Positions 1-64,000 of a DNA stretch of 64,000 nt are shown here, piece by piece. Under the pieces are notes generated by a model. That model ran no database searches, was not told the origin of the DNA, and saw only the letters and a list, made by a program, of their open reading frames with translations. The number at the start of each line of letters is the position of its first letter. Positions within the stretch are counted from its first letter, which is position 1. This DNA is from Leucoraja ocellata. Taxonomy: Eukaryota. Where the stretch lies: the NCBI GenBank assembly GCA_036785375.1, contig JAWMAR010000023.1, forward strand, positions 11,284,001 through 11,348,000, given 5' to 3'. The translations under genes and the position numbers were made by a program.

Positions 1-16
1 TCTGTTAAAATGATAC

Positions 17-172
17 CTCAAGTACTGGTGGGAAATCCTCACTACCAAAGGCATCTAGTAGACCCGAGCTCCTCTGGTAGATAGGGTTGCCAATCAATTC
101 TATCTGCACATTTACAGGATCGATAATGGACAATGCAGTCTCTTGCTCACTGCCAAGTCGACATGAAAACAC
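17..172 (-). CDS. VPS13D: VPS13D coding exon 32 (156 nt)
   Basis: tacag|; VFSCRLGSEQETALSIIDPVNVQIELIGN...SEDFPPVLE; |gtatca. Confidence 0.94.
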
Positions 173-3100
173 CTGTAAATAGGGTAAAATAGCACAGGTT
201 TAGAATCACAATCTGGAACACAAAAGGGGAAAATAAATCTAGCCAGTGTTTGCTGCAGTTTTAAAATATGAAAATATCAATGCAATTTATTTTTTTAAAG
301 TATTGCAGTACATAGTAGACATTTTACAACTCAGGTGACTAACTTTAGTCACATCGATAAGAAAGGAGCAGCAGGAAAAAAGTAGCCCCATGAGGAATGC
401 AACCAGTTCTTTGACTTCAATCCAGCAAGCCCAGAGTTAAATTGAAGTAAACTTCATTATAGGGTCTATGGCTCTATAACTTTTATATTTGATTTTTCTC
501 AATGTGTAAGTGACTGGTATCTCTGGGTTTTGAACCCAAAGTAAACTGTTTTGGAAATAGTGACCGAATGACAAATTAATAATTCATTTGTGATATTAAT
601 CTTTTTTGAATAGGAGTATATTTAGAAAGTTATCTTGATTACACAGTGCAATGCAATATACAACAAAATGACCGTTAACTTGTAAAACAATTTTATTTTC
701 TTCATCATCAGGAATTTTTACCTCAATTCCTCCAAGACTGCCGGAGAAAGGCCGATCTACCAGACGTGGTTTGTAGGTGAGCACAGTCGTGGCCTTCAGA
801 ATGACTGCATTTGTATCATGGCATGACATGTCTTCAACCACTACAAATTCAGTACCTGTGGAAATAATTAGCGTTGGTTCTTTAAGTCATGCTAAATTGG
901 GATTGGAGACAGAAATGATATTTAACCCTTAAACTACACAATTGAAAAAACAATCCCATTCAATGGGAGTAGCGCAAAAGAATGTTACTTTATTTGAGCA
1001 TGATCCATTAAAAAAAAAATTTGGATGCAGGTTGCTTCAAAGACATTTAAATGCTAATGACATGGTGTTGAACTGGTTTGGTAGCCTGTAAAATAATGGT
1101 TTTATCAAGTCAAATTCACTATGTGCTTTAATCAGATTTGACTTATTCAGGTATTGTAAGAAATAGACCACTGAAGACAATAGATGGCATTTTGCACCTC
1201 AGGATACCGCTGACTAATGCATGTACAAACAATTCTGTGAAAGCAGGAATAAAAATTCAAGAAAATATCTTCTGCAACAGATGGCTCAAATTATATTTTG
1301 AATTCAATGAAGGCTCAGCATTGTATAGTTTACCCCACTGAATTATTTTTCATACATGAACTCTTGCAGCCTCAAGATTTTGTGATGAACATAAGTTATG
1401 CGTGTCCGAGCAAGTAAAATGATTGTTAACAAGCGACTTGAAAGCAGTGAGTCCCATTCGCCCGTCAACATCGCATTTGTGCACAGGCCAGCCAATACTG
1501 CCAGCTGGTCCTCATGGTGAAAACTATTGGTAATTTGAATTCTTCCAAGTCCAGATGAATCCATGCTAAATTAATATTTCAACTGCTGTCCAAACACCAC
1601 CACCTAATTCAGGGGAGAGAATTTCAAACTCTGTCCAATGCCTAAGCAGCTGACCACTATACCCAGTGAACGTCTTACAGCTATGACCACAGGAATGGAG
1701 ATTTTAAGGAAATATAAAATTATTCTCCAGATACCTTCAAAAGAAACAGATCTGGGAACATATAGGCATATAAACATGTATTAACTTTCTAAAGATAAAT
1801 TGCAGTTTTTACCGGTTACGTTGATTTTCACTTCCAGGTATTTCTCATTTGGCATTGGCACAGACGAACGTTTTGTGACAACTCCATACTTGACAGTTTT
1901 GGGAATCAACACTTCGCTGCCCACTTTTCGGTCACGCGCTGGCGAGGCATTTTCTGGTTTCTTTGGGCTGTCAGAGGTTTGCAGGAAATCGCGCACAAGC
2001 ATCAACCAATCAAATATGACAAAAACACGGAGGTTATTCAGAACCACTGTGAAACATGAAGCATCTCTGGTCGACCTGGGTAATGACAAATAAAAATTCC
2101 CCACTGAGCAAGGATTCAAGTTATCATCAACAAACAGTGGATTCTTTCATGGAAAGATTCTGCATGCTTACTTTTACTCTTTGATGCTAAACTATTAATT
2201 TTCCTCTGGACAGCATTGACGGGAAGTAGAGGTTGAACAGGAGAAATGGTCAAGGTATCACTTATTTCTAAGGGCCACACCATGGCAGTCTCAAGAGAGC
2301 AAGTAGACCAGGTGAGCCAAAGGTCGTGTTTCCATGCTGTATCCCTAAACTAAAACTAAACTAGAAGCGATGAACACAGCCCAGCCCATCACAGGCTTAT
2401 CACCTCCTTCCATCCAGTTCATTTTCACAGTGGGGAGCATCAGGAAGGCTGGAAGTATGATCAAGAATGCCTGTCACTCCAGCTGGACCCTTTTTTCTCT
2501 ACTAACATCTGGGAGAAGATGCAGGAGATTGAAAGCGTGGAGGTTCAGATATAATAACAGCTTCTTCTCCAGTACTATTCGACTCCTGAACCAAGTACTC
2601 TTTCACACCCCATTCCTGGAGTTCTATGTTCTATGTTCACTGACTCTCAACCATATCTCATTGGTTATTCTGTTGTTGTACTTTTGCGTTGCTTGGATTT
2701 TGCACTCCAATCTTGCACTGTTCTGGTGTTTTGCACTCATCGTTGTATTATCATTGTATTTATTATTACTGTGTGTACACTGTTTGCGAGCTTCATGTGA
2801 ATAAGGAATTTCAAGGAATTCTACTTGTGGTGCATTTAACAAGAACCTTTTCTAATCTAATCAGGAGTTGACGAGGTCTGGGGCAAAACATGATCATATT
2901 GATGGTGGTGCAGGTTTAGGAAGCTGAAAGGCTGCTCCTACTTGTAGCAATGTTACAAAATTTTGAGATTTAAAAAATCAAGTCTGCAATTTATCCCATC
3001 AGATAAAGCATAACAATAAGTTTAATTTGACACCTAATTCACTTTCATATCTCAAGTAATAAAAAAGTTATGGCCATTTTCATACTCGGAAATTAGCATC

Positions 3101-6100
3101 TTGTTCCCTATTGATTTTCTATGGACATAACAAAAATGCTGTGACCGTGGACAGTCAAAAGTCCATAACCTTCTTAAAAATTAAGAGAACTGAAAGAAAT
3201 TTTCAGTTATCATAGATTGAAGCATTCTGAAACAAATATAAAATAATCTTACTTGGATGACCTGAAATTAAAGCATATAATTAGTTAGTTACCCAATTGT
3301 AGCTAATTGCAAACTTCAATTACTAGATCTAAACATCTATCCATTTCTTAATAAATGATTAACATTTTTAAATAGCCCAAGTGTCCAAATAATATTCACA
3401 AATAATTCACAATAAAACATGATTTTTAAATCTCATTTACATCAATTTATAGGCCAAATGGAAGGAATTTAGTGTTCAATTGCTGTAAAAGTCAATTTAA
3501 ATCAGCTTTCTAGTGGGTTCCTGTGAACGCGCTGGTTTAGAACGTTCACATTGCGCTGGATTTGTGCCCTCAAATGCCCCATTTAATGTAAAAGAAGCCC
3601 CATTTAATGTAAAGAAGCCCCATTTAATGTAAAAATAAGGTACATACCTTTAATTGTTTGCTTTATAAAACCCTGGGGCTGCGAGAGGTTGCGAGTTTAG
3701 AGAGTGATTTTTAAACTACTATAACTATTATACAAGGCCATAAAAACTAATAATACCTTTTGCGACGGGGTCTTTCAGCGATTTTCCATTAATGATTTAC
3801 TAGGCTGAACATTTTCGATTGCAACAGCCTAGTAAAAATCGCGTTTTAAACCCGCCCCCTCTAAACAGTGCCAAAATCGCGCACACGGGGTAGGGCAGAT
3901 GCTCAGCCACGATTCAGGTAGGTTTTGTAACATACCTACTACTTGTGTTATTCTAATGTTTCTTAAAAATATGTTAACTTACACAGGATACAGTTCTTAT
4001 GGGTACTGATGGTCTTGCCAATAAATTATGAAAATACCCACTGTTCATTTATAAACAACAACTAGCCTACGCTGGATACTCATTCATTGGGAATGTCACA
4101 ATTGAGCCTGACCTGTCATTATGAGATATTCACAGAGATTTCAGCTTGGTCCCATTTCTAATCATAGATATGAAAAAACGGTATTAGTTGCAATGCTAAA
4201 TCAGCTATATTGTTTGTCACCTGTAATGTAGTTCCATTTGCAAGGAAGCTTGGTTGCTACCACTTTTTGACGCATCCAAAATGCATCGAAACGCGTTAGT
4301 TTTAAGGTCTGGGTTGTTTGCTTGTCCAGCGCTTCGTGTGTCATGAGCCATCATTGAGTGGGAGACCAGATTTACAGACTTTGTCGTGTTTGAAAAACTC
4401 TCATAAAGTAGCTTCGACTTTTTGAAATCAAACCTGAAAAATAAATAGTTGATCTAATTCATAAACTCAGCAAGATTTATTTCACAGTACATCTTCCAGT
4501 GATTTAAACAGGTGATATTCACGTTAAAATCCTTACATTGAATCATAGTTCAGCAAGGGAAGCTAATGATCAACTGATTTCAAGATGGTTCTGTTCAAGA
4601 GTAATCCAGCCGATCACACCCACTCGCCACAGTACTTATTCAGTTTCCTGTCTGAACACCATAGTCACATCTGCTTCTTTTGCCCCTTCGGACCGTGCAT
4701 TCCAAATCATTCATGTTGGACGGGTGCTCTTCCATTTGAACCTTCAGTCTGATACAGAATTCACTCGGCCGCCAGTCTATAAATGTCCAATTATCATGAA
4801 AACTGCCTCCGTCAATTGTCTATCGCGATACCGTCCTTCCTGTGGCAGCGCAGAACCCTCAGGAGTGCATCACAAATCCTCGGCTTGTTCTGGTGGGAAC
4901 AATTCCCCGCTGCAACCAATTGCTTTTACTCCTTCCCAAATCAACGTATATTTATAAAAATCTGGAAACGGTACAAATTTCAAGTCCAATTTGGCATGCG
5001 TGCCTTGATTCAACCATCTGCCTTCTAACTCTTCTTCAATCAAGGATTCCATTGCTATTTGATCCATGGTTTCAACACATGCACAGGATTAATCTCAATG
5101 TACAAATTTGATACCAATTTTATTCATAACCCACAGACATATCACAATGGAAGGTTTAGTTTATTGTCACTTGTACCGAGTTATTCTCAGTTATTCTTCT
5201 GCAATTTGCCCGATTCAAGGAGCCCAATATAAGGGGCGTGACAGGGGAGAACTACATGTACAAATAGCAGCAAATACCTTGCTAGTGAACTGCTGCTTGC
5301 GTTCTTGCCCTTTGACCCGAGAAGCTCCAAGCTAACATTCATCATGTCGATGAGAAACGACATGTTCGTGTATACCTCTCCGGTGAGAACAGTCTGAGAA
5401 GACCAGAAACAATTAAAATAAACAAAATGCCTGAAAAGAATATTAGAAACCTTGTTCATCAACATTTTTTGCCAAAACCTGAATGGTTTCTGTTACACGT
5501 TTGCATGTTTTAGCTGACAATTTGCTGGGCTTGGGAACTCATATTGCCTTGGTGAGGGAATATTGCACCTGGGCCTCAGTGTACAAGCCAAACAAATAAA
5601 CATCAGTAAAGTGACCGAGTACCAAAAGGTCCAAGGAAGGAAGCAGGGGTAGATCAGAGTGGGTGAATTCAAAGTTCAAATTAGTATACAACTATAGAGT
5701 AAGGGGGGAGGGCGAAGGTTTAATGGAGATGTGTGGGGCAAGTTATTTTATACACAGAGCAATGGGGGCCTGGAATGCATTGCGCCAGGGGTGGTGGTGG
5801 AGGCAGATTCGAAAGTGGCGTTTAAGATCGGCAAATGGAAGTACAGGGGATAGAGGGAGATGAGATCAGTTTAACTTGTCATCATGTTTTGGCATAAATA
5901 TTGTGGGCCAGAGGGCCTGTTCATGTTCTGTTCTATGTTCTTAAATATAAAATATTATTAAAGGGGGGGTGGGGAGGGGAAAGAGAGTGCAAGGGAGAAT
6001 GTGAAGGACAAAGAGGAAAATATGGCACAGGAGAATGGGGTAGATTGGCATGGGAACAAAGAGCCTGCAGGAATGAGATTCATTTAAGCCATGCCTTTAA

Positions 6101-9100
6101 CTTGGTCCATTTCCTACCCCAAATATTTCTAGATCCTGTTATGTTATACTTACATGTATGCTGGGGTCCTGCAAATCAAATGGCCTCATGAACTCTTCAA
6201 TAGGCTCCCCTAAATTGTTCTGTATTAATCCACGGATTAACTTGTATTTACCAAGGTCCAAAGAGCAATGGACTGATGAGAGACTGCCATGGATGGCCAT
6301 ATCAGGGACTGCATGGCTGATCTCCCTGAGTGAACAGAAGGATAGTCATAAGAAGGCACAGTACAGCTGGTGCGAAATCTCATTCTGAGCATCTTCAGAG
6401 ATGGCTCATCAATGTAAAATATGATAAATGGAACAATGGGAGGTTCAGTTCTTTTATCGTCTAGGTTTTATAAAATGGCATCTCAGGCCTTTTATCCAGC
6501 CCTACCATTTGCTGTGATGGATAAGCAACTGTTGGGAAAACTAAATTTAAGCAAAACTTCAAAAAATGTAAATACTTTGTAAATCAGAATATTTCCACCT
6601 CTCTCGTCATCTCAAACCCTTTCATTATTCAACCTCCACTCTGTAATTATCAAAGTTTCTCGTTTAAAGAGTTAAATGTATGCACTGCAATCCTCCAATA
6701 GCTTATTCAATACCTCCATATGCAATTTATAGTCGATGCCAACTATTTTGTCCTCACTACTTTTGAACAAAATAAGTAACTTCCAATTTGTTTTAAAAAG
6801 CACAGTAAATTTATAATTGTTAGCAAATGTCTGCGCAATAATTTTCACAGTGAAGCTCCTTCCCCACTGTCTACTGTCTTCTTTATGTTATTGATCAGCT
6901 AGTAAATTGCACGGAGCAATGTCAGATGGAATTGCAAAGTGCGAGGACATACACTCATCATTGTAGAGCCTGGGGAAGTATGGAGGAACAATTTAGAGGT
7001 CGTTTCATCAGGCAGGAAAGAACAAACACTTACTTATCCAGGTTACGTTCAACCTGCAGTTTCAGACAGCATCGTTCTTTCAGCAGGTTCCCATCAAGAT
7101 GTCTGACCAGATAGGATGGGAAATGCAGGTCTGAAGCACTGCTCTCAGGCCTTCCAGCACGCTCCCTGGGATGTCTCTCTGCAGTGAAGATATCCATGTC
7201 TTGTAGGTCAACCACAATGCAATCTAGCAGGCAGATATGCTCTTCTGAAAAAAAGGAAGTATTTGCACTAAAACCTTGGATATATTTCAAATTTGTACAC
7301 CGAGTAACAGGCGAACATTTCTCAAAATAATATTCCTTTGCAAATGATTTGCAAGTGAATAGAAGATGTCGGCTTATCACATTTTCATATTATCTCTAGC
7401 CTGCTTTCCAAGATTAAAACATTTTTTGCAACTTGCTTTATTACCCTCGGATTCCTTTAGCTCCACAATCTGAGGTTGAGCATGTTGCCCTTCTTCCTGT
7501 GTTTTCTGTTTTGCTCCTGCTTCAGATTCACACCGTGGCATATTATGAAGAGGTTCTCTGGAGCAACCAGCACCAGAGCCAAGTTTGTCTGGTCTGCAAA
7601 GAATGGATAGAGGATCTGATGTGGTGCTCGTTGTCGTCTTCTGATTTACTATTTCTTCAGATGGAAAGTTCGCGGGTTCCTGGCATGAAAGAACCAAAGG
7701 TTTGAGGAGGCAACAACAAAGCACAGATGAAAGGCAAAAACACAGCATCACTGTATGTTTAAAATATGTAACCTATCCAAATGTACATTTGAAAGATTAT
7801 AATGTAAATTAATTGCTGATTTAACCATTTGACCTTATTGCAGCAAACCTGGATTATCTCCCATTATCAGTCATGTTGGTTGGATCTACTACATCCTAAT
7901 GTATCTAGATACAGCTCATGGAGTTAATGGAATCAAGGGATAAGGGGAAAAAGCAAGAACGGGGTACTGATTTTGGATGATCAGCCATGATCATATTAAA
8001 TGGTGGTGCTGGCTCGAAGGGCCGAATGGCCTCCTCCTGCGCCTACTTTCTATGTTTTTCACATAATTAGAGGTGAGTGAATCACATCCCGAGCAAAATC
8101 CTGACTAGAGATAACCAAATTACTGGTATACTTATTAACTCAAAAATATAATTCCTAGGGCCAGAGAGATCAATGAACCCAGGAAGATAAAATACATTTC
8201 AAATGCTCACAAAATCATTAAACATTGAATTTTTCTGCACTTTTTCCATGCCTGGTTACAAGGTACCAAACAGTGCATTTGGATGAACTATTTTGGTATC
8301 CAACCTTTTTAAAGCTGGAAATAACAAATGGATAAAGAGGATTACAGGTTTACATATTTTAAAATTCAGTTGTGCTTATTAAACAAAAAACTCATCAAAA
8401 AATACAGATCACTCCCAATTTAAATAATGCAGACTTACAATTTTATATATTTGGTAATCTTTCTTCATAAAGCCAAAGAAAAAGCACTGTGCCACCTTCG
8501 GGGATGAACAGTGAATTCTTTATCTTCAGGTGATCTAATTTCACATTGTTCCCCGACCAATCACACTTATATCAATTTCTCACCGTTTCTTTTAAATGCC
8601 TCATTAATGGTCAGTTCTTATGTTCGTGACCTGTCATAACTTGGATAAATCTGGAGAAAGGTCTTGACCTGAAACATCACTTATCCATGCCTTCCAGAAA
8701 TGCTGCCTGACTTACTAAGTTACTCCAGCAGTTTGTGTCTTTAATTTGGAAAACAGCATCTGCTGTTCCTCATTTAGTTATTTTAGTTTAGTTTAGAGAT
8801 ATGGCACAGAAACAGGCCCTTCGGCCTACCGAGTCCACATTGACCAGCGATCCTCGCCCATTAACACTATACAATACTAGGGACAATTTTTACATATAGA
8901 TATACCAAACCAATTAACCTACAAACCTGTGCGTCTTTGGATTGTGGGAGGGAACAGAAAGTCTCGGAGAAAACCCACATGGTCACGGGGAGAACGTACA
9001 AACGCCATACAGGTGAGCACCCGTAGCCAGGATCGAACTCGGGTCTTTGGCTCTGTAAATGATGTAAGGCAGCAACTCTACTGCTGCGCCACAACCTATC

Positions 9101-12100
9101 TGTGTGTGTCTTACCCCTGCCCACCTTCACCTAGTTCTGAGGAAGGGTTGTTGGTTTGAAATATTGTCAGGCTTTCTTTCCACACATGCTGCTTGAATGA
9201 CTGAGTTCTTGCAGCATTTCCGTTCTTACTGCAAAATACTATGAGTGCTGGAAATCTTAAATTAAAGCAGAACATGCTGCAAATACTCAGACGATTAAAC
9301 GGAGTATGTCCAGTGCTTCCAATTACTAATTCTTTCCAGGTGGCGTTATATTATCATTTTAGTGCTTGTTGCTAAAATGGCAGCAAAAATACAATGAACA
9401 ATTAGAGGAAGTTAGAAAAGGGCATTATAAAGATTGGCTATTTTGCTATTTATAGTATATACTACCCAGCAACTATGGGCATGTTCAGTCTGAAGAAGAG
9501 CCAAAACCCAAAACACTGTCTGCCCATTTCTTTCCAGAGGTGCTGCCTGACCCATTGAGTTCCTCCAGCACTTTGCTTTTCATTCAAGATTTCAGCATCT
9601 ATAGTCTCTTGTGCCTCCACTCTGTTAATTCTATCAGGCTCACAAAAGGAAAACCACTATTTGTGAAGGGTGTGAAGTAAGCACGGCAACCATTATACAA
9701 ACCCTTGCATGAAATGCTAGTCAAAGATTTAAAAAAGGCTTCATGCTGCAGCCATATCCTTCCTGTTTTAAATTGATTGCAGTGTACAATTACCGACTAA
9801 AATGACAGAGCTTACAGCGACACGGTGCTCCCTTGGTCAGAAGAATCTGAATATGATACTGTTCCTCTAGTTTCAGCCAGTTCATTCCAAGAATGCAAAC
9901 CATGTATTTTTGTTTACATTGAAGAATATCTGGGTTTCATGTGATTGTGGCGATTACAGGTATTAGTGCATTACTGTAGCCAGTGAAATTCTTTGGTAGA
10001 TTAATGTAAATTTATTTTTAAACCGCTCTCAACGACTTCATCCATTTGCAGTATAGCTATAATCTGATCTCAGGCCAGTCCAATATATTGATTAGATTAT
10101 ATTATGGCACTATGCTCTGACAACAGAGCGTTAGGTTATATCGGCTCAGAAGCCATCTCTTCAGCAAACAATGAATGGAAAATAAATAGAACAATGTCAA
10201 GATAAAATATAGCAAGCTTATGTTCCACATCTTGGGCAACTTAAAATCGGTTACTAGAGCACTTTAAAAAAGAAAAGTGAAGAAAATGCAAGTGACTGTC
10301 AGTTTATTACATAATAAGATAAAAACGACCAGGCTTTCATTATCCTTTAGGAAAGCATGCACTCCATTAGGCAGGAGAGATGTTCCAAGCTAGTATTTAC
10401 ACACAGATTTAAAAATAAAATCACCACAAGGAAAATAGTAGGAAGATAGATGTTTATCAGGCACAAAAGCACGTCTTATAATAGCAGCAGGTTGCACACC
10501 CATCCTCTGTAGTTCAGTGCATTGATGCATGCCTGCAGAAGTGGTGGCATTTTCACTACAATCCAATACAAGCTATGTCATACAATGATTAAAGCTAATA
10601 AACAATAATCACTTCATCAGCCAACTTTAACAAAGCAACAAGTTCTCTTGTACTGAGTGCTGGTCCATAAACATGCAAATTGTTGTGTTTGCAGATTGGA
10701 AATGGAATTATAAAATGGAAGGTTATGAAGTCCCTTCGTTAGGGAAGCTGTCCATGGACCAAATGACAGCAGAAATAAATCTGTTTTAACTGTGCAAGTA
10801 AAATAATATTTAAATTAAGTAAATTGTGCAAGGTAGTCCTGACTAACTTCAGGATCAACTAAATGGAAACAATTATGTAGTGGCGACAGGTACATCTGGG
10901 ATTCATGTAATAATTCAGATTTATCTGGTCAACTATACACCCAGAGCATAACATTACATATCTACATATGTGTTATTGTGCTATTCTTGCTTACACTCTT
11001 AATGTATTTGGTTACTTTTGTGTACCACAGGGCATTTACATAAATCATTTTCATGAAAGTTAAGAGTCCAACTAGAAAATAACTGTATATTTAGGGAAAC
11101 TCATGAGATTGTAATGAATTCATTTGAAATGGGTTGGTCACAGCAGTAATCTGTCTTTATATAGTATTTTTAACATTGTAACACAGGCAATAGAATAGAA
11201 TGCCATTTATTGTCATTCAAACAGACATAGTTCGAAAGGAATTCCGCCGCTCGAACCATGTCTGTTTGAATGACAATAAATGCCATTCTATTCTATTCTA
11301 TTCTTCTATTCTAATACATGGCTGGTCAAAGGGAAAATTTGCATCTGCATCTAAGAAGAGGAGACAGAGATATGGAGGTGAAGCAATTTAGAGAGCAAAT
11401 TCCAGAGTTCTGGCTATGTCCAGGCCACCACCAATTCAACAAGTAAAATTGAGAGTACAGAAGACCAGAAATAGAAGAATGCAGATGTACCACAAATTAT
11501 CGGTGAACAGAAGGTGATTATGAAGTGTTCTTTCGTGAGCAGAATTTTTGATAACTTCATGTTTAGAGGGTGGAATGCTGGAAGTTACCCGGGATGAGAA
11601 TTTTAGCAGAAGGCATACTGAGGTAGAATTATATTAAACTGACTATACAGGGCAACGATCAGCTTGCACATAATTTCCATTGGTGGTACTGATATAATAC
11701 AGAGAAGAAACACAACTGATTCAGGTGCAATCAGGGACAGTGTTTTTTTTAATTTCTATCTCATACCAGAGTTAAAATGTATTTACTGTTGTCACCAAAT
11801 GGTTTAACAAGAATTGTTATGCCAGTTTATACGGTCATTGCAGCCTAATCTGTGATAACTCAATGAATTATCCTGGTTTCACAGAAGCTGACTGGGGAAT
11901 CACTGCAGTGGCACGGGTTATTGATTGCACCTATTTTCTATCTATCTATCTATGATTCACGAGGGACATTCAACTCTATATTAAAAACTACAGAGAACAC
12001 AAGGCAATTTTCATGCAGGTGCCTGAAACACGAGCAGTCAGTTCAAACTGGTGCAGGACACCTCTTAAATACATCACATGCAGGAAATAGGGTCAAACCA

Positions 12101-15100
12101 AACTCACACACCCTGCTGCAGATGATCTTCTGTGTTCATATACAAATCAATGATGCATGCCTATATCTATTCCCTTCAACAGCTGGAGGCACACTCATTC
12201 ACAAAATATCATGGACATTCATTCTTTTTTTTTTTACAGAATGGACACCAGAGCTCTTTCTCACATAGATTTTACCCCAAATATTAAAAATAGTGAAAGC
12301 ATTTTTGCAACCCATTCTTTCTCTACAGAGGAAGCTGGGGGTTTCATTTACCAACATGTTTCACCCTCAAAATTGAGATTTAAGCATCTTTCATCAATAC
12401 GTTTCATTTTCATCATTGAGAGCATGAGCAAGGTCCCACACCACCCTGGCTATACTCTCATTATACTCCTGCTATCAGGAAGAAGGCATAGGAGTCTGAA
12501 AACTGTGTCTTCCAGGTTGAGGAACAGCTTCTTCCCAACAGCCATTAGGCTCCTAAACACTACAAACATCAAGTAAACTACTTGGTTGCAACTTGGGACT
12601 TTAGGTTGTTTTGGAATATATTGTTTAATATTGTTTATAAAAAATGTATTGAACATTTGTTTTATTGTGATATCTACGAGTACTGTGTTATGCTGCTGCA
12701 AGTAAGAATTCTATTGTCCCTTTTTCATTATTTATTAAACACTTTTGGCTTGAGGTACCCATATCATTTTGATCAATTTTGAATGTCAAATCCTAAATCC
12801 AAGTGCATTGTTAAGGCATGAAAACCAGAATCAATAGGTCCCACCTCATACGTTTCACACTCAGCTGCAATATTAAAAATGAATAATTCCAAATCATTTA
12901 AGTCTGCAATTGCATCATTATTAAATAGCTGGATATCCTCTGGAGTGCACAGATCAGAACATCTACTATAGATGCAATTACTTGGGAGACAGTGCAAAGT
13001 GCATGAACACACGAGGAAATATCACACTACACATTGCCTGTGCAAAAGCATTCAGAGGTGATCTTGTCAGTGTACCTCAAATAATGACGGGTCCTTGTAT
13101 GAATTGGCGTGCAAAATCAAATTCTCAGAAAAAGAAAAAAGGCAAATAAATAAACTTAAACCAACATTAAGTCACATGTTATGAAAAGAAAAAATCAACC
13201 AACCACTTTAAGTGTACACAGTGAATGCAAAAGATAAAATAAATAAACTGCATGCTAGTTTTCTTCACAGGAACACTGCAAAATGTTGCATTTAATTATA
13301 CATAGTCTGGGAATGTTTTAGTATGCCTTTGAACCTGGGATTTACAAATGATTTATTTTGCACTACATTAAATTCAAAATTAATGGACTAGCCCACATGT
13401 TATGCTAACATAATCAATTCCATATATAAGTGAAATTTGAAGAGAACATTTTCTACCATGGGTGAGGATGTTAATGGTGGATAATCCAGTCTTTTGAACT
13501 CCTGTCAAAGAGGAAATAGTGATTCCCCAGACAGCCTCAATCCTGGGTCATGTTCAGGATACAAGCTATTATCGTGACAACATGGCCTCCACTCCAGGTC
13601 ATTCACAGCCCATCAGTCATTACCCGAAGCAAAGCTTAACTGCCAGCAAACTTGCAATTAGCTTGACAACGCAGGGCCGATTCAATGCAGAATCACCAAT
13701 CACTGTCGGTCTCAAGTCAGCTTTTGGAACACTGTTATTATTCTTACAAGACAGGTAAAATTCAAGATTAGATTTATACAGCTCATCTGTTATGCTGACA
13801 ATTTTAAACCAGGAAAATGCAGCAGACACTCATTATCCTCATCAAACAGCATTCATTGAGTTCAAGCAGGAACCTGATCATTTTGCCTACACTGCCTCAC
13901 TTAGTTGAGAAACAAATCCAAATAGTTGCCTTCTATTTAATATAGTAAGTAAAGGATTCAAAGGTAATAATATAATACGTGTGGTGCTGGCTCGAAGGGC
14001 TGAGTGGCCTACTCCTGCACATATTTTCTGTTTTCCACCAATTTTCCTAATGCAGCAAAGGTCCAATTGAACAAGCTATCCCATCCACAGAGTAATTCTA
14101 CAATGATGACCAGGGCAGTAAGTAGGTATACTATGCAGTATATCACAACAAAACCAGCTGCTGACTGATGTCAATTTGCACAGGAGGTGTAGGAAATCGT
14201 TGCTTTTCATTTCATGTCTGGTCTGTGATGTCAATACCAACTGCAGGAACCCATCATAAACTGGAGTTTCTAACTCACAATCTCAATTGCACAACTCAAC
14301 TTTTAGAAATCAACCTATCAGACAGACTCCTCATGTGGCTTCAGTCATCTGATAACATTCAATGCAGAATTACAAATCACTGTTAACTTTCATGTCACAG
14401 TAATTATCCTTTAAAACATTTGGAATTCCAGTTTAAATTTATACAACTCAATGATTAAGCTTCATCTGCCTTTGCAAATAAAAGAAAAACAATTCCTATC
14501 CATAAATTGAGCAACTTTAAGCTTGTCATACACAAATGTTACCTCGATCATGACTCCATTTTACCTCTAACAATTCTTCAGACATGTCTCACGACACTCT
14601 TTATAGTCTTCTGATACAATAGATTATGTATTTATTTTCCTTCCTGTACTATCAATGGCTTTGTTGGCTAGACTTTTCCACAACTCTGTGCTCTTGTTCC
14701 TTTCTCAACAATCTTATTTAATGACATTTTCCTAGATTTCCGAGATATGGCTCAATTAAAAACTTAACATTTTTTTTCAGTGCATGGAATAATGTTGAAG
14801 GTTTATCAGAGGGTGGAGCTAGGCAAGTTCAATCCATAATGATTGTGAAACTGTTCAGGAGTCTCGCACAATGTGTCCCATTTTCAAACACTTGGCTCCA
14901 TTTTTATTTTCCTAATAAGACGAGGGATTATAGTCTCAAAATAAACATAACCAGAAATATGAAACATAAAATTAAATGCGTAAAAATTGGTAAAAAATAA
15001 ATAAATCTGAGAAAAAGAAAATTGATGGGAATTTTTCTCCAGCTAAACGAGAACAACATGAATGTTGGAATTTATTTTTTACCTTGTCTCGCAGAGAGAA

Positions 15101-18100
15101 TGTCCCTGGTGATCCAGCAAACAAGAATTGGTTCTTCACTTTCAGTTTACCAAGGTTTGCCACAATCAGCTGATTTGATTTGGAGCTTTCTGGGATGAGG
15201 ACGACTGGAGCACCAGCCTCAATGTCGAGCAGGATCCGAGAGGCCCTCTGTGCCTTGTCTCGCACCTAGATTCCCCAAAGCAAGTGGGGAGGGCGAGAGA
15301 AAATAAATTAGTGACGACCATAATAAACAAAATCAGAAATTTTTGAAATCTTGAAAAACTGAAAATACTGCAAATATAGGTTTGGTAATGCATTTGAAGA
15401 GGAAAGACAGATATACATTCTAAGTATAATCCTTCATTGAAACATTAAGTTTCAACTCTTCTTATGGCATTTACACAAACCATGCTTCCCACTCTCACTG
15501 ATAAGGTCAGCTTCATAACAGCATATCTTGTGCTGTGTCTTGTCTAATCATGTGGTATTCAAATCATAGCCTGCAGGCAAACCTATAATCGGCAAACCTA
15601 ATGATTTTGATTTCAGTTACCTTCATTTAAAAGGTCTGAATTACACAAGTCAAGAGCTGATCAAAGACTATTCTTACCACCGTGGCCTTTTTGCAGAACC
15701 ATCTAAATCTTGCTCGCTTTAATTTATTGTCTTGTCTCTACATTATTTCTACTGGCTCCTCAAGACCTACACCTCAGCAAGAAAGTCTGTTACTTTCCTC
15801 CATCAATCAGCTCTGTTCAAGTTGAGAACCCCTCCACTTTACTGCTATTTATGTCACCTAATGAAACTCATTTGAGTATTTCCATTTTATCTCTAGAAAG
15901 CACCAGACTTTTCTATTTTAATTAATGGCTTCATTATAAATAATCTTAAACTCAAATTCACTCCATTTGAGCAGGAACAGTGGTGGAACAGTAGCTGGCG
16001 AAATTGTCAGATTATGTGTTTCTTTTGAATCTGGCTTTGATTGCTCTTCTTACTCTATACACTCCTCACAACTTGCTAACCACCCATTCTTGTATCATCT
16101 GCAAATTTAGTTGAGTTCAGTCTCTTCAAACCCTGTAATCAAGTCAATTTGATTACAAATAGTTGGCGTCTTACCACTGACCCCTTTTAAGAGTTATGAT
16201 GCAAGTTCGAAGATAGACACAAAAAGCTGGAGTAACTCAGCGGATCAGACAGCATCTCTGCAGAAAAGGAATAGAACAGAAGACCCTTCTTCAGACTGGG
16301 GCTCTCCACTTCAGAGATGCTGTCTGACCCGCTGAGTTATTCCAGTTTTTTGTGTCTATCTTCGGTTTAAACCAGCATCTGCAGTTCCTTCCTACACATA
16401 AGATGCAAGTTCTCTCAGCACAAGTGACCAATCCAGCATTCTGCAGTTTCAAGTGCTGATTAGTAGAATACAGGGATGACACCAGTGCTAACCGGTTATC
16501 ATAATCTGTTTAATCAACACGTTAGCATTTTAAACAGCTGAGCAGGAAATCAAACAGACAAGCAATAGTAATTGCCAAAAAATCCAATAATTTAAAATCA
16601 CAGCTTTTCAGTTCAACATCACTTTTAGTGTTACTTTTAATTAACAGTAAAGTCTGCTAAGAAACAATTATGTTGGGCTCATTTTTAAAGTATATGGCCA
16701 AACAAATTGGTGAATGTACTAGTACAAATGACAGCATGGGGGCTTTACATGCAGGCATTTGTGTGCTAATTTATGTAGACTATTCGACAGAATTCAAAGG
16801 GCCAGCAAGCACCTTATACAATTCATCAAGTAAGATCTTGATTAGCTTTTGTTTCAAAGACACTGCTATGTCATCTTGCTTCTGAGTGAATACTATGGAA
16901 AAACACAAGGACGCCCATTCTGCTGCACAATCCAGCAAATCAATGGTATTTTTTTAAATGTTTAAGAGGGAACTGCAGATGCTGGAGAATCGAAGGTTAC
17001 ACAGAAAAGCTGGAGAAACTCAGCGGGTGCAGCAGCATCTATGGAGCGAAGGAAAATTTCCTTCGCTCCATAGATGCTGCTGCACCCGCTGAGTTTCTCC
17101 AGCTTTTATGTGTATTTTTTTAAATGGTGACAGATTGGGAAATGTTGATGCTCAATAAGACCTGGGTGACCTTACAACAAGTTAGAAGTTAGTGCAAGTA
17201 CTGTCAGCAGTTAGATGGCATATTGCAAAATAATTTTGGCAGAGGAGAAAGAGGTCCTATTGCAATTTAATTGGGCCTCGGTGAGACTGAACAGTGAATA
17301 TTGCGCACAGTTTTAGTCTCCTTAATTAAAAGGTAGTATGTATTTGTTATAGGAGGAGTGCAGTACAGATTTATTTGATAAGATCCAGGGATGGAGATTC
17401 TGTGGTAGGAGAAAATAAGTACAATAATTCTGTATTTTCTAGAATTGTAGAACGCAGGAATGGATGCAGGGAGGATCTTCCCTTGGCTGAAAAGTTTATA
17501 TTTAAGGATCATAGTTGCAGAATAATGGGTAGGTTTTTTAGGACTTCATTGAGGACATATATTTACTCAGCAAGTGCTGCATCTTTGGAAGGGCAGTGGA
17601 AGCTCGTTCAAAACTGTGATTGATAGATTTCTGATTATTAGGAGTATGAAAGGATCAAAAGAAATTGCAGGAAATGTAGCTAAGGTAGAGGTTAGCTGTG
17701 ACCGCCATCAGTGTGCGTACTGGAACAGATTAGCTACGGCTAACATGTCTGGTTAGCACATTTTCATCACTGCATCTGGAATGTTGTCCAGTCCTACAGC
17801 CTTTGCAATATTACAAGATAAATCACCCACTCAACACTTCAAACTGAACGTGGATACCAATGTTTCAGTCTCGTCTTTGCCACTCTCATGCTGGACGTTT
17901 CCACCATCGATAGGAATGTGCTTGGAGCTACCTCCTCCAGCTTTGATGAAATGGCCATGACACGAGTTAACCACATATGCTGTGTTTGTGACAACACGAA
18001 AACCCGGGGTGGCATCTGATTTGATAACTTTTCTGTAAACAGCTTACCGCTTGTCCCTCTACAGCTGCTCTCTGTCTCCCCAGTACATCCTGCAGCTGTG

Positions 18101-21100
18101 TGAAGTGCTGTATAAATGCCACCACCTCGGCCTGGAAGCGCTGAGTGTGCACATACTGTACCGATGCCATCTGAAAACTCACTCTCACGTCACAATCGCG
18201 TTGCAGCTTTGGGTCTGCTCGGCCGTATCTAGTTTTAAGCAAATATAAGCTTTATAGACCAACAACTTACTTACTTTCATTTAAATAACATATTTTCTGC
18301 TGAATGCAGCTGATGACATTGCTCAACTTCATAAACTGAAACTAAATCAAAGTAGGATCCGTCAGTTACAAAGGTGAAAATAAAGTAAATGGTGGAAAGG
18401 CTTATGATATTTCATTAACTTACGCACAAGGCAGCTGAAAACACATTCATCAATTGAGGAGTAACGCATGGGGTATGCACTGGAGATCAGTGTCAAGCAA
18501 AATTTAGATTTAAAAGGGGTATTAATCATGGCGAAGGATACAGGAGAAGATAGGATAAAGCCAAGAGGAATGTAAATGTTAAGTCTCAATGTTTAAATGG
18601 CATCAATTGGACTAATGTTTCATTGAAACTATACTGGTACACCAACAAGGTGTGGTGCATGGTTGCAATTTCTGCAATTTCCATCCTGGTGATGTTTCTA
18701 GAAGAATCTGGATATATATTCAGAAGTAAACAATAGAAATGCTGCTAATTGCTACAATACTTGCATACATGCAGCCAACAGCTGCAATAGCAGCACAGGG
18801 GAACAGCTGCTAGAGCTGCTGCCTCGTAGCACCAGAGACCCAGGCTGGATTCTGACCTCGGATGTTGTCAGTGTGGAGTTTGCACGTTCTCCCAGTCACT
18901 GTGTGTGTTTTCTCCGGGTTTCCCCCCCCAAAGTTGCGCAGGTTTGCAGATTAATTGGCCTCTGTAAAACTGCCCCAAATGTATAGGGAGTGGATGAGAA
19001 AATGGGATAACATAGAACTAGTGTAGACGGGAGATCGAAGGTCGATATGGGCTCAGTGGGCTGAAGGGCCTGTTTCAATGCTGTACTATTATGAATTGAG
19101 GGGATGTGGTGGGGTAGCAGAAGACTGAGGTGCTGCACTTCATGCTCTTCATTGATATAGAGGTATGGAAAACAGAAAGGTATGGAAAACAAACAGTATA
19201 TTTTTCTAAGAACTAATGGAACATGAGACTCCATCCAAGCTGTACTGAAATATTTTACTTCAGGCAAAATAATCTTTTAAGATCAGTAGCAGCTTCTTTA
19301 ATTTACATTGTCAATCAGGATTTAATAGCAGCTGGAGTTTACTCCCTCAAGCACCCTACACCTGCAATCTTCCTTTTAATTCTTTTACCTGCACCGTTCT
19401 GGTGCAAATTATTCTGAAATATATTTTCAGAATATTTTCGTGAGCAGTAATCTTCTTTTTAAACATTCTGTGCCGGGAATTCAACAGGTAGAAACAGGAA
19501 AAACCTTCCAGCTTCCTGTGACACCATGAACCCAGCACAATAAGAATTCAATGACCAATGTTAGCATTCTTTCCCATTGTGGCTTTAAACCACAAAGTTG
19601 ACTGCGTCCAATTAAACTCAGTTTGAGATTGTTAACCGCCCCACTTGATTTGTAAAGTTCTCAGACACGACATTTGAAACTTTGCAATATTTTTGAGAAA
19701 CTTAATCATTTAATAAAAGGAAATGCACGCAAACGCATACTTGTAAATGTTGAAGACCAATGCCTCCTTGCCGCTGGTGGTGAAGCGTTCCCTGTACAGC
19801 TCTCCGTGAGATGTCAGATCACTTAAGGAGAGGCTGCCAAGACTGCCATGCAGAGCAAAGTCCCCATCTATAAAGTATAAAAGGAAGGTGACAGTGAGTA
19901 AAGCAGGGACAGGGACCTGCTGGTTGACAGGTAGAACAGTTCAATGACTCAACAAAAGTTCAACAACTTCACTACTTTACTAACAAAATGGGAGCAGGAT
20001 GACAATCCATTTTTTAAATCTTTTAGTGTTAAAATCAATGTTAGAGGGGATCTTAACCACCATCCTTGCCAATATAAACTGATAGGTTCGGCCCAGGTAT
20101 TATAGATTTTCCATTCTGGAACAGTGTGTATCAAGGTTGACTCCGCTGTCATTAAATAATTATTAATAATCTCTCACTTATTTTGTTATTGATGCTCTAT
20201 TACCTCATAAGGGAATCCTCGAGGAAGAGAGAATGCATTGTCAACACTTAATACTATTACAGTAAATTAGAAAATGGGAATCTAATGGAAAAGAGAGATT
20301 GGATGGGTACTCTACCACTCTGTGGGTGCGGTACAGTATTAGGATTGAGGACTGATTTTATTACGTAGTGTCTAGGTCAATAATATTTTACAGTTGCAAT
20401 GCAATAAAATAAGAACAACCTTCAGAACAAAAGGAGCAGGCCAGTTGGCTCCGCAAACCCAGTCGATATGAAAACTTGTAAGTAATATGTTAGACACAGA
20501 ACCTGTCTACTGGGGCAAACCACTATGACTTCATTGTAGTTGTTGGGTTCACATAATGGTGGATCGGCTCAGCTTTGATAGAAGTTGTAGATTTTTCAAC
20601 GCGGTTTGAACAGCTTGGTTGGCATCCTAATAGGTCAATATTTTGCTGCCTATAGGCTGGGGACCAAGCTTTAGCAGTTGGACACATACTCAAAGTGTTT
20701 GCGTTTGCATTGTGAACATTGGTCAGACTGTGGTTCTTGGCAAAGGTCAGTCCGTTAGCAAAGTAATTACAGATTTCTGTACTTGGGTAGGACTAGGATC
20801 GGCTATGGTTGTATTAAAGTCAACATTTAAGTTTATACCTGAGCTAACTTCAAAAATCTGGAGAGATTAGCTGATGAATCATTTTGAGAAATGCAATAAT
20901 GTTCAATAATACACACATTGCAAAGGTTAATTTGTAAATCTCAATCTTGGAAAAGTGGATAAATTTGTCCAGCTTTTTTCAATGAATTATCCTTTTAAGA
21001 CAAGCTTCTGGATTTTAGGTATTTATACACAATCTGAAGAAAACTAATTGCCGAATTATCTTAAAATACACGAATAAAGCCGTCATGCTGCCATGATTAA

Positions 21101-24100
21101 CAATTTTATCTGTTTTCATAACCTGAATGTCAGAGTAACTAATTACAGCCAAACCATTTGTGAGGATTCTCAGCATGAATAATGTGCCCGGTCTTTTTTT
21201 GTTATTTTAGTGCAATATTCTTGATCGTAGTTCTAACAGAGGTTGGATGACACCTACTGGTGGAACTTTACTTTTCAAAATGCAGAGCCACAGCACAAAA
21301 GTTACATGGTGTAAGAAGGAACAGCAGATGCTGGTTTAAACCGAATATAGACACAACATGCTGGAGTAACTCTGCGGGACAGGCAGCATCTCTGGAAAGA
21401 AGAAACGGGTGATGTTTCGGGTCAAGACCTGTCTTCAGAAGGGTGATCCTTCATCTGAAGAAGGGTCTCGACCCGAAACGTCACCCATTCCTTCTCTCCA
21501 GAAAGGTTATATGGTGTCCCTTAAAGGCACCATATAAAACAACTGGATATGCTGATACAAAAGGTTATTTGTTAAGTTATTAGAATGGGGAAAAGATAAA
21601 AATGGTTAACAAATGTTTTAATGGATGTGGGTCAGGATGATCACATTGCAGGCATATTTATCCTTCAGGCAGAGGTTGAAGACAGGTGTTACTTGAACTA
21701 TCTGGAATGGGTGTGGAGAGATACTGCTATTTGTCTTGTTTGAGTGGAGTCCAAACATCACTCATTGTGATCAAGACATGAAACTGTCCTGTACACATTT
21801 GTCCAAGGATGTCTCTGCCACCAGGAGAGGAGTAATGGCGAGTGCTAGACGACATGGTGTAACGGTATGAATTTAACTTTCTTTTTAAAAGAGGTCACTA
21901 AAACTACAACAGTGTAGTGATCATGACATATGCATCTCATATACTAATATCATAAACTCTGTATCTAATTATAAATCCCAAAATCTGTTATTATTTCATT
22001 TGTTGTGTTATAAACCTGTCATTCATTACATGTAACATAGAAACATAGACATAGAAACATAGAAATTAGGTGCAGGAGTAGGCCATTCGGCCCTTCGAGC
22101 CTGCACCGCCATTCAATATGATCATGGCTGATCATCCAACTCAGTATCCCGTACCTGCCTTCTCTCCATACCCTCTGATCCCCTTGGCCACAAGGGCCAC
22201 ATCTAACTCCCTCTTAAATATAGCCAATGAACTGGCCTCAACTACCCTCTGTGGCAGAGAGTTCCAGAGATTCACCACTCTCTGTGTGAAAAAAGTTCTC
22301 CTCATCTCGGTTTTAAAGGATTTCCCCCTTATCCTTAAGAATTTATGATTGATCACCCTTGGATCATCTTGCTATTCCATTCAATTCAGCCTCTTTCCAT
22401 CATGTTTATAATATTCTTTATTTTATTTGCTCCTAAATTGTATTACTAGATGCAATACATTACCTATCACTCTTTATAACCTTGAGAAATTGTTCATAAT
22501 TTTTTCTGAGTGGTTACCCCAATTTTGGCCAATTTCAATACCTCTCACTCTACAAATTTTTACTGCTATTTTTTTTCTAAGTCTTTAACAGTGGAAGAAG
22601 CAACAATTTGGCCCATCAAGCCAGTACTATTGTTAATTTAATTTAATCCATTGTTTATGCATCTGAAGGTCAATAAAATACAAATGCTGCCAAACTGCCT
22701 TATAAAAGTTTTCCTGGAACACAAACTACAACAGTCTTTTAGATAATGTGTTCCAGATCTTAACTAGTTTCTGTGTGGAAATAGATTCTTCCCCCTTTTT
22801 TGCAAATAATTTTAAAACCATGATGTCTAGTCTCTGACCCATTGGTTAAGAGTTTAATTTTCAGCTCTGCTGAAATCTTTCTCCTAACTATATTTTTGGA
22901 ATGCCTTCTTTTAATCTATGTATTTTCAGACTGTTACGTTGGCTTTATAAATACTGGATTTTTTTATTTTTTTTAAATAAGCCAATTTTTTAAAATAGTG
23001 TCTTACATAGCTCCAAATGCTCACAAAAATGATCTTAAACTATGGATTCCAAAAGCTTGTCTACATTGGACTATCTAGTTCATCCTTTTTTTCCCCTTCC
23101 TGAATATTGATTTGGAAAATACATTAAGCACAACACAAAATGCAGGTAACTAAGCGGGTCAGGCCGCATTGTGAGGGATTGGATAGGTGACGTTTCGTGT
23201 CGGGACCCCACTTCAGTCTGGAGAAAGGTCTCAACCAGAAACGTCGCCTATCCATTCCCTCCACAGGTGGTGTCCCCCCTGCTGAGTTACTTCAGCACAT
23301 TGTGTTTTGCTTCGGGAAATACATTACTTTGTCATTGATGCTGCTGCAATTCATAGTGGATATTTTATTCATTTTGTTAATTACAGGACAAATGAATATG
23401 CAGAGACATGAGTAGCAATTCTCTGGCTCAAAGATGAAGAACAGATCAGGACATAACATTTGTCAGGCATTACATTTTGTCCATGTGGCATTTAATCCCA
23501 ACTGCAATGACTATGCATTCAGTCTTCGATCTTAGTATGTTTGACACATGTTTGACCCAGAATTCAAAAAATATACGAGCCTAGTAATCAGAACTTGCCT
23601 ATCAATGCAAGATGTGCTGCCAGTTTGGACACATTCGCTTTGGCGAGCTCGTTTGTCTTTTTGTTTAATACCAGAGACAGTGAGTGAACCTAAAAAGAAG
23701 AAAACAATTAACAAACTCGTATCGTGCAGGAAGGAACTGCAGACGCTGGTTTAAATCGAAGGTAGACACAAAATGTTGGAGTTAACTCAGCGGCACAGGC
23801 AGTATCTCTGGAGAGAAGGAATGGGTGACGTTTCGGGTCGGGACCCTTCTTCAGTGTGAAGAACCGACCTAAAACATCGCCTATTCCTTCTCTCCAGAGA
23901 TGCTGCTTGTCCCAACAAACTCAGATCGATGGACAACTACAGGCTGTCCATATTTTTGAAACTTTTTGAATTCTAAATACATATTTTAACACTTTGTTGA
24001 AATAAGCAGAGGGCGATTCATTGGTACAGGAATAATCAATTAAGGTAACTGTATTAGCAAGAGTTTTGTTTCAAGCCTGCAAACTTACCGAAATCATGCA

Positions 24101-27100
24101 AGATCGAGAAGTTATTTTTAGAAAAAGCACAATTAAGACTAAAGTTCTTATGATCTAAATTAACAAGACATGAGGAACATCAGGCTGGGCACCAGTGATA
24201 CAATCAATCAATCACAGTACAAGATCTAAACAAATTACATAGATACGGCACGGTAGCGCAGTGGTAGAGTTGCCGTCTTACAGCGCCAGAGACCCGGATT
24301 CGATCCCGACTACGGGTGCTGTCTGTACGGAGTTTGTACGTTCTACCTGTGACTGCGTGGGTTTTCTCCGAGACCTTCGGTTTCCTCCCACAATCCAAAG
24401 ACGTGCAGGTATGTAGGTTAATTGGCTTGGTAAATGTAAAAATTGTCCCTAGTGTGTGTAGGATAGTATTAATGTGCGGGGATCGCTGGTCGGCACGGAA
24501 CCTGTGGGCCGAAGGGCCTGTTTCTGCGCTGTATCTCGAAACTAAACTAATAAATTGTAGAATTGTTCATTCTCTGGGCTTAATGGGCACGCTACCTTCT
24601 AAGTGAACAGGGCAAACATCACACTGTCAGTTCACTGAGAACAAGCTCGAATAAATAAAATTCCTGGCATTCTTAGTTCTTCCATACTCTGCTGTATCTC
24701 TAAATCTTGATAATCCTTAAAACATTTTCACGAGTTTAAGCAAGACACAAGGGTGATTAGTTTTAACATGGCAAGATCTAGCATTAGACTTATGAAAATA
24801 GTCAGGGAATTGGTCTGTTGTAACAACTTGTCCCAAATACAGATGGATCTCGTATCATCAAAGATAGACACAAAAAGCTGGAGTAACACAGCGGGACAGG
24901 CAGCATCTCTGCAGAGAAGGAATGGGTGATGCTTCAGAAGAAGGATCTGAAGAAGGGTCAGGACCCGAAACGAGACCCTTTCCTTCTCTCCAGAGATGCT
25001 GCCTGTCCCGCTGAGTTACTCCAGCATTTTGCGTCTATCTTCGATTTAAACCAGCGTCTGCAGTTCCTTCCTACACAGATCTCATATCATCAGCTGGGTA
25101 AAGGGCCTGTCCCACTTCACGACCTAATTCACGACCTTTTTGACTCGTGGACTTGATGCCACGAGTACCTACGACTAGCATCACGGCCTGCTACGACCGC
25201 GTGACGGCCATGCAGCGAGTATGAGACAAGGGCAAACTCGGCAGAGGTCGTGAAAGTGGGACATGCCCTTAAACTTACAAAGACTTGCCCTTAAACTTAC
25301 AAAGACTTCATTTGAATACTAGAGTAGTTTGATGGCAGGAGCAACCCACTTAGAATGTCAAAAGTCTATTTCAAGAGAGAGAGAGAGTCAATTTAATTGT
25401 CGTTTGGACCTCCAGGGGTCCAAATGACAATTAAATTGACTCTCTCTCTCTTGAAATAGACTTTTGACATTCTAAGTGGGTTGCTCCTGCCATCAAACTA
25501 CTCTAGTATTCAAATGAAGTCTTTGTTAAATGGGAAACAATGTAATGGGAAATGAGAAACGTATTCAAATCAGTCTTAATCGTATTAATCAGTCGTTGTT
25601 ATTGACATTGCAGGTAATTCGCATCATAGCAAGAAAAGACAACAAAAATCAAATACCTTCAGGTCTAACTTTGTGTTGACTGGTTCCTGGCCTGCATTAT
25701 ATGGAGCACCAGCTTCATCAGGTTGCATCTGAGGTTGAGGCTCCTCCACTGGAGGTTTCAAGCCATGGTTGTTGGCTGTTGATCCAATCCCAAAAAAATC
25801 CAAGATCATTACCCAGGTCTGAAGTGTAATCAGCACATCCAAGCAGTTAAAATCTACATCCACATTCCTGTTCACTTTACTGTAACGTGTAGAAAATTCA
25901 GGGTGCTTCCTATCTACCAGAAAAATATTAATATGTACTAATGAATCGTCAAAGTTAGTTCTGGTGCAGTACACCTTGGAGGTTTTCAGTATTGGGGATG
26001 GTGGAGGGGTCAGAAGACGTTCTGCATCTTGATCTTCCTTATGTTTTCTGCGTGTAGATGACGGCCTTTGGTAAAACTGGAAGACATTTTGTGCTTCTTC
26101 CATGTGAGCTGGCAGGGATCTTGGCATATCAGGATACTCCACATTGGAGATAGAAGGGCAAGACTGGGACAAATATTCCTTTTGATTGAAACTGGAAGCT
26201 TTTGGTGCTCCCCTCGACACCATTAAATGCTTGTACTTGGAGTCTGTTTTTTTCTCCAGCAAATCTTCCATTAGCAGTGACCGTAGAGCTACCTGAATAG
26301 ACAGAGTACAAGGCTGGTCTTTACTGAACTCAACTTCAAAGTCTTTAAACTTTAAACTAACCAAACCTTGTGCTTCCAAAGCAAGATCACCGCACAATTG
26401 AACCTGTAACTCAGAAATGCAGAAATTAGCCTGTATTTGAGTGAATGATTTTGACTCTGGAATCGGAAAGGAATCGACTGGAGTAGATGGATAGCTCATT
26501 CGACCGAAAAGTCCGCTCTCTTTCCATTCTCGTTGAAGATCGGCGATCTTCTGACTTCTCAATGGTGAAGAGACATGATGGGGGTCGGGCACGCCATCAG
26601 TTGAACCATGCGAGATATTGCCAAGATCGTCACTGTATGTTAGGTTATCCAATGTCTGCAAGACTTGCTCATAAACATGCTTTGCTAACATTACCTGCAG
26701 GATAAGGAAACAAGTTATTCCATCCATCTTGGTACAACAAGCATAGAGTGTATGTAAACACTCCTAACCAATTATGAGAATGGCAGGAACTTATGACAAA
26801 CAGCTGTCTATTAACCCTATCTTTTTCACTCTAAGAGATGCCACCTAACTTGCTCAATCTTTCCAATACTTTCAAATTTATTTATGAGGTTTTATAGATC
26901 CACACCTTAGAAGTTCAGTTTGATAGCCATAGATAGAAAAACAAATAGAGTCATGGGCTTTACAAATTGATGCAGGAAGTAAAAGAGCAAGAAGTCATGA
27001 TGAACATTATAGAACGTTGGTTCAGCCATAATTGGTGCATTGTACTGAGTTCTAAGTTTAAAAGAAGACACAGAAAAGATTTAGCAATGTGATTCCAGGG

Positions 27101-30100
27101 ATGTTGGACTTAAGTGTAAATGTTAGACAAGAGACAAGACAAGAGACATTTATTGTCACATGCACCAATTGGTCCAGTGAAATTTGTTAGAATTGATAGC
27201 AGAACAGGTTGTCTGGGGATCATATAAATATTTAAAATATTAACAGTATCGATATTGAGACATGGTTATCATTGACAGAGGGGTCAAGAACTAGTGGTGC
27301 AGAATAGAAATGACTGGCAAAAGAACCAAAATAAATGTGAGATAAACATGTTTATGCAGCAATGACTAAATTCTGGGTAGTTGTGGAGGCGGCGGCACAT
27401 TCAATAGTAGCATTCAAAAGGTATCTGAAAGGGAAGATTTTGCATGGATATGGGCAGAGGAAGCAGAGGGATAACAGAATTGCTCTTAGAAAGGGCTGGT
27501 ACTTTTTTTATTGGGTTGAATGTCCTCTTTATGTGCTGTAACTATCCTGTGATTTATATTTTCGGTCAATCCTTGACAACAGTAAGATCAACCATCAGTC
27601 TGAAAAAGGGACACGACCCGAAACATCGCCCATTTCTTCTGTCTAGAGATGCTGCCGCACCCACTGAGTTACTCCAGCATTTTGTGTTTACCTTCAGTAA
27701 GATCAACCAGGTATTAAACCTCAACAACAATTCTTTTCTTATTTCTATCCATTTGTCTATCATAAGTTTAGGCAAGAGTATACGAAACACATATTGTATC
27801 AAATTTACACTACTTGTGCTATCATTAATACAATGCAGAACTAAACTTTCAAATTATTAAATATTTGCCTGAACATAAGATGCAACAAACATTTAAAGGA
27901 ATAACTGGTAACAGTATTTTTTAGAGAATTTCAGACTAAATATAAAAGTCTTATGGATTGAGGAACAGTGACAGAGTCACATTATAAATCAATGGAACCT
28001 CTAATTACAAAGGATCAGAAAAAGTTTATTCAGTACAATCTTGTGAATGGTAAACTGCAGACAATACAGAAAAGTATTCACAACTACAACCTGCGATGGC
28101 ACGATCAATCTTTTACCTTCAAAGGATTGACAAATTTCCCCTCGATCTTCATTTTACTGGTGGTCTCAAAGGAATCCGAAAAGTTAACAGCTGGAAAGGA
28201 TGACCCGGGATCTGTCTCAACTGGGATTTTCTCTAGAACAAACTGGATTGTGGTGTCGTTCAAGATATGAAAGGCTGGAGAAAATAATATTAAAATATAT
28301 GATTATACAACTTCTGCCAAGTTTAGTTTTAGTTTTAGAGATACAGCGTGGAAACAGGCCCTTACGCCCACCGAGTCCGCATCAACCAACCATTAACACT
28401 ATCCTACACAAGGGACAATTTTTATATTAATACCAAGCCAATTAACCTACAAACCTGCACGTCTTTGGAGCGTGGGAGGAAACTGAAGATTTCAGAGAAA
28501 ACCCACAGTCATGGGAAAAACGCACAAACTCTGTACAGGCAGCACTTGTAGTCGGGACCGAACCCAGGTCTCAGACGCTGTAAGCACTGCAAGGCAGTAA
28601 CTCTACCGCTGCGCCACCTTGCCGCCCGTGGTGTTTAACTAATTTTTGTTCATTGGAGACACAAGAGATGGCAGATACTGGAATCCTGAGCAAAAAAACA
28701 AACTGCTAGTGGAACTCAGCAGGTCAGGCAGCATCTATGGAGGGAAATGGACAGATGACATTTCATCAGTCTGAAGAAGGGTTCTGAACAGAAACATCAT
28801 CTGCCCACTTCCCTCCACGGGGCTACTCGACTCATTGAGTTCCTCCAGCAGTTTGTTAAATTTAGTTAAGCATTGATTAGAATCCATCACTAATCCTTAA
28901 GTATTTCGCTTTAAAGGCAAATCTAAAAGTTCTTCCCAAATTTATCTGGATGGCAGATGGTCTGCAGTTAACTGAACCAAGCAGCCATTTTTCACTTGTA
29001 ACTGGCTGGAAGGAGGACATGAGGCCGGGGCAGATCAGTCATGGTCGTAGTGAATGGCAAGGCAGAGGAGGCTTGAGTGGCCAAGTGACCCACACCTGCT
29101 TCTATTTCCTTCAAGTACAGACAGCAATTTAAAGCCGAATAGACCACACCAAGTTAACCCTCTGTTCTCATCTACCATTCACATGTAACACAAGCCAAGA
29201 ATTATACCTGGCATCTTTTTCAGCTGGACAATTCACTTATACTCTTGGCAGTATATTGGTCCTCCGAGCCATGTAGATTTTTTTTAGTTTAGTTTAGAGA
29301 TACAGCGCGGAAACAGGCCCTTCGGCCCAATGGGTCTGCACCAACCAGCGATTCCCGCACATTAACACTATCTTACACCCACTAGGGACAATTGTTACAT
29401 TTACCAAGCCAATTAACCTATAAACCTGTGATTATTCATTTGTGATTCATTGTGATTAATCTGTGACTATTCATTTAAAAACAGGGACTTTGAACCGACC
29501 TTGACCATTGTGTATGGAATCAAAGAAATCCTGCCGTGTGAAATGCATTTCTTCCTGACTGGAGGTGCTGGCACCACCAGATGCCGATCGAGGAGATTCG
29601 CTGGCATCTGTCTTGGAACCACGCATGCTGTTATTGAGAGAGTACATTTTAATATCTTTAATTTCCACTTGCAGCCGGTCTCTCCCTGAATCATCTTCAC
29701 CGGTTACAAAGTTCTGGATTGACGTCCTGCCCAAGTGTCCAACCAACAGCTCACAGCTTCCTGGTTTCCGTGGGATTGCCACCACAGGTGACTCGATGTT
29801 GATGTTCAAGACTAATTTTACTGGGTTCTGTTCGGGAGCTTCCATCCCAGCAGCCACATCGTCATCAAGTTCAAACATATCCCTCGTCTTCCGTGGCTTT
29901 TCAAAAAGTAACACCATCTCGCTGTACTCGGCAGTTTTGTTTACCAAGACGGTGGAGACTTTGGAAGCTGCAGTCTTCAGCATATTTTGGAAGTTATCCT
30001 CAAGTTCATCCATGGATAAGGCGAGTTCCTTAAGGAATTTGGGCGAATGGTTATAATGTAAAGATGCCATGTGCAGACTCAATTTAAACTCTTCCTTTGA

Positions 30101-33100
30101 ATGTTCTATAAACTTAAAGCTCAGAGCTTCACTATGATTCATCTCAGTTTCAGACCTCATGAAGACAGACTGAAAGAATCCAAAGTCACTTATTGTTTCA
30201 TATGCATCTGTATTTCCAATGCTCACTACAAAATGGTTCTTCACTTCATCTTGGGTCAAATCCACTAGCTGAAGGCAACCGAGGGATCCATTCATTTCAA
30301 ACCGACTCCCCATGGAAACGTTTACCTTTGTGCCATTGATACTGGCTGTAGCAATTTTTCTCCCCAGTTTCTCTCCACTTGTTAGCTCGACAGTCCGAAG
30401 CAGTAGCACATTCAGCCGATGGATTTCGACTGCCACTTGTGTATTTTGATCATAGGTGGACTGAATCGACTCTCTATCCTCAAAACTCATGGCTGGATCC
30501 GTAAGAGGAGTCTCTGGACTTGTATCTTCTTTGGCCTTTGGAAAGGACTTCTGCAGAAAACCGATAAGTTCAACCATTGTTTCTGGATTCAGGATGATGT
30601 CCAAATTGTTGACCTGCAATGACATGATTCGTAAAGAGCTGTCCAAGTTCATAGAAGGACAATCGGAGCTCACAAACTGATATTCCAGTTTAATCAGAAC
30701 AGTAGACGATGGAGGCACTTGTTCACCCAATACTAATGAGTTGCTCAGTGTGATTTTATTTTCATCATGTGAGGTTCCACTATTGGCCAGTGGAGTAACA
30801 GAGGGATGAGGAGAGACAGGAGATTGTGCTCCACTGTCACGGAGACTGCCTGTGGGAATGTCAAAACTCAAATTTTTGTGAGATGCCATCAGCAAGTCAA
30901 AGTCGGAACCGTATGTCTGGACCGTGTCCACCAAGAGCAAGCCATGTACAGTCAGTGTCACCTCGCTGTCATAAGGCCTCTTCACAAAGTTGGAATTAAT
31001 GCCAAACACCTTCAGCACAGATATGTATCGCCCACAACTCTCCACTCCCAACTGCATGTAATTAACTTTGAACTCTGCTATAAGCAGCTTGGACTCAACC
31101 AGGACCTCACGGGTGTGCTGCTCGAGTGACATCACACTCTGCGTCAGACTCATCTTGGAATCCAGTAGCTTGCCCCGGCTATCCACTTTGTTGAAGATTT
31201 TTTCTCGCCGCAAAGACTGCTGCTCACCTGATTTCTGCTGCTTCTCAGCTGTTATCCTCAGCAGAAAATTTCGCAAGGCCACTATCTTATCCTCATTGAC
31301 ATGTATTTTAAGCTCAGGCAGAGTGCCACAAAGCATGACTCCAGGCCGATTTGGGTCAGAGGTATACATTAACCGCCGTTCTAATTGTAATAGCACATTG
31401 AATCTCTCGACAACATGTGTTGGCCCAACCTCACTGTCCTGAGCATGCTTCCAGTTGTCCATTACTCTCCCCACCATGATCTGCATGTCCATGAAGGACA
31501 GCGAGTATTTCTCATAAAGCTTGTTGTTGACAAAGTGTTGTTGCAACTGCTCCTCAGTAAATCCAAAACCTAGGGATTCAGTGGACTTTGTCCCAGGGTC
31601 GGAGCTGAGCTCTGACGGTGGCGTGTTGGGTGGTGTGGCCAGTGGTGTCTTGTATTCATCATCGCTCAGTTCCTCTTCTTGGACAGAAAGCCTGGCGCTG
31701 GCTCTGCTTTTGGGTTCATCTGTAAATATAAAGAGCATAGATGAGGATGACGCATATCTCATTGTAAAGTGACGGTTGTTTTCAAGACAATGAGTTACCA
31801 GTGATTGTATATTTACATGCAAAACTTCGCTTTCTTCTTGTCAAATTCCACAATGCATATACACTAACAACTATAACTAGCACTGCTGAAACACTGTCTA
31901 TCGATTGTATAATCTGCTTCATCCATATATTGGGAGGTCCAATAAAAGTCTGCATTTTATCACAATTTTCTACAATGATTAGCTTTGTTTCCCTCAGAGC
32001 TCAAACAGTAAAGATATAATTCCATTTGGAACAATAGATGGGATCAATTAAGTTTTCCACAACTGCAAATGTACAATAAAGAAAGACGAAACATCTTAAT
32101 AAAACTAGATTGTTGACATATCCTAAATAAAGCTCCACATGCACAACAAAAGGTCAACACTTTGGGCATCATCTTTAATAAAGCAATTCTGATTTTAAAA
32201 AATGTTATTAAATACATTGATCTACGCAATTACCTCGAAAATTTGTCAGCAGAATTCGACCCAGATCCACAACTACCAACAAAGAATCTGGAGATTTAAA
32301 GTCATCTGGAAAAATCACTTGAGGAGCGGAAATATCTAACTTCATCATCCAGCGTTTGTCGTTTTCCTGGTGAAATAAAAAGGGCATTTTCAGTTTTTTT
32401 GTTGTTTTAGTTTTAGAGATACAGAGCGGAAACAGGCCCTTCGGCCCGCCGAGTCCACATCGACCCCCGCACATTAACACGATCCTACACATACACTCGG
32501 GACAATTTACACCTACACCAAGCCAATTAACCTACAACCCTGTACGTCTTTGGAGAGTGGGAAGAAACCGAAGATCTCGGAGAAAACCCATGCAGTCACG
32601 GGGAGAACGTACAAACTCTGTATAGACATTGTCCTTAGTCGGCATCGAACTCGGGTCTCTGGTGCTGCAAGCGCTGTATGGCAGCAACTCTACCGCAGCG
32701 CCACTGTGCCGTCCCCAGTTCTTCAGCAATCACAGTTAATAATTTAATACTCAAATTCTCCTGCAGCAGATTTAGTGTTGCCAATAACCAGATCATAGAA
32801 TTATGAATATTTATTAAATAAAACATTGTCATTCGGTACATTTGTTCATGCCATGCAATAAAGAGGTATTGTGACTAATTCAGCTTGGACCAGTGTTGTA
32901 GGTTATGGCACATTTAAGTAGGTTATGGCTCATCCTGGTTCTGTAGAAAGTATGAGGGATTCTTCTTCCATCCACCTCTCCAGCAATGAGGCCTAAAACT
33001 TGCTTTAAAATTATTTTCCCTAACTTCCATGAATTATTTTGTCTATTATGGCACAGGGTGCAGCTGATATAGCTGCTGTCTCAACACCAGAGACCAGAGT

Positions 33101-36100
33101 TTGATCCTGACCTCAAGAGTTGGCTTGATTTAAAGGACCATCTGATGGGGCAATATCCCCAGTGATGGAAGGTCATTTCAGGATTTAGTGCTGAAATCTC
33201 CACACTGGCTCTTGAATCTACAATTGAAATACAGCTGAGATTCAGGATAACAAAGGAAATTTAAACGTTGCCATCAATGGCGTGCATTTTCATCCATTCA
33301 TACAGATTACGAATTCTGAATCCCCATTTACACAGATGAAGCTGTCTGCGAGGTGCGCAAAATCATAAAATGTAACCCATGATCTCGTCACACTGAGTCG
33401 GATAAGAATTTATAGTGAAATTTATTTGCTGTTCAGATGCGGCAATGATCCAACTAATCATTTATCCAACACATTTCCGCTTAGAATTAATTAATTACAT
33501 TTCAGAAAATCACATGATCATGCTCAACCATGAAATGCATTTATCAGACTTACAATGAATTCTCCCACCAGTAGCTGATCAATAGTTTGCCTGATTTCAG
33601 CCTTGGTTTGCATCTTGAGCTTATTGTATTGCTTTCTGGCAGCATCTGCCACACGTAACTCTAGTTCTGATTGGTAACCAAAGCCTAGGAAAAAGGAGAA
33701 AAGAAAAACACAATCTTTCACAAAGAGTAGCTGAAGGCATTTGAGTTTTAGTTCCTACACATTAAACTAAAATTATTAGTCAAGTCAAGTCACTTTTATT
33801 TCTATAGCACATTTAAAAAACAACTCTCGTTGACCAAAGTGCTTTACATTGGTGGAGGTACTAATGTTATACAACAGTGGTTCATAGATTACTTACATAA
33901 ATACATACATATAGCCCTCCCTCAGAGGACGTCAAGAAAGGCTTGAAAGTAAAGATGAGTTTTAAGTCTCGACTTAAAAGAGGCGATGGAGGGGGCAGTT
34001 CTGATGGGAAGAGGGATGCTGTTCCAACCGCAAAGGCGCAGCCGCCCCTGAGCTTATGCCTAGACCGCGGGGATGTTCAGTAATCCCAAGGTATTAGAAC
34101 TATATTGCTTTGATTTGTAAGTACAAAAGAAAAAATGTGTATTCATTTATCACAAATTAACCTAATTTGGGAATTCTCAGATAATCTTGTCCTTCAAGGT
34201 TATTTAAACTACCTATTTGCTGGCTTACTGCAGATAGTGGAAGAATGTGGTTTATATCCCAGGTTCTCCAGTTTGATATGGTCAAATCAACTCCCTTATT
34301 CTGAAGCAATAGTGGCATCTAGCGTAGGTGCAAGATGATTGCTCTTTCAAGACCCAATTACAAAACTATAATTTTCTGAACAGTATCAGAGTCCTCCTCT
34401 TCCAGGAGGGATACTCACTACTCATTGCTAACTGCTATGGTTTTTAAATAGGCCAACTCCTACCTATCACATCTCTATTTAGGAAGGAACTGCAGATGCT
34501 GGTTAAAACCGAAGATAAGCACAAAATACTGGAGTAACTCAGCAGGACAGGCAGCATCCCTGGAGAGAAGGAATGGGCGACGCTTCGGGTCCAGACTGAA
34601 GAAGGGTCGCGACCTGAAACGCCACCCAATCCTTCTCTCCAGAGATGTTGCCTGTCCCGCTGAGTTACTCCAGCATTTTGTCTTTCATATCTCCTTGCCA
34701 GGGAACATCAGTCAAAATACAGTACCCAGGCTATGACAGTATAGTGGCATTCAGCTCTGTTGCTGATGGGACCAGACTCTGTTACATGAGTGTTAATGCT
34801 CACACATAGATCAGTACATGTGCAGGTCCCACCTGGCACAAGCATAGACATGCATATGTTCAGGCTCAAGCACAAGAATCCTTTTCCATTACCCTCCCTC
34901 CTCACTTCTCAAACCCTTTGTCATCCTTCTCACCCCCGCAACTAACCACATTCCAGCTCTCGATTATCACCCACATACCTAAATCCATTTCTCGTCCCTA
35001 TGGCCACACACTTAGCCCATGTTCCCAACACCAGTTCCACGTATCCCACATTTCCAAAGGATACTTTAAGATGCAAGACAACAAATGATGACTTTTAAAA
35101 TTACTGACCAGATGTGTGCACTTTGCCCTTGTAGAAAAAATCAGCAACTTTCTTGATAACCAGAGGGTTATAGATGATGTTGAGGGGTCGAGTGCTGACT
35201 TCTAATCTTCTCTCATAGTTACTCCAAACTGGATTTTTCTCATAGATCATTTCAAATACAGGTGGCAACTTACTGGGAGAGCAAAGAGCTGTAAGTATAA
35301 TGAACAAAATGAGGTCAATTTAAAGTAGTTATCCCTTTGGTAATATGCCTCTCACAATTTTCCTCTAGCATTATTGCTTTCTCATCCTCGAATTTGAGTA
35401 CAAAATTACATATTCTTCTTGAACAGCAAGACACAGCATTCTGAAGTCAAAAGAAACTGCAGATACAGGGAACCGGAACAAAAAACAGAAGGATGGAAGA
35501 ACTCAGTGGATCAAGCAGTGAATGGAGGCAAAAGGTGTAAGCCAATGTTTCCGGTCAATAAGTGTGAGATAAGGGGATTAGGTCGCATATGCAGCAGACA
35601 AATCGGAAGACATTGTCTTTTCACCTCTGGCCTTTGACCATCCATCTGTCAATCAAGGCCCCCCCTTCCCCCTCACCTGTATCCATCTATCACTTGTAAA
35701 ACTTTATCCTGAACCTCTCCTCTCTCGGTCTGAAGAAGGGTCCCGACCCAAAACGCCATCTATCCATGTTTCCCAGAGATGCTGCCAGACCTGCTGAGTT
35801 GCTCCAGCACTTTTATTGTAAATCAGCGCCTCCAGTTCCTTGTGTCTACAGTGGAGGGGGTGGAGATCAACCTTTGCCTCTCCTGCATGGTCTGTTTAGG
35901 TAGCATATGCAGGCTGCACGACGTGCAGGTGATTTGCTATACCCCCAATTGGTTTTGCAGCCTCTACATCAATGTGGATTCCCAGTACACCATCCATACA
36001 TAATCCATTAAAAAAAGAACAGTAACACTTTAAAATTTCCAGTTTAAATGAATATACTTTACAATCAAAATCCTATTATTTATTTTCCTCTTTGATTTTC

Positions 36101-39100
36101 TCCCTTGACTTACAAAGGTTATGTGGCAGGAACCAAGCTACAGAACCATTCCTGTACAAGACACACTTGATGTTTTGCTGTACTTGGTTCTTGAATGTAA
36201 ATTGCTTTCATCTATCACCTTCAATAATTAAAGCAGTTCATTGCCTCACCTGGGTTTACATTGGCAGTCTCAGACAAAGTGGAACGCATTCCCAATGTCT
36301 GTGATAAGCTTGCAGCATCATTCTCCTGTTAATGTACAAAGGAAGCACACAGTCAAAACGGTTCTCTCAACTGTGATTATATACTTATCATACAATTAAA
36401 AAAAACTCTATTTCAAGTTAATTATGCCATACATCAACTTCCTCTCTTGGAAATTGCTCATGCAGATACTTTAAAAAACTCTCAAATAGTCTTTATATAA
36501 GCCCCAAATAAAAGGAAATTTGCAATTATGTTGAAAAAGTGCCGAACAGGAGCATCCTCTTACACTTTCTGATTCACTGGGACTGGAAGCCAAGCCATCA
36601 TTGTCATATCCAATGTAAGCAAACATGACTTGAGAAGTAATGGAGAATTTCTTTGTAAATGCAATGGCACAAAAATGTATGGAATATCTTAAACATTTTG
36701 ACATTCATTCAGTGCGAGTCCATCACAAGAACAATGTCTTGCATGGTATATGGGTGTTTCCGTAAATACACCACTCAGTAGTGAAGCTGAAGGTCTTCAA
36801 ACTTCCAGGTTATTTTCCTGTTTTTTTATGTAATATTCCCATTCTTTCATATGCTGTATTTTAAGTAGTATAGATTATGGTGTATAGAGAAAATAATGAG
36901 ATGAAACAAAAATAAATTAATCTGTTTTTACAAAGAAAAATATCAGATGTGTCCTTGTGTTTTCTTGCCTTTTTTGTGACATTTATCAAGCAGGATTTCA
37001 TCAAATCCTTAGAGTAATTTATACCAGAAAGAATACATTAATTTTGCAATTAAATAACTCTCCATAAGCCAAATTCTGATTATGCTTATGATTTATAACC
37101 AGATAAGGTGGTTTTTCAATGCCCCAAGTTTTTGCAACAGATCGTGAGTAGCAGTCAATTTTGTCACGTGTTAAATGTGCGAATTAAAAGCAGAGTAACC
37201 ATTTATATATTTATTGTTTCTTTTTGTTATTGTTTATATTTTGTGTTTAAGCTTTCTATTGAAATACTAAATAATGAAAAGAACTTAAAATCATGAAATA
37301 AAAATTTAGTTTGCTCACCCGAACCCTATTTGAGCAATGTCTCAGTCTGTTCCCCCCCCCCCCCCTTGTTGAGTAATGTCGTGAATGCTATATATGGCGC
37401 TAAAATGCTTCGCGATTAAAAAATATATTCAAAAAACACAATTGTAATGACCCTGGCATGAACTACGGGCCTCGTGGTGGGTTAGGTACTGACATTTTGT
37501 AAGGGAGCTTCAAAATTAGTCAGTGCCCTATATGTCATAAAATAAAATTCTCTTTTTTTTCCATTCAAATTTTGAAAATATTAAAGTTTGGTCAAATTAT
37601 GGTTGATTTTGATCACAAAATAGCTCAAAAGGATCATAGGTAGGCCCATTTTTAATCCTGTGGTATTTCATTATGATATAGTAACTGTAAAATGTGGCTA
37701 CCCATGTCACAGGTTGCTACCCTCATTTACTGAAACACCTATATAGGAATATTTAATACTAAAAACATTGTTTGCCACTGCACAAAATTGGGCTTGACCA
37801 CCAGAAAGCGGAGGAGGAAAATTAATTGTCTAAAACAACAATTCAAAATTAGGCTTGAGATGGCTTTTGAGCTCAAACAGTTTGGGGCAACCAAAGAAGT
37901 TTTTGAAAATCTGCTTGAAGATATCAAAAGATTTGTGCCACTGGTGGAAAGGAGGAAAAACTAATTTTTCTCAATTAAGCAAAGTAAGTCAATATTTTAG
38001 GAACGATATACCACTTGTACAAATTCTACTGACTGATGGCTCCCTCCTGAGGCTGATGGCAAAATGAATTACTGAGTGATGGATTCAGCAAAGTATTACT
38101 ATTCCCCTTTCGTGCAAACACAATTAATTCCACAAAGTTTTATCACAGCATCAACAACAAAAACATCAATTAAACGTTAATATGTTTTGTTAACTAGGCA
38201 TGTTTTCCAAATGTAATTCAGCTATCATGGACTGACACCTACTGGTTTGGGTGAAACTAGGACAGGGAATAAGGAACCTTGTGCTGCCATGTCTCGCAGG
38301 AACAAGCCTCCCAGCTGAACAGAGAACAGGGTAGATTCCGTACGAGGGGAGGACTCCACACCAATTTTCACTCCTGGAAAAAGACACAAAAGAACAAGGC
38401 AATTGTTTTTTCTGACACCTCCAGGGACTAAATAATTAACGGTAGTGGTGCACAATAGAAGGCTCACTTTCTTACCTGGCCTGTCTCAGTACAAGTGCCC
38501 CAGCTCACCACTTTCAACTGCCTGTGACTACCATACCTGTTGGATGATTCCTTGGTGACAATACTGGCTTTGTCATGACCTTATTGCAGGCAAAGACCTT
38601 CTCTAACATACACAGCAAGGCTATGCAGAACTTTGCCCACCTGTCAAGGCAGACCCCAGGCTGAATACATGGTCAAAATCATCGAAAGAGTTGGCATGCC
38701 TTGAATGTTGTTGATATCCACAAGCATTCAAAATAACAAATGCCATAAGATATCAATCATACACTATAACTTACAACATAAAAGCACAGTAAAAGAATAA
38801 AACACTTAAAACCCCATAAAATATCTTTAAAAAATAAAATACAAATGTTAATTTATCCAAATTGGTACTCTGCTCACAGCTCCATAAGAAATTCAACATC
38901 AGAGCTTCATTGGAATCATTGCGTAAAGAGCTCTTAAGAAATTTGAGTTACACATTTGTGCTAGTGGGCCTCAGAATTGTTTCGACTACACTATCTAGTC
39001 ATTTCAAAAAGATCTGCATTATGGTTGTAGTATATTCTCTTTAAACTTTCAGGACCATGAACAGTTCCTGCAGCACCCCACGTATAACCAACCCACTGTA

Positions 39101-42100
39101 TTTTTTCTCCCTCCTTTCTATTCAGAACTACTTAAATTTGCTTCAATTTTCAGTTACCACAGAAAATTGTTGAAGGCTAGGATTTTTCTCAAGATGAAAA
39201 TTGGAGTGCCACCACCACGAACAACGAAGGAGAGATTAAACCACCCAATTCTAAATATTGTCCTAATGGGAGACACACGCAGCACCTAGCAACACCGTAT
39301 AATTAACCTCAGAACAATTATTATAAGCATGGAATGGGAATTCTATTTTTATCCAAAATTTGAAGAAATGTATCCAATTTGCAACATTTTAACAACAGTA
39401 TTATTAAGCAATGGTTTATGGATTTTCTTTCATCATTTGTGGGTCTTAAAAATCATGCATACCGATTATAGCATCACATGTGCAATTTGACCTTCTCATA
39501 TTCTTTCTTATATTTTGCAATCTTACAGTACTTTCTGCACATTGAGCTGTGATCCTTTCCCAGGATTCACTTAGGACAAATGAATGAAGGCGAATCCTGA
39601 ACATCGTTGAAAATTACCTGAAAACTCCAGTTCTACAAAAGCCGTCTCAGTCCCACAAAGATTAGTCTCCTTATCGTGTCTCAGCAAACTGACGGTCCCA
39701 CTTTGTAGCAAGAAGTTCAGTTTAATAAAAACATGGTCCCTCCTCGTGAATGTGTTCAAGTTTGATGTATCAGTCATTGTGTTAAAGATTTCATCGCCAT
39801 CTGACAAAAGGAATGAAGTAAAAGTTGCCCAGTGAATTGAAGGAAACCAAATACATTGTCAGTTTTCATCGAGTACATTAGATACTTCCAATAGCTCAAC
39901 AGTCAGATGAACAAACATATCAACAAGGATTTTCTTTTACAATGAGACATCCATTACAAATTTCAACTGGCCTATATAAGAGAAGTACCACTGTCAAGGC
40001 GAAGCAACAAATTTGGGTGGAGCGAACTGAAATGTAAAATGTTCACATATTTATCATGTGCAATAGGGAGTAAAAAATGGCTTATGTCAACAGAGAGCAG
40101 GAAGTTGTCATGCCGGTTACTCTTCTAGATTTAGTAGCAGACAGTGGAATCATATTTCTTCCTATTCAGCCAGGTATATGGAATGGGCTGCCAGGGCAAG
40201 TGGTAGCGATATGTATAATTATGACACTTAAGACATATGGACAAGTATATTATTAGGATGCTTTGCGGGATAAGGAGGGCTGGCACAGGCAAGTGAGACT
40301 AGATTGGTTAGGCAACTTGGTCAGCATGGATGAGTTGGACCAAAGGCCTTGTATTTGTACTGTATAGCTCTACAATTAATATTAGGTGTCCTTTTCCTGC
40401 TATTATCAATTTTGTCATAAAAAGTTAGTTGAACACTTCAAAATACACTGTAGAACATCTTTTAAACATAGCTTCCAGCGAAGTAATAACACACTGTGTT
40501 ATCTTTAATACAATGCAGCTGGCAGATATTGAATACTTGCTCAGTTATTTCAACATTTATTATCTTTGCATAAACCACACAGTAACTTCCAAATTTAGTC
40601 ATTTGCCTAGATGAATTACAAAAACAAATTATATTAAAAATTGCACAAGGAGGAATAAAGTGATCTAGTATAAAAGCAATAAATAGCAAGGTTGCGTAGA
40701 CAGGAAAAACCTGAAATTCGTGTTCACTCTTAACTCAGTTAGCTGATGTCAGCCTGGAGGGTGGCAAGGAAGCTGGTGTTTTAATTTGTTAAACTAGATT
40801 TGGGAGAACAAATATCCTTACTGAAGGTCCAGGGAGCCATTCTGGAAACACAAACAGATGGCAGATGAAGACAATGATTGGGTTTTAATGCAATAGTTTG
40901 CAAGGTCAAGTAGTCTTCTCTTTCTTAAATGAAAGAAAGCAAATTCTATCTTCTGTGGAAAGTGCAGCAAAGGAGTAAATGGTAAAGACTAACTGAAAAG
41001 GGAAGATCACGAAATAACAGATGTAGTGCCTTGATCTTAAGAGGATTATGAGTTGAGGCCGAGTTCTCAATCATTGACCATGACAGAAATGTGAACAAAT
41101 GCCAATGGGGAAACGTGCAACATCTGGCAAAAATCATTAGCTGCCTCTGACATCTATTCTATAATCTTCATCTGATGCGGTGGATTTTCTGGTTATATAA
41201 TTCTATTGGCTGCTGCAGAATAGAGCAACATTTCAAATATAAACTTTACAAACTAAAATAAATATCTAGTGAATTGCATAAATACACACAGATGCTGATT
41301 CTCAAGTGGTAGTTAGATCTTCGGCATTTTTGGTATCCAATAAATGCTGTATACATCCTTTCAAGCCAAATCCGAAGTTATGTACAAAAGATAAAAACCA
41401 GGCCAATCTATGAGTTTCAGACACTGCTGTTTGTTAAATGGACAGCAGCTGCCTCACCCATGGGAAATGTCAATGCTTTTCTAGAGATTTGTGCCATCCA
41501 TGGAGATGATTTGGTAGGTTCTATGGAAAGAGTAAGAAGGAAGGATGGATAGTGAAGGTTCTTCTATGGGAGACTTGCCTTAATTGCAGGGATTAATCAC
41601 AGGCCAGACTGTGGCAGCAAATCCCTGTGATCAGAGGTAGCATTTGATCCACAAGTCAAGGGGGAGCTTGTTATTAATACAGGGGATCTATACAGGGGAC
41701 TGCTGGCACTGAATTTATTTCTAATAACATTTTTGTTACATTTTTTAATATAAATAATAAATGCAGGCTACTTCCTATTACCCATAGTTCAATACTTCTG
41801 CATAGCATGTCCTTATTTGATCATGAGTTAATTACAGATTACAAGTCGTAATGTTCCAATCTGTTTTTTTATCATTAGACAATTAAAAGCGCGCCACACA
41901 TATTGACGATGTGAGCACTTTAATGGTGAGCTGGAAAGATACAACAGGGCATGAAGTCAGAATGATTAAGGTGATTTGTGACGGGGGAGTGCATCGTCCA
42001 ACTACACCAGCTGCGTTGCTACCTTCTTGGATTAAAGACATTCTTCTTCAGAAGTTAAAAGGACCCTGGACTTGTCACTCATAACATTTATGAGATTCAA

Positions 42101-45100
42101 TTTAAATTATCTTACCAACATTTCTTAATTACTAGCAGTAAAGGTAGAATCATTTCAATGGTTTAAATGTGTCTATGTCAGGATATCAAGGCAACTGTTG
42201 GGAAACATTTGACAACTGCCAAAAATACATGTACCAAAGGTGAGGTTAACTCACACTGCACCTTCAGCATCCCAGGTGACCACTTAAAGAAGGTAGTGTG
42301 AATGCAAGTCTTATCATACCTAATGACTCTTCTGGGCTCCACTGCTGCTGCTCTTCAGGTGTGAGATCTTCCACAGTTATACCCTGTTGCAATTGCTGAG
42401 TGGTTTGAGAGTAGCCATACCAGCCACCCCACCCAGGGAACCAAGACTGCAGATACTGGATCATGCCGCTGCGGTTTCCATGCATTGACTTTGGGTGTGA
42501 GGAAGAACCCGGAGCTTCTGATGGAGGCTCACGCAGTTTCTGTCACAATGACCAAAATAAAAGCAAGTTTAAACATACAGTAATTTCCATGTTGTATGTG
42601 TGCTCAAAGCAGCCCGAATGCTGAACGGTTAATAAATGATTTGAAAAACAACTTTAGTATTTTCCCCATGCCCCAATCATTAAACTGTATTCCACTCAAC
42701 ACAAATAAAAATGAAAGTTCCAACATATGTCACTAGATTAACATAGTGCACTACAACTCCACACATTGTGCTCCAAATTTCAAATCTGCCATTCTCAGTT
42801 ACTGTTAAGTAAGGACCCAGTATATATAAAATACTGTCTTAGATTCTAACGTCAAATAGCGGTGAATCTACGGTTAGTTCTGTCTTAATTGTCTACAACT
42901 TAAGGATTTTCACCTGTGCGGAAAAAATGTTCCAAATTTGCAGTCAGCATTGCATCACGGTTTTTGGTGATTGCACTCTGGTGCTGAACAATTCCTAGAG
43001 TTTTGTGCCTGGATTTTACAATCACTACTCAAAGGAATAAATCCACCTCTATGATCACAAAATGACTGATCTTAGCTCCACGAACCCTAAAGAAGTGCAG
43101 TAGAGCTATGAGACTAGAGCTGCCTACAACAGTGCAGCTTACTAACACTGTAAGGTCCATATTGCTCGGCACACTGTAGCAGTGGTCTGCAGGGTTAAGT
43201 CAAAAGGGAAGAATTCCTTTGATAGGTTTTTGGCACCATGATATGCTAGCAAGGAACGCTCACTAACAGGGATCTGCTTGTCTCGGATATTGGATTATTG
43301 ACACCATCATTCAATGTCAGGATTCAGACTTTTATCGCAGATTTCTTATGTTGGAAACTCTTGACAAGAGAAACCACAACTTTGCAGCTGGCAGATCGAG
43401 TTACTTCTTCTGCAACACCTTGTTGATTTAAATCTACAACCCTAACTGTGTGCAAGAGTAAGTAGTTAATCGAATATCCTGACCTCAGCCAGTATATCAT
43501 GCTTCTTGAACTGCTCAAATACAATTTCTCGCAAGATTTCCAGCTCTTCGAAGCTCTGTTCGTCCTCAATCCGTTCTAACTCCTCCTAAGAAAAAAAACA
43601 GTACAGCACAAGTTGTATCAGAGGGATGCAAGTGACACTCTCCACAAATATGATTTCTCTAAGACTTCCTTAGCTTCAAATATTGACTGAGCAACTCTAT
43701 CGCTGTGCCACTGCGTCACCCCAAACAATCACATTTTAGTAATTCAGTAGAATGGTTATACAGTGTTCTTAAACTAGCGACATGGCAAACTGATAAGTCA
43801 TTTCCAACGAAGATCACATTACCTCCTCTTCTAATGAATTCAGATTTCCTTTCAGCTTTTGATGATATTTCTCAGTGTAGAATACTGCGTCCCTTGCTCG
43901 TTGCAACACAAAGGTCCAGTTTAATCGCATCCTCTGCTCACGAATCTCAGCAAGATTGGCATTTAGTGCAAAATTCCACCACTCCCGGGAACTATTTATA
44001 AGGGAAAGAACAGAAAATTGAATTTTTCCAATAATGTTAGCATGAAGTTTTTCTGAGAAAATCTATATATTTATGTGTATTGATAGATGGGTGATCTCCC
44101 ATAACATTAAATGCACGCAGTGCTTTTTTGACTTTGGCAGATAGTTTAAAATGGGATTGTCAACAGTCAAAAAACTATTACATAAATAAGTGGGTGATCT
44201 GATAGCTCCAAAATTGAAATTATTCCTCCAGCCATGAAGAACAGATAACGTCTTCAGATAATACAGGATGCGACTTCAATAGCAAATGTGCCAGGGTGTG
44301 TAGACGTCCGTGGATTAGTCTCTACATGACGAGGTATATATTCTTTATTTTGGGTTTTATATTTGCATGAATCCTGTTAAAATTGAAACTGTACGTTCAA
44401 TCACATCGCTCTATAATCACAGAGGCAATTTTCATTATAAAGGTGGACATAGGAATTTATCATAAAAATAAATAATGTTAGGTATACGATGGACCGAGCA
44501 GATTAAATTAAAAAGGGTTTACCCTTCATTGACATGGAGCCAGGAAGATTCAAGAGGTTATTCTGAGTCATGAACAAACTGTACCAGTCATTAATGACAT
44601 GCAGTAATTTTGCATTGATTTTCCAAAGGCTTCAGAACATGAATTAGTTGTGAATAAGTGATTAAAATGCTGCACACAGAGCAACATGTATAAAAGCGTA
44701 AGCTTTCACCTCTTATCGATTAAATCAAAGAATATTGAGATGGGCATTGCGAACAAATGCAAATTGTGATGGTTAATTCAATGCTTATCTCTGAAAGTAA
44801 AATAAAAGGAGGAAACAACAGATTGAAGAGGTAAAAGAGTTATACTTTTTACGTTCGTTAATACATGAACAATAAATAAAATCTAAAGAGATGAGACAGG
44901 AATTGTTTAACAATAATTAATGGGAAGAAGAAAGGAAGAGGCGGAGACAGTAGGCTGTGGGAGAGCTGGGAAGGGGAGGGGAAGGAGGGAGAATGCAAGG
45001 ACTACCTGAAATTGGAGAAGTCAATGTTCATACCGCTGGGGTGTGAACTGCCCAAGCAAAATATGAGGTGCTGCTCCTCCAATATGTGGTGGGACTCACT

Positions 45101-48100
45101 CTGGCCATGGAGGAGGCGCAGGCCAGAAAGGTCGGATTCGGAATGGGAGGGGGAGTTGAAGTGCTGGGCCACCGGGAGATCAGGTTGGTTACTCTTGAGT
45201 GTAATGTCACCACTGTCTTGTGCAACTGGATCATAATGTCCAAACTCCTGTACTCAATTCCCCAACTAGTGAATGCTAACATGCCAAAAGCCTACTAAAT
45301 CCCTCTCTCTTCCTGTGACATCACTTTCAGGAAGCCATGTATGTGTACTCCTTGATCCCTGTGTTCTACAACACTCTACTGTTCACTTTGAAGGTCCTGC
45401 CCTGGTTAGACTTCGCAAAATATACTCCACACTAAACCAAATGAAACTCCGTCAGTCATTCCACATCCGACTTGTCCAACTGATCAAAACCCTGCTGCCA
45501 TTCTTGATAATGTTTTTCACTGTCCATAACATCATCTATTTTTGTGTCATCTGGTAACTTTCTAATCATGAATTGTACATTCTCAATAAAAAACAATGAT
45601 ATAGATGAAAAAAAGCAATGAGCCCAGCACCAATCCTGAGACACACTACTAGTCACAGAATTCCAGTCCTAAAAAATGACTTTCCATCACTACCCTCTGC
45701 TTCCTACCATGAGCCAAATGTTTTCTCCAGTTAGACAGCTCATCCAGGATATCATACGATTTAACCTGGAAAAGCCTAATATACGGAACCTAACCAAATG
45801 CCTTTCAACAAATAAAGTTTTCACCAGGATACTGAAGAGACTATATTTGGATTTGTCTTGCACTTTCATGGGAAAACTTGGCATAATCCAACTAGCTTTG
45901 CTCATTCTTTTCATCAGTAATGTACAGAGCACCACTCTTGATAATGTTTTTCATTGTCCATAACATCATCTATTTTTGTGTCATCTGGTAACTTTCTAGC
46001 ATAGTAGGTGTGCATAGTAGTTTGGCTTTCTTCCCAACCAATTGTTCAAGCGCTTTTGATTGCAACATACGCCTTAATTTAGTTCAACAAAGAAACTGAC
46101 AAGTTACTAAAGAACCTAGATAGCATTGTAGGTGTGCAGATGAAAATGCCCCCCTTACACGCAACTCGAAAATGCAAAATAAGTTAATTTGTTAATTTCC
46201 AGAAGTCACACAAAAATTAAACTGAAGGGAAACTTACTTTAATTTAATGGGAACTTTAGGTCTCCATTTTCTCAATTGAAGTTGCCGTTCTTTTCTTTCC
46301 ATTTCTTTCAAGAATGTCATCAATTGCTGGTACTGCACCTGAGTATAAAGTAGCACAAGGAGAACAAGATACCAACTTAGAATTTATATCTGAAACAGCA
46401 GCAAGTGCAAACAGAATCTCCACTTTACATAACCCATATATTATTCTTCTTTCAGCATTTTGATCGGAATGTAGATCAACACCTTTAACAAGATTTAGAA
46501 TAACCAATAGGTTCAACATTAACTGGACTGCTGAGATTTGTCCGCACTCTCAATCCAGAATTGCAAGGCTGAATGCAGAGATAAGTTTTCATGGCTTCAA
46601 TTCCCTACATTCAAATTAAAATTTGCCATCTGCAAAATAAATTTGTCACCCTACAAATAAACCTCTGCCAGTACAAAGCTTGCAAGCAAATTGAACAAGC
46701 AATCTACTGTGCTTTTTAACTTGCTTAGATGGAAATGTTATACCCTAAATTCTCGTTATCTATCGACATACTATCAGCAAGTCTATATATCCATTGTTTC
46801 AGCCTGAATAGCATATTCCTCTGGAGTCTTCTCCTATGGCATCTAGTGAATACAGTTTTCCATAACATGAATTGTATTTGATGTCGTACACTGGCAGGTG
46901 GTGAGATATAAATAGTTGGTCTGCTGTTTGAGCCAGGGTTGGAATCGGAGGCAGGAGTATTGAGAGCAGGAACCTTGGTAGTTTTGTAGCCAGAACTGGA
47001 GGCAGGAATGCAGAAATAGACACAAAAGTGTTGGAGTAACTGTGTGTGTCCGGCAGTATATCTGGACATGTGATGTTTCTGGTCGGGACCCTTCTTCAGA
47101 CTCGGGAATGCAGGTTGGGTATGTGGTGGGAGCCAGAGTCAGGAACAGCAGGTTCCAAGAATAGGTTTGTGGATAGAGCCAAGATCCTGTGCACTGGCCA
47201 GGTGTGAGGATTGGGCCAGGGCCAGGAACACTGGGGCTGGGAACACACTTGATTTGCAGTTGCAAGCACGATCCAGAGTTTTTGCATGTCCTAGTTTGTT
47301 TTGATAGGCTCAAACATAGAAACTGAAACTTGCATAAAAATATGAATCCAGAGAAAACAATCCAAGTCTGTCCAACCTCTCCCTGCAGTTGGTAAATCTC
47401 CAAAGTACCCTTCCCAAATTCTCCACATCCTTCCTGTAACTGGGTGCCCGGAGCTGCAAGCAATATTCTAAATGTGGCCTAACCAAAGTCCTATAAAGTT
47501 GCATCATGACTTCCTGATTGTTACAATACAATACAATATTTATTGTCATTTGAGCCTCAGTGAGGCTCAAACAAAATTCCGTTTCCACAGCCATACAAAC
47601 AAAGACAATTTCCTACAGACATACACACAATTTAATTCACACAAACATCCATCACAGTGAACCCACTGTGATGGAAGGCAAAGTCTTTTCTCTCCCCTGT
47701 TCTCCGTGTCTCTCCCAATGTCCAAGCCCCAGGCATTGTTACTCTCAATGCCCCGAACTATGAAAGCAAGCATACCTTATGTCTTCTGTACCCCTGTCAC
47801 CTTATGTTACCTTACGCCTTCTTTACCTTTACCTTGAGGGAGTTATGTACTTGGACCCCAGAATCCCTCTATATATTGATGTTGTTGCGGGGCATGCCCT
47901 CAATTGTATATTTTCACCTTAAATTCGACCTCCCAAGTGCAACACCTCACACTTGCTTAGATTAAACTCCATCTGCTATTTCTCTGCCCATTTATGTAGT
48001 CGTTCCATATCCCACTGATCTATATACCTTAACAACCATCCTCACAGCTTGTGACCCCATCAATCTTTGTGTTATCTGCAAACTTACTAAACAAGCTGTC

Positions 48101-51100
48101 TACGTTTACTTCCAAGTCATTTATTTTCTATCACAAACAGCTGAGGTCCCAGCACAGAACTCCACTAGACATAGACCTTCAGCCTGAATACTGCCCCACC
48201 ACCACCACTGGTCACCTGGCTAGGCTCTTTTCTCAACACGAGGTCCAGTATGTTCCCTCCTCCGGCTGGACTACCCCATACTGTTTTGAGAAACCCTCTT
48301 GGATCAGCCTGACAAATTCTACCCTGTATAAGTCTTTGGCATTGAGCAAGTGTCTGTCAATCTTGGGGAAGTTAAAGTCACCCACAAAGACAACCATGTT
48401 GCTTTGATATCTTTCGGTAATCTGTTTACAACTCTGTTCCTCACTCCCACTTTCTCCTCTTTACCTAATCCCATCAGAGTGCATGCTTCTTTCTTGTTTC
48501 TAAACTACCGACATCGCCTCAGTGGACAAACCCTTCAGTGTGTCCACTATGAAGGCTGCTATGGCAGTCTCCAAGGGAGAATTGTGAATTATTTGTTGCC
48601 AAGATGAGAGTACAAGTAATCTGCGATGTAACAATACAGCAGCGTTGGTTCAGACTGGCTAAAACCAGTAGTATTCTCTACAATATTCCTTGTATTGAAA
48701 TAAACAAACTTCAGCCAATCAGCCTCACTTAGACTTGTTGGTTAGTTGACCGACATCCTCTGAGAACACCACTGTTTCAGAATATTAGTGTAATATGCAG
48801 AAGTAAATGATGGACCAAAACACTTACAAACAAGAGAATTTAACTTCCTCTAAATGACCCCTTACTCTCTTATTTTTGGTTCAAACTGCCTTACCTGCGA
48901 AAGTTTCAATGGAATTGTCTTCAGGTTGACATCACACTCAATGCGCGGTGTATTCCGGGAACGCAAGGGCTCTTTGGCTCCGTTTCTCTTTAAAAGTGCA
49001 GAAGCGCAGACAGGTTCGAGTATGTACTTGTGATCTCTGTTTTGCAGGCAATGATCTATTGCATCCTGGAAAGTAATAAAGATGCGTGAGATCCAAATAT
49101 ACTTCCCTTCACCCTCAAGCAAATAGTTTCCAAGCTTAGTCAGAACGGTTCTTCATAGAATCAAAGTCAAAGGTTATATTTTTAATGATCAGGGAAAATC
49201 TCAGCAACTATTTTTATTGGAAATTCTCACCCAATAATACAAAAAAAAACCGATCTCAGCTAAGTTTTAGTTATAGGTAGACAAAAAATGCTGGAGAAAC
49301 TCAGCAGGTGAGGCAGCATCTATGGAGAGAAGGAATCGGCGACGTTTCGGGTCGAGACCCATCTTCAGTCTGAAGAAGGGTCTTGACCCGAAACATCGCC
49401 TATTCCTTCTCTCCATAGATGCTGCCTCACCCGCTGAGTTTTTCCAGGTATAAGTACATATCTGGCTTGAGAACCATTGGAAATTAAAAAAAACTATTTT
49501 ATTTCTGGAATATATATTTGGAGTAATTCTCTAAATATTTCCCCAGTAGGTATAATTAAAAGGGTTGACAGGCGATTTGGGTGTCGCAGGGGAGAATATT
49601 ATGGTGCTCCATATTTGTCCTGTCAGCCATACCATCATTATGGATCAATTCTATAAGATACTAATTATAAAGGCTAGTAGCACACCAGAGACAAGATTTT
49701 AAATTATATCATGTCAGAACCAGGCTAATAATTCAAGAGGCATGGGCTCCAGGCTTGTTTAGGCACACCCTCAAAACATCACCATGTTGTGAAGTGCATG
49801 AAGAAATTAAGAAACAGAATATTTATGTATTAATAAATCACCGACTCCCAACATCGCGGAGCTGGGGCTGCAGGCGTCCGGCCGTGGGCGGCGCCGGTTG
49901 TAGCTCCGACCCCGGCAACTCTACCCCTGGCTGCGCGGCGCTCCAAATCCAGCGCGATGTTGTGTGTCGGCGGCCACAGCACTCCGGAGCTTACCGCACG
50001 GCGACCCAGTAAGGCATTGCCCGCTCCCCGCTGGTATCCCAGGGCTGCGACGCTGCCGACTCCCAACATCGCGGAGCTGGGGCTGCGGGCGTCCGGCCGC
50101 GGGCCACGCTGGATTTGGAGTGCCGCGCAGCCAGGGGTAGAGTTTCCGGGGTCGGAGCTCCAAGCGGCTCCGCCCGCGGCCGGACGCCCGCAGCACCCAG
50201 CTCCGCGATGTTGGGAGTCGGCGGCCACAGCGCTCCGGAGCTTACTGCACGGCGACCCGGTAAGGCATTGCCCGCTCCCTGCCTCTCTGACCAGGTAGGG
50301 GACTAAGAATTAAAGTTTCCCCCTTCCACCCCCCCCCCCCCCCACCACATAAAATCCCTCCAAACTAACTGACTAACATTTAAGCAATGATTTACAACGA
50401 TTCCCCGGTCTCCGGGGAGGAGGCAGCCACTCCAGACTTTTCAAGCCGCCCGCGCTACCTACCTAATCTACGCTAAAAATCTTCCATTCAGAAATCCGAA
50501 AAATTCCGAAATCCGAGAAGTGTCTGGTCCCAAGGCTTTCGGATAAAAGGTTGTGCACCTGTAGTATCAAAGTGGCGAATGATTCATTGAAGTCCAAGTA
50601 AATAAAACTCATACCTGGAGTTCAGAAGGAGGAACATCGCCCAGTAACTCGGTGTCCATATCCCAGTAAATACTGAAATCCTCAATTTTTAATCTCTTTT
50701 TTCTTATGGACTTCTCAACCTCAGAATAAAAGAAAAATGTGGTAAGTAAAGCAATAGTATCAATGTTGTGGGGGATTACTTTAGTTGCAAAGAAATTTGC
50801 AATTGTTCACAATTTTATCCTATCAGTGTTGTTTCTCCTAAAGTGCAATGGATTCCCCATTCACCTTTAACCAAGACCGCTAAACTCTATACAGATACAA
50901 ACAATCCTTTCCCTTCTCGAACTGATCTCCTGGTTATGTTAGAAAAACAAGAAACAGCAGATGCTGGTTTACTAAAGAATGCATAAACTGCTAGAGAAGT
51001 GCTAGAGTAACTCTGGTGCTAGAGTTAACGGGTTGCTATCATGAAAGTTATAGTATGTATGTATAGAATGTATAAGTGGCAGATAAATGTTTACAAGAAC

Positions 51101-54100
51101 TGCTAACAAGTTTTTTTAAACTATTTTGACCAAGGACTGATGTTCTCAAGGAACTATCACTAAATAGATATAATCTATTGTGATTTACTTCCATTACCTA
51201 TAAGGTAAGTTGGCTCTTTGAGCCAAAACTACAATTTAGAATTCACACAGGTAGCAAAATGTTCCATTCACTGTTTCCATGTGGAACTTACCAACTCATC
51301 TTCTGCATTCTGTACAGATACACTCTTGATACATATCCCAAAAGCAAATGGATGTTCAGGGTTAGTGATATCATCCTCAAAACGCAAATGGACATCTCGA
51401 ACATTCAACTACAAATGAAACAAAACTCAGATTTTCAGATTACAGTTTATAGATAAAAGCTGTGGTCCTCTAAAAGTAATTCATTGCTTAAAACTGCAAG
51501 GTGCACTACATTCAAAACAAATTCAGACACAAACATGCTGTGATTAAATGGCATCCACAACCCATCAATGATTACATACATTATTGAGGTGAAGAGGTAA
51601 TAACACTTTTTACACAAGATAATATTGGTTTACATAAAATAAGACAGAGGGACCCAGGGAATTTAATGGTAATTGCACTTAAGGGTACTGGAGATTCCAC
51701 TCACAAAAGCAATGACAAACATGACTCGGTCCATCACAAACTCCGCAAATTTTTCTGACTGAGAGGATCACCACCACCACGCGCAAGAAGCACAAGAAGT
51801 GACAAGACAAACACCATTACATGCAGATGCCAAGAAGTGTGTTCAGCTCTGGTTGAACAACTTCTAATCTTGTGTGTGGACTCAATAAGAAGATCATCCT
51901 CAATGACAGTAGAGATCAACATGTTAGTGCAAAAAACAAAGCTGCAACATTTCTAAGCACCTGAGTGGAATTATTTCAGTTTCCTCCTGAGGGTCCTGTC
52001 ATAACGAAAGCCAATCTTTGGCCAATATGAAAACAGCCGAGAGCATTCGAGACACCCATGGCTATGAGACACAGTAACATTCCAGCTCTGGTGTTTATGA
52101 CACTCATCAGAACCAGTTGTAGCTTTAACTAAAATAGCTAAAACACTGGCAACCGCCCAACAAATTTGCAAAGTGGAATATGCCATCCACAAAAAAAGGC
52201 CAAATCAATATCCCATCTTACACTTGATCATTAGTGATAGAATGGAAGACTTCCTAACAACACCGTTTACTCTCCAATAAATATTAAGAATATTTTAGAT
52301 TCTGCCTGTCTAGCCCTTGTTGCAATCATGGCCCAATTGTTGACAAAAGTGCTTGAGATCTCGAGATAGAGGCACCATGACGGTGTAGTATCCAGGGAAT
52401 GGAATCAAATTGAAGTTAATGGACATCGGTAGAAATGTCTTCCACTGGATGGAATAACCGTGCACAGAAAGACTGAGATGATCAATATCCAATCAGCTCA
52501 GCAAGGGGATTTAATTGGGGCAATGTTCTAGGCCCAAGCAGCCTTTGCTCCTTCATCAGTTATCTTTCCTGCAATTTCACAGTTGAAACATATTTACTGC
52601 TGATGATTGTCATTAATGAATGCTTCCTTTCCAACTACTCAAATAAAGCAATTGTGCATGCATTCAGCAAAATATTCAGGTTTAAGCAGATAAAATGGTT
52701 GTATGAATAGCACATGTTTCATACAAAGTCAATTTCTTATGAGAATCTATCTTCCCATTAACATTTCGTGGAGCGATTTAGACTGTTCCAGCTTTATAAA
52801 CATTGTGGCTACATGGTAGGTCACAGGTTGGAAATAAAAATCACTGAGCACAGAAACAGGCCACTTGGCACACAGAGTCGGCACTAACCAACACATCATT
52901 TCTTGCAGATTTATTAGCCTCCAACTCTTAAAGCTTTTCCACCATCTGTAGAGCACAGGTCAGGAATAAAAAGGAATACTCTCCAATTGTCTGCTTGCAC
53001 AGATGAGTGCACTTCCAATAAAAGCCAACAGCTCAATGGCACTGTAATTGGCCTCTGTAAATTGCCCCTAGTGTGTAGAGAGAGGATGCGATGTGAGCTA
53101 ACGTAAAACTATTGTAAACGAGTGATCGATGGTCGGCGTGGACTCAGTGGCCAAAGGGCCTGTACCCACACTGTCTCTACACTAACTCAACAGCATCAAA
53201 AGCAACATAGTCTCTTCCCTTCTTGTCTTGTACACTTCCTTCAAAACAGGCAGACGACCAGGGTTGCAGTTTGGATTATTTATGCGACCTATTGAAGCAA
53301 CCAAGATATCTTTCGTAGTACAATGGGCATCAATTTCAAAAAGACAAGGACATCATTAAGTTCACTTGCACTTCTTCGTCTCGGGAATATTTTGTTGCTT
53401 CATAAAAATTCTCGAACCTTCCACTAAATAACTCTTGAGAATACCTTTAACCACACAAACTGCACAACTCAAGACAAAAGGCCACTAACACATTCTCAGA
53501 GGTAGCTCAGAAGAGGAAATAAATTCTGGCTTTGCATTGATGACAACTCAGGCAAAGCCTTTATCCTTACTGGAATGATTCTAAATGCAAGTTGTATTTT
53601 TCACATACATATTAATTAGAAAGTTTTCCATATAGGTTTCTTCCTATTAAAATTCTAAAGATACAATTTGAATTATGTATTTTCAAAAGTTACTTAAGTA
53701 GATCAGTTTAATGAAAACAAATGTTTTTATTTTGTTATCTTTCATATAAAATAACTATTTAATTACAACTTTCCAACTCACCTCCACATTTTCCACAATT
53801 CTGGTTACCATGGACGCAGTAGCCGAGTACCAATAAGACTCCCCTTTCTGCTGTTGGTCACTCTGGAACAAAAGTCACCCTTTAATTTTAAATGTACGTC
53901 AATAAAACATGGGAAATATTACACTACACATTTATTGAAATTTTATCCCAGAAGATAATTTGAGCAAATGTGCAAGTTTTTGTTTAAAAATGGAGATATT
54001 TACAGTACATAAGCCTTCTAAATTTCTCCATCACTCAATCCCAAAAGATTGAAAGAATTGCATTTATATAATTAATTATAATCCTTATTTTACGTTCCCT

Positions 54101-57100
54101 TATTTATATGTATAGTAATAAGATAGTAAACACTTGCAAACCCTTTCAACATTTTAAATACCATTTGATTTTCACTTAAGTTTTCAGTTCAACTGACTTG
54201 AGTAAATTTAGTTCATGTTTGTTAAATCCTTCATTAAAAAATAAATAAATGAAAAGGCCACCCTGCATTTTTATACAATATATAAATGTTAAAACAAGCT
54301 AAGATCAGATCAGCCATGGTCTCAATGCCAAAGCAAGCTTGGGATCCATTTCTTATGATTGATGGGATCAATTTCAAAGTAAACATTAATCTACTTGAAC
54401 AAATTAATTCCTCCATTATAATACTGAACTGTGCACTCATTCACACAATGAGCAATCTGTTGTTTGATTTCAAGAGCTAAGTATTAATAACAGCTATAAC
54501 TATATGTATGATGACAACTGGGATGCAAAATTGACAAAGAAACATGAAATAAATAATGGTGAAAAGTTTTCACAGACAAGAGCGAACTATATGTAAGTGC
54601 TCAGTAGGTTAGTATAAGGGTCCCTGAACTTTGTAGCACATGTTAGTAATCTGGTGGCCCATAGATTGCATAGCTTTGTGCAGATAATTTATTTAACAAA
54701 AAGTCAGAAGTACACCAAATGTTAACCAACACACTTCAGGAGACCATTGACCAAATTGTAAAATAGGAAATATTGATATATTTGGAAGATTGCAACAAGG
54801 CCACATAAACAAAAGGCTACAGATATTAGAGCCCTGAAATAAATGCAGAAAATATTCAGCAGGTCAGATTGCAACTGTGAAGAGAAAGAGTTAAAATGCC
54901 TTTTCTTTAGAGCTGTAATAGTTGGAGATAAACAAGTTATAAGATCTAGAGAAAGATCTAAATGCAGAATAATTATCTGAAATCACTGTATGAAAGTGGA
55001 AGGAAGGTCAGCTTAAAAGTCTGATTTTAAAGAGTTTGCAATATTTCAGGGTGTTTGGCATGGCATTTTCTCACTACTCTCCAACTGATCTCCGAACAAG
55101 TTGGCCCTGAACCAGGAAATGACTTGCGTCACTGAATCATCACCAACTTTGCAATCCCTCTCTGTGACCTGGAGCAACGTTGTTTGCCCCCTTGGAGTGA
55201 TATCCATTTTGTGAATTGCTTGATATCCATTTTGTGAATTCTAATCAGCCACTTTGTTTATCCATCCTCATCTTCTGGAATTCTTCTTGGTTCTTTTCAT
55301 GAAGCAGGTTAGTTTATTTCTGTTGGATTCCTCCATTACTTATGTTCCAAATCTCTGCTGTACCACACTTATTAATTTGTAATATGCTACACCATCCAAC
55401 TGAAGGCAAATTTCACAGTAACAGGAACGGAGACGGGGAAACACTTTTTCTCACAGAGTTGTGAATCTGTGGAATTCTCTGCCTCAGGTTCTCTGGATGC
55501 TTTCAAGAGAGAGCTAGATAGGGCTCTTAAAGATAGCGGAGTCAGGGGATATGGGGAGAAGGCAGGAATGGGGTACTGACTGGGGATGATCAGCCATGAT
55601 CACATTGAATGGCGGAGCTGGCTCGAAGGGCTGAATGGTCTACTCCTGCACCTATTGTCTATTGATTATAACAACTGGAAACGAATAGCCAGAGAATTAA
55701 AAATGACAGAATAACTTTTTCGGAGAGATTTAGAGAGTTTCAGAAGAATATAAGCACAAATGATGAATATAGAAACATTATATGAAAAGCAGCAACATCA
55801 GCTGATGATTCAATTAACTTGCATAAGGATGCAAGCCTTTTAACACTGCTGAGATTAATGTTAAACATTGGAAGGGACAATGTGAAGATTGTCTACACCC
55901 TGTAGGTCTGTGTGCTTGTGGTGTTGATCAGACCAAGGCCCAGATGAAACATATTAAATTATTGAAGGTCGTTTATTAAAGCATTGCTAAAATGATGAAA
56001 CTAAATACTGAAATACCATCCTGTCTCTTTACAATGGCTCATACAGATTACAATGTTCAGTTTAGGTTACCACACATGATTAGTGTTGAAAAGACACCTC
56101 AAAACGGTCAGAAAAATTTAGGGGTCATCAAAAGCTATGGGTGAGAATAGTGGCTTTTATATTGTAGAAAATGATAGACTTCAAAGAGATTCTTTGAAGT
56201 AAGTTAATTTTTTGTGGATAGGTTAGGCATATTGGCGTAACTTATATAAAGTACAAACTAGGTCATGCACAAGGATGCCACTTATTACTTCAGAAATAAT
56301 GGTTGATAAGAATAGATAGTGTAGATTCAGTGCAGGCATTCAAGAATGAACTGGGAACATCCGAGTTTGGCCAATGCAGCAGCTACTTGAGGTAATCGGG
56401 TTCGACTGATGTGCTTCCAGTCACAGTGGTCAGAGATGCAGTCCAAGAGTTTTTTCCTAAACTAGTTAGAGATTTCTACCAAAATATTTTTTAAATCTGT
56501 CCACGAAAATGGCATGGTTTATGGGGTAGGACATAGGAGGGTGAAGCTGTGTATGAATCACAACAACAGGATTTGATAATTATTGGTCTATCTGGTCACT
56601 TACTCTTCTATTCTTCTGATGGATTCTTATCTGTATGGACAAAGTGCAACAAGTTTTTATATATGGTGTGCGACTTTAAATCTTCTCCCAAGCACAATTC
56701 TCAGGCAAGGAACAACTGTTCTAAGAACACTCATGATATAAGCAGGATGGGGAAAATCTGCATATTCAGCTTCAGGCAGTGGGCCTGGCACATGAAGCTG
56801 TAAAGTCCTGAAATTAGAAACGTCTCATTACTCCAGTAACCTTTTCCACATTACCGATCATCACTGAAATAAATTATGAGGTAAAATTAAAATTGAGAAT
56901 TGATCTTAACAGTGAAGTGTCAGATTGTCCACCACATCAACAATTTAATGAGTCAGTGCTTAAGTTGGGCTATATGTAGAAATGTATCAGTCTTAGTGGA
57001 GACCTGCACCTTACTATTATGCAGGTAGCATAAAGAGCTTTGAACTTGCATTCCTAAGAAACCAACCTTCCATTTTGCCTCCAGAGCATTCAGTAATTCA

Positions 57101-60100
57101 CTCTTTCTCTTCCTGTCCAGTGACCGTTCCGTCTCTTCATCAAATTCAGACTGTTTAATTGGTGCACCGATCAGATGGAGCTTGGAGATGGATATGACCC
57201 AGGGTTCCACATGAGGCCGGTAGAATGGGATCTGCAACGTTATCTTCCCAATAAAACCTGAAAATGTGCATACACGCTTTATAGACACAAGCTAGCAAGG
57301 CGAACTTTCTCCTGATCCTGGCTTCACTGGCAAGACCAGTGTTAACTTTAGCCTTTAAAACTCAGAGCCAAATGTGAGCCATCTTACAAAATACTTACAT
57401 TGAGCCCTCTTCTCTTTCTCCACCAGCCTCCAGCTAACCCGACCAAAGCACCTTGAGCACAATTCTGCCCCAAATTAGTCTTTCTTCAGTAATTACACTC
57501 AACAACATGCATTTCCTTATTATGTCCTTATTTTCAAAGTTGAAACATTTATGACATATAAAGCAATACTGAAACTCGATATATACACCACAGAAATAAA
57601 TGGAAAATATGGACTTTTTATTAATATATTTTGTGTCTGCTTACCTGCCTTTACCTCAAAAGGTAAATCCAATTCTTTGAGGGCGTCTTTCTTTAGAGGA
57701 AGGTTTTCCAATTCAACAGCGCCTACATTGAAATAATAACACAAATTGTAGTACAGCTCAGTAAAACAGTAACTGTTTGGAGCTTGTTAAAACAAAGATT
57801 GTCTTTTGGTTCAGTTTCACGATTAGGCACTTTCAGATCAAGTAAACATGGTTAAATGTAGAGAAAAGTGTCTTCAGTCCCAGTACGAGCTTCACTTTCC
57901 AAACTGCTACTTCATTAATACAACATTTCTATTAATACTGTTACAAATTTTGCATCTCAATCAAATGCAATCAAAAGTGCCACAGGGCTGTGTGCTCAGC
58001 CCTCTCCTCTACTCCCTCTTCACCCACGACTGCATCCCAAAGTACGGATCCAACGCCATTATTAAGTTTGCTGACGATACCACGGTAGTAGGACTGATCA
58101 GCGACAACGATGAGTCAGCCTACAGGGATGAGATCCAGCACCTGACCACCTGGTGTGCCGACAATAACCTCATCCTCAACTCCAAAAAGACGAAGGAGAT
58201 TATTGTCGACTTCAGGCAGACCAGAGGAGGCAGTCATACCGCCATCCATATCAACGGGACTGAGGTGGAGCGCGTCTCCAGCTATAAATTCCTCGGAGTG
58301 CATATCTCGGAGGACTTGTCCTGGTCCCTCAACACCTCCAAGCTGATCAAAAAGGCACAGCAGCGCCTTTACTTCCTTAGGAGGCTCAAGAAAGCCCACC
58401 TGTCCCCCCAGATCCTGACCAACTTTTACCGCTGTACCATAGAGAGTATCCTGACCACCTGCTTCACGGTATGGTACAGCAGCTGCACTGCTGCGGACAG
58501 GAAAGCACTACAACGGGTGGTGAAAACCGCGCAGCACATCATCGGTGCCCCGCTCCCTGCCATGGATGCCCTCCACCGAAAACGGTGTCTGAGACGGGCT
58601 GGGAAGATCATCAAAGACCCCTCACACCCCAACCATGGACTGTTTGCCCTCCTCCCATCAGGGAGGCGGTACAGGAGCCTCAGGTCACGTACCAGCAGGA
58701 TGAGGAAAAGCTTCTATAACAACACAATCACACTGCTGAACTCGGAGTCCCAACGATAGACTTCTCTGGTCCCTCCGTCCCCCTGTGTTTAATCATTCTG
58801 TATTTCCTGATTATTCTGTATCTTCTCTCTTTCTATTTTTTTTTTCTTGTTTTTTCTCTTTATGTACAACTACTACGGACTGACGCAAAACTGCATTTCG
58901 TTGTACTGATACTTGTATTTTGTGCGATGACATTAAAGTTGAATTGAATTGAATTGAATTGAATATTCCCATGGTTTGCCATTCACAAGTTATTCCCATG
59001 AGCGCAATTCAACCCTTCCAAACAGATACATTTCCATACAATTCTGGTCACCCTACTATATGAAGAACGTCATTAACCTGGAAAGGTTTTTCCATAAAAA
59101 ATATTTATGAAGACGCTACTGGGTCTGGAAGGTTTGAGTTAAGAGGAGAGGCCTAATCGCTAGCAGGAGCTTCCTGAGTGGAAAAGAACAGATATCAGAG
59201 CGATTCACCTCCCAAGGTCACTGATCCAATGGTTCTGATTATTAAATACACTTTAACACAACTGCTTCTGATTAAATATTTAAACCCAGGTTTGAGTTAA
59301 AAACAGAGGCTGGGGTGTCAGAGGCTGAAGGATGACAAGGATGAGGTTTATAAAATCATGAGGGCCAACATAATGTGAATAGCCAGTCTTTTCTCCCCAG
59401 AGTAGGGAAGCCTATAACAAGGCAAAGATTTAAGGTGAGCGTGGTGCGTATATGAAACGAAGTGGAAGGCGTGGATACAATTATGACTTTTAAGAGACAC
59501 TTGGGCAGGCACATGGATAGGAAACAGATATGGGTCAGGCACAGGCTAGCGGGACTAGCTCGATTAGGCAGCTTGGTTGGATGGATGAGTTGGTGCTGAA
59601 GGGTGTGCTTCCGTACTGTATGGCTCAATAACTGTGACTGATATTAACTGTTCAGAGCAGTATGGTTAAAGGCAGGCCCGCAGAATATCAAAATTATATG
59701 GAAAATATTTTATGCTTATTTTGTACATAAATACCTAATATGCAGAAACTCCAATTCATACTAATGAGATGTCACAACGTCAAGCTCATAGCTTACTTCC
59801 CGACAAACAGTGAAGAATATATAACAAAGAAAGAATATCTTCGAATGTAAAGATGCACTGCAGTAAATTGAGATCAATGAAATCAGGTATCAGTCTGAAA
59901 CTGTCATAAAGAATAAAGAGCACACATCTTATCCTGTGGAGCAAACTGGTGAAAAGTAGAATAAACTTGATAATGGAATGAAAAGTTAGTTGACATTTCC
60001 AAAAGCAACATGACATACAAGCAAATGACCACTATAATAATTCAGTTATGAGAAACTAATATATACAAAATCAAGCTGCAGTGAAATAACATAGCAGACA

Positions 60101-62080
60101 GATTCAGTTACCTCCCAAACTTTAAAGAACAAAAATCAGGCTTTGCTTAAAAAATGCACACCTGAAATAAAACACATGCAAACACATTATGCCACTCAAT
60201 ATGCACTTCATGTAATATTATTTATCAACCAAAGTGTTCAAATGCAGTCACACTTCTCTTATAGTTCATCCACCACCACCTAAATGACATCTTCTGACCT
60301 GCCCTCAATGTTAAACTTTCTTATCTGCTCAAATAAATTATTGTTTTAATTATTTCACTAAATTCAGGTTTCTTTCACAACTTCTATAACTTCCTGGGCC
60401 TCATGTAGTCCATGCTCACCATCAATCACCCATTCACATTATGTTCAAGAAGGAACTGCAAATGCTGGAAAACCGAAGGTAGACACAAATGCTGGAGAAA
60501 CTCAACGGGTGCGGCAGCATCTATGGAGCGAAGGAAATACGCAACGTTTTGAGCCGAAACCCTTCTTCAGACAGAAGAAGGGTTTCAGCCCAAAAAGTTG
60601 CCTATTTCCTTTGCTCCATAGATGCTGCTGCACCCGCTGAGTTTCTCCAGCATTTTCTTTCTACCCATTCACATTAGTTCTTGGTTATCGCACTTTCTCA
60701 TCCACTCCGACACACTAGGGGCAATTTTACTGATTAACCTACAAACTATCATCTTTGCGATGTGGGAGGAAAGCAAACGCTGGGGGAAAACCCATGTGGT
60801 CTAGGGCAACTTGTAATCCCCCCACACAGACTGCACCCTAAGTCCGGATCAAACTGGCTATGACACCAAAGTACTTTAATCAATCAGATTTAAAATTTTG
60901 TGATAACCCTAATTTGTTCCTGCCACAAGCAAACGACAGAAAACAAATAGCATTTCACTCTGATGCTTTACAGGGCAAAGCTATAAAGGATAAATCTACT
61001 GTTGCAATGACGTATGTTATACGAGTCAAATGGGTGGAGGACAAGAAATGTCATACACACCCTATTTGTTTTAAAATAATCCTTACATACAAGTAGTAAC
61101 GTCTTGGAATTCTTATACTTATAATTTCTTATAATCAATGATGCCATAACAATCAGATCACTCTAAAGTCACCTTGTTGTGGAGTTCCTCAGAGTTAAGA
61201 CATCAGCTCCCCTCCCACACAAACCACAATAATTTTAATGTAGATCAGTTTTAATTCTGAACCTAATATCAGGCCAGTCCATCTACTTTTCTCAATGAAT
61301 TTCAAAACCTCGTCTGCCACTCAGGATAGTGGAAATTAACATAACAGTAGAAATATCTGATTGGGGTTAACCATTCCTAAACACAGAGGCAGGCAGAGGA
61401 TAACAGTGAAACCACATGTTTACATTCACGAGGACATGACGTGTTTCTCTTAATATTTAATAATAGCACGCAGGAGCTTATTGAGAGGAAAAGTACAGCT
61501 TAAGAATAAGGGGTAGGTCATTTAGAACTGAGACGAGGAAAAACTTTTTCACACAGAGTTGTGAATTTGTGGAATTATCTGCCTCAGAAGGCAGTGGAGG
61601 CCAATTCACTGGATGTTTTCAAGATAAAGTTAGATATAGCTCTTAGGGCTAATGGAATGAAGGGGTATGGGGAGAAGGCAGGAACGGGGTATTGATTGTG
61701 GATGATCAGCTATGATCATATTGAATGGCGGTGCTGGCTCGAAGGGCCGAATGGCCTACTCCTGCACCTGAGGTCTATGTACAGATATCAGAGTGGTTCA
61801 CACCCCCCCCCCCCCCCCCCCAAGGTCACTGATCCAATGGTTCTGATTAATAAACACACTTTAACAGGGCTGCATTTGATTATATACTTAAAGCCCACGC
61901 GTTCAATAGCGATTTATTACTGAAATATTCACTACTACAGAGCCGGGTGACAGGTTAAAAAAAGTTTCTGAAGTTGCAAGTACCTTTCATCAGGGCAATG
62001 GAGAGCTGGTCTGTGTTGAGGTTATTGACATATTTGCCAATGTAAGTGTTTAGCACCCAGGCTGCCAGTCCCTCCAGCAT
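17..62080 (-). CDS. VPS13D: VPS13D bridge-like lipid transfer protein, coding exons 1-32 (partial, continues beyond position 1)
   Basis: Starts [40 protein letters not shown] (chorein-N). 32 exons join in frame with matching phases, 2588 codons. Peptides such as QYLQSWFPGWGGWYG, SDDEYKTPLATPP and YLSQSCPS recognised as VPS13D. Confidence 0.97.
722..855 (-). CDS. VPS13D: VPS13D coding exon 31 (134 nt)
   Basis: cacag|GT; GTEFVVVEDMSCHDTNAVILKATTVLTYKPRLVDRPFSGSLGGIE; |gtaaaa. Confidence 0.95.
1813..2075 (-). CDS. VPS13D: VPS13D coding exon 30 (263 nt)
   Basis: cccag|G; STRDASCFTVVLNNLRVFVIFDWL...LEVKINVT; G|gtaaaa. Confidence 0.94.
2365..2850 (+). mobile_element. Rex1/Babar LINE 3' fragment (degenerate)
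   Basis: Peptide LLTSGRRCRRL...NSFFSSTIRLLN followed by an AT-rich 3'UTR. Confidence 0.75.
2944..3939. mobile_element. Non-autonomous TIR DNA transposon, 17-bp TIR, 5-bp TSD TACTT
   Basis: gtagcaatgttacaaaa / ttttgtaacatacctac (2 mismatches); TACTT at 2939-2943 and 3940-3944; interrupts a CR1 3' tail. Confidence 0.85.
3576..3635. repeat. Tandem triplication of ~20-bp gccccatttaatgtaaa(a)gaa inside the TIR element
   Basis: Read directly from the sequence. Confidence 0.9.
4221..4433 (-). CDS. VPS13D: VPS13D coding exon 29 (213 nt)
   Basis: ttcag|G; FDFKKSKLLYESFSNTTKSVNLVSHSMMAHDTR...QMELHY; AG|gtgaca. Confidence 0.94.
5278..5393 (-). CDS. VPS13D: VPS13D coding exon 28 (116 nt)
   Basis: ctcag|; TVLTGEVYTNMSFLIDMMNVSLEL...SLA; AG|gtattt. 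Confidence 0.94.
5700..5942 (+). mobile_element. CR1/HER1 LINE 3' fragment
   Basis: ...tggaatgcattg...gtggtggaggcag...gggccagagggcctgtt...ttctatgtt tail. Confidence 0.7.
6154..6325 (-). CDS. VPS13D: VPS13D coding exon 27 (172 nt)
   Basis: ctcag|G; EISHAVPDMAIHGSLSSVHCSLDLGKYKLIRGLIQNNLGEPIEEFMRPFDLQDPSIH; |gtaagt. Confidence 0.95.
7034..7244 (-). CDS. VPS13D: VPS13D coding exon 26 (211 nt)
   Basis: tttcag|AA; EEHICLLDCIVVDLQDMDIFTAERHPRE...LQVERNLD; AA|gtaagt. Confidence 0.94.
7445..7679 (-). CDS. VPS13D: VPS13D coding exon 25 (235 nt, poorly conserved linker)
   Basis: tgccag|; EPANFPSEE...ELKESE; G|gtaata; open frame with required phase 0 to 1. Confidence 0.8.
7905..8058 (+). mobile_element. 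CR1 LINE 3' tail
   Basis: gatcagccatgatcatatt...ggctcgaagggccgaatggcct. Confidence 0.8.
8651..8771 (+). mobile_element. Penelope-like terminal fragment (degenerate hammerhead core)
   Basis: ctggagaaaggtcttgacctgaaacatc...gttactccagc. Confidence 0.65.
8773..9092 (-). mobile_element. HE1-type tRNA-derived V-SINE
   Basis: tRNA-like head, V-domain core, (taaac)n HER1-type tail. Confidence 0.85.
9137..9230 (+). mobile_element. Old Penelope-like terminal fragment
   Basis: ctgaggaaggg...tgaaa...gctgcttga...ctgagttcttgcagc. Confidence 0.5.
9486..9620 (+). mobile_element. Penelope-like terminal fragment
   Basis: cagtctgaagaagagc...aaaac...gtgctgcctgacccattgagttcctccagc. Confidence 0.65.
11189..11310. 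repeat. Inverted repeat of Rex1/Babar-type 3' tails (47-bp arms, 15-nt spacer)
   Basis: 11189-11235 vs 11251-11297, 2 mismatches; each arm contains tgacaataaa plus (attct)n. Confidence 0.85.
12420..12720 (+). mobile_element. Rex1/Babar LINE 3' fragment
   Basis: PHHPGY...LLSGRRHRSLKTVSSRLRNSFFPTAIRLLN. Confidence 0.8.
15083..15265 (-). CDS. VPS13D: VPS13D coding exon 24 (183 nt)
   Basis: tctag|; VRDKAQRASRILLDIEAGAPVVLIPESS...GTFSLRDK; |gtaaaa. Confidence 0.94.
16209..16398. mobile_element. Penelope-like fold-back pair, 14-bp TSD
   Basis: Inverted arms; tatgatgcaagttc (16195) / taagatgcaagttc (16399). Confidence 0.8.
16961..17111. mobile_element. Penelope-like fold-back pair lacking the hammerhead, 15-bp TSD
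   Basis: Near-perfect palindrome centred on ggaaaatttcc; gtatttttttaaatg at 16946 and 17112. Confidence 0.85.
17130..17720 (+). mobile_element. Degenerate CR1 LINE ORF2 3' part
   Basis: gacctgggtg...gcctcggtgagact...gaatattgcgcacagttt...ggagtgcag. Confidence 0.65.
18048..18228 (-). CDS. VPS13D: VPS13D coding exon 23 (181 nt)
   Basis: actag|A; YGRADPKLQRDCDVRVSFQMASVQYVHTQRFQAEVVAFIQHF...EGQA; |gtaagc. Confidence 0.94.
18791..19086 (+). mobile_element. HE1-type V-SINE (older subfamily)
   Basis: tRNA-like head; gtgtggagtttgcacgttctccc core; gggctgaagggcctgttt tail. Confidence 0.8.
19741..19867 (-). CDS. VPS13D: VPS13D coding exon 22 (127 nt)
   Basis: tatag|AT; DGDFALHGSLGSLSLSDLTSHGELYRERFTTSGKEALVFNIY; AA|gtatgc. 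Confidence 0.94.
21313..21502. mobile_element. Penelope-like fold-back pair with intact minimal hammerhead core, ~15-bp TSD
   Basis: CTGAAGA-A-GGGTC-TC-GACCC-GAAAC-GTC at 21455-21482; aaagttacatggtgt / aaggttatatggtgt. Confidence 0.82.
22034..22340 (-). mobile_element. CR1 LINE 3' end (young)
   Basis: LRIRGKSFKTEMRRTFFTQRVVNLWNSLPQRVVEA...; (tttctatg)n tail. Confidence 0.9.
23127..23313. mobile_element. Penelope-like fold-back pair, 13-bp TSD
   Basis: Junction cttcagtctggag; ggaaaatacatta (23114) / gggaaatacatta (23314). Confidence 0.75.
23599..23689 (-). CDS. VPS13D: VPS13D coding exon 21 (91 nt; GC donor)
   Basis: tttttag|; VHSLSLVLNKKTNELAKANVSKLAAHLALI; TAG|gcaagt. Confidence 0.9.
23725..23913. 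mobile_element. Penelope-like fold-back pair, ~15-bp TSD, 35 nt from the exon 21 acceptor
   Basis: aacaaactcgtatcg (23710) / aacaaactcagatcg (23914); minus-strand core ctgaagaagggtcccgacccgaaacgtc. Confidence 0.8.
24247..24550 (+). mobile_element. HE1-type V-SINE, full length
   Basis: A box ggtagcgcagtggt, B box gattcgatccc, V domain, HER1-like tail. Confidence 0.9.
24861..25077. mobile_element. Penelope-like fold-back pair, 15-bp TSD
   Basis: gatctcgtatcatca (24846) / gatctcatatcatca (25078). Confidence 0.82.
25102..25269. mobile_element. PIF/Harbinger-type MITE
   Basis: TIR agggcctgtcccacttcacgacct / aggtcgtgaaagtgggacatgccct; TAA on both sides. Confidence 0.8.
25264..25307. repeat. 22-bp tandem duplication tgcccttaaacttacaaagact
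   Basis: Read directly from the sequence. Confidence 0.9.
25299..25526. repeat. Near-perfect ~110-bp-arm palindrome with 6-nt loop
   Basis: 25299-25410 vs 25417-25526; one substitution and one AG-unit difference. Confidence 0.95.
25657..26694 (-). CDS. VPS13D: VPS13D coding exon 20 (1038 nt)
   Basis: ctgcag|GTAATG; VMLAKHVYEQVLQTLDNL...YLSQSCPS...NTKLDLK; |gtattt. Confidence 0.95.
26950..27545 (+). mobile_element. Degenerate CR1 3' region, interrupted by a minus-strand Rex1/Babar tail at ~27125-27190
   Basis: gaagtcatgatgaac...gttggttcagcca...; tttattgtcacatgcacc...gtgaaatt. Confidence 0.55.
27595..27694 (+). mobile_element. Single Penelope-like terminal fragment, perfect 15-bp TSD
   Basis: cagtaagatcaacca at 27580 and 27695; insert begins tcagtctgaaaaaggg. 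Confidence 0.85.
28117..28274 (-). CDS. VPS13D: VPS13D coding exon 19 (158 nt)
   Basis: ctccag|CC; AFHILNDTTIQFVLEKIP...KIEGKFVNPLK; |gtaaaa. Confidence 0.93.
28321..28627 (-). mobile_element. HE1-type V-SINE
   Basis: Reverse complement of the 24247 family. Confidence 0.88.
28655..28857. mobile_element. Older Penelope-like fold-back pair
   Basis: ggaactcagcaggtcaggcagcatc...cagtctgaagaaggg...gagttcctccagc. Confidence 0.7.
29281..29430 (-). mobile_element. HE1-type V-SINE, 3' half
   Basis: tttagagatacagcgcggaaacaggcccttcggccc. Confidence 0.85.
29500..31719 (-). CDS. VPS13D: VPS13D coding exon 18 (large exon, 2220 nt)
   Basis: Lies within the 783-aa ORF; tacag|AT (DEPK...) to ...SIHNGQ G|gtcggt; contains SDDEYKTPLATPP. 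Confidence 0.95.
32234..32366 (-). CDS. VPS13D: VPS13D coding exon 17 (133 nt)
   Basis: accag|; ENDKRWMMKLDISAPQVIFPDDF...DLGRILLTNFR; G|gtaatt. Confidence 0.95.
32393..32715 (-). mobile_element. HE1-type V-SINE, tail next to the exon 17 polypyrimidine tract
   Basis: Full head, core and tail. Confidence 0.88.
33554..33684 (-). CDS. VPS13D: VPS13D coding exon 16 (131 nt)
   Basis: cctag|GC; GFGYQSELELRVADAARKQYNKLKMQTKAEIRQTIDQLLVGEFI; |gtaagt. Confidence 0.95.
33779..34090 (-). mobile_element. L2-clade LINE 3' end
   Basis: (gtcaa)n, tttatttctatagcac...ccaaagtgctttaca, gagttttaagtctcgacttaaa. Confidence 0.7.
34480..34685. mobile_element. Penelope-like fold-back pair
   Basis: ...cttcgggtccagactgaagaagggtcgcgacctgaaacgcc... 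Confidence 0.78.
35109..35288 (-). CDS. VPS13D: VPS13D coding exon 15 (180 nt)
   Basis: tacag|CT; PVFEMIYEKNP...TRPLNIIYNPLVIKKVADFFYKGKVHTS; G|gtcagt. Confidence 0.92.
35445..35850. mobile_element. Penelope-like terminal sequences (longer plus-strand pLTR piece, core at ~35730)
   Basis: cacctgtatccatctatcac...cggtctgaagaagggtcccgacccaaaacgcc... Confidence 0.65.
36250..36325 (-). CDS. VPS13D: VPS13D coding exon 14 (76 nt)
   Basis: taacag|; ENDAASLSQTLGMRSTLSETANVNP; CAG|gtgagg. Best candidate supplying the required phase 0 to phase 1 change; peptide weakly conserved. Confidence 0.82.
38243..38373 (-). CDS. VPS13D: VPS13D coding exon 13 (131 nt)
   Basis: ttccag|GA; GVKIGVESSPR...LGGLFLRDMAAQGSLFPVLVSPKP; |gtaggt. 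Confidence 0.9.
39618..39800 (-). CDS. VPS13D: VPS13D coding exon 12 (183 nt)
   Basis: gtcag|AT; DGDEIFNTMTDTSNLNTFTRRDHVFIKLNF...VELEFS; G|gtaatt. Confidence 0.92.
40150..40372 (+). mobile_element. Degenerate CR1/HER1 3' end
   Basis: tggaatgggctgccagg...ttggtcagcatggatgagttggaccaaaggcc. Confidence 0.65.
42320..42539 (-). CDS. VPS13D: VPS13D coding exon 11 (220 nt)
   Basis: gacag|; KLREPP...SGMIQYLQSWFPGWGGWYG...WSPEESL; G|gtatga. Confidence 0.92.
43484..43585 (-). CDS. VPS13D: VPS13D coding exon 10 (102 nt)
   Basis: ttcttag|; EELERIEDEQSFEELEILREIVFEQFKKHDILAE; |gtcagg. Confidence 0.92.
43823..43991 (-). CDS. VPS13D: VPS13D coding exon 9 (169 nt)
   Basis: tag|T; NSREWWNFALNANLAEIREQR...LEEE; |gtaatg. 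Confidence 0.93.
44900..45188 (-). mobile_element. Penelope-like element, GIY-YIG endonuclease C-terminus plus 3' region
   Basis: Manual translation QPDLPVAQHFNSPSHSESDL...LEEQHLIFCLGSSHPSGMNIDFSNFR* (stop 45002-45004). Confidence 0.85.
45190..45790 (-). mobile_element. Degenerate CR1 reverse-transcriptase fragment
   Basis: Remnants VTSSVSQ, KLPDDTKI, LAFTSWGIEYRSLDIMIQL. Confidence 0.75.
45502..45998. repeat. 63-bp direct repeat (45502-45564 and 45936-45998)
   Basis: One mismatch between the copies. Confidence 0.9.
46238..46338 (-). CDS. VPS13D: VPS13D coding exon 8 (101 nt)
   Basis: ctcag|; VQYQQLMTFLKEMERKERQLQLRKWRPKVPIKL; AA|gtaagt. Confidence 0.92.
47005..47102 (-). mobile_element. 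Penelope-like terminal fragment
   Basis: gatgtttctggtcgggacccttcttcagac. Confidence 0.65.
47345..48430 (-). mobile_element. Degenerate CR1 ORF2 with nested Rex1/Babar 3' tail (~47525-47720)
   Basis: EVMMQLYRTLVRPHLEYC..., FADNTKI; tail (caata)n tttattgtcatttgagcctcagtgaggctcaaa. Confidence 0.75.
48895..49065 (-). CDS. VPS13D: VPS13D coding exon 7 (171 nt)
   Basis: ttccag|; DAIDHCLQNRDHKYILEPVCASALLKRN...IPLKLSQ; |gtaagg. Confidence 0.93.
49277..49447. mobile_element. Penelope-like fold-back pair, hammerhead cores on both strands
   Basis: gacgtttcgggtcgagacccatcttcag|tctgaagaagggtcttgacccgaaacatc. Confidence 0.85.
49838..50561. mobile_element. Tc1/mariner (Tigger/pogo-like) element end with GC-rich internal repeats
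   Basis: Terminus ggtcccaaggctttcggataaaaggttgtgcacctg|TA; other TIR not found; internal inverted repeat 49841-49954 / 50107-50221. Confidence 0.65.
50615..50719 (-). CDS. VPS13D: VPS13D coding exon 6 (105 nt; GAG acceptor)
   Basis: ttttattctgag|; VEKSIRKKRLKIEDFSIYWDMDTELLGDVPPSELQ; |gtatga. Confidence 0.88.
51292..51408 (-). CDS. VPS13D: VPS13D coding exon 5 (117 nt)
   Basis: tag|; LNVRDVHLRFEDDITNPEHPFAFGICIKSVSVQNAEDEL; |gtaagt. Confidence 0.93.
53046..53188 (+). mobile_element. HE1-type SINE 3' half inside an old LINE remnant (~52960-53550)
   Basis: taattggcctctgtaaattgcccctagtgtgtag...aagggcctgt. Confidence 0.7.
53782..53862 (-). CDS. VPS13D: VPS13D coding exon 4 (81 nt)
   Basis: ttccag|; SDQQQKGESYWYSATASMVTRIVENVE; |gtgagt (not in ORF track). 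Confidence 0.93.
55425..55665 (+). mobile_element. CR1 LINE 3' end
   Basis: cagagttgtgaatctgtggaattctctgcctcag...ggctcgaagggctgaatgg. Confidence 0.85.
57067..57257 (-). CDS. VPS13D: VPS13D coding exon 3 (191 nt)
   Basis: cag|GT; GFIGKITLQIPFYRPHVEPW...LEAKWK; AAG|gttggt. Confidence 0.93.
57645..57722 (-). CDS. VPS13D: VPS13D coding exon 2 (78 nt)
   Basis: tag|GC; [26 protein letters not shown]; G|gtaag. Confidence 0.95.
57977..58963 (+). mobile_element. Rex1/Babar LINE, 5'-truncated, uninterrupted RT C-terminal ORF (stop 58759), (gaatt)n tail
   Basis: VPQGCVLSPLLYSLFTHDC...KFADDT...KAQQRLYFLRRLKK...LPSGRRYRS. Confidence 0.92.
59040..59625 (+). mobile_element. Degenerate CR1/HER1 3' region interrupted at 59154-59287
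   Basis: tctggtcaccctactata...gaggtttataaaatcatgaggg...tggatgagttgg. Confidence 0.7.
60442..60662. mobile_element. Penelope-like fold-back pair, 14-bp TSD
   Basis: acccattcacatta at 60428 and 60663; junction cttcagacagaagaaggg. Confidence 0.82.
60700..60850 (-). mobile_element. Degenerate HE1-type SINE core
   Basis: cactaggggcaatttt...ttaacctacaaac...gtgggaggaaa. Confidence 0.6.
61499..61778 (+). mobile_element. CR1 LINE 3' end
   Basis: Same family as 22034 and 55425; gtacag on both flanks. Confidence 0.88.
61984..62080 (-). CDS. VPS13D: VPS13D coding exon 1 (97 nt)
   Basis: gccATG Kozak context; [13 protein letters not shown]...ALMK; donor AAG|gtac. Confidence 0.95.
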
Positions 62081-62152
62081 GGCTGGGCTGGGCTGGGCTG
62101 AGCTGGGTTGGGTGGCGGTGGTGGTGGCGGTGTCGGTGTCGGTGTCGGTGTC
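62081..62152. repeat. (GGGCT)n and (GGTGTC/GGTGGC)n microsatellites immediately upstream of the ATG
   Basis: Read directly from the sequence. Confidence 0.85.
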
Positions 62153-62550
62153 GCCCAACAGGGCCCGGCCTGAGGATCGGGCGGCCGCGGTTGCTAAGGC
62201 CGCACGCGATGACCCGCGCTGACCCCCGGCTGCCGGAGGACGGCACATGCGCACTCCGCCCGCCCGAAGCCCAACCCAGACAGGCGGCGCAGGCGCACTC
62301 CGCCATTCGGCCGCCCCGCCCATCCAACCAGCAGGGCGACGCATGCGCATTCCGCCCGTCGGTCACACACCCCCCCCCCTCCGGCCGGCCAGGGGCGGCG
62401 CTTGCGCAGACGCACACCGCCCAGCCTCATCCCGTCGCCCCGCCCATCCAGCCAGCCAGACTGCGCATGCTCATTCCGCCCGGTGTTCGGACAGCGCTCC
62501 TCCCGCGACAGCGGCGCCACGAGGTCAAGAGCAAGTGAGGCCGAGGCCCT
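62081..62550 (-). promoter_or_regulatory. CpG-island promoter/5'UTR of VPS13D with NRF1-like motifs and GC boxes
   Basis: Abrupt GC/CpG-rich block next to the ATG; GCGCAnGCGC-like motifs at 62243, 62287, 62340, 62403, 62462; several CCGCCC boxes; no TATA box seen. Confidence 0.85.
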
Positions 62551-62577
62551 CATTCATGGCACAACAGGACTCCTAAA

Positions 62578-62661
62578 CCTCACTATCTCCATTGCAGGTG
62601 ATAGACTTCTAACCGACATACACTATAAACCCACTGACTCCCATGGCTAAAAAAATTCAAG
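62578..62661 (+). mobile_element. Internal Penelope-like RT fragment between 14-bp direct repeats
   Basis: LTISIAGDRLLTDIHYKPTDSHG; acaggactcctaaa at 62564 and 62662. Confidence 0.7.
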
Positions 62662-62789
62662 ACAGGACTCCTAAATGTCATTGATCATTCAATGGGAACT
62701 TTTTTACACGGTAACAAGCAGTATTACTAAGTCTGAATATTAATTAATAGTGAGTCTGAAGAATGGTATCCATGCCCTCCAGAGATGGT

Positions 62790-63485
62790 TTAAAAAAAAT
62801 TCAAAATAGACTTTATTCAGGTAATAAATATATACAATACATGAACCATGCGACAAATTCATCTGACATTCTCGGAGGCTATACAAATTATTCACGTTCA
62901 AGTTTATTGTCATGTGTCCCTAATAGGACAATGAAACTCTTCCTTTGCTTCAGCACACAGAACATAGTACGCATTGACTGCAAAACACATGAATAAATAA
63001 ACTGATAAAGTGCAAAATGATAGATAATGGGTTATTAATGTTCAGAGTTTTGTCCGAGCCAGGTTTAATAGCCTGATGGCTGTGGGGAAGTAGCTATTCC
63101 TGAACCTGGTCGTTGCAGTTTTCAGGCTTCAATACAATTCAACCTGGGCGTTGCAGTCTTCAATACAGTCTACATACATTGCTCAAATTTCACAAATTTA
63201 TCCCCCACCCTTGCCACTCAAGTGGAATCCCCTTATTTTGAGGGGCGTCTCCACCCTGCCTCCCAATGTCCAGCAGCAGAAGGACCCTAGACTTTGGTCC
63301 TCCCCCACCGAGCCTTGGCGTTGGCTGCACCGAGCTTCAGTGCGTCCCTCAGCAAGTACTCCTACAGTCTGCAGCGGGCCAGTCGGCAACATTCCCCAAA
63401 GGACATCTCGCTCCACTGGATGGTGAACAGTGCTTGGGCAGACCAAAGCATGTCTTTCACCGCATTGATGACCTTCCAGTAGCAC
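62790..63485 (-). mobile_element. Tx1 (L1-clade) 3' end with nested Rex1/Babar 3' fragment at ~62893-63128
   Basis: Manual translation WKVINAVKDMLWSA...ECCRLA...LRDALKLGAANAKARWG; nested RFRNSYFPTAIRLLN. Confidence 0.75.
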
Positions 63486-63568
63486 CAGAGATGTTGCCTG
63501 ACCTACTGAGTTACGCCAGCACTTTGTGCTCTAAGCACGGTTCCAGCATCTGTAGTTCTTTGTGTCAA
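63486..63568 (+). mobile_element. Penelope-like terminal fragment
   Basis: cagagatgttgcctgacctactgagttacgccagc. Confidence 0.65.
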
Positions 63569-64000
63569 CGTTAGTAAAGGAAGAGAAAAGGTCAAGGAAT
63601 CGATGCATCTTTGCTGTTCATTGAATCTCTGGGCGTTGACAATGCCCATTAACCATCCTTAATGCAGACAAAAGAAAAGTTAGACCCAGTGTGTTGTGTA
63701 ATGTGACCCATACACAGGAGTAACAACTCATAGTCCTTTATTGTAACACAAGCGGAGGAAACATTACATGCTATCGTCTCCGTAGTCAACATCAAGTCTG
63801 ACCGTGAGATGGTGAACTACCATTATCAATAGGGAGGTTACACATAAAGTCATAAGGTCAAAGGGTGTGATGCACTGAGTAGCTCAATCCTTCTGGGGTA
63901 CAAGGCAGCTTCTGGCATACGCTAGTAACACACGAAACACGTACGTTCTTACCTGTTAAAAAACGGCAAATTGGTCAATTTTTTTGCACTGTAAAAAATT

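Follow-up and report, generated by a model that had tools for sequence, protein, structure and literature searches.

The 64,000-nt stretch of Leucoraja ocellata DNA analyzed here (called the window, at its full length) carries numerous short fold-back insertions, which raises the questions of which element they derive from, how two inverted copies come to lie in one insertion, and whether the resulting hairpins multiply on their own. A preliminary description had listed ten such insertions; all ten are present where it placed them, with lengths of 150 to 221 bp. Its account of each as two inverted copies of one terminal sequence also holds, except that the arms are unequal, with a tail of approx. 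33 nt usually on one arm only. The fold-backs (to which no strand is assigned), single copies (stubs) and remnants in the window are:

8501..9609, +: three old single stubs (8501-8773, 9084-9220, 9485-9609)
16209..16398: fold-back stub from a subfamily ~10% diverged; left arm with the short end, right arm tailed; target-site duplication (TSD) 16195-16208 / 16399-16412
16961..17111: fold-back stub of the youngest subfamily with the tail on its left arm; 15-bp TSD 16946-16960 / 17112-17126
21313..21501: fold-back stub; tailed arm left, right arm short; 14-nt junction insert; TSD 21297-21312 / 21502-21517 (2 mismatches)
21455..21482, +: minimal hammerhead core of the 21313 copy, boxes intact; helix I of 1 bp only
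23127..23313: old fold-back stub from the ~15% subfamily, with a symmetric junction (TCAG-T-CTG); TSD 23114-23126 / 23314-23326
23725..23913: fold-back stub; tailed arm left; intact core at 23827-23854 on the - strand; TSD 23710-23724 / 23914-23928 (2 mismatches)
24861..25077: fold-back stub; tailed arm right; genome-unique junction; TSD 24846-24860 / 25078-25092
27595..27694, +: single stub that starts at the TCAGT barrier and stops at the short 3' end; 15-bp TSD without mismatch 27580-27594 / 27695-27709
28655..28857: the oldest of the fold-back stubs, from the ~21% subfamily; lacking a TSD above background
34478..34689: fold-back stub with the tail on its left arm; junction with 5-nt microhomology; no TSD above background
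35451..35842: two old stubs, head to head, 35451-35557 (-) and 35722-35842 (+), ~165 bp between them
44922..45191, -: parent-element remnant, end of the GIY-YIG reading frame plus 3' UTR, cut before the hammerhead
46991..47144, -: old single stub
49271..49456: fold-back stub from the ~8% subfamily, with a symmetric junction (TCAGTCTGA); core at 49341-49368 on the - strand; no TSD above background
50947..51015, -: old, weak fragment of a tail
60442..60662: fold-back stub of the youngest subfamily with the tail on its left arm; junction symmetric about a central A; 14-bp TSD without mismatch 60428-60441 / 60663-60676
62513..62647, +: parent-ORF remnant, RT thumb region
63475..63562, +: old single stub without hammerhead

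A profile of the terminal repeat (pLTR) matched 614 times in the first 864 kb sampled, as compared to 0 matches in the reversed sequence; stubs make up about 6% of the sampled DNA, at hundreds per megabase, and stub pairs in 1.26 Mb were head-to-head in 154 cases vs tail-to-tail in 13. When up to 2 mismatches were allowed at a score of at least 9 (reached by 5/1472 mismatched-flank controls), direct repeats of 13-16 bp were found at the seven hairpins for which they had been claimed (16209, 16961, 21313, 23127, 23725, 24861 and 60442) and at single copy 27595, while hairpins 28655, 34480 and 49277 showed no TSD above background under the same scoring. These data support insertion of each TSD-flanked hairpin in a single event. 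The larger sample showed a TSD mode of 13-15 bp and, at a score of at least 10, TSDs for 32/106 pairs and 35/281 single copies (controls, 0/393 and 0/399); a detectable TSD is thus kept by only about a third of hairpins.

The hairpins consist of terminal-repeat sequence from a Penelope element of ~3.95 kb and Neptune type, which encodes reverse transcriptase (RT) and GIY-YIG endonuclease (EN), and the Penelope origin proposed for them was confirmed: the pLTR lies ~105 nt past the stop of the ORF in 18/19 loci, and pLTR plus tail continues directly into the 5' leader in 21/29 loci, some of which are duplicates. Spacings of 3,946 and 3,985 bp between tandem units indicate the partial-tandem organization that forms pLTRs. 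Pfam GIY-YIG matched 3/4 pieces (E 1e-4 to 2e-3; one of the three above the curated cut-off), and RVT_1 matched 2/3 proteins (E 5e-6 and 2e-5, both below the cut-off), the third protein giving no match. Both coding remnants reported in the window align with a natural ORF copy, at 72% identity (45008-45190; E 2e-20) and 48% identity (62513-62647; E 3e-10). The CX2-5CxxC linker between RT and EN and two Cys inside GIY-YIG, which are traits of the Neptune clade, are present at residues 454 and 494 in the L187 frame and also in L076; assignment to this clade is by these motifs, and the passages available from PMC8557442 give the same linker for Nematis, so that "Neptune-type" is a probable placement. 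No microsatellite targeting is evident in the TSDs. Long ORF-bearing copies (L186, L189, L193) show the same inverted arm and one-sided tail, with TSDs of 13-14 bp at L186 and L193. The window hairpins are cut-short, dead-on-arrival landings of a known kind of Penelope element, and their layout is the published inverted copy plus one-sided tail.

The claim of a minimal hammerhead motif was borne out, as a descriptor matched exactly the three copies named for it (21455 on the + strand, 23854 and 49368 on the - strand); all 51 of its matches in 1.26 Mb lie within the family, and the reversed control gave none. The predicted motif resembles the minimal type I hammerheads of metazoan Penelope-like elements, as far as these are described in the parts of PMC4209133 used here, in its CUGANGA and GAAA boxes (identical across all five subfamily consensuses), the extra base after position 9, G10.1-C11.1, the palindromic 15.2-16.2 and the absence of loop 3; the same text already notes opposite-strand motif pairs 100-700 bp apart. 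Unlike those hammerheads, helix II is short (4-5 bp), helix I has 2 bp next to the core and the youngest subfamily has a GUU cleavage triplet. Helix II is paired at four positions in 84-86% of copies; a single change, from U-A to U-G in the youngest subfamily, affects one side of a pair, and none affects both sides. Instead of a helix I of 4-5 bp we found 2 bp followed by two unpaired positions (10% and 16% paired) and two weaker pairs, and the three window copies have 0-1 bp; a helix I of 2 bp is reported for D. virilis. A search with Rfam models, suggested earlier as a check, returned 22 matches at E up to 10; none was to a hammerhead family, and all were to generic hairpin models that scored under the gathering threshold. 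Unconstrained folding of monomer or dimer did not produce the hammerhead fold, an outcome that is uninformative for activity. In fold-back 16961 the junction lies downstream of the hammerhead and there is no ribozyme core. The hairpins are not a new ribozyme class; the hammerhead would be a passenger, predicted to be locked in a long duplex in the hairpin transcript.

The suggestion that breakpoints are non-random near the CUGA box was correct: 5' ends are concentrated at TCAGT just before this box, not at the cleavage site, and this applies both to hairpins and to single copies. Profile positions 290-298 (C3 = 297) held 262/596 of the 5' ends, including 164/344 of those of single copies, and 36/38 TSD-validated single copies start at position 286 or beyond. 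The youngest subfamily has a second peak at 302-307, which an inherited junction (see below) explains only in part. Ends at the cleavage site showed a slight excess among arms alone (5 vs 1.9 expected; P = 0.04), while arms and single copies together gave 7 vs 3.9 (P = 0.10), and run-off at the cleavage site was rejected as this overall excess is not significant. A splicing origin, considered because the tract and CAG before the ribozyme resemble an acceptor, was likewise rejected; the ORF end joined to the ribozyme was found at 2 places, neither continuing into the ORF. None of the sequence records listed as carriers is of RNA. RNA reads aligned to a tandem copy (three raw runs, possibly from other species, and one contig set) were mostly stubs within other transcripts, 74-96% running on into unlike sequence; they showed no site where many molecules begin or end and are uninformative on the start site.

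Copies terminate on the 3' side at either of two sites, ~394 and 426 in the profile (a difference of ~33 nt), the outer one inside the tandem unit, and hairpins nearly always combine one 3' end of each kind. Exactly one arm is tailed in 88 of the 126 hairpins in 1.26 Mb as compared to 59 expected (both/one/neither, 3/88/35 vs 17.5/58.9/49.5 expected; P = 3e-8), and TSD-validated pairs gave 2/33/3. The second arm stops at the same defined 3' site as single copies. Paired arms belong to the same subfamily in 69/76 pairs and have non-consensus bases in common more often than permuted pairs (22% vs 9%, and 44% vs 12%); later arm-to-arm conversion could also yield such shared variants.

Junctions were claimed to cluster at the self-complementary TTCAG(T/A)CTGAA. 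This symmetric type exists, with 1,683 exact matches genome-wide for the TCAG/CTGA junction, but accounts for only 4/10 junctions in the window and 11/126 in the sample. Among the 126 hairpins 109 junctions are distinct, and 50 carry inserts of at least 5 nt, none recurring. Two of the ten window junctions were searched genome-wide; that of 24861 is unique, and that of 16961 has 3 exact matches, each with different flanks.

We consider that each of these hairpins arose from a pair of run-off cDNAs, one primed at each target nick, that were then joined head to head (probability approx. 0.68). A staggered cut of 13-15 bp would be made, and the element protein would prime a cDNA on each strand. 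The two 3' ends would correspond to the pair of internal sites at which the RT of an Anolis element starts in vitro, and the 5' barrier to the RNA 5' end, marked by the initiator-like TCAGT; if the barrier is the RNA 5' end, most copies would be run-off products. Joining would draw on any short inverted homology available (TCAG/CTGA, helix II or the palindromic ACGT) or would involve an insert that is untemplated. For the Anolis element (PAc), the sections of PMC11167929 at hand report that both target strands are cut and extended in vitro, that RT has two internal start sites, which bound the tail, and that the hammerhead lies upstream of these sites, its mutants leaving in vitro insertion unaffected. 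We propose the same arrangement here, with two start sites bounding the tail, both strands extended and an upstream, dispensable hammerhead. PAc, however, belongs to the Poseidon clade, not to Neptune, which limits this in vitro support, and those sections contain neither head-to-head joining of two cDNAs nor a genomic run-off barrier.

A second layer, found outside the window, would have been added to this process. Within the youngest subfamily, one hairpin junction is inherited (2,164 exact genome-wide matches), and a spacer-bearing cassette derived from it has 268 exact copies, 82 of them within 4.6 Mb around the window. A further cassette, C1, has 62 exact copies, 36 of them within 1.8 Mb of another contig, sitting inside older stubs; its 67-bp repeat unit is without CUGA box and helix II. 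The window contains neither this junction nor either cassette. The 39 spacer-cassette loci examined gave 27 flank groups, about 9-10 of which have a TSD of their own (11 were scored, one being a tandem-unit artefact and one more doubtful; the count is a lower bound). A linked distal haplotype was found in 7/17 vs 0/32 (P = 2e-4). Overall, a few hairpin lineages have multiplied within single regions, likely by homology-driven copying into neighboring stubs. The fuller reading, that hairpin stubs seed non-coding cassettes that propagate on their own within a few megabases as a locally homing parasite of repeats, with a once-born junction copied into neighboring and even much older stubs, gaining a captured spacer or the 67-bp repeat, flipping its loop and forming a lineage of each region's own, while the bulk of stubs document twin priming at two start sites of a single RNA, we hold as evenly poised when taken as a whole.

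For the clustered cassettes only, true retrotransposition near the source locus, from nuclear, tethered RNA, rather than stub conversion, is a possible but less probable source. Spacer cassettes with distinct flanks and own TSDs (five within contig C23), their usual one-tail asymmetry and their 5' ends at the usual barrier are what it would produce, as are two C1 copies 300 kb apart that have a private junction in common and different TSDs. However, a converted stub would retain its original TSD, the C1 cassette lies within individually decayed stubs of older subfamilies without a TSD of its own, spacer copies include at least four distal haplotypes, some with arms of an older subfamily, and no regional haplotype structure was found among ordinary stubs (permutation counts, 52, 18 and 143 of 200).

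The 5' barrier itself might reflect not a transcription start but a read-through RNA on which RT stalls, or which breaks, at the C-rich tract or at the folded ribozyme, with joining as in the twin-priming model. We regard this as unlikely, although a long C-rich tract lies immediately upstream of TCAGT, where a polymerase stall would give the same barrier, 5' ends are spread over 290-307 rather than at one base, and 35/379 single copies run on upstream. Copies that pass the barrier extend far into the ORF, full-length-type copies L247, L259 and L267 begin at 291-301, the base preceding copies that start at 295 is G in 13/24, as a cap would give, and Penelope transcripts begin inside the upstream pLTR according to the portion of PMC2377424 consulted.

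The preliminary description had suggested snap-back priming at the ribozyme or, alternatively, a self-propagating hairpin. In the snap-back model considered here, a tail-end cDNA stalls at the ribozyme, folds on TCAG/CTGA and copies itself, the endonuclease then trimming the second arm at the short end. Private variants common to both arms and the recurrent symmetric junction agree with this idea, and the accessible part of PMC8557442 attributes the tail to EN-mediated resolution. It is nevertheless improbable, as the 5' pile-up is equally strong in single copies without fold-back, 169/379 single copies end at the short 3' end where the second arm also ends, and 115/126 junctions are not symmetric at the quasi-palindrome. 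Moreover, the center base is independent of the tailed arm in perfect-junction hairpins (29:27), so that in 27/56 it comes from the tail-less arm and the tail lies on an arm for which a snapped-back cDNA could not account. This last test is weakened by a 4-nt loop found both ways round (14:16) within one cassette lineage, since loops can thus invert after insertion and randomize the center base.

Least probable is that all hairpins belong to a non-autonomous family (retro-MITE) that propagates itself by whole copying of hairpin RNA, an idea that is partly right for the minority lineage elsewhere, with its recurring junction, two derived cassettes, own TSDs and linked haplotype, but is not supported for the window copies, which represent five subfamilies of differing age (5-21% diverged) with individual junctions, while no arm-specific difference recurs in more than 3 of 30 young perfect-junction hairpins of several haplotypes, and no excess A-to-G strand skew, as expected from editing of hairpin RNA, was seen (no A>G vs T>C over-dispersion per hairpin; 69 elements, P = 0.92).

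Twin priming remains our preferred reading, and its products resemble the insertion unit of EN+ Penelope elements (Adineta Pen2a) as given in the available text of PMC3846280, PMC8557442 and PMC8969392, i.e., an inverted adjacent 5'-truncated copy, a 30-40 bp tail at one end, a TSD, partial tandems, microhomology or a palindrome at the junction and an Inr-like motif in the pLTR. Here, unlike in Pen2a, both halves are usually bare stubs of 50-135 nt, and a sharp 5' barrier, a one-tail rule and inherited regional cassettes are not described in that text. Non-LTR retrozymes, in the part of bioRxiv 10.64898/2026.07.22.740005 seen, are similarly non-coding, derived from PLE terminal repeats and capable of local amplification, but form head-to-tail arrays with a ribozyme per unit; membership was rejected given the head-to-head geometry and a C1 unit without the 5' half of the core. 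What is new here is the inherited junction of the youngest subfamily and the two region-confined cassettes derived from it; titles and abstract openings, a coverage that leaves out most subscription papers and Repbase, contained no description of local spread or non-autonomous palindromes.

Passages of PMC8557442 and PMC11167929 state the origin of Penelope inverted ends and the one-sided tail as open. With hundreds of stubs per megabase, the record can be counted; it is consistent with priming of two cDNAs, one at each nick, and yields sharp predictions for the in vitro system already established. The cassettes confined to single regions show that supposedly dead hairpins can serve as templates, via local conversion or local retrotransposition, either of which would affect the dating and annotation of these repeats. 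If part of the cassette spread is retrotransposition, Penelope would insert near the site of RNA synthesis, which would fit its unexplained intron retention.

All ten hairpins of the preliminary description were located in the window (150-221 bp), and the fold-back Penelope family that it proposed is real. It assigned target site duplications (TSDs) of 13-15 bp to seven of them and to the single copy at 27595. Direct repeats of 13-16 bp, above control, flank seven hairpins and that single copy; the other three hairpins lack them. Statistics were drawn from 864 kb, later 1.264 Mb, of the same genome, chosen irrespective of repeat content, with 464 kb of the larger sample coming from contig C23 surrounding the window. 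Copies were placed on a DNA profile of 427 positions made from natural copies. On this profile the ORF stop lies at 190, TCAGT spans 292-296 and the hammerhead C3 is position 297; cleavage follows 324, the short 3' end is near 394 and the tail ends at 426. In the 1.264-Mb sample, the terminal repeat (pLTR) family comprised 762 matches and 76 kb, approx. 6% of the DNA, and neighbouring copies were oriented head-to-head 154 times vs. tail-to-tail 13 times. TSD lengths peaked at 13-15 bp; none of the controls scored ≥10. Five subfamilies (median divergence 21, 15, 10, 8 and 5%) were distinguished, all of them represented in the window.

The coding remnant in the window, used as a query, identified 19 other loci; in 18 of them a pLTR in the same orientation comes after the ORF end. 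The parent ORF contains GIY-YIG, a CX4CxxC linker of the type that marks Neptune/Nematis in PMC8557442, and a reverse transcriptase match scoring under the curated cut-off. Of 29 loci covering the ORF 5' region, 21 have pLTR and tail joined directly to the leader; the tail end therefore lies inside a tandem unit of ~3.95 kb. An inverted arm and one-sided tail also occur on three long copies (L186, L189 and L193), with TSDs of 13-14 bp at L186 and L193; long copies and hairpins thus form one continuous series, with the hairpins as its shortest members. This layout is as described for Adineta Pen2a (PMC3846280) and also matches the layout of Penelope-like elements (PLEs) in PMC8557442; the window family shows, at stub size, a Penelope insertion pattern that is already known.

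Several parent loci showed further peculiarities. At L186 (oriented 3034-3170), a short stub has inserted into the ORF of a near-full-length element belonging to the stub's own family, and at L198 a dense cluster of pLTR fragments, over 20 in number and of either orientation, surrounds one ORF copy. Five near-identical loci (L252, L253 and L256-L258), with a chimeric inverted pLTR preceding a full leader, probably represent segmental or satellite-like amplification. The 3' UTR (profile 187-295) starts with a donor-like GT and finishes with a pyrimidine tract and CAG at helix I, resembling an intron of D. virilis Penelope (PMC4209133); a search for a spliced genomic copy of this 3' UTR found none.

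The two arms of a hairpin derive from one source. Both arms belonged to one subfamily in 69 of 76 hairpins, and shared non-consensus bases far exceeded permutation in the two best-sampled subfamilies, more weakly in the other three. Single copies were tailed (163/379) or ended at the short site (169/379) about equally often; among hairpins, 3 had both arms tailed, 88 one and 35 neither (expected 17.5, 58.9 and 49.5; P = 3 × 10-8). Of 596 5' ends, 262 fell at profile 290-298 and a further 100 at 299-307; as the 5'-end consensus started at 290, that position also collects ends lying a little farther upstream. The count excludes 35 long singles. This 5' barrier was confirmed by TSD-validated singles, 36 of 38 beginning at ≥286. 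At the hammerhead cleavage site (position 325), the excess of 5' ends was not significant overall in the 1.264-Mb sample (7 vs. 3.9 at neighbours, P = 0.10; with only hairpin arms counted, 5 vs. 1.9, P = 0.04). The base before position 295 was G in 13 of 24 copies, an excess.

We infer that the bulk of hairpins arose by twin priming, with cDNA synthesis running off where the RNA begins: both target strands would be primed, yielding two cDNAs from one source; the run-off would create the barrier near TCAGT; and the cDNAs would be joined head to head. According to PMC11167929, on a Poseidon element of Anolis in vitro, both strands are cut and extended, reverse transcription begins at two internal sites on either side of the tail, a dimer is predicted, and ribozyme activity is not required for insertion. 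The putative RNA start at the barrier is supported indirectly by the G excess and by Drosophila Penelope transcription, which begins inside the pLTR (PMC2377424). No RNA-editing scar was found in the hairpins tested here.

Snap-back priming, in which one cDNA folds back at the ribozyme, had been suggested earlier and is not supported. Among 126 hairpins there were 109 distinct junctions; 11 hairpins had symmetric TCAG(T/A)CTGA junctions, further ones were joined within helix II or at different short homologies, and inserts of ≥5 nt at 50 junctions never recurred. Exact perfect-junction hairpins gave 1,683 matches, dispersed over contigs C1-C9; of the first 70 listed, 63 were scored. The centre base lay on the tailed arm in 29 hairpins and on the arm without a tail in 27; with five duplicated loci removed, the ratio was 27:25. 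Of the rest, one hairpin had tails on both arms and six had none. When one cDNA snaps back, the arm that it copies cannot receive a tail; annealing of two cDNAs across a central mismatch gives 50:50. The test is weakened by a 4-nt loop that occurs in both orientations (14:16) within one cassette lineage. Genome-wide searches covered two window junctions: 24861 was unique (≤2 mismatches), and 16961 had 3 matches with differing flanks and variants.

The hammerhead descriptor matched exactly the three window copies named in the preliminary description and nothing outside the family; an Rfam search returned no hammerhead match. Judged by its sequence, this is the minimal hammerhead already known from PLEs, with cleavage itself putative. 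Core boxes were invariant across subfamilies, the core was intact in 112 of 282 copies spanning it, 84-86% of copies retained helix II pairing, with a single one-sided change, and helix I comprised only 2 bp adjoining the core. Four folded window hairpins gave predicted duplexes of -91 to -150 kcal/mol with most or all of the core paired, which would make ribozyme activity within the hairpin unlikely. Pairs of minimal hammerheads on opposite strands have been noted before (PMC4209133).

Three other inverted repeats occur in the window.

Other inverted repeats in the window
25299-25526: perfect inverted repeat of 87 nt, its arms taking in apparent host flank; short core containing AG repeats
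11189-11304: fold-back of 47 nt formed by the end of a different repeat; microsatellite-like tail
49841-50225: GC-rich compound inverted repeat, unrelated to the pLTR

The first, outside the Penelope family, may be a true snap-back event; one single copy related to the second was present in the sample, and the third had related copies on at least 4 other stretches.

The self-propagating hairpin proposed earlier finds support in a minority lineage outside the window and not in the window copies. In the youngest subfamily, one junction containing an untemplated base occurred 4 times in the sample and had 2,164 exact genome matches; the first 100 listed fell in C1:20.1-22.5 Mb (42), C5:14.3-18.2 Mb (50) and C6 (8), with none on C2-C4. 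Derived forms were seen among the 30 fetched loci.

Cassette loci sharing one inherited hairpin junction (same genome, G000)
C23:8.05-12.6 Mb: L354-L376
C1:20.1-22.6 Mb: L317-L351

The C1 cassette carries 67-bp repeats of an older subfamily and lies within old, individually decayed stubs; no TSD of its own was found. Its marker had 62 exact matches, 36 in C1:20.1-22.0 Mb and none on C23. The spacer cassette, with a captured spacer of ~25 bp, had 268 exact matches genome-wide; 82 of the first 100 listed lay in C23:8.05-12.6 Mb, surrounding the window, with none inside it. The 39 spacer loci examined formed 27 flank groups; some 9-10 of these, including five on C23, had a TSD of their own. A distal haplotype was linked to the spacer cassette (7/17 vs. 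0/32 dispersed hairpins), and the cassettes carry at least four distal haplotypes. Homology-driven copying into neighbouring stubs best accounts for both cassette forms; the spacer form may instead have spread by local retrotransposition. Clustering, measured at the level of contigs, partly reflects local segmental duplication (shared flanks). Ordinary stubs showed no regional structure when tested, and locality is thus specific to inherited-junction lineages. This regional confinement is the most surprising result, and the window hairpin family itself is useful as a record of twin priming.
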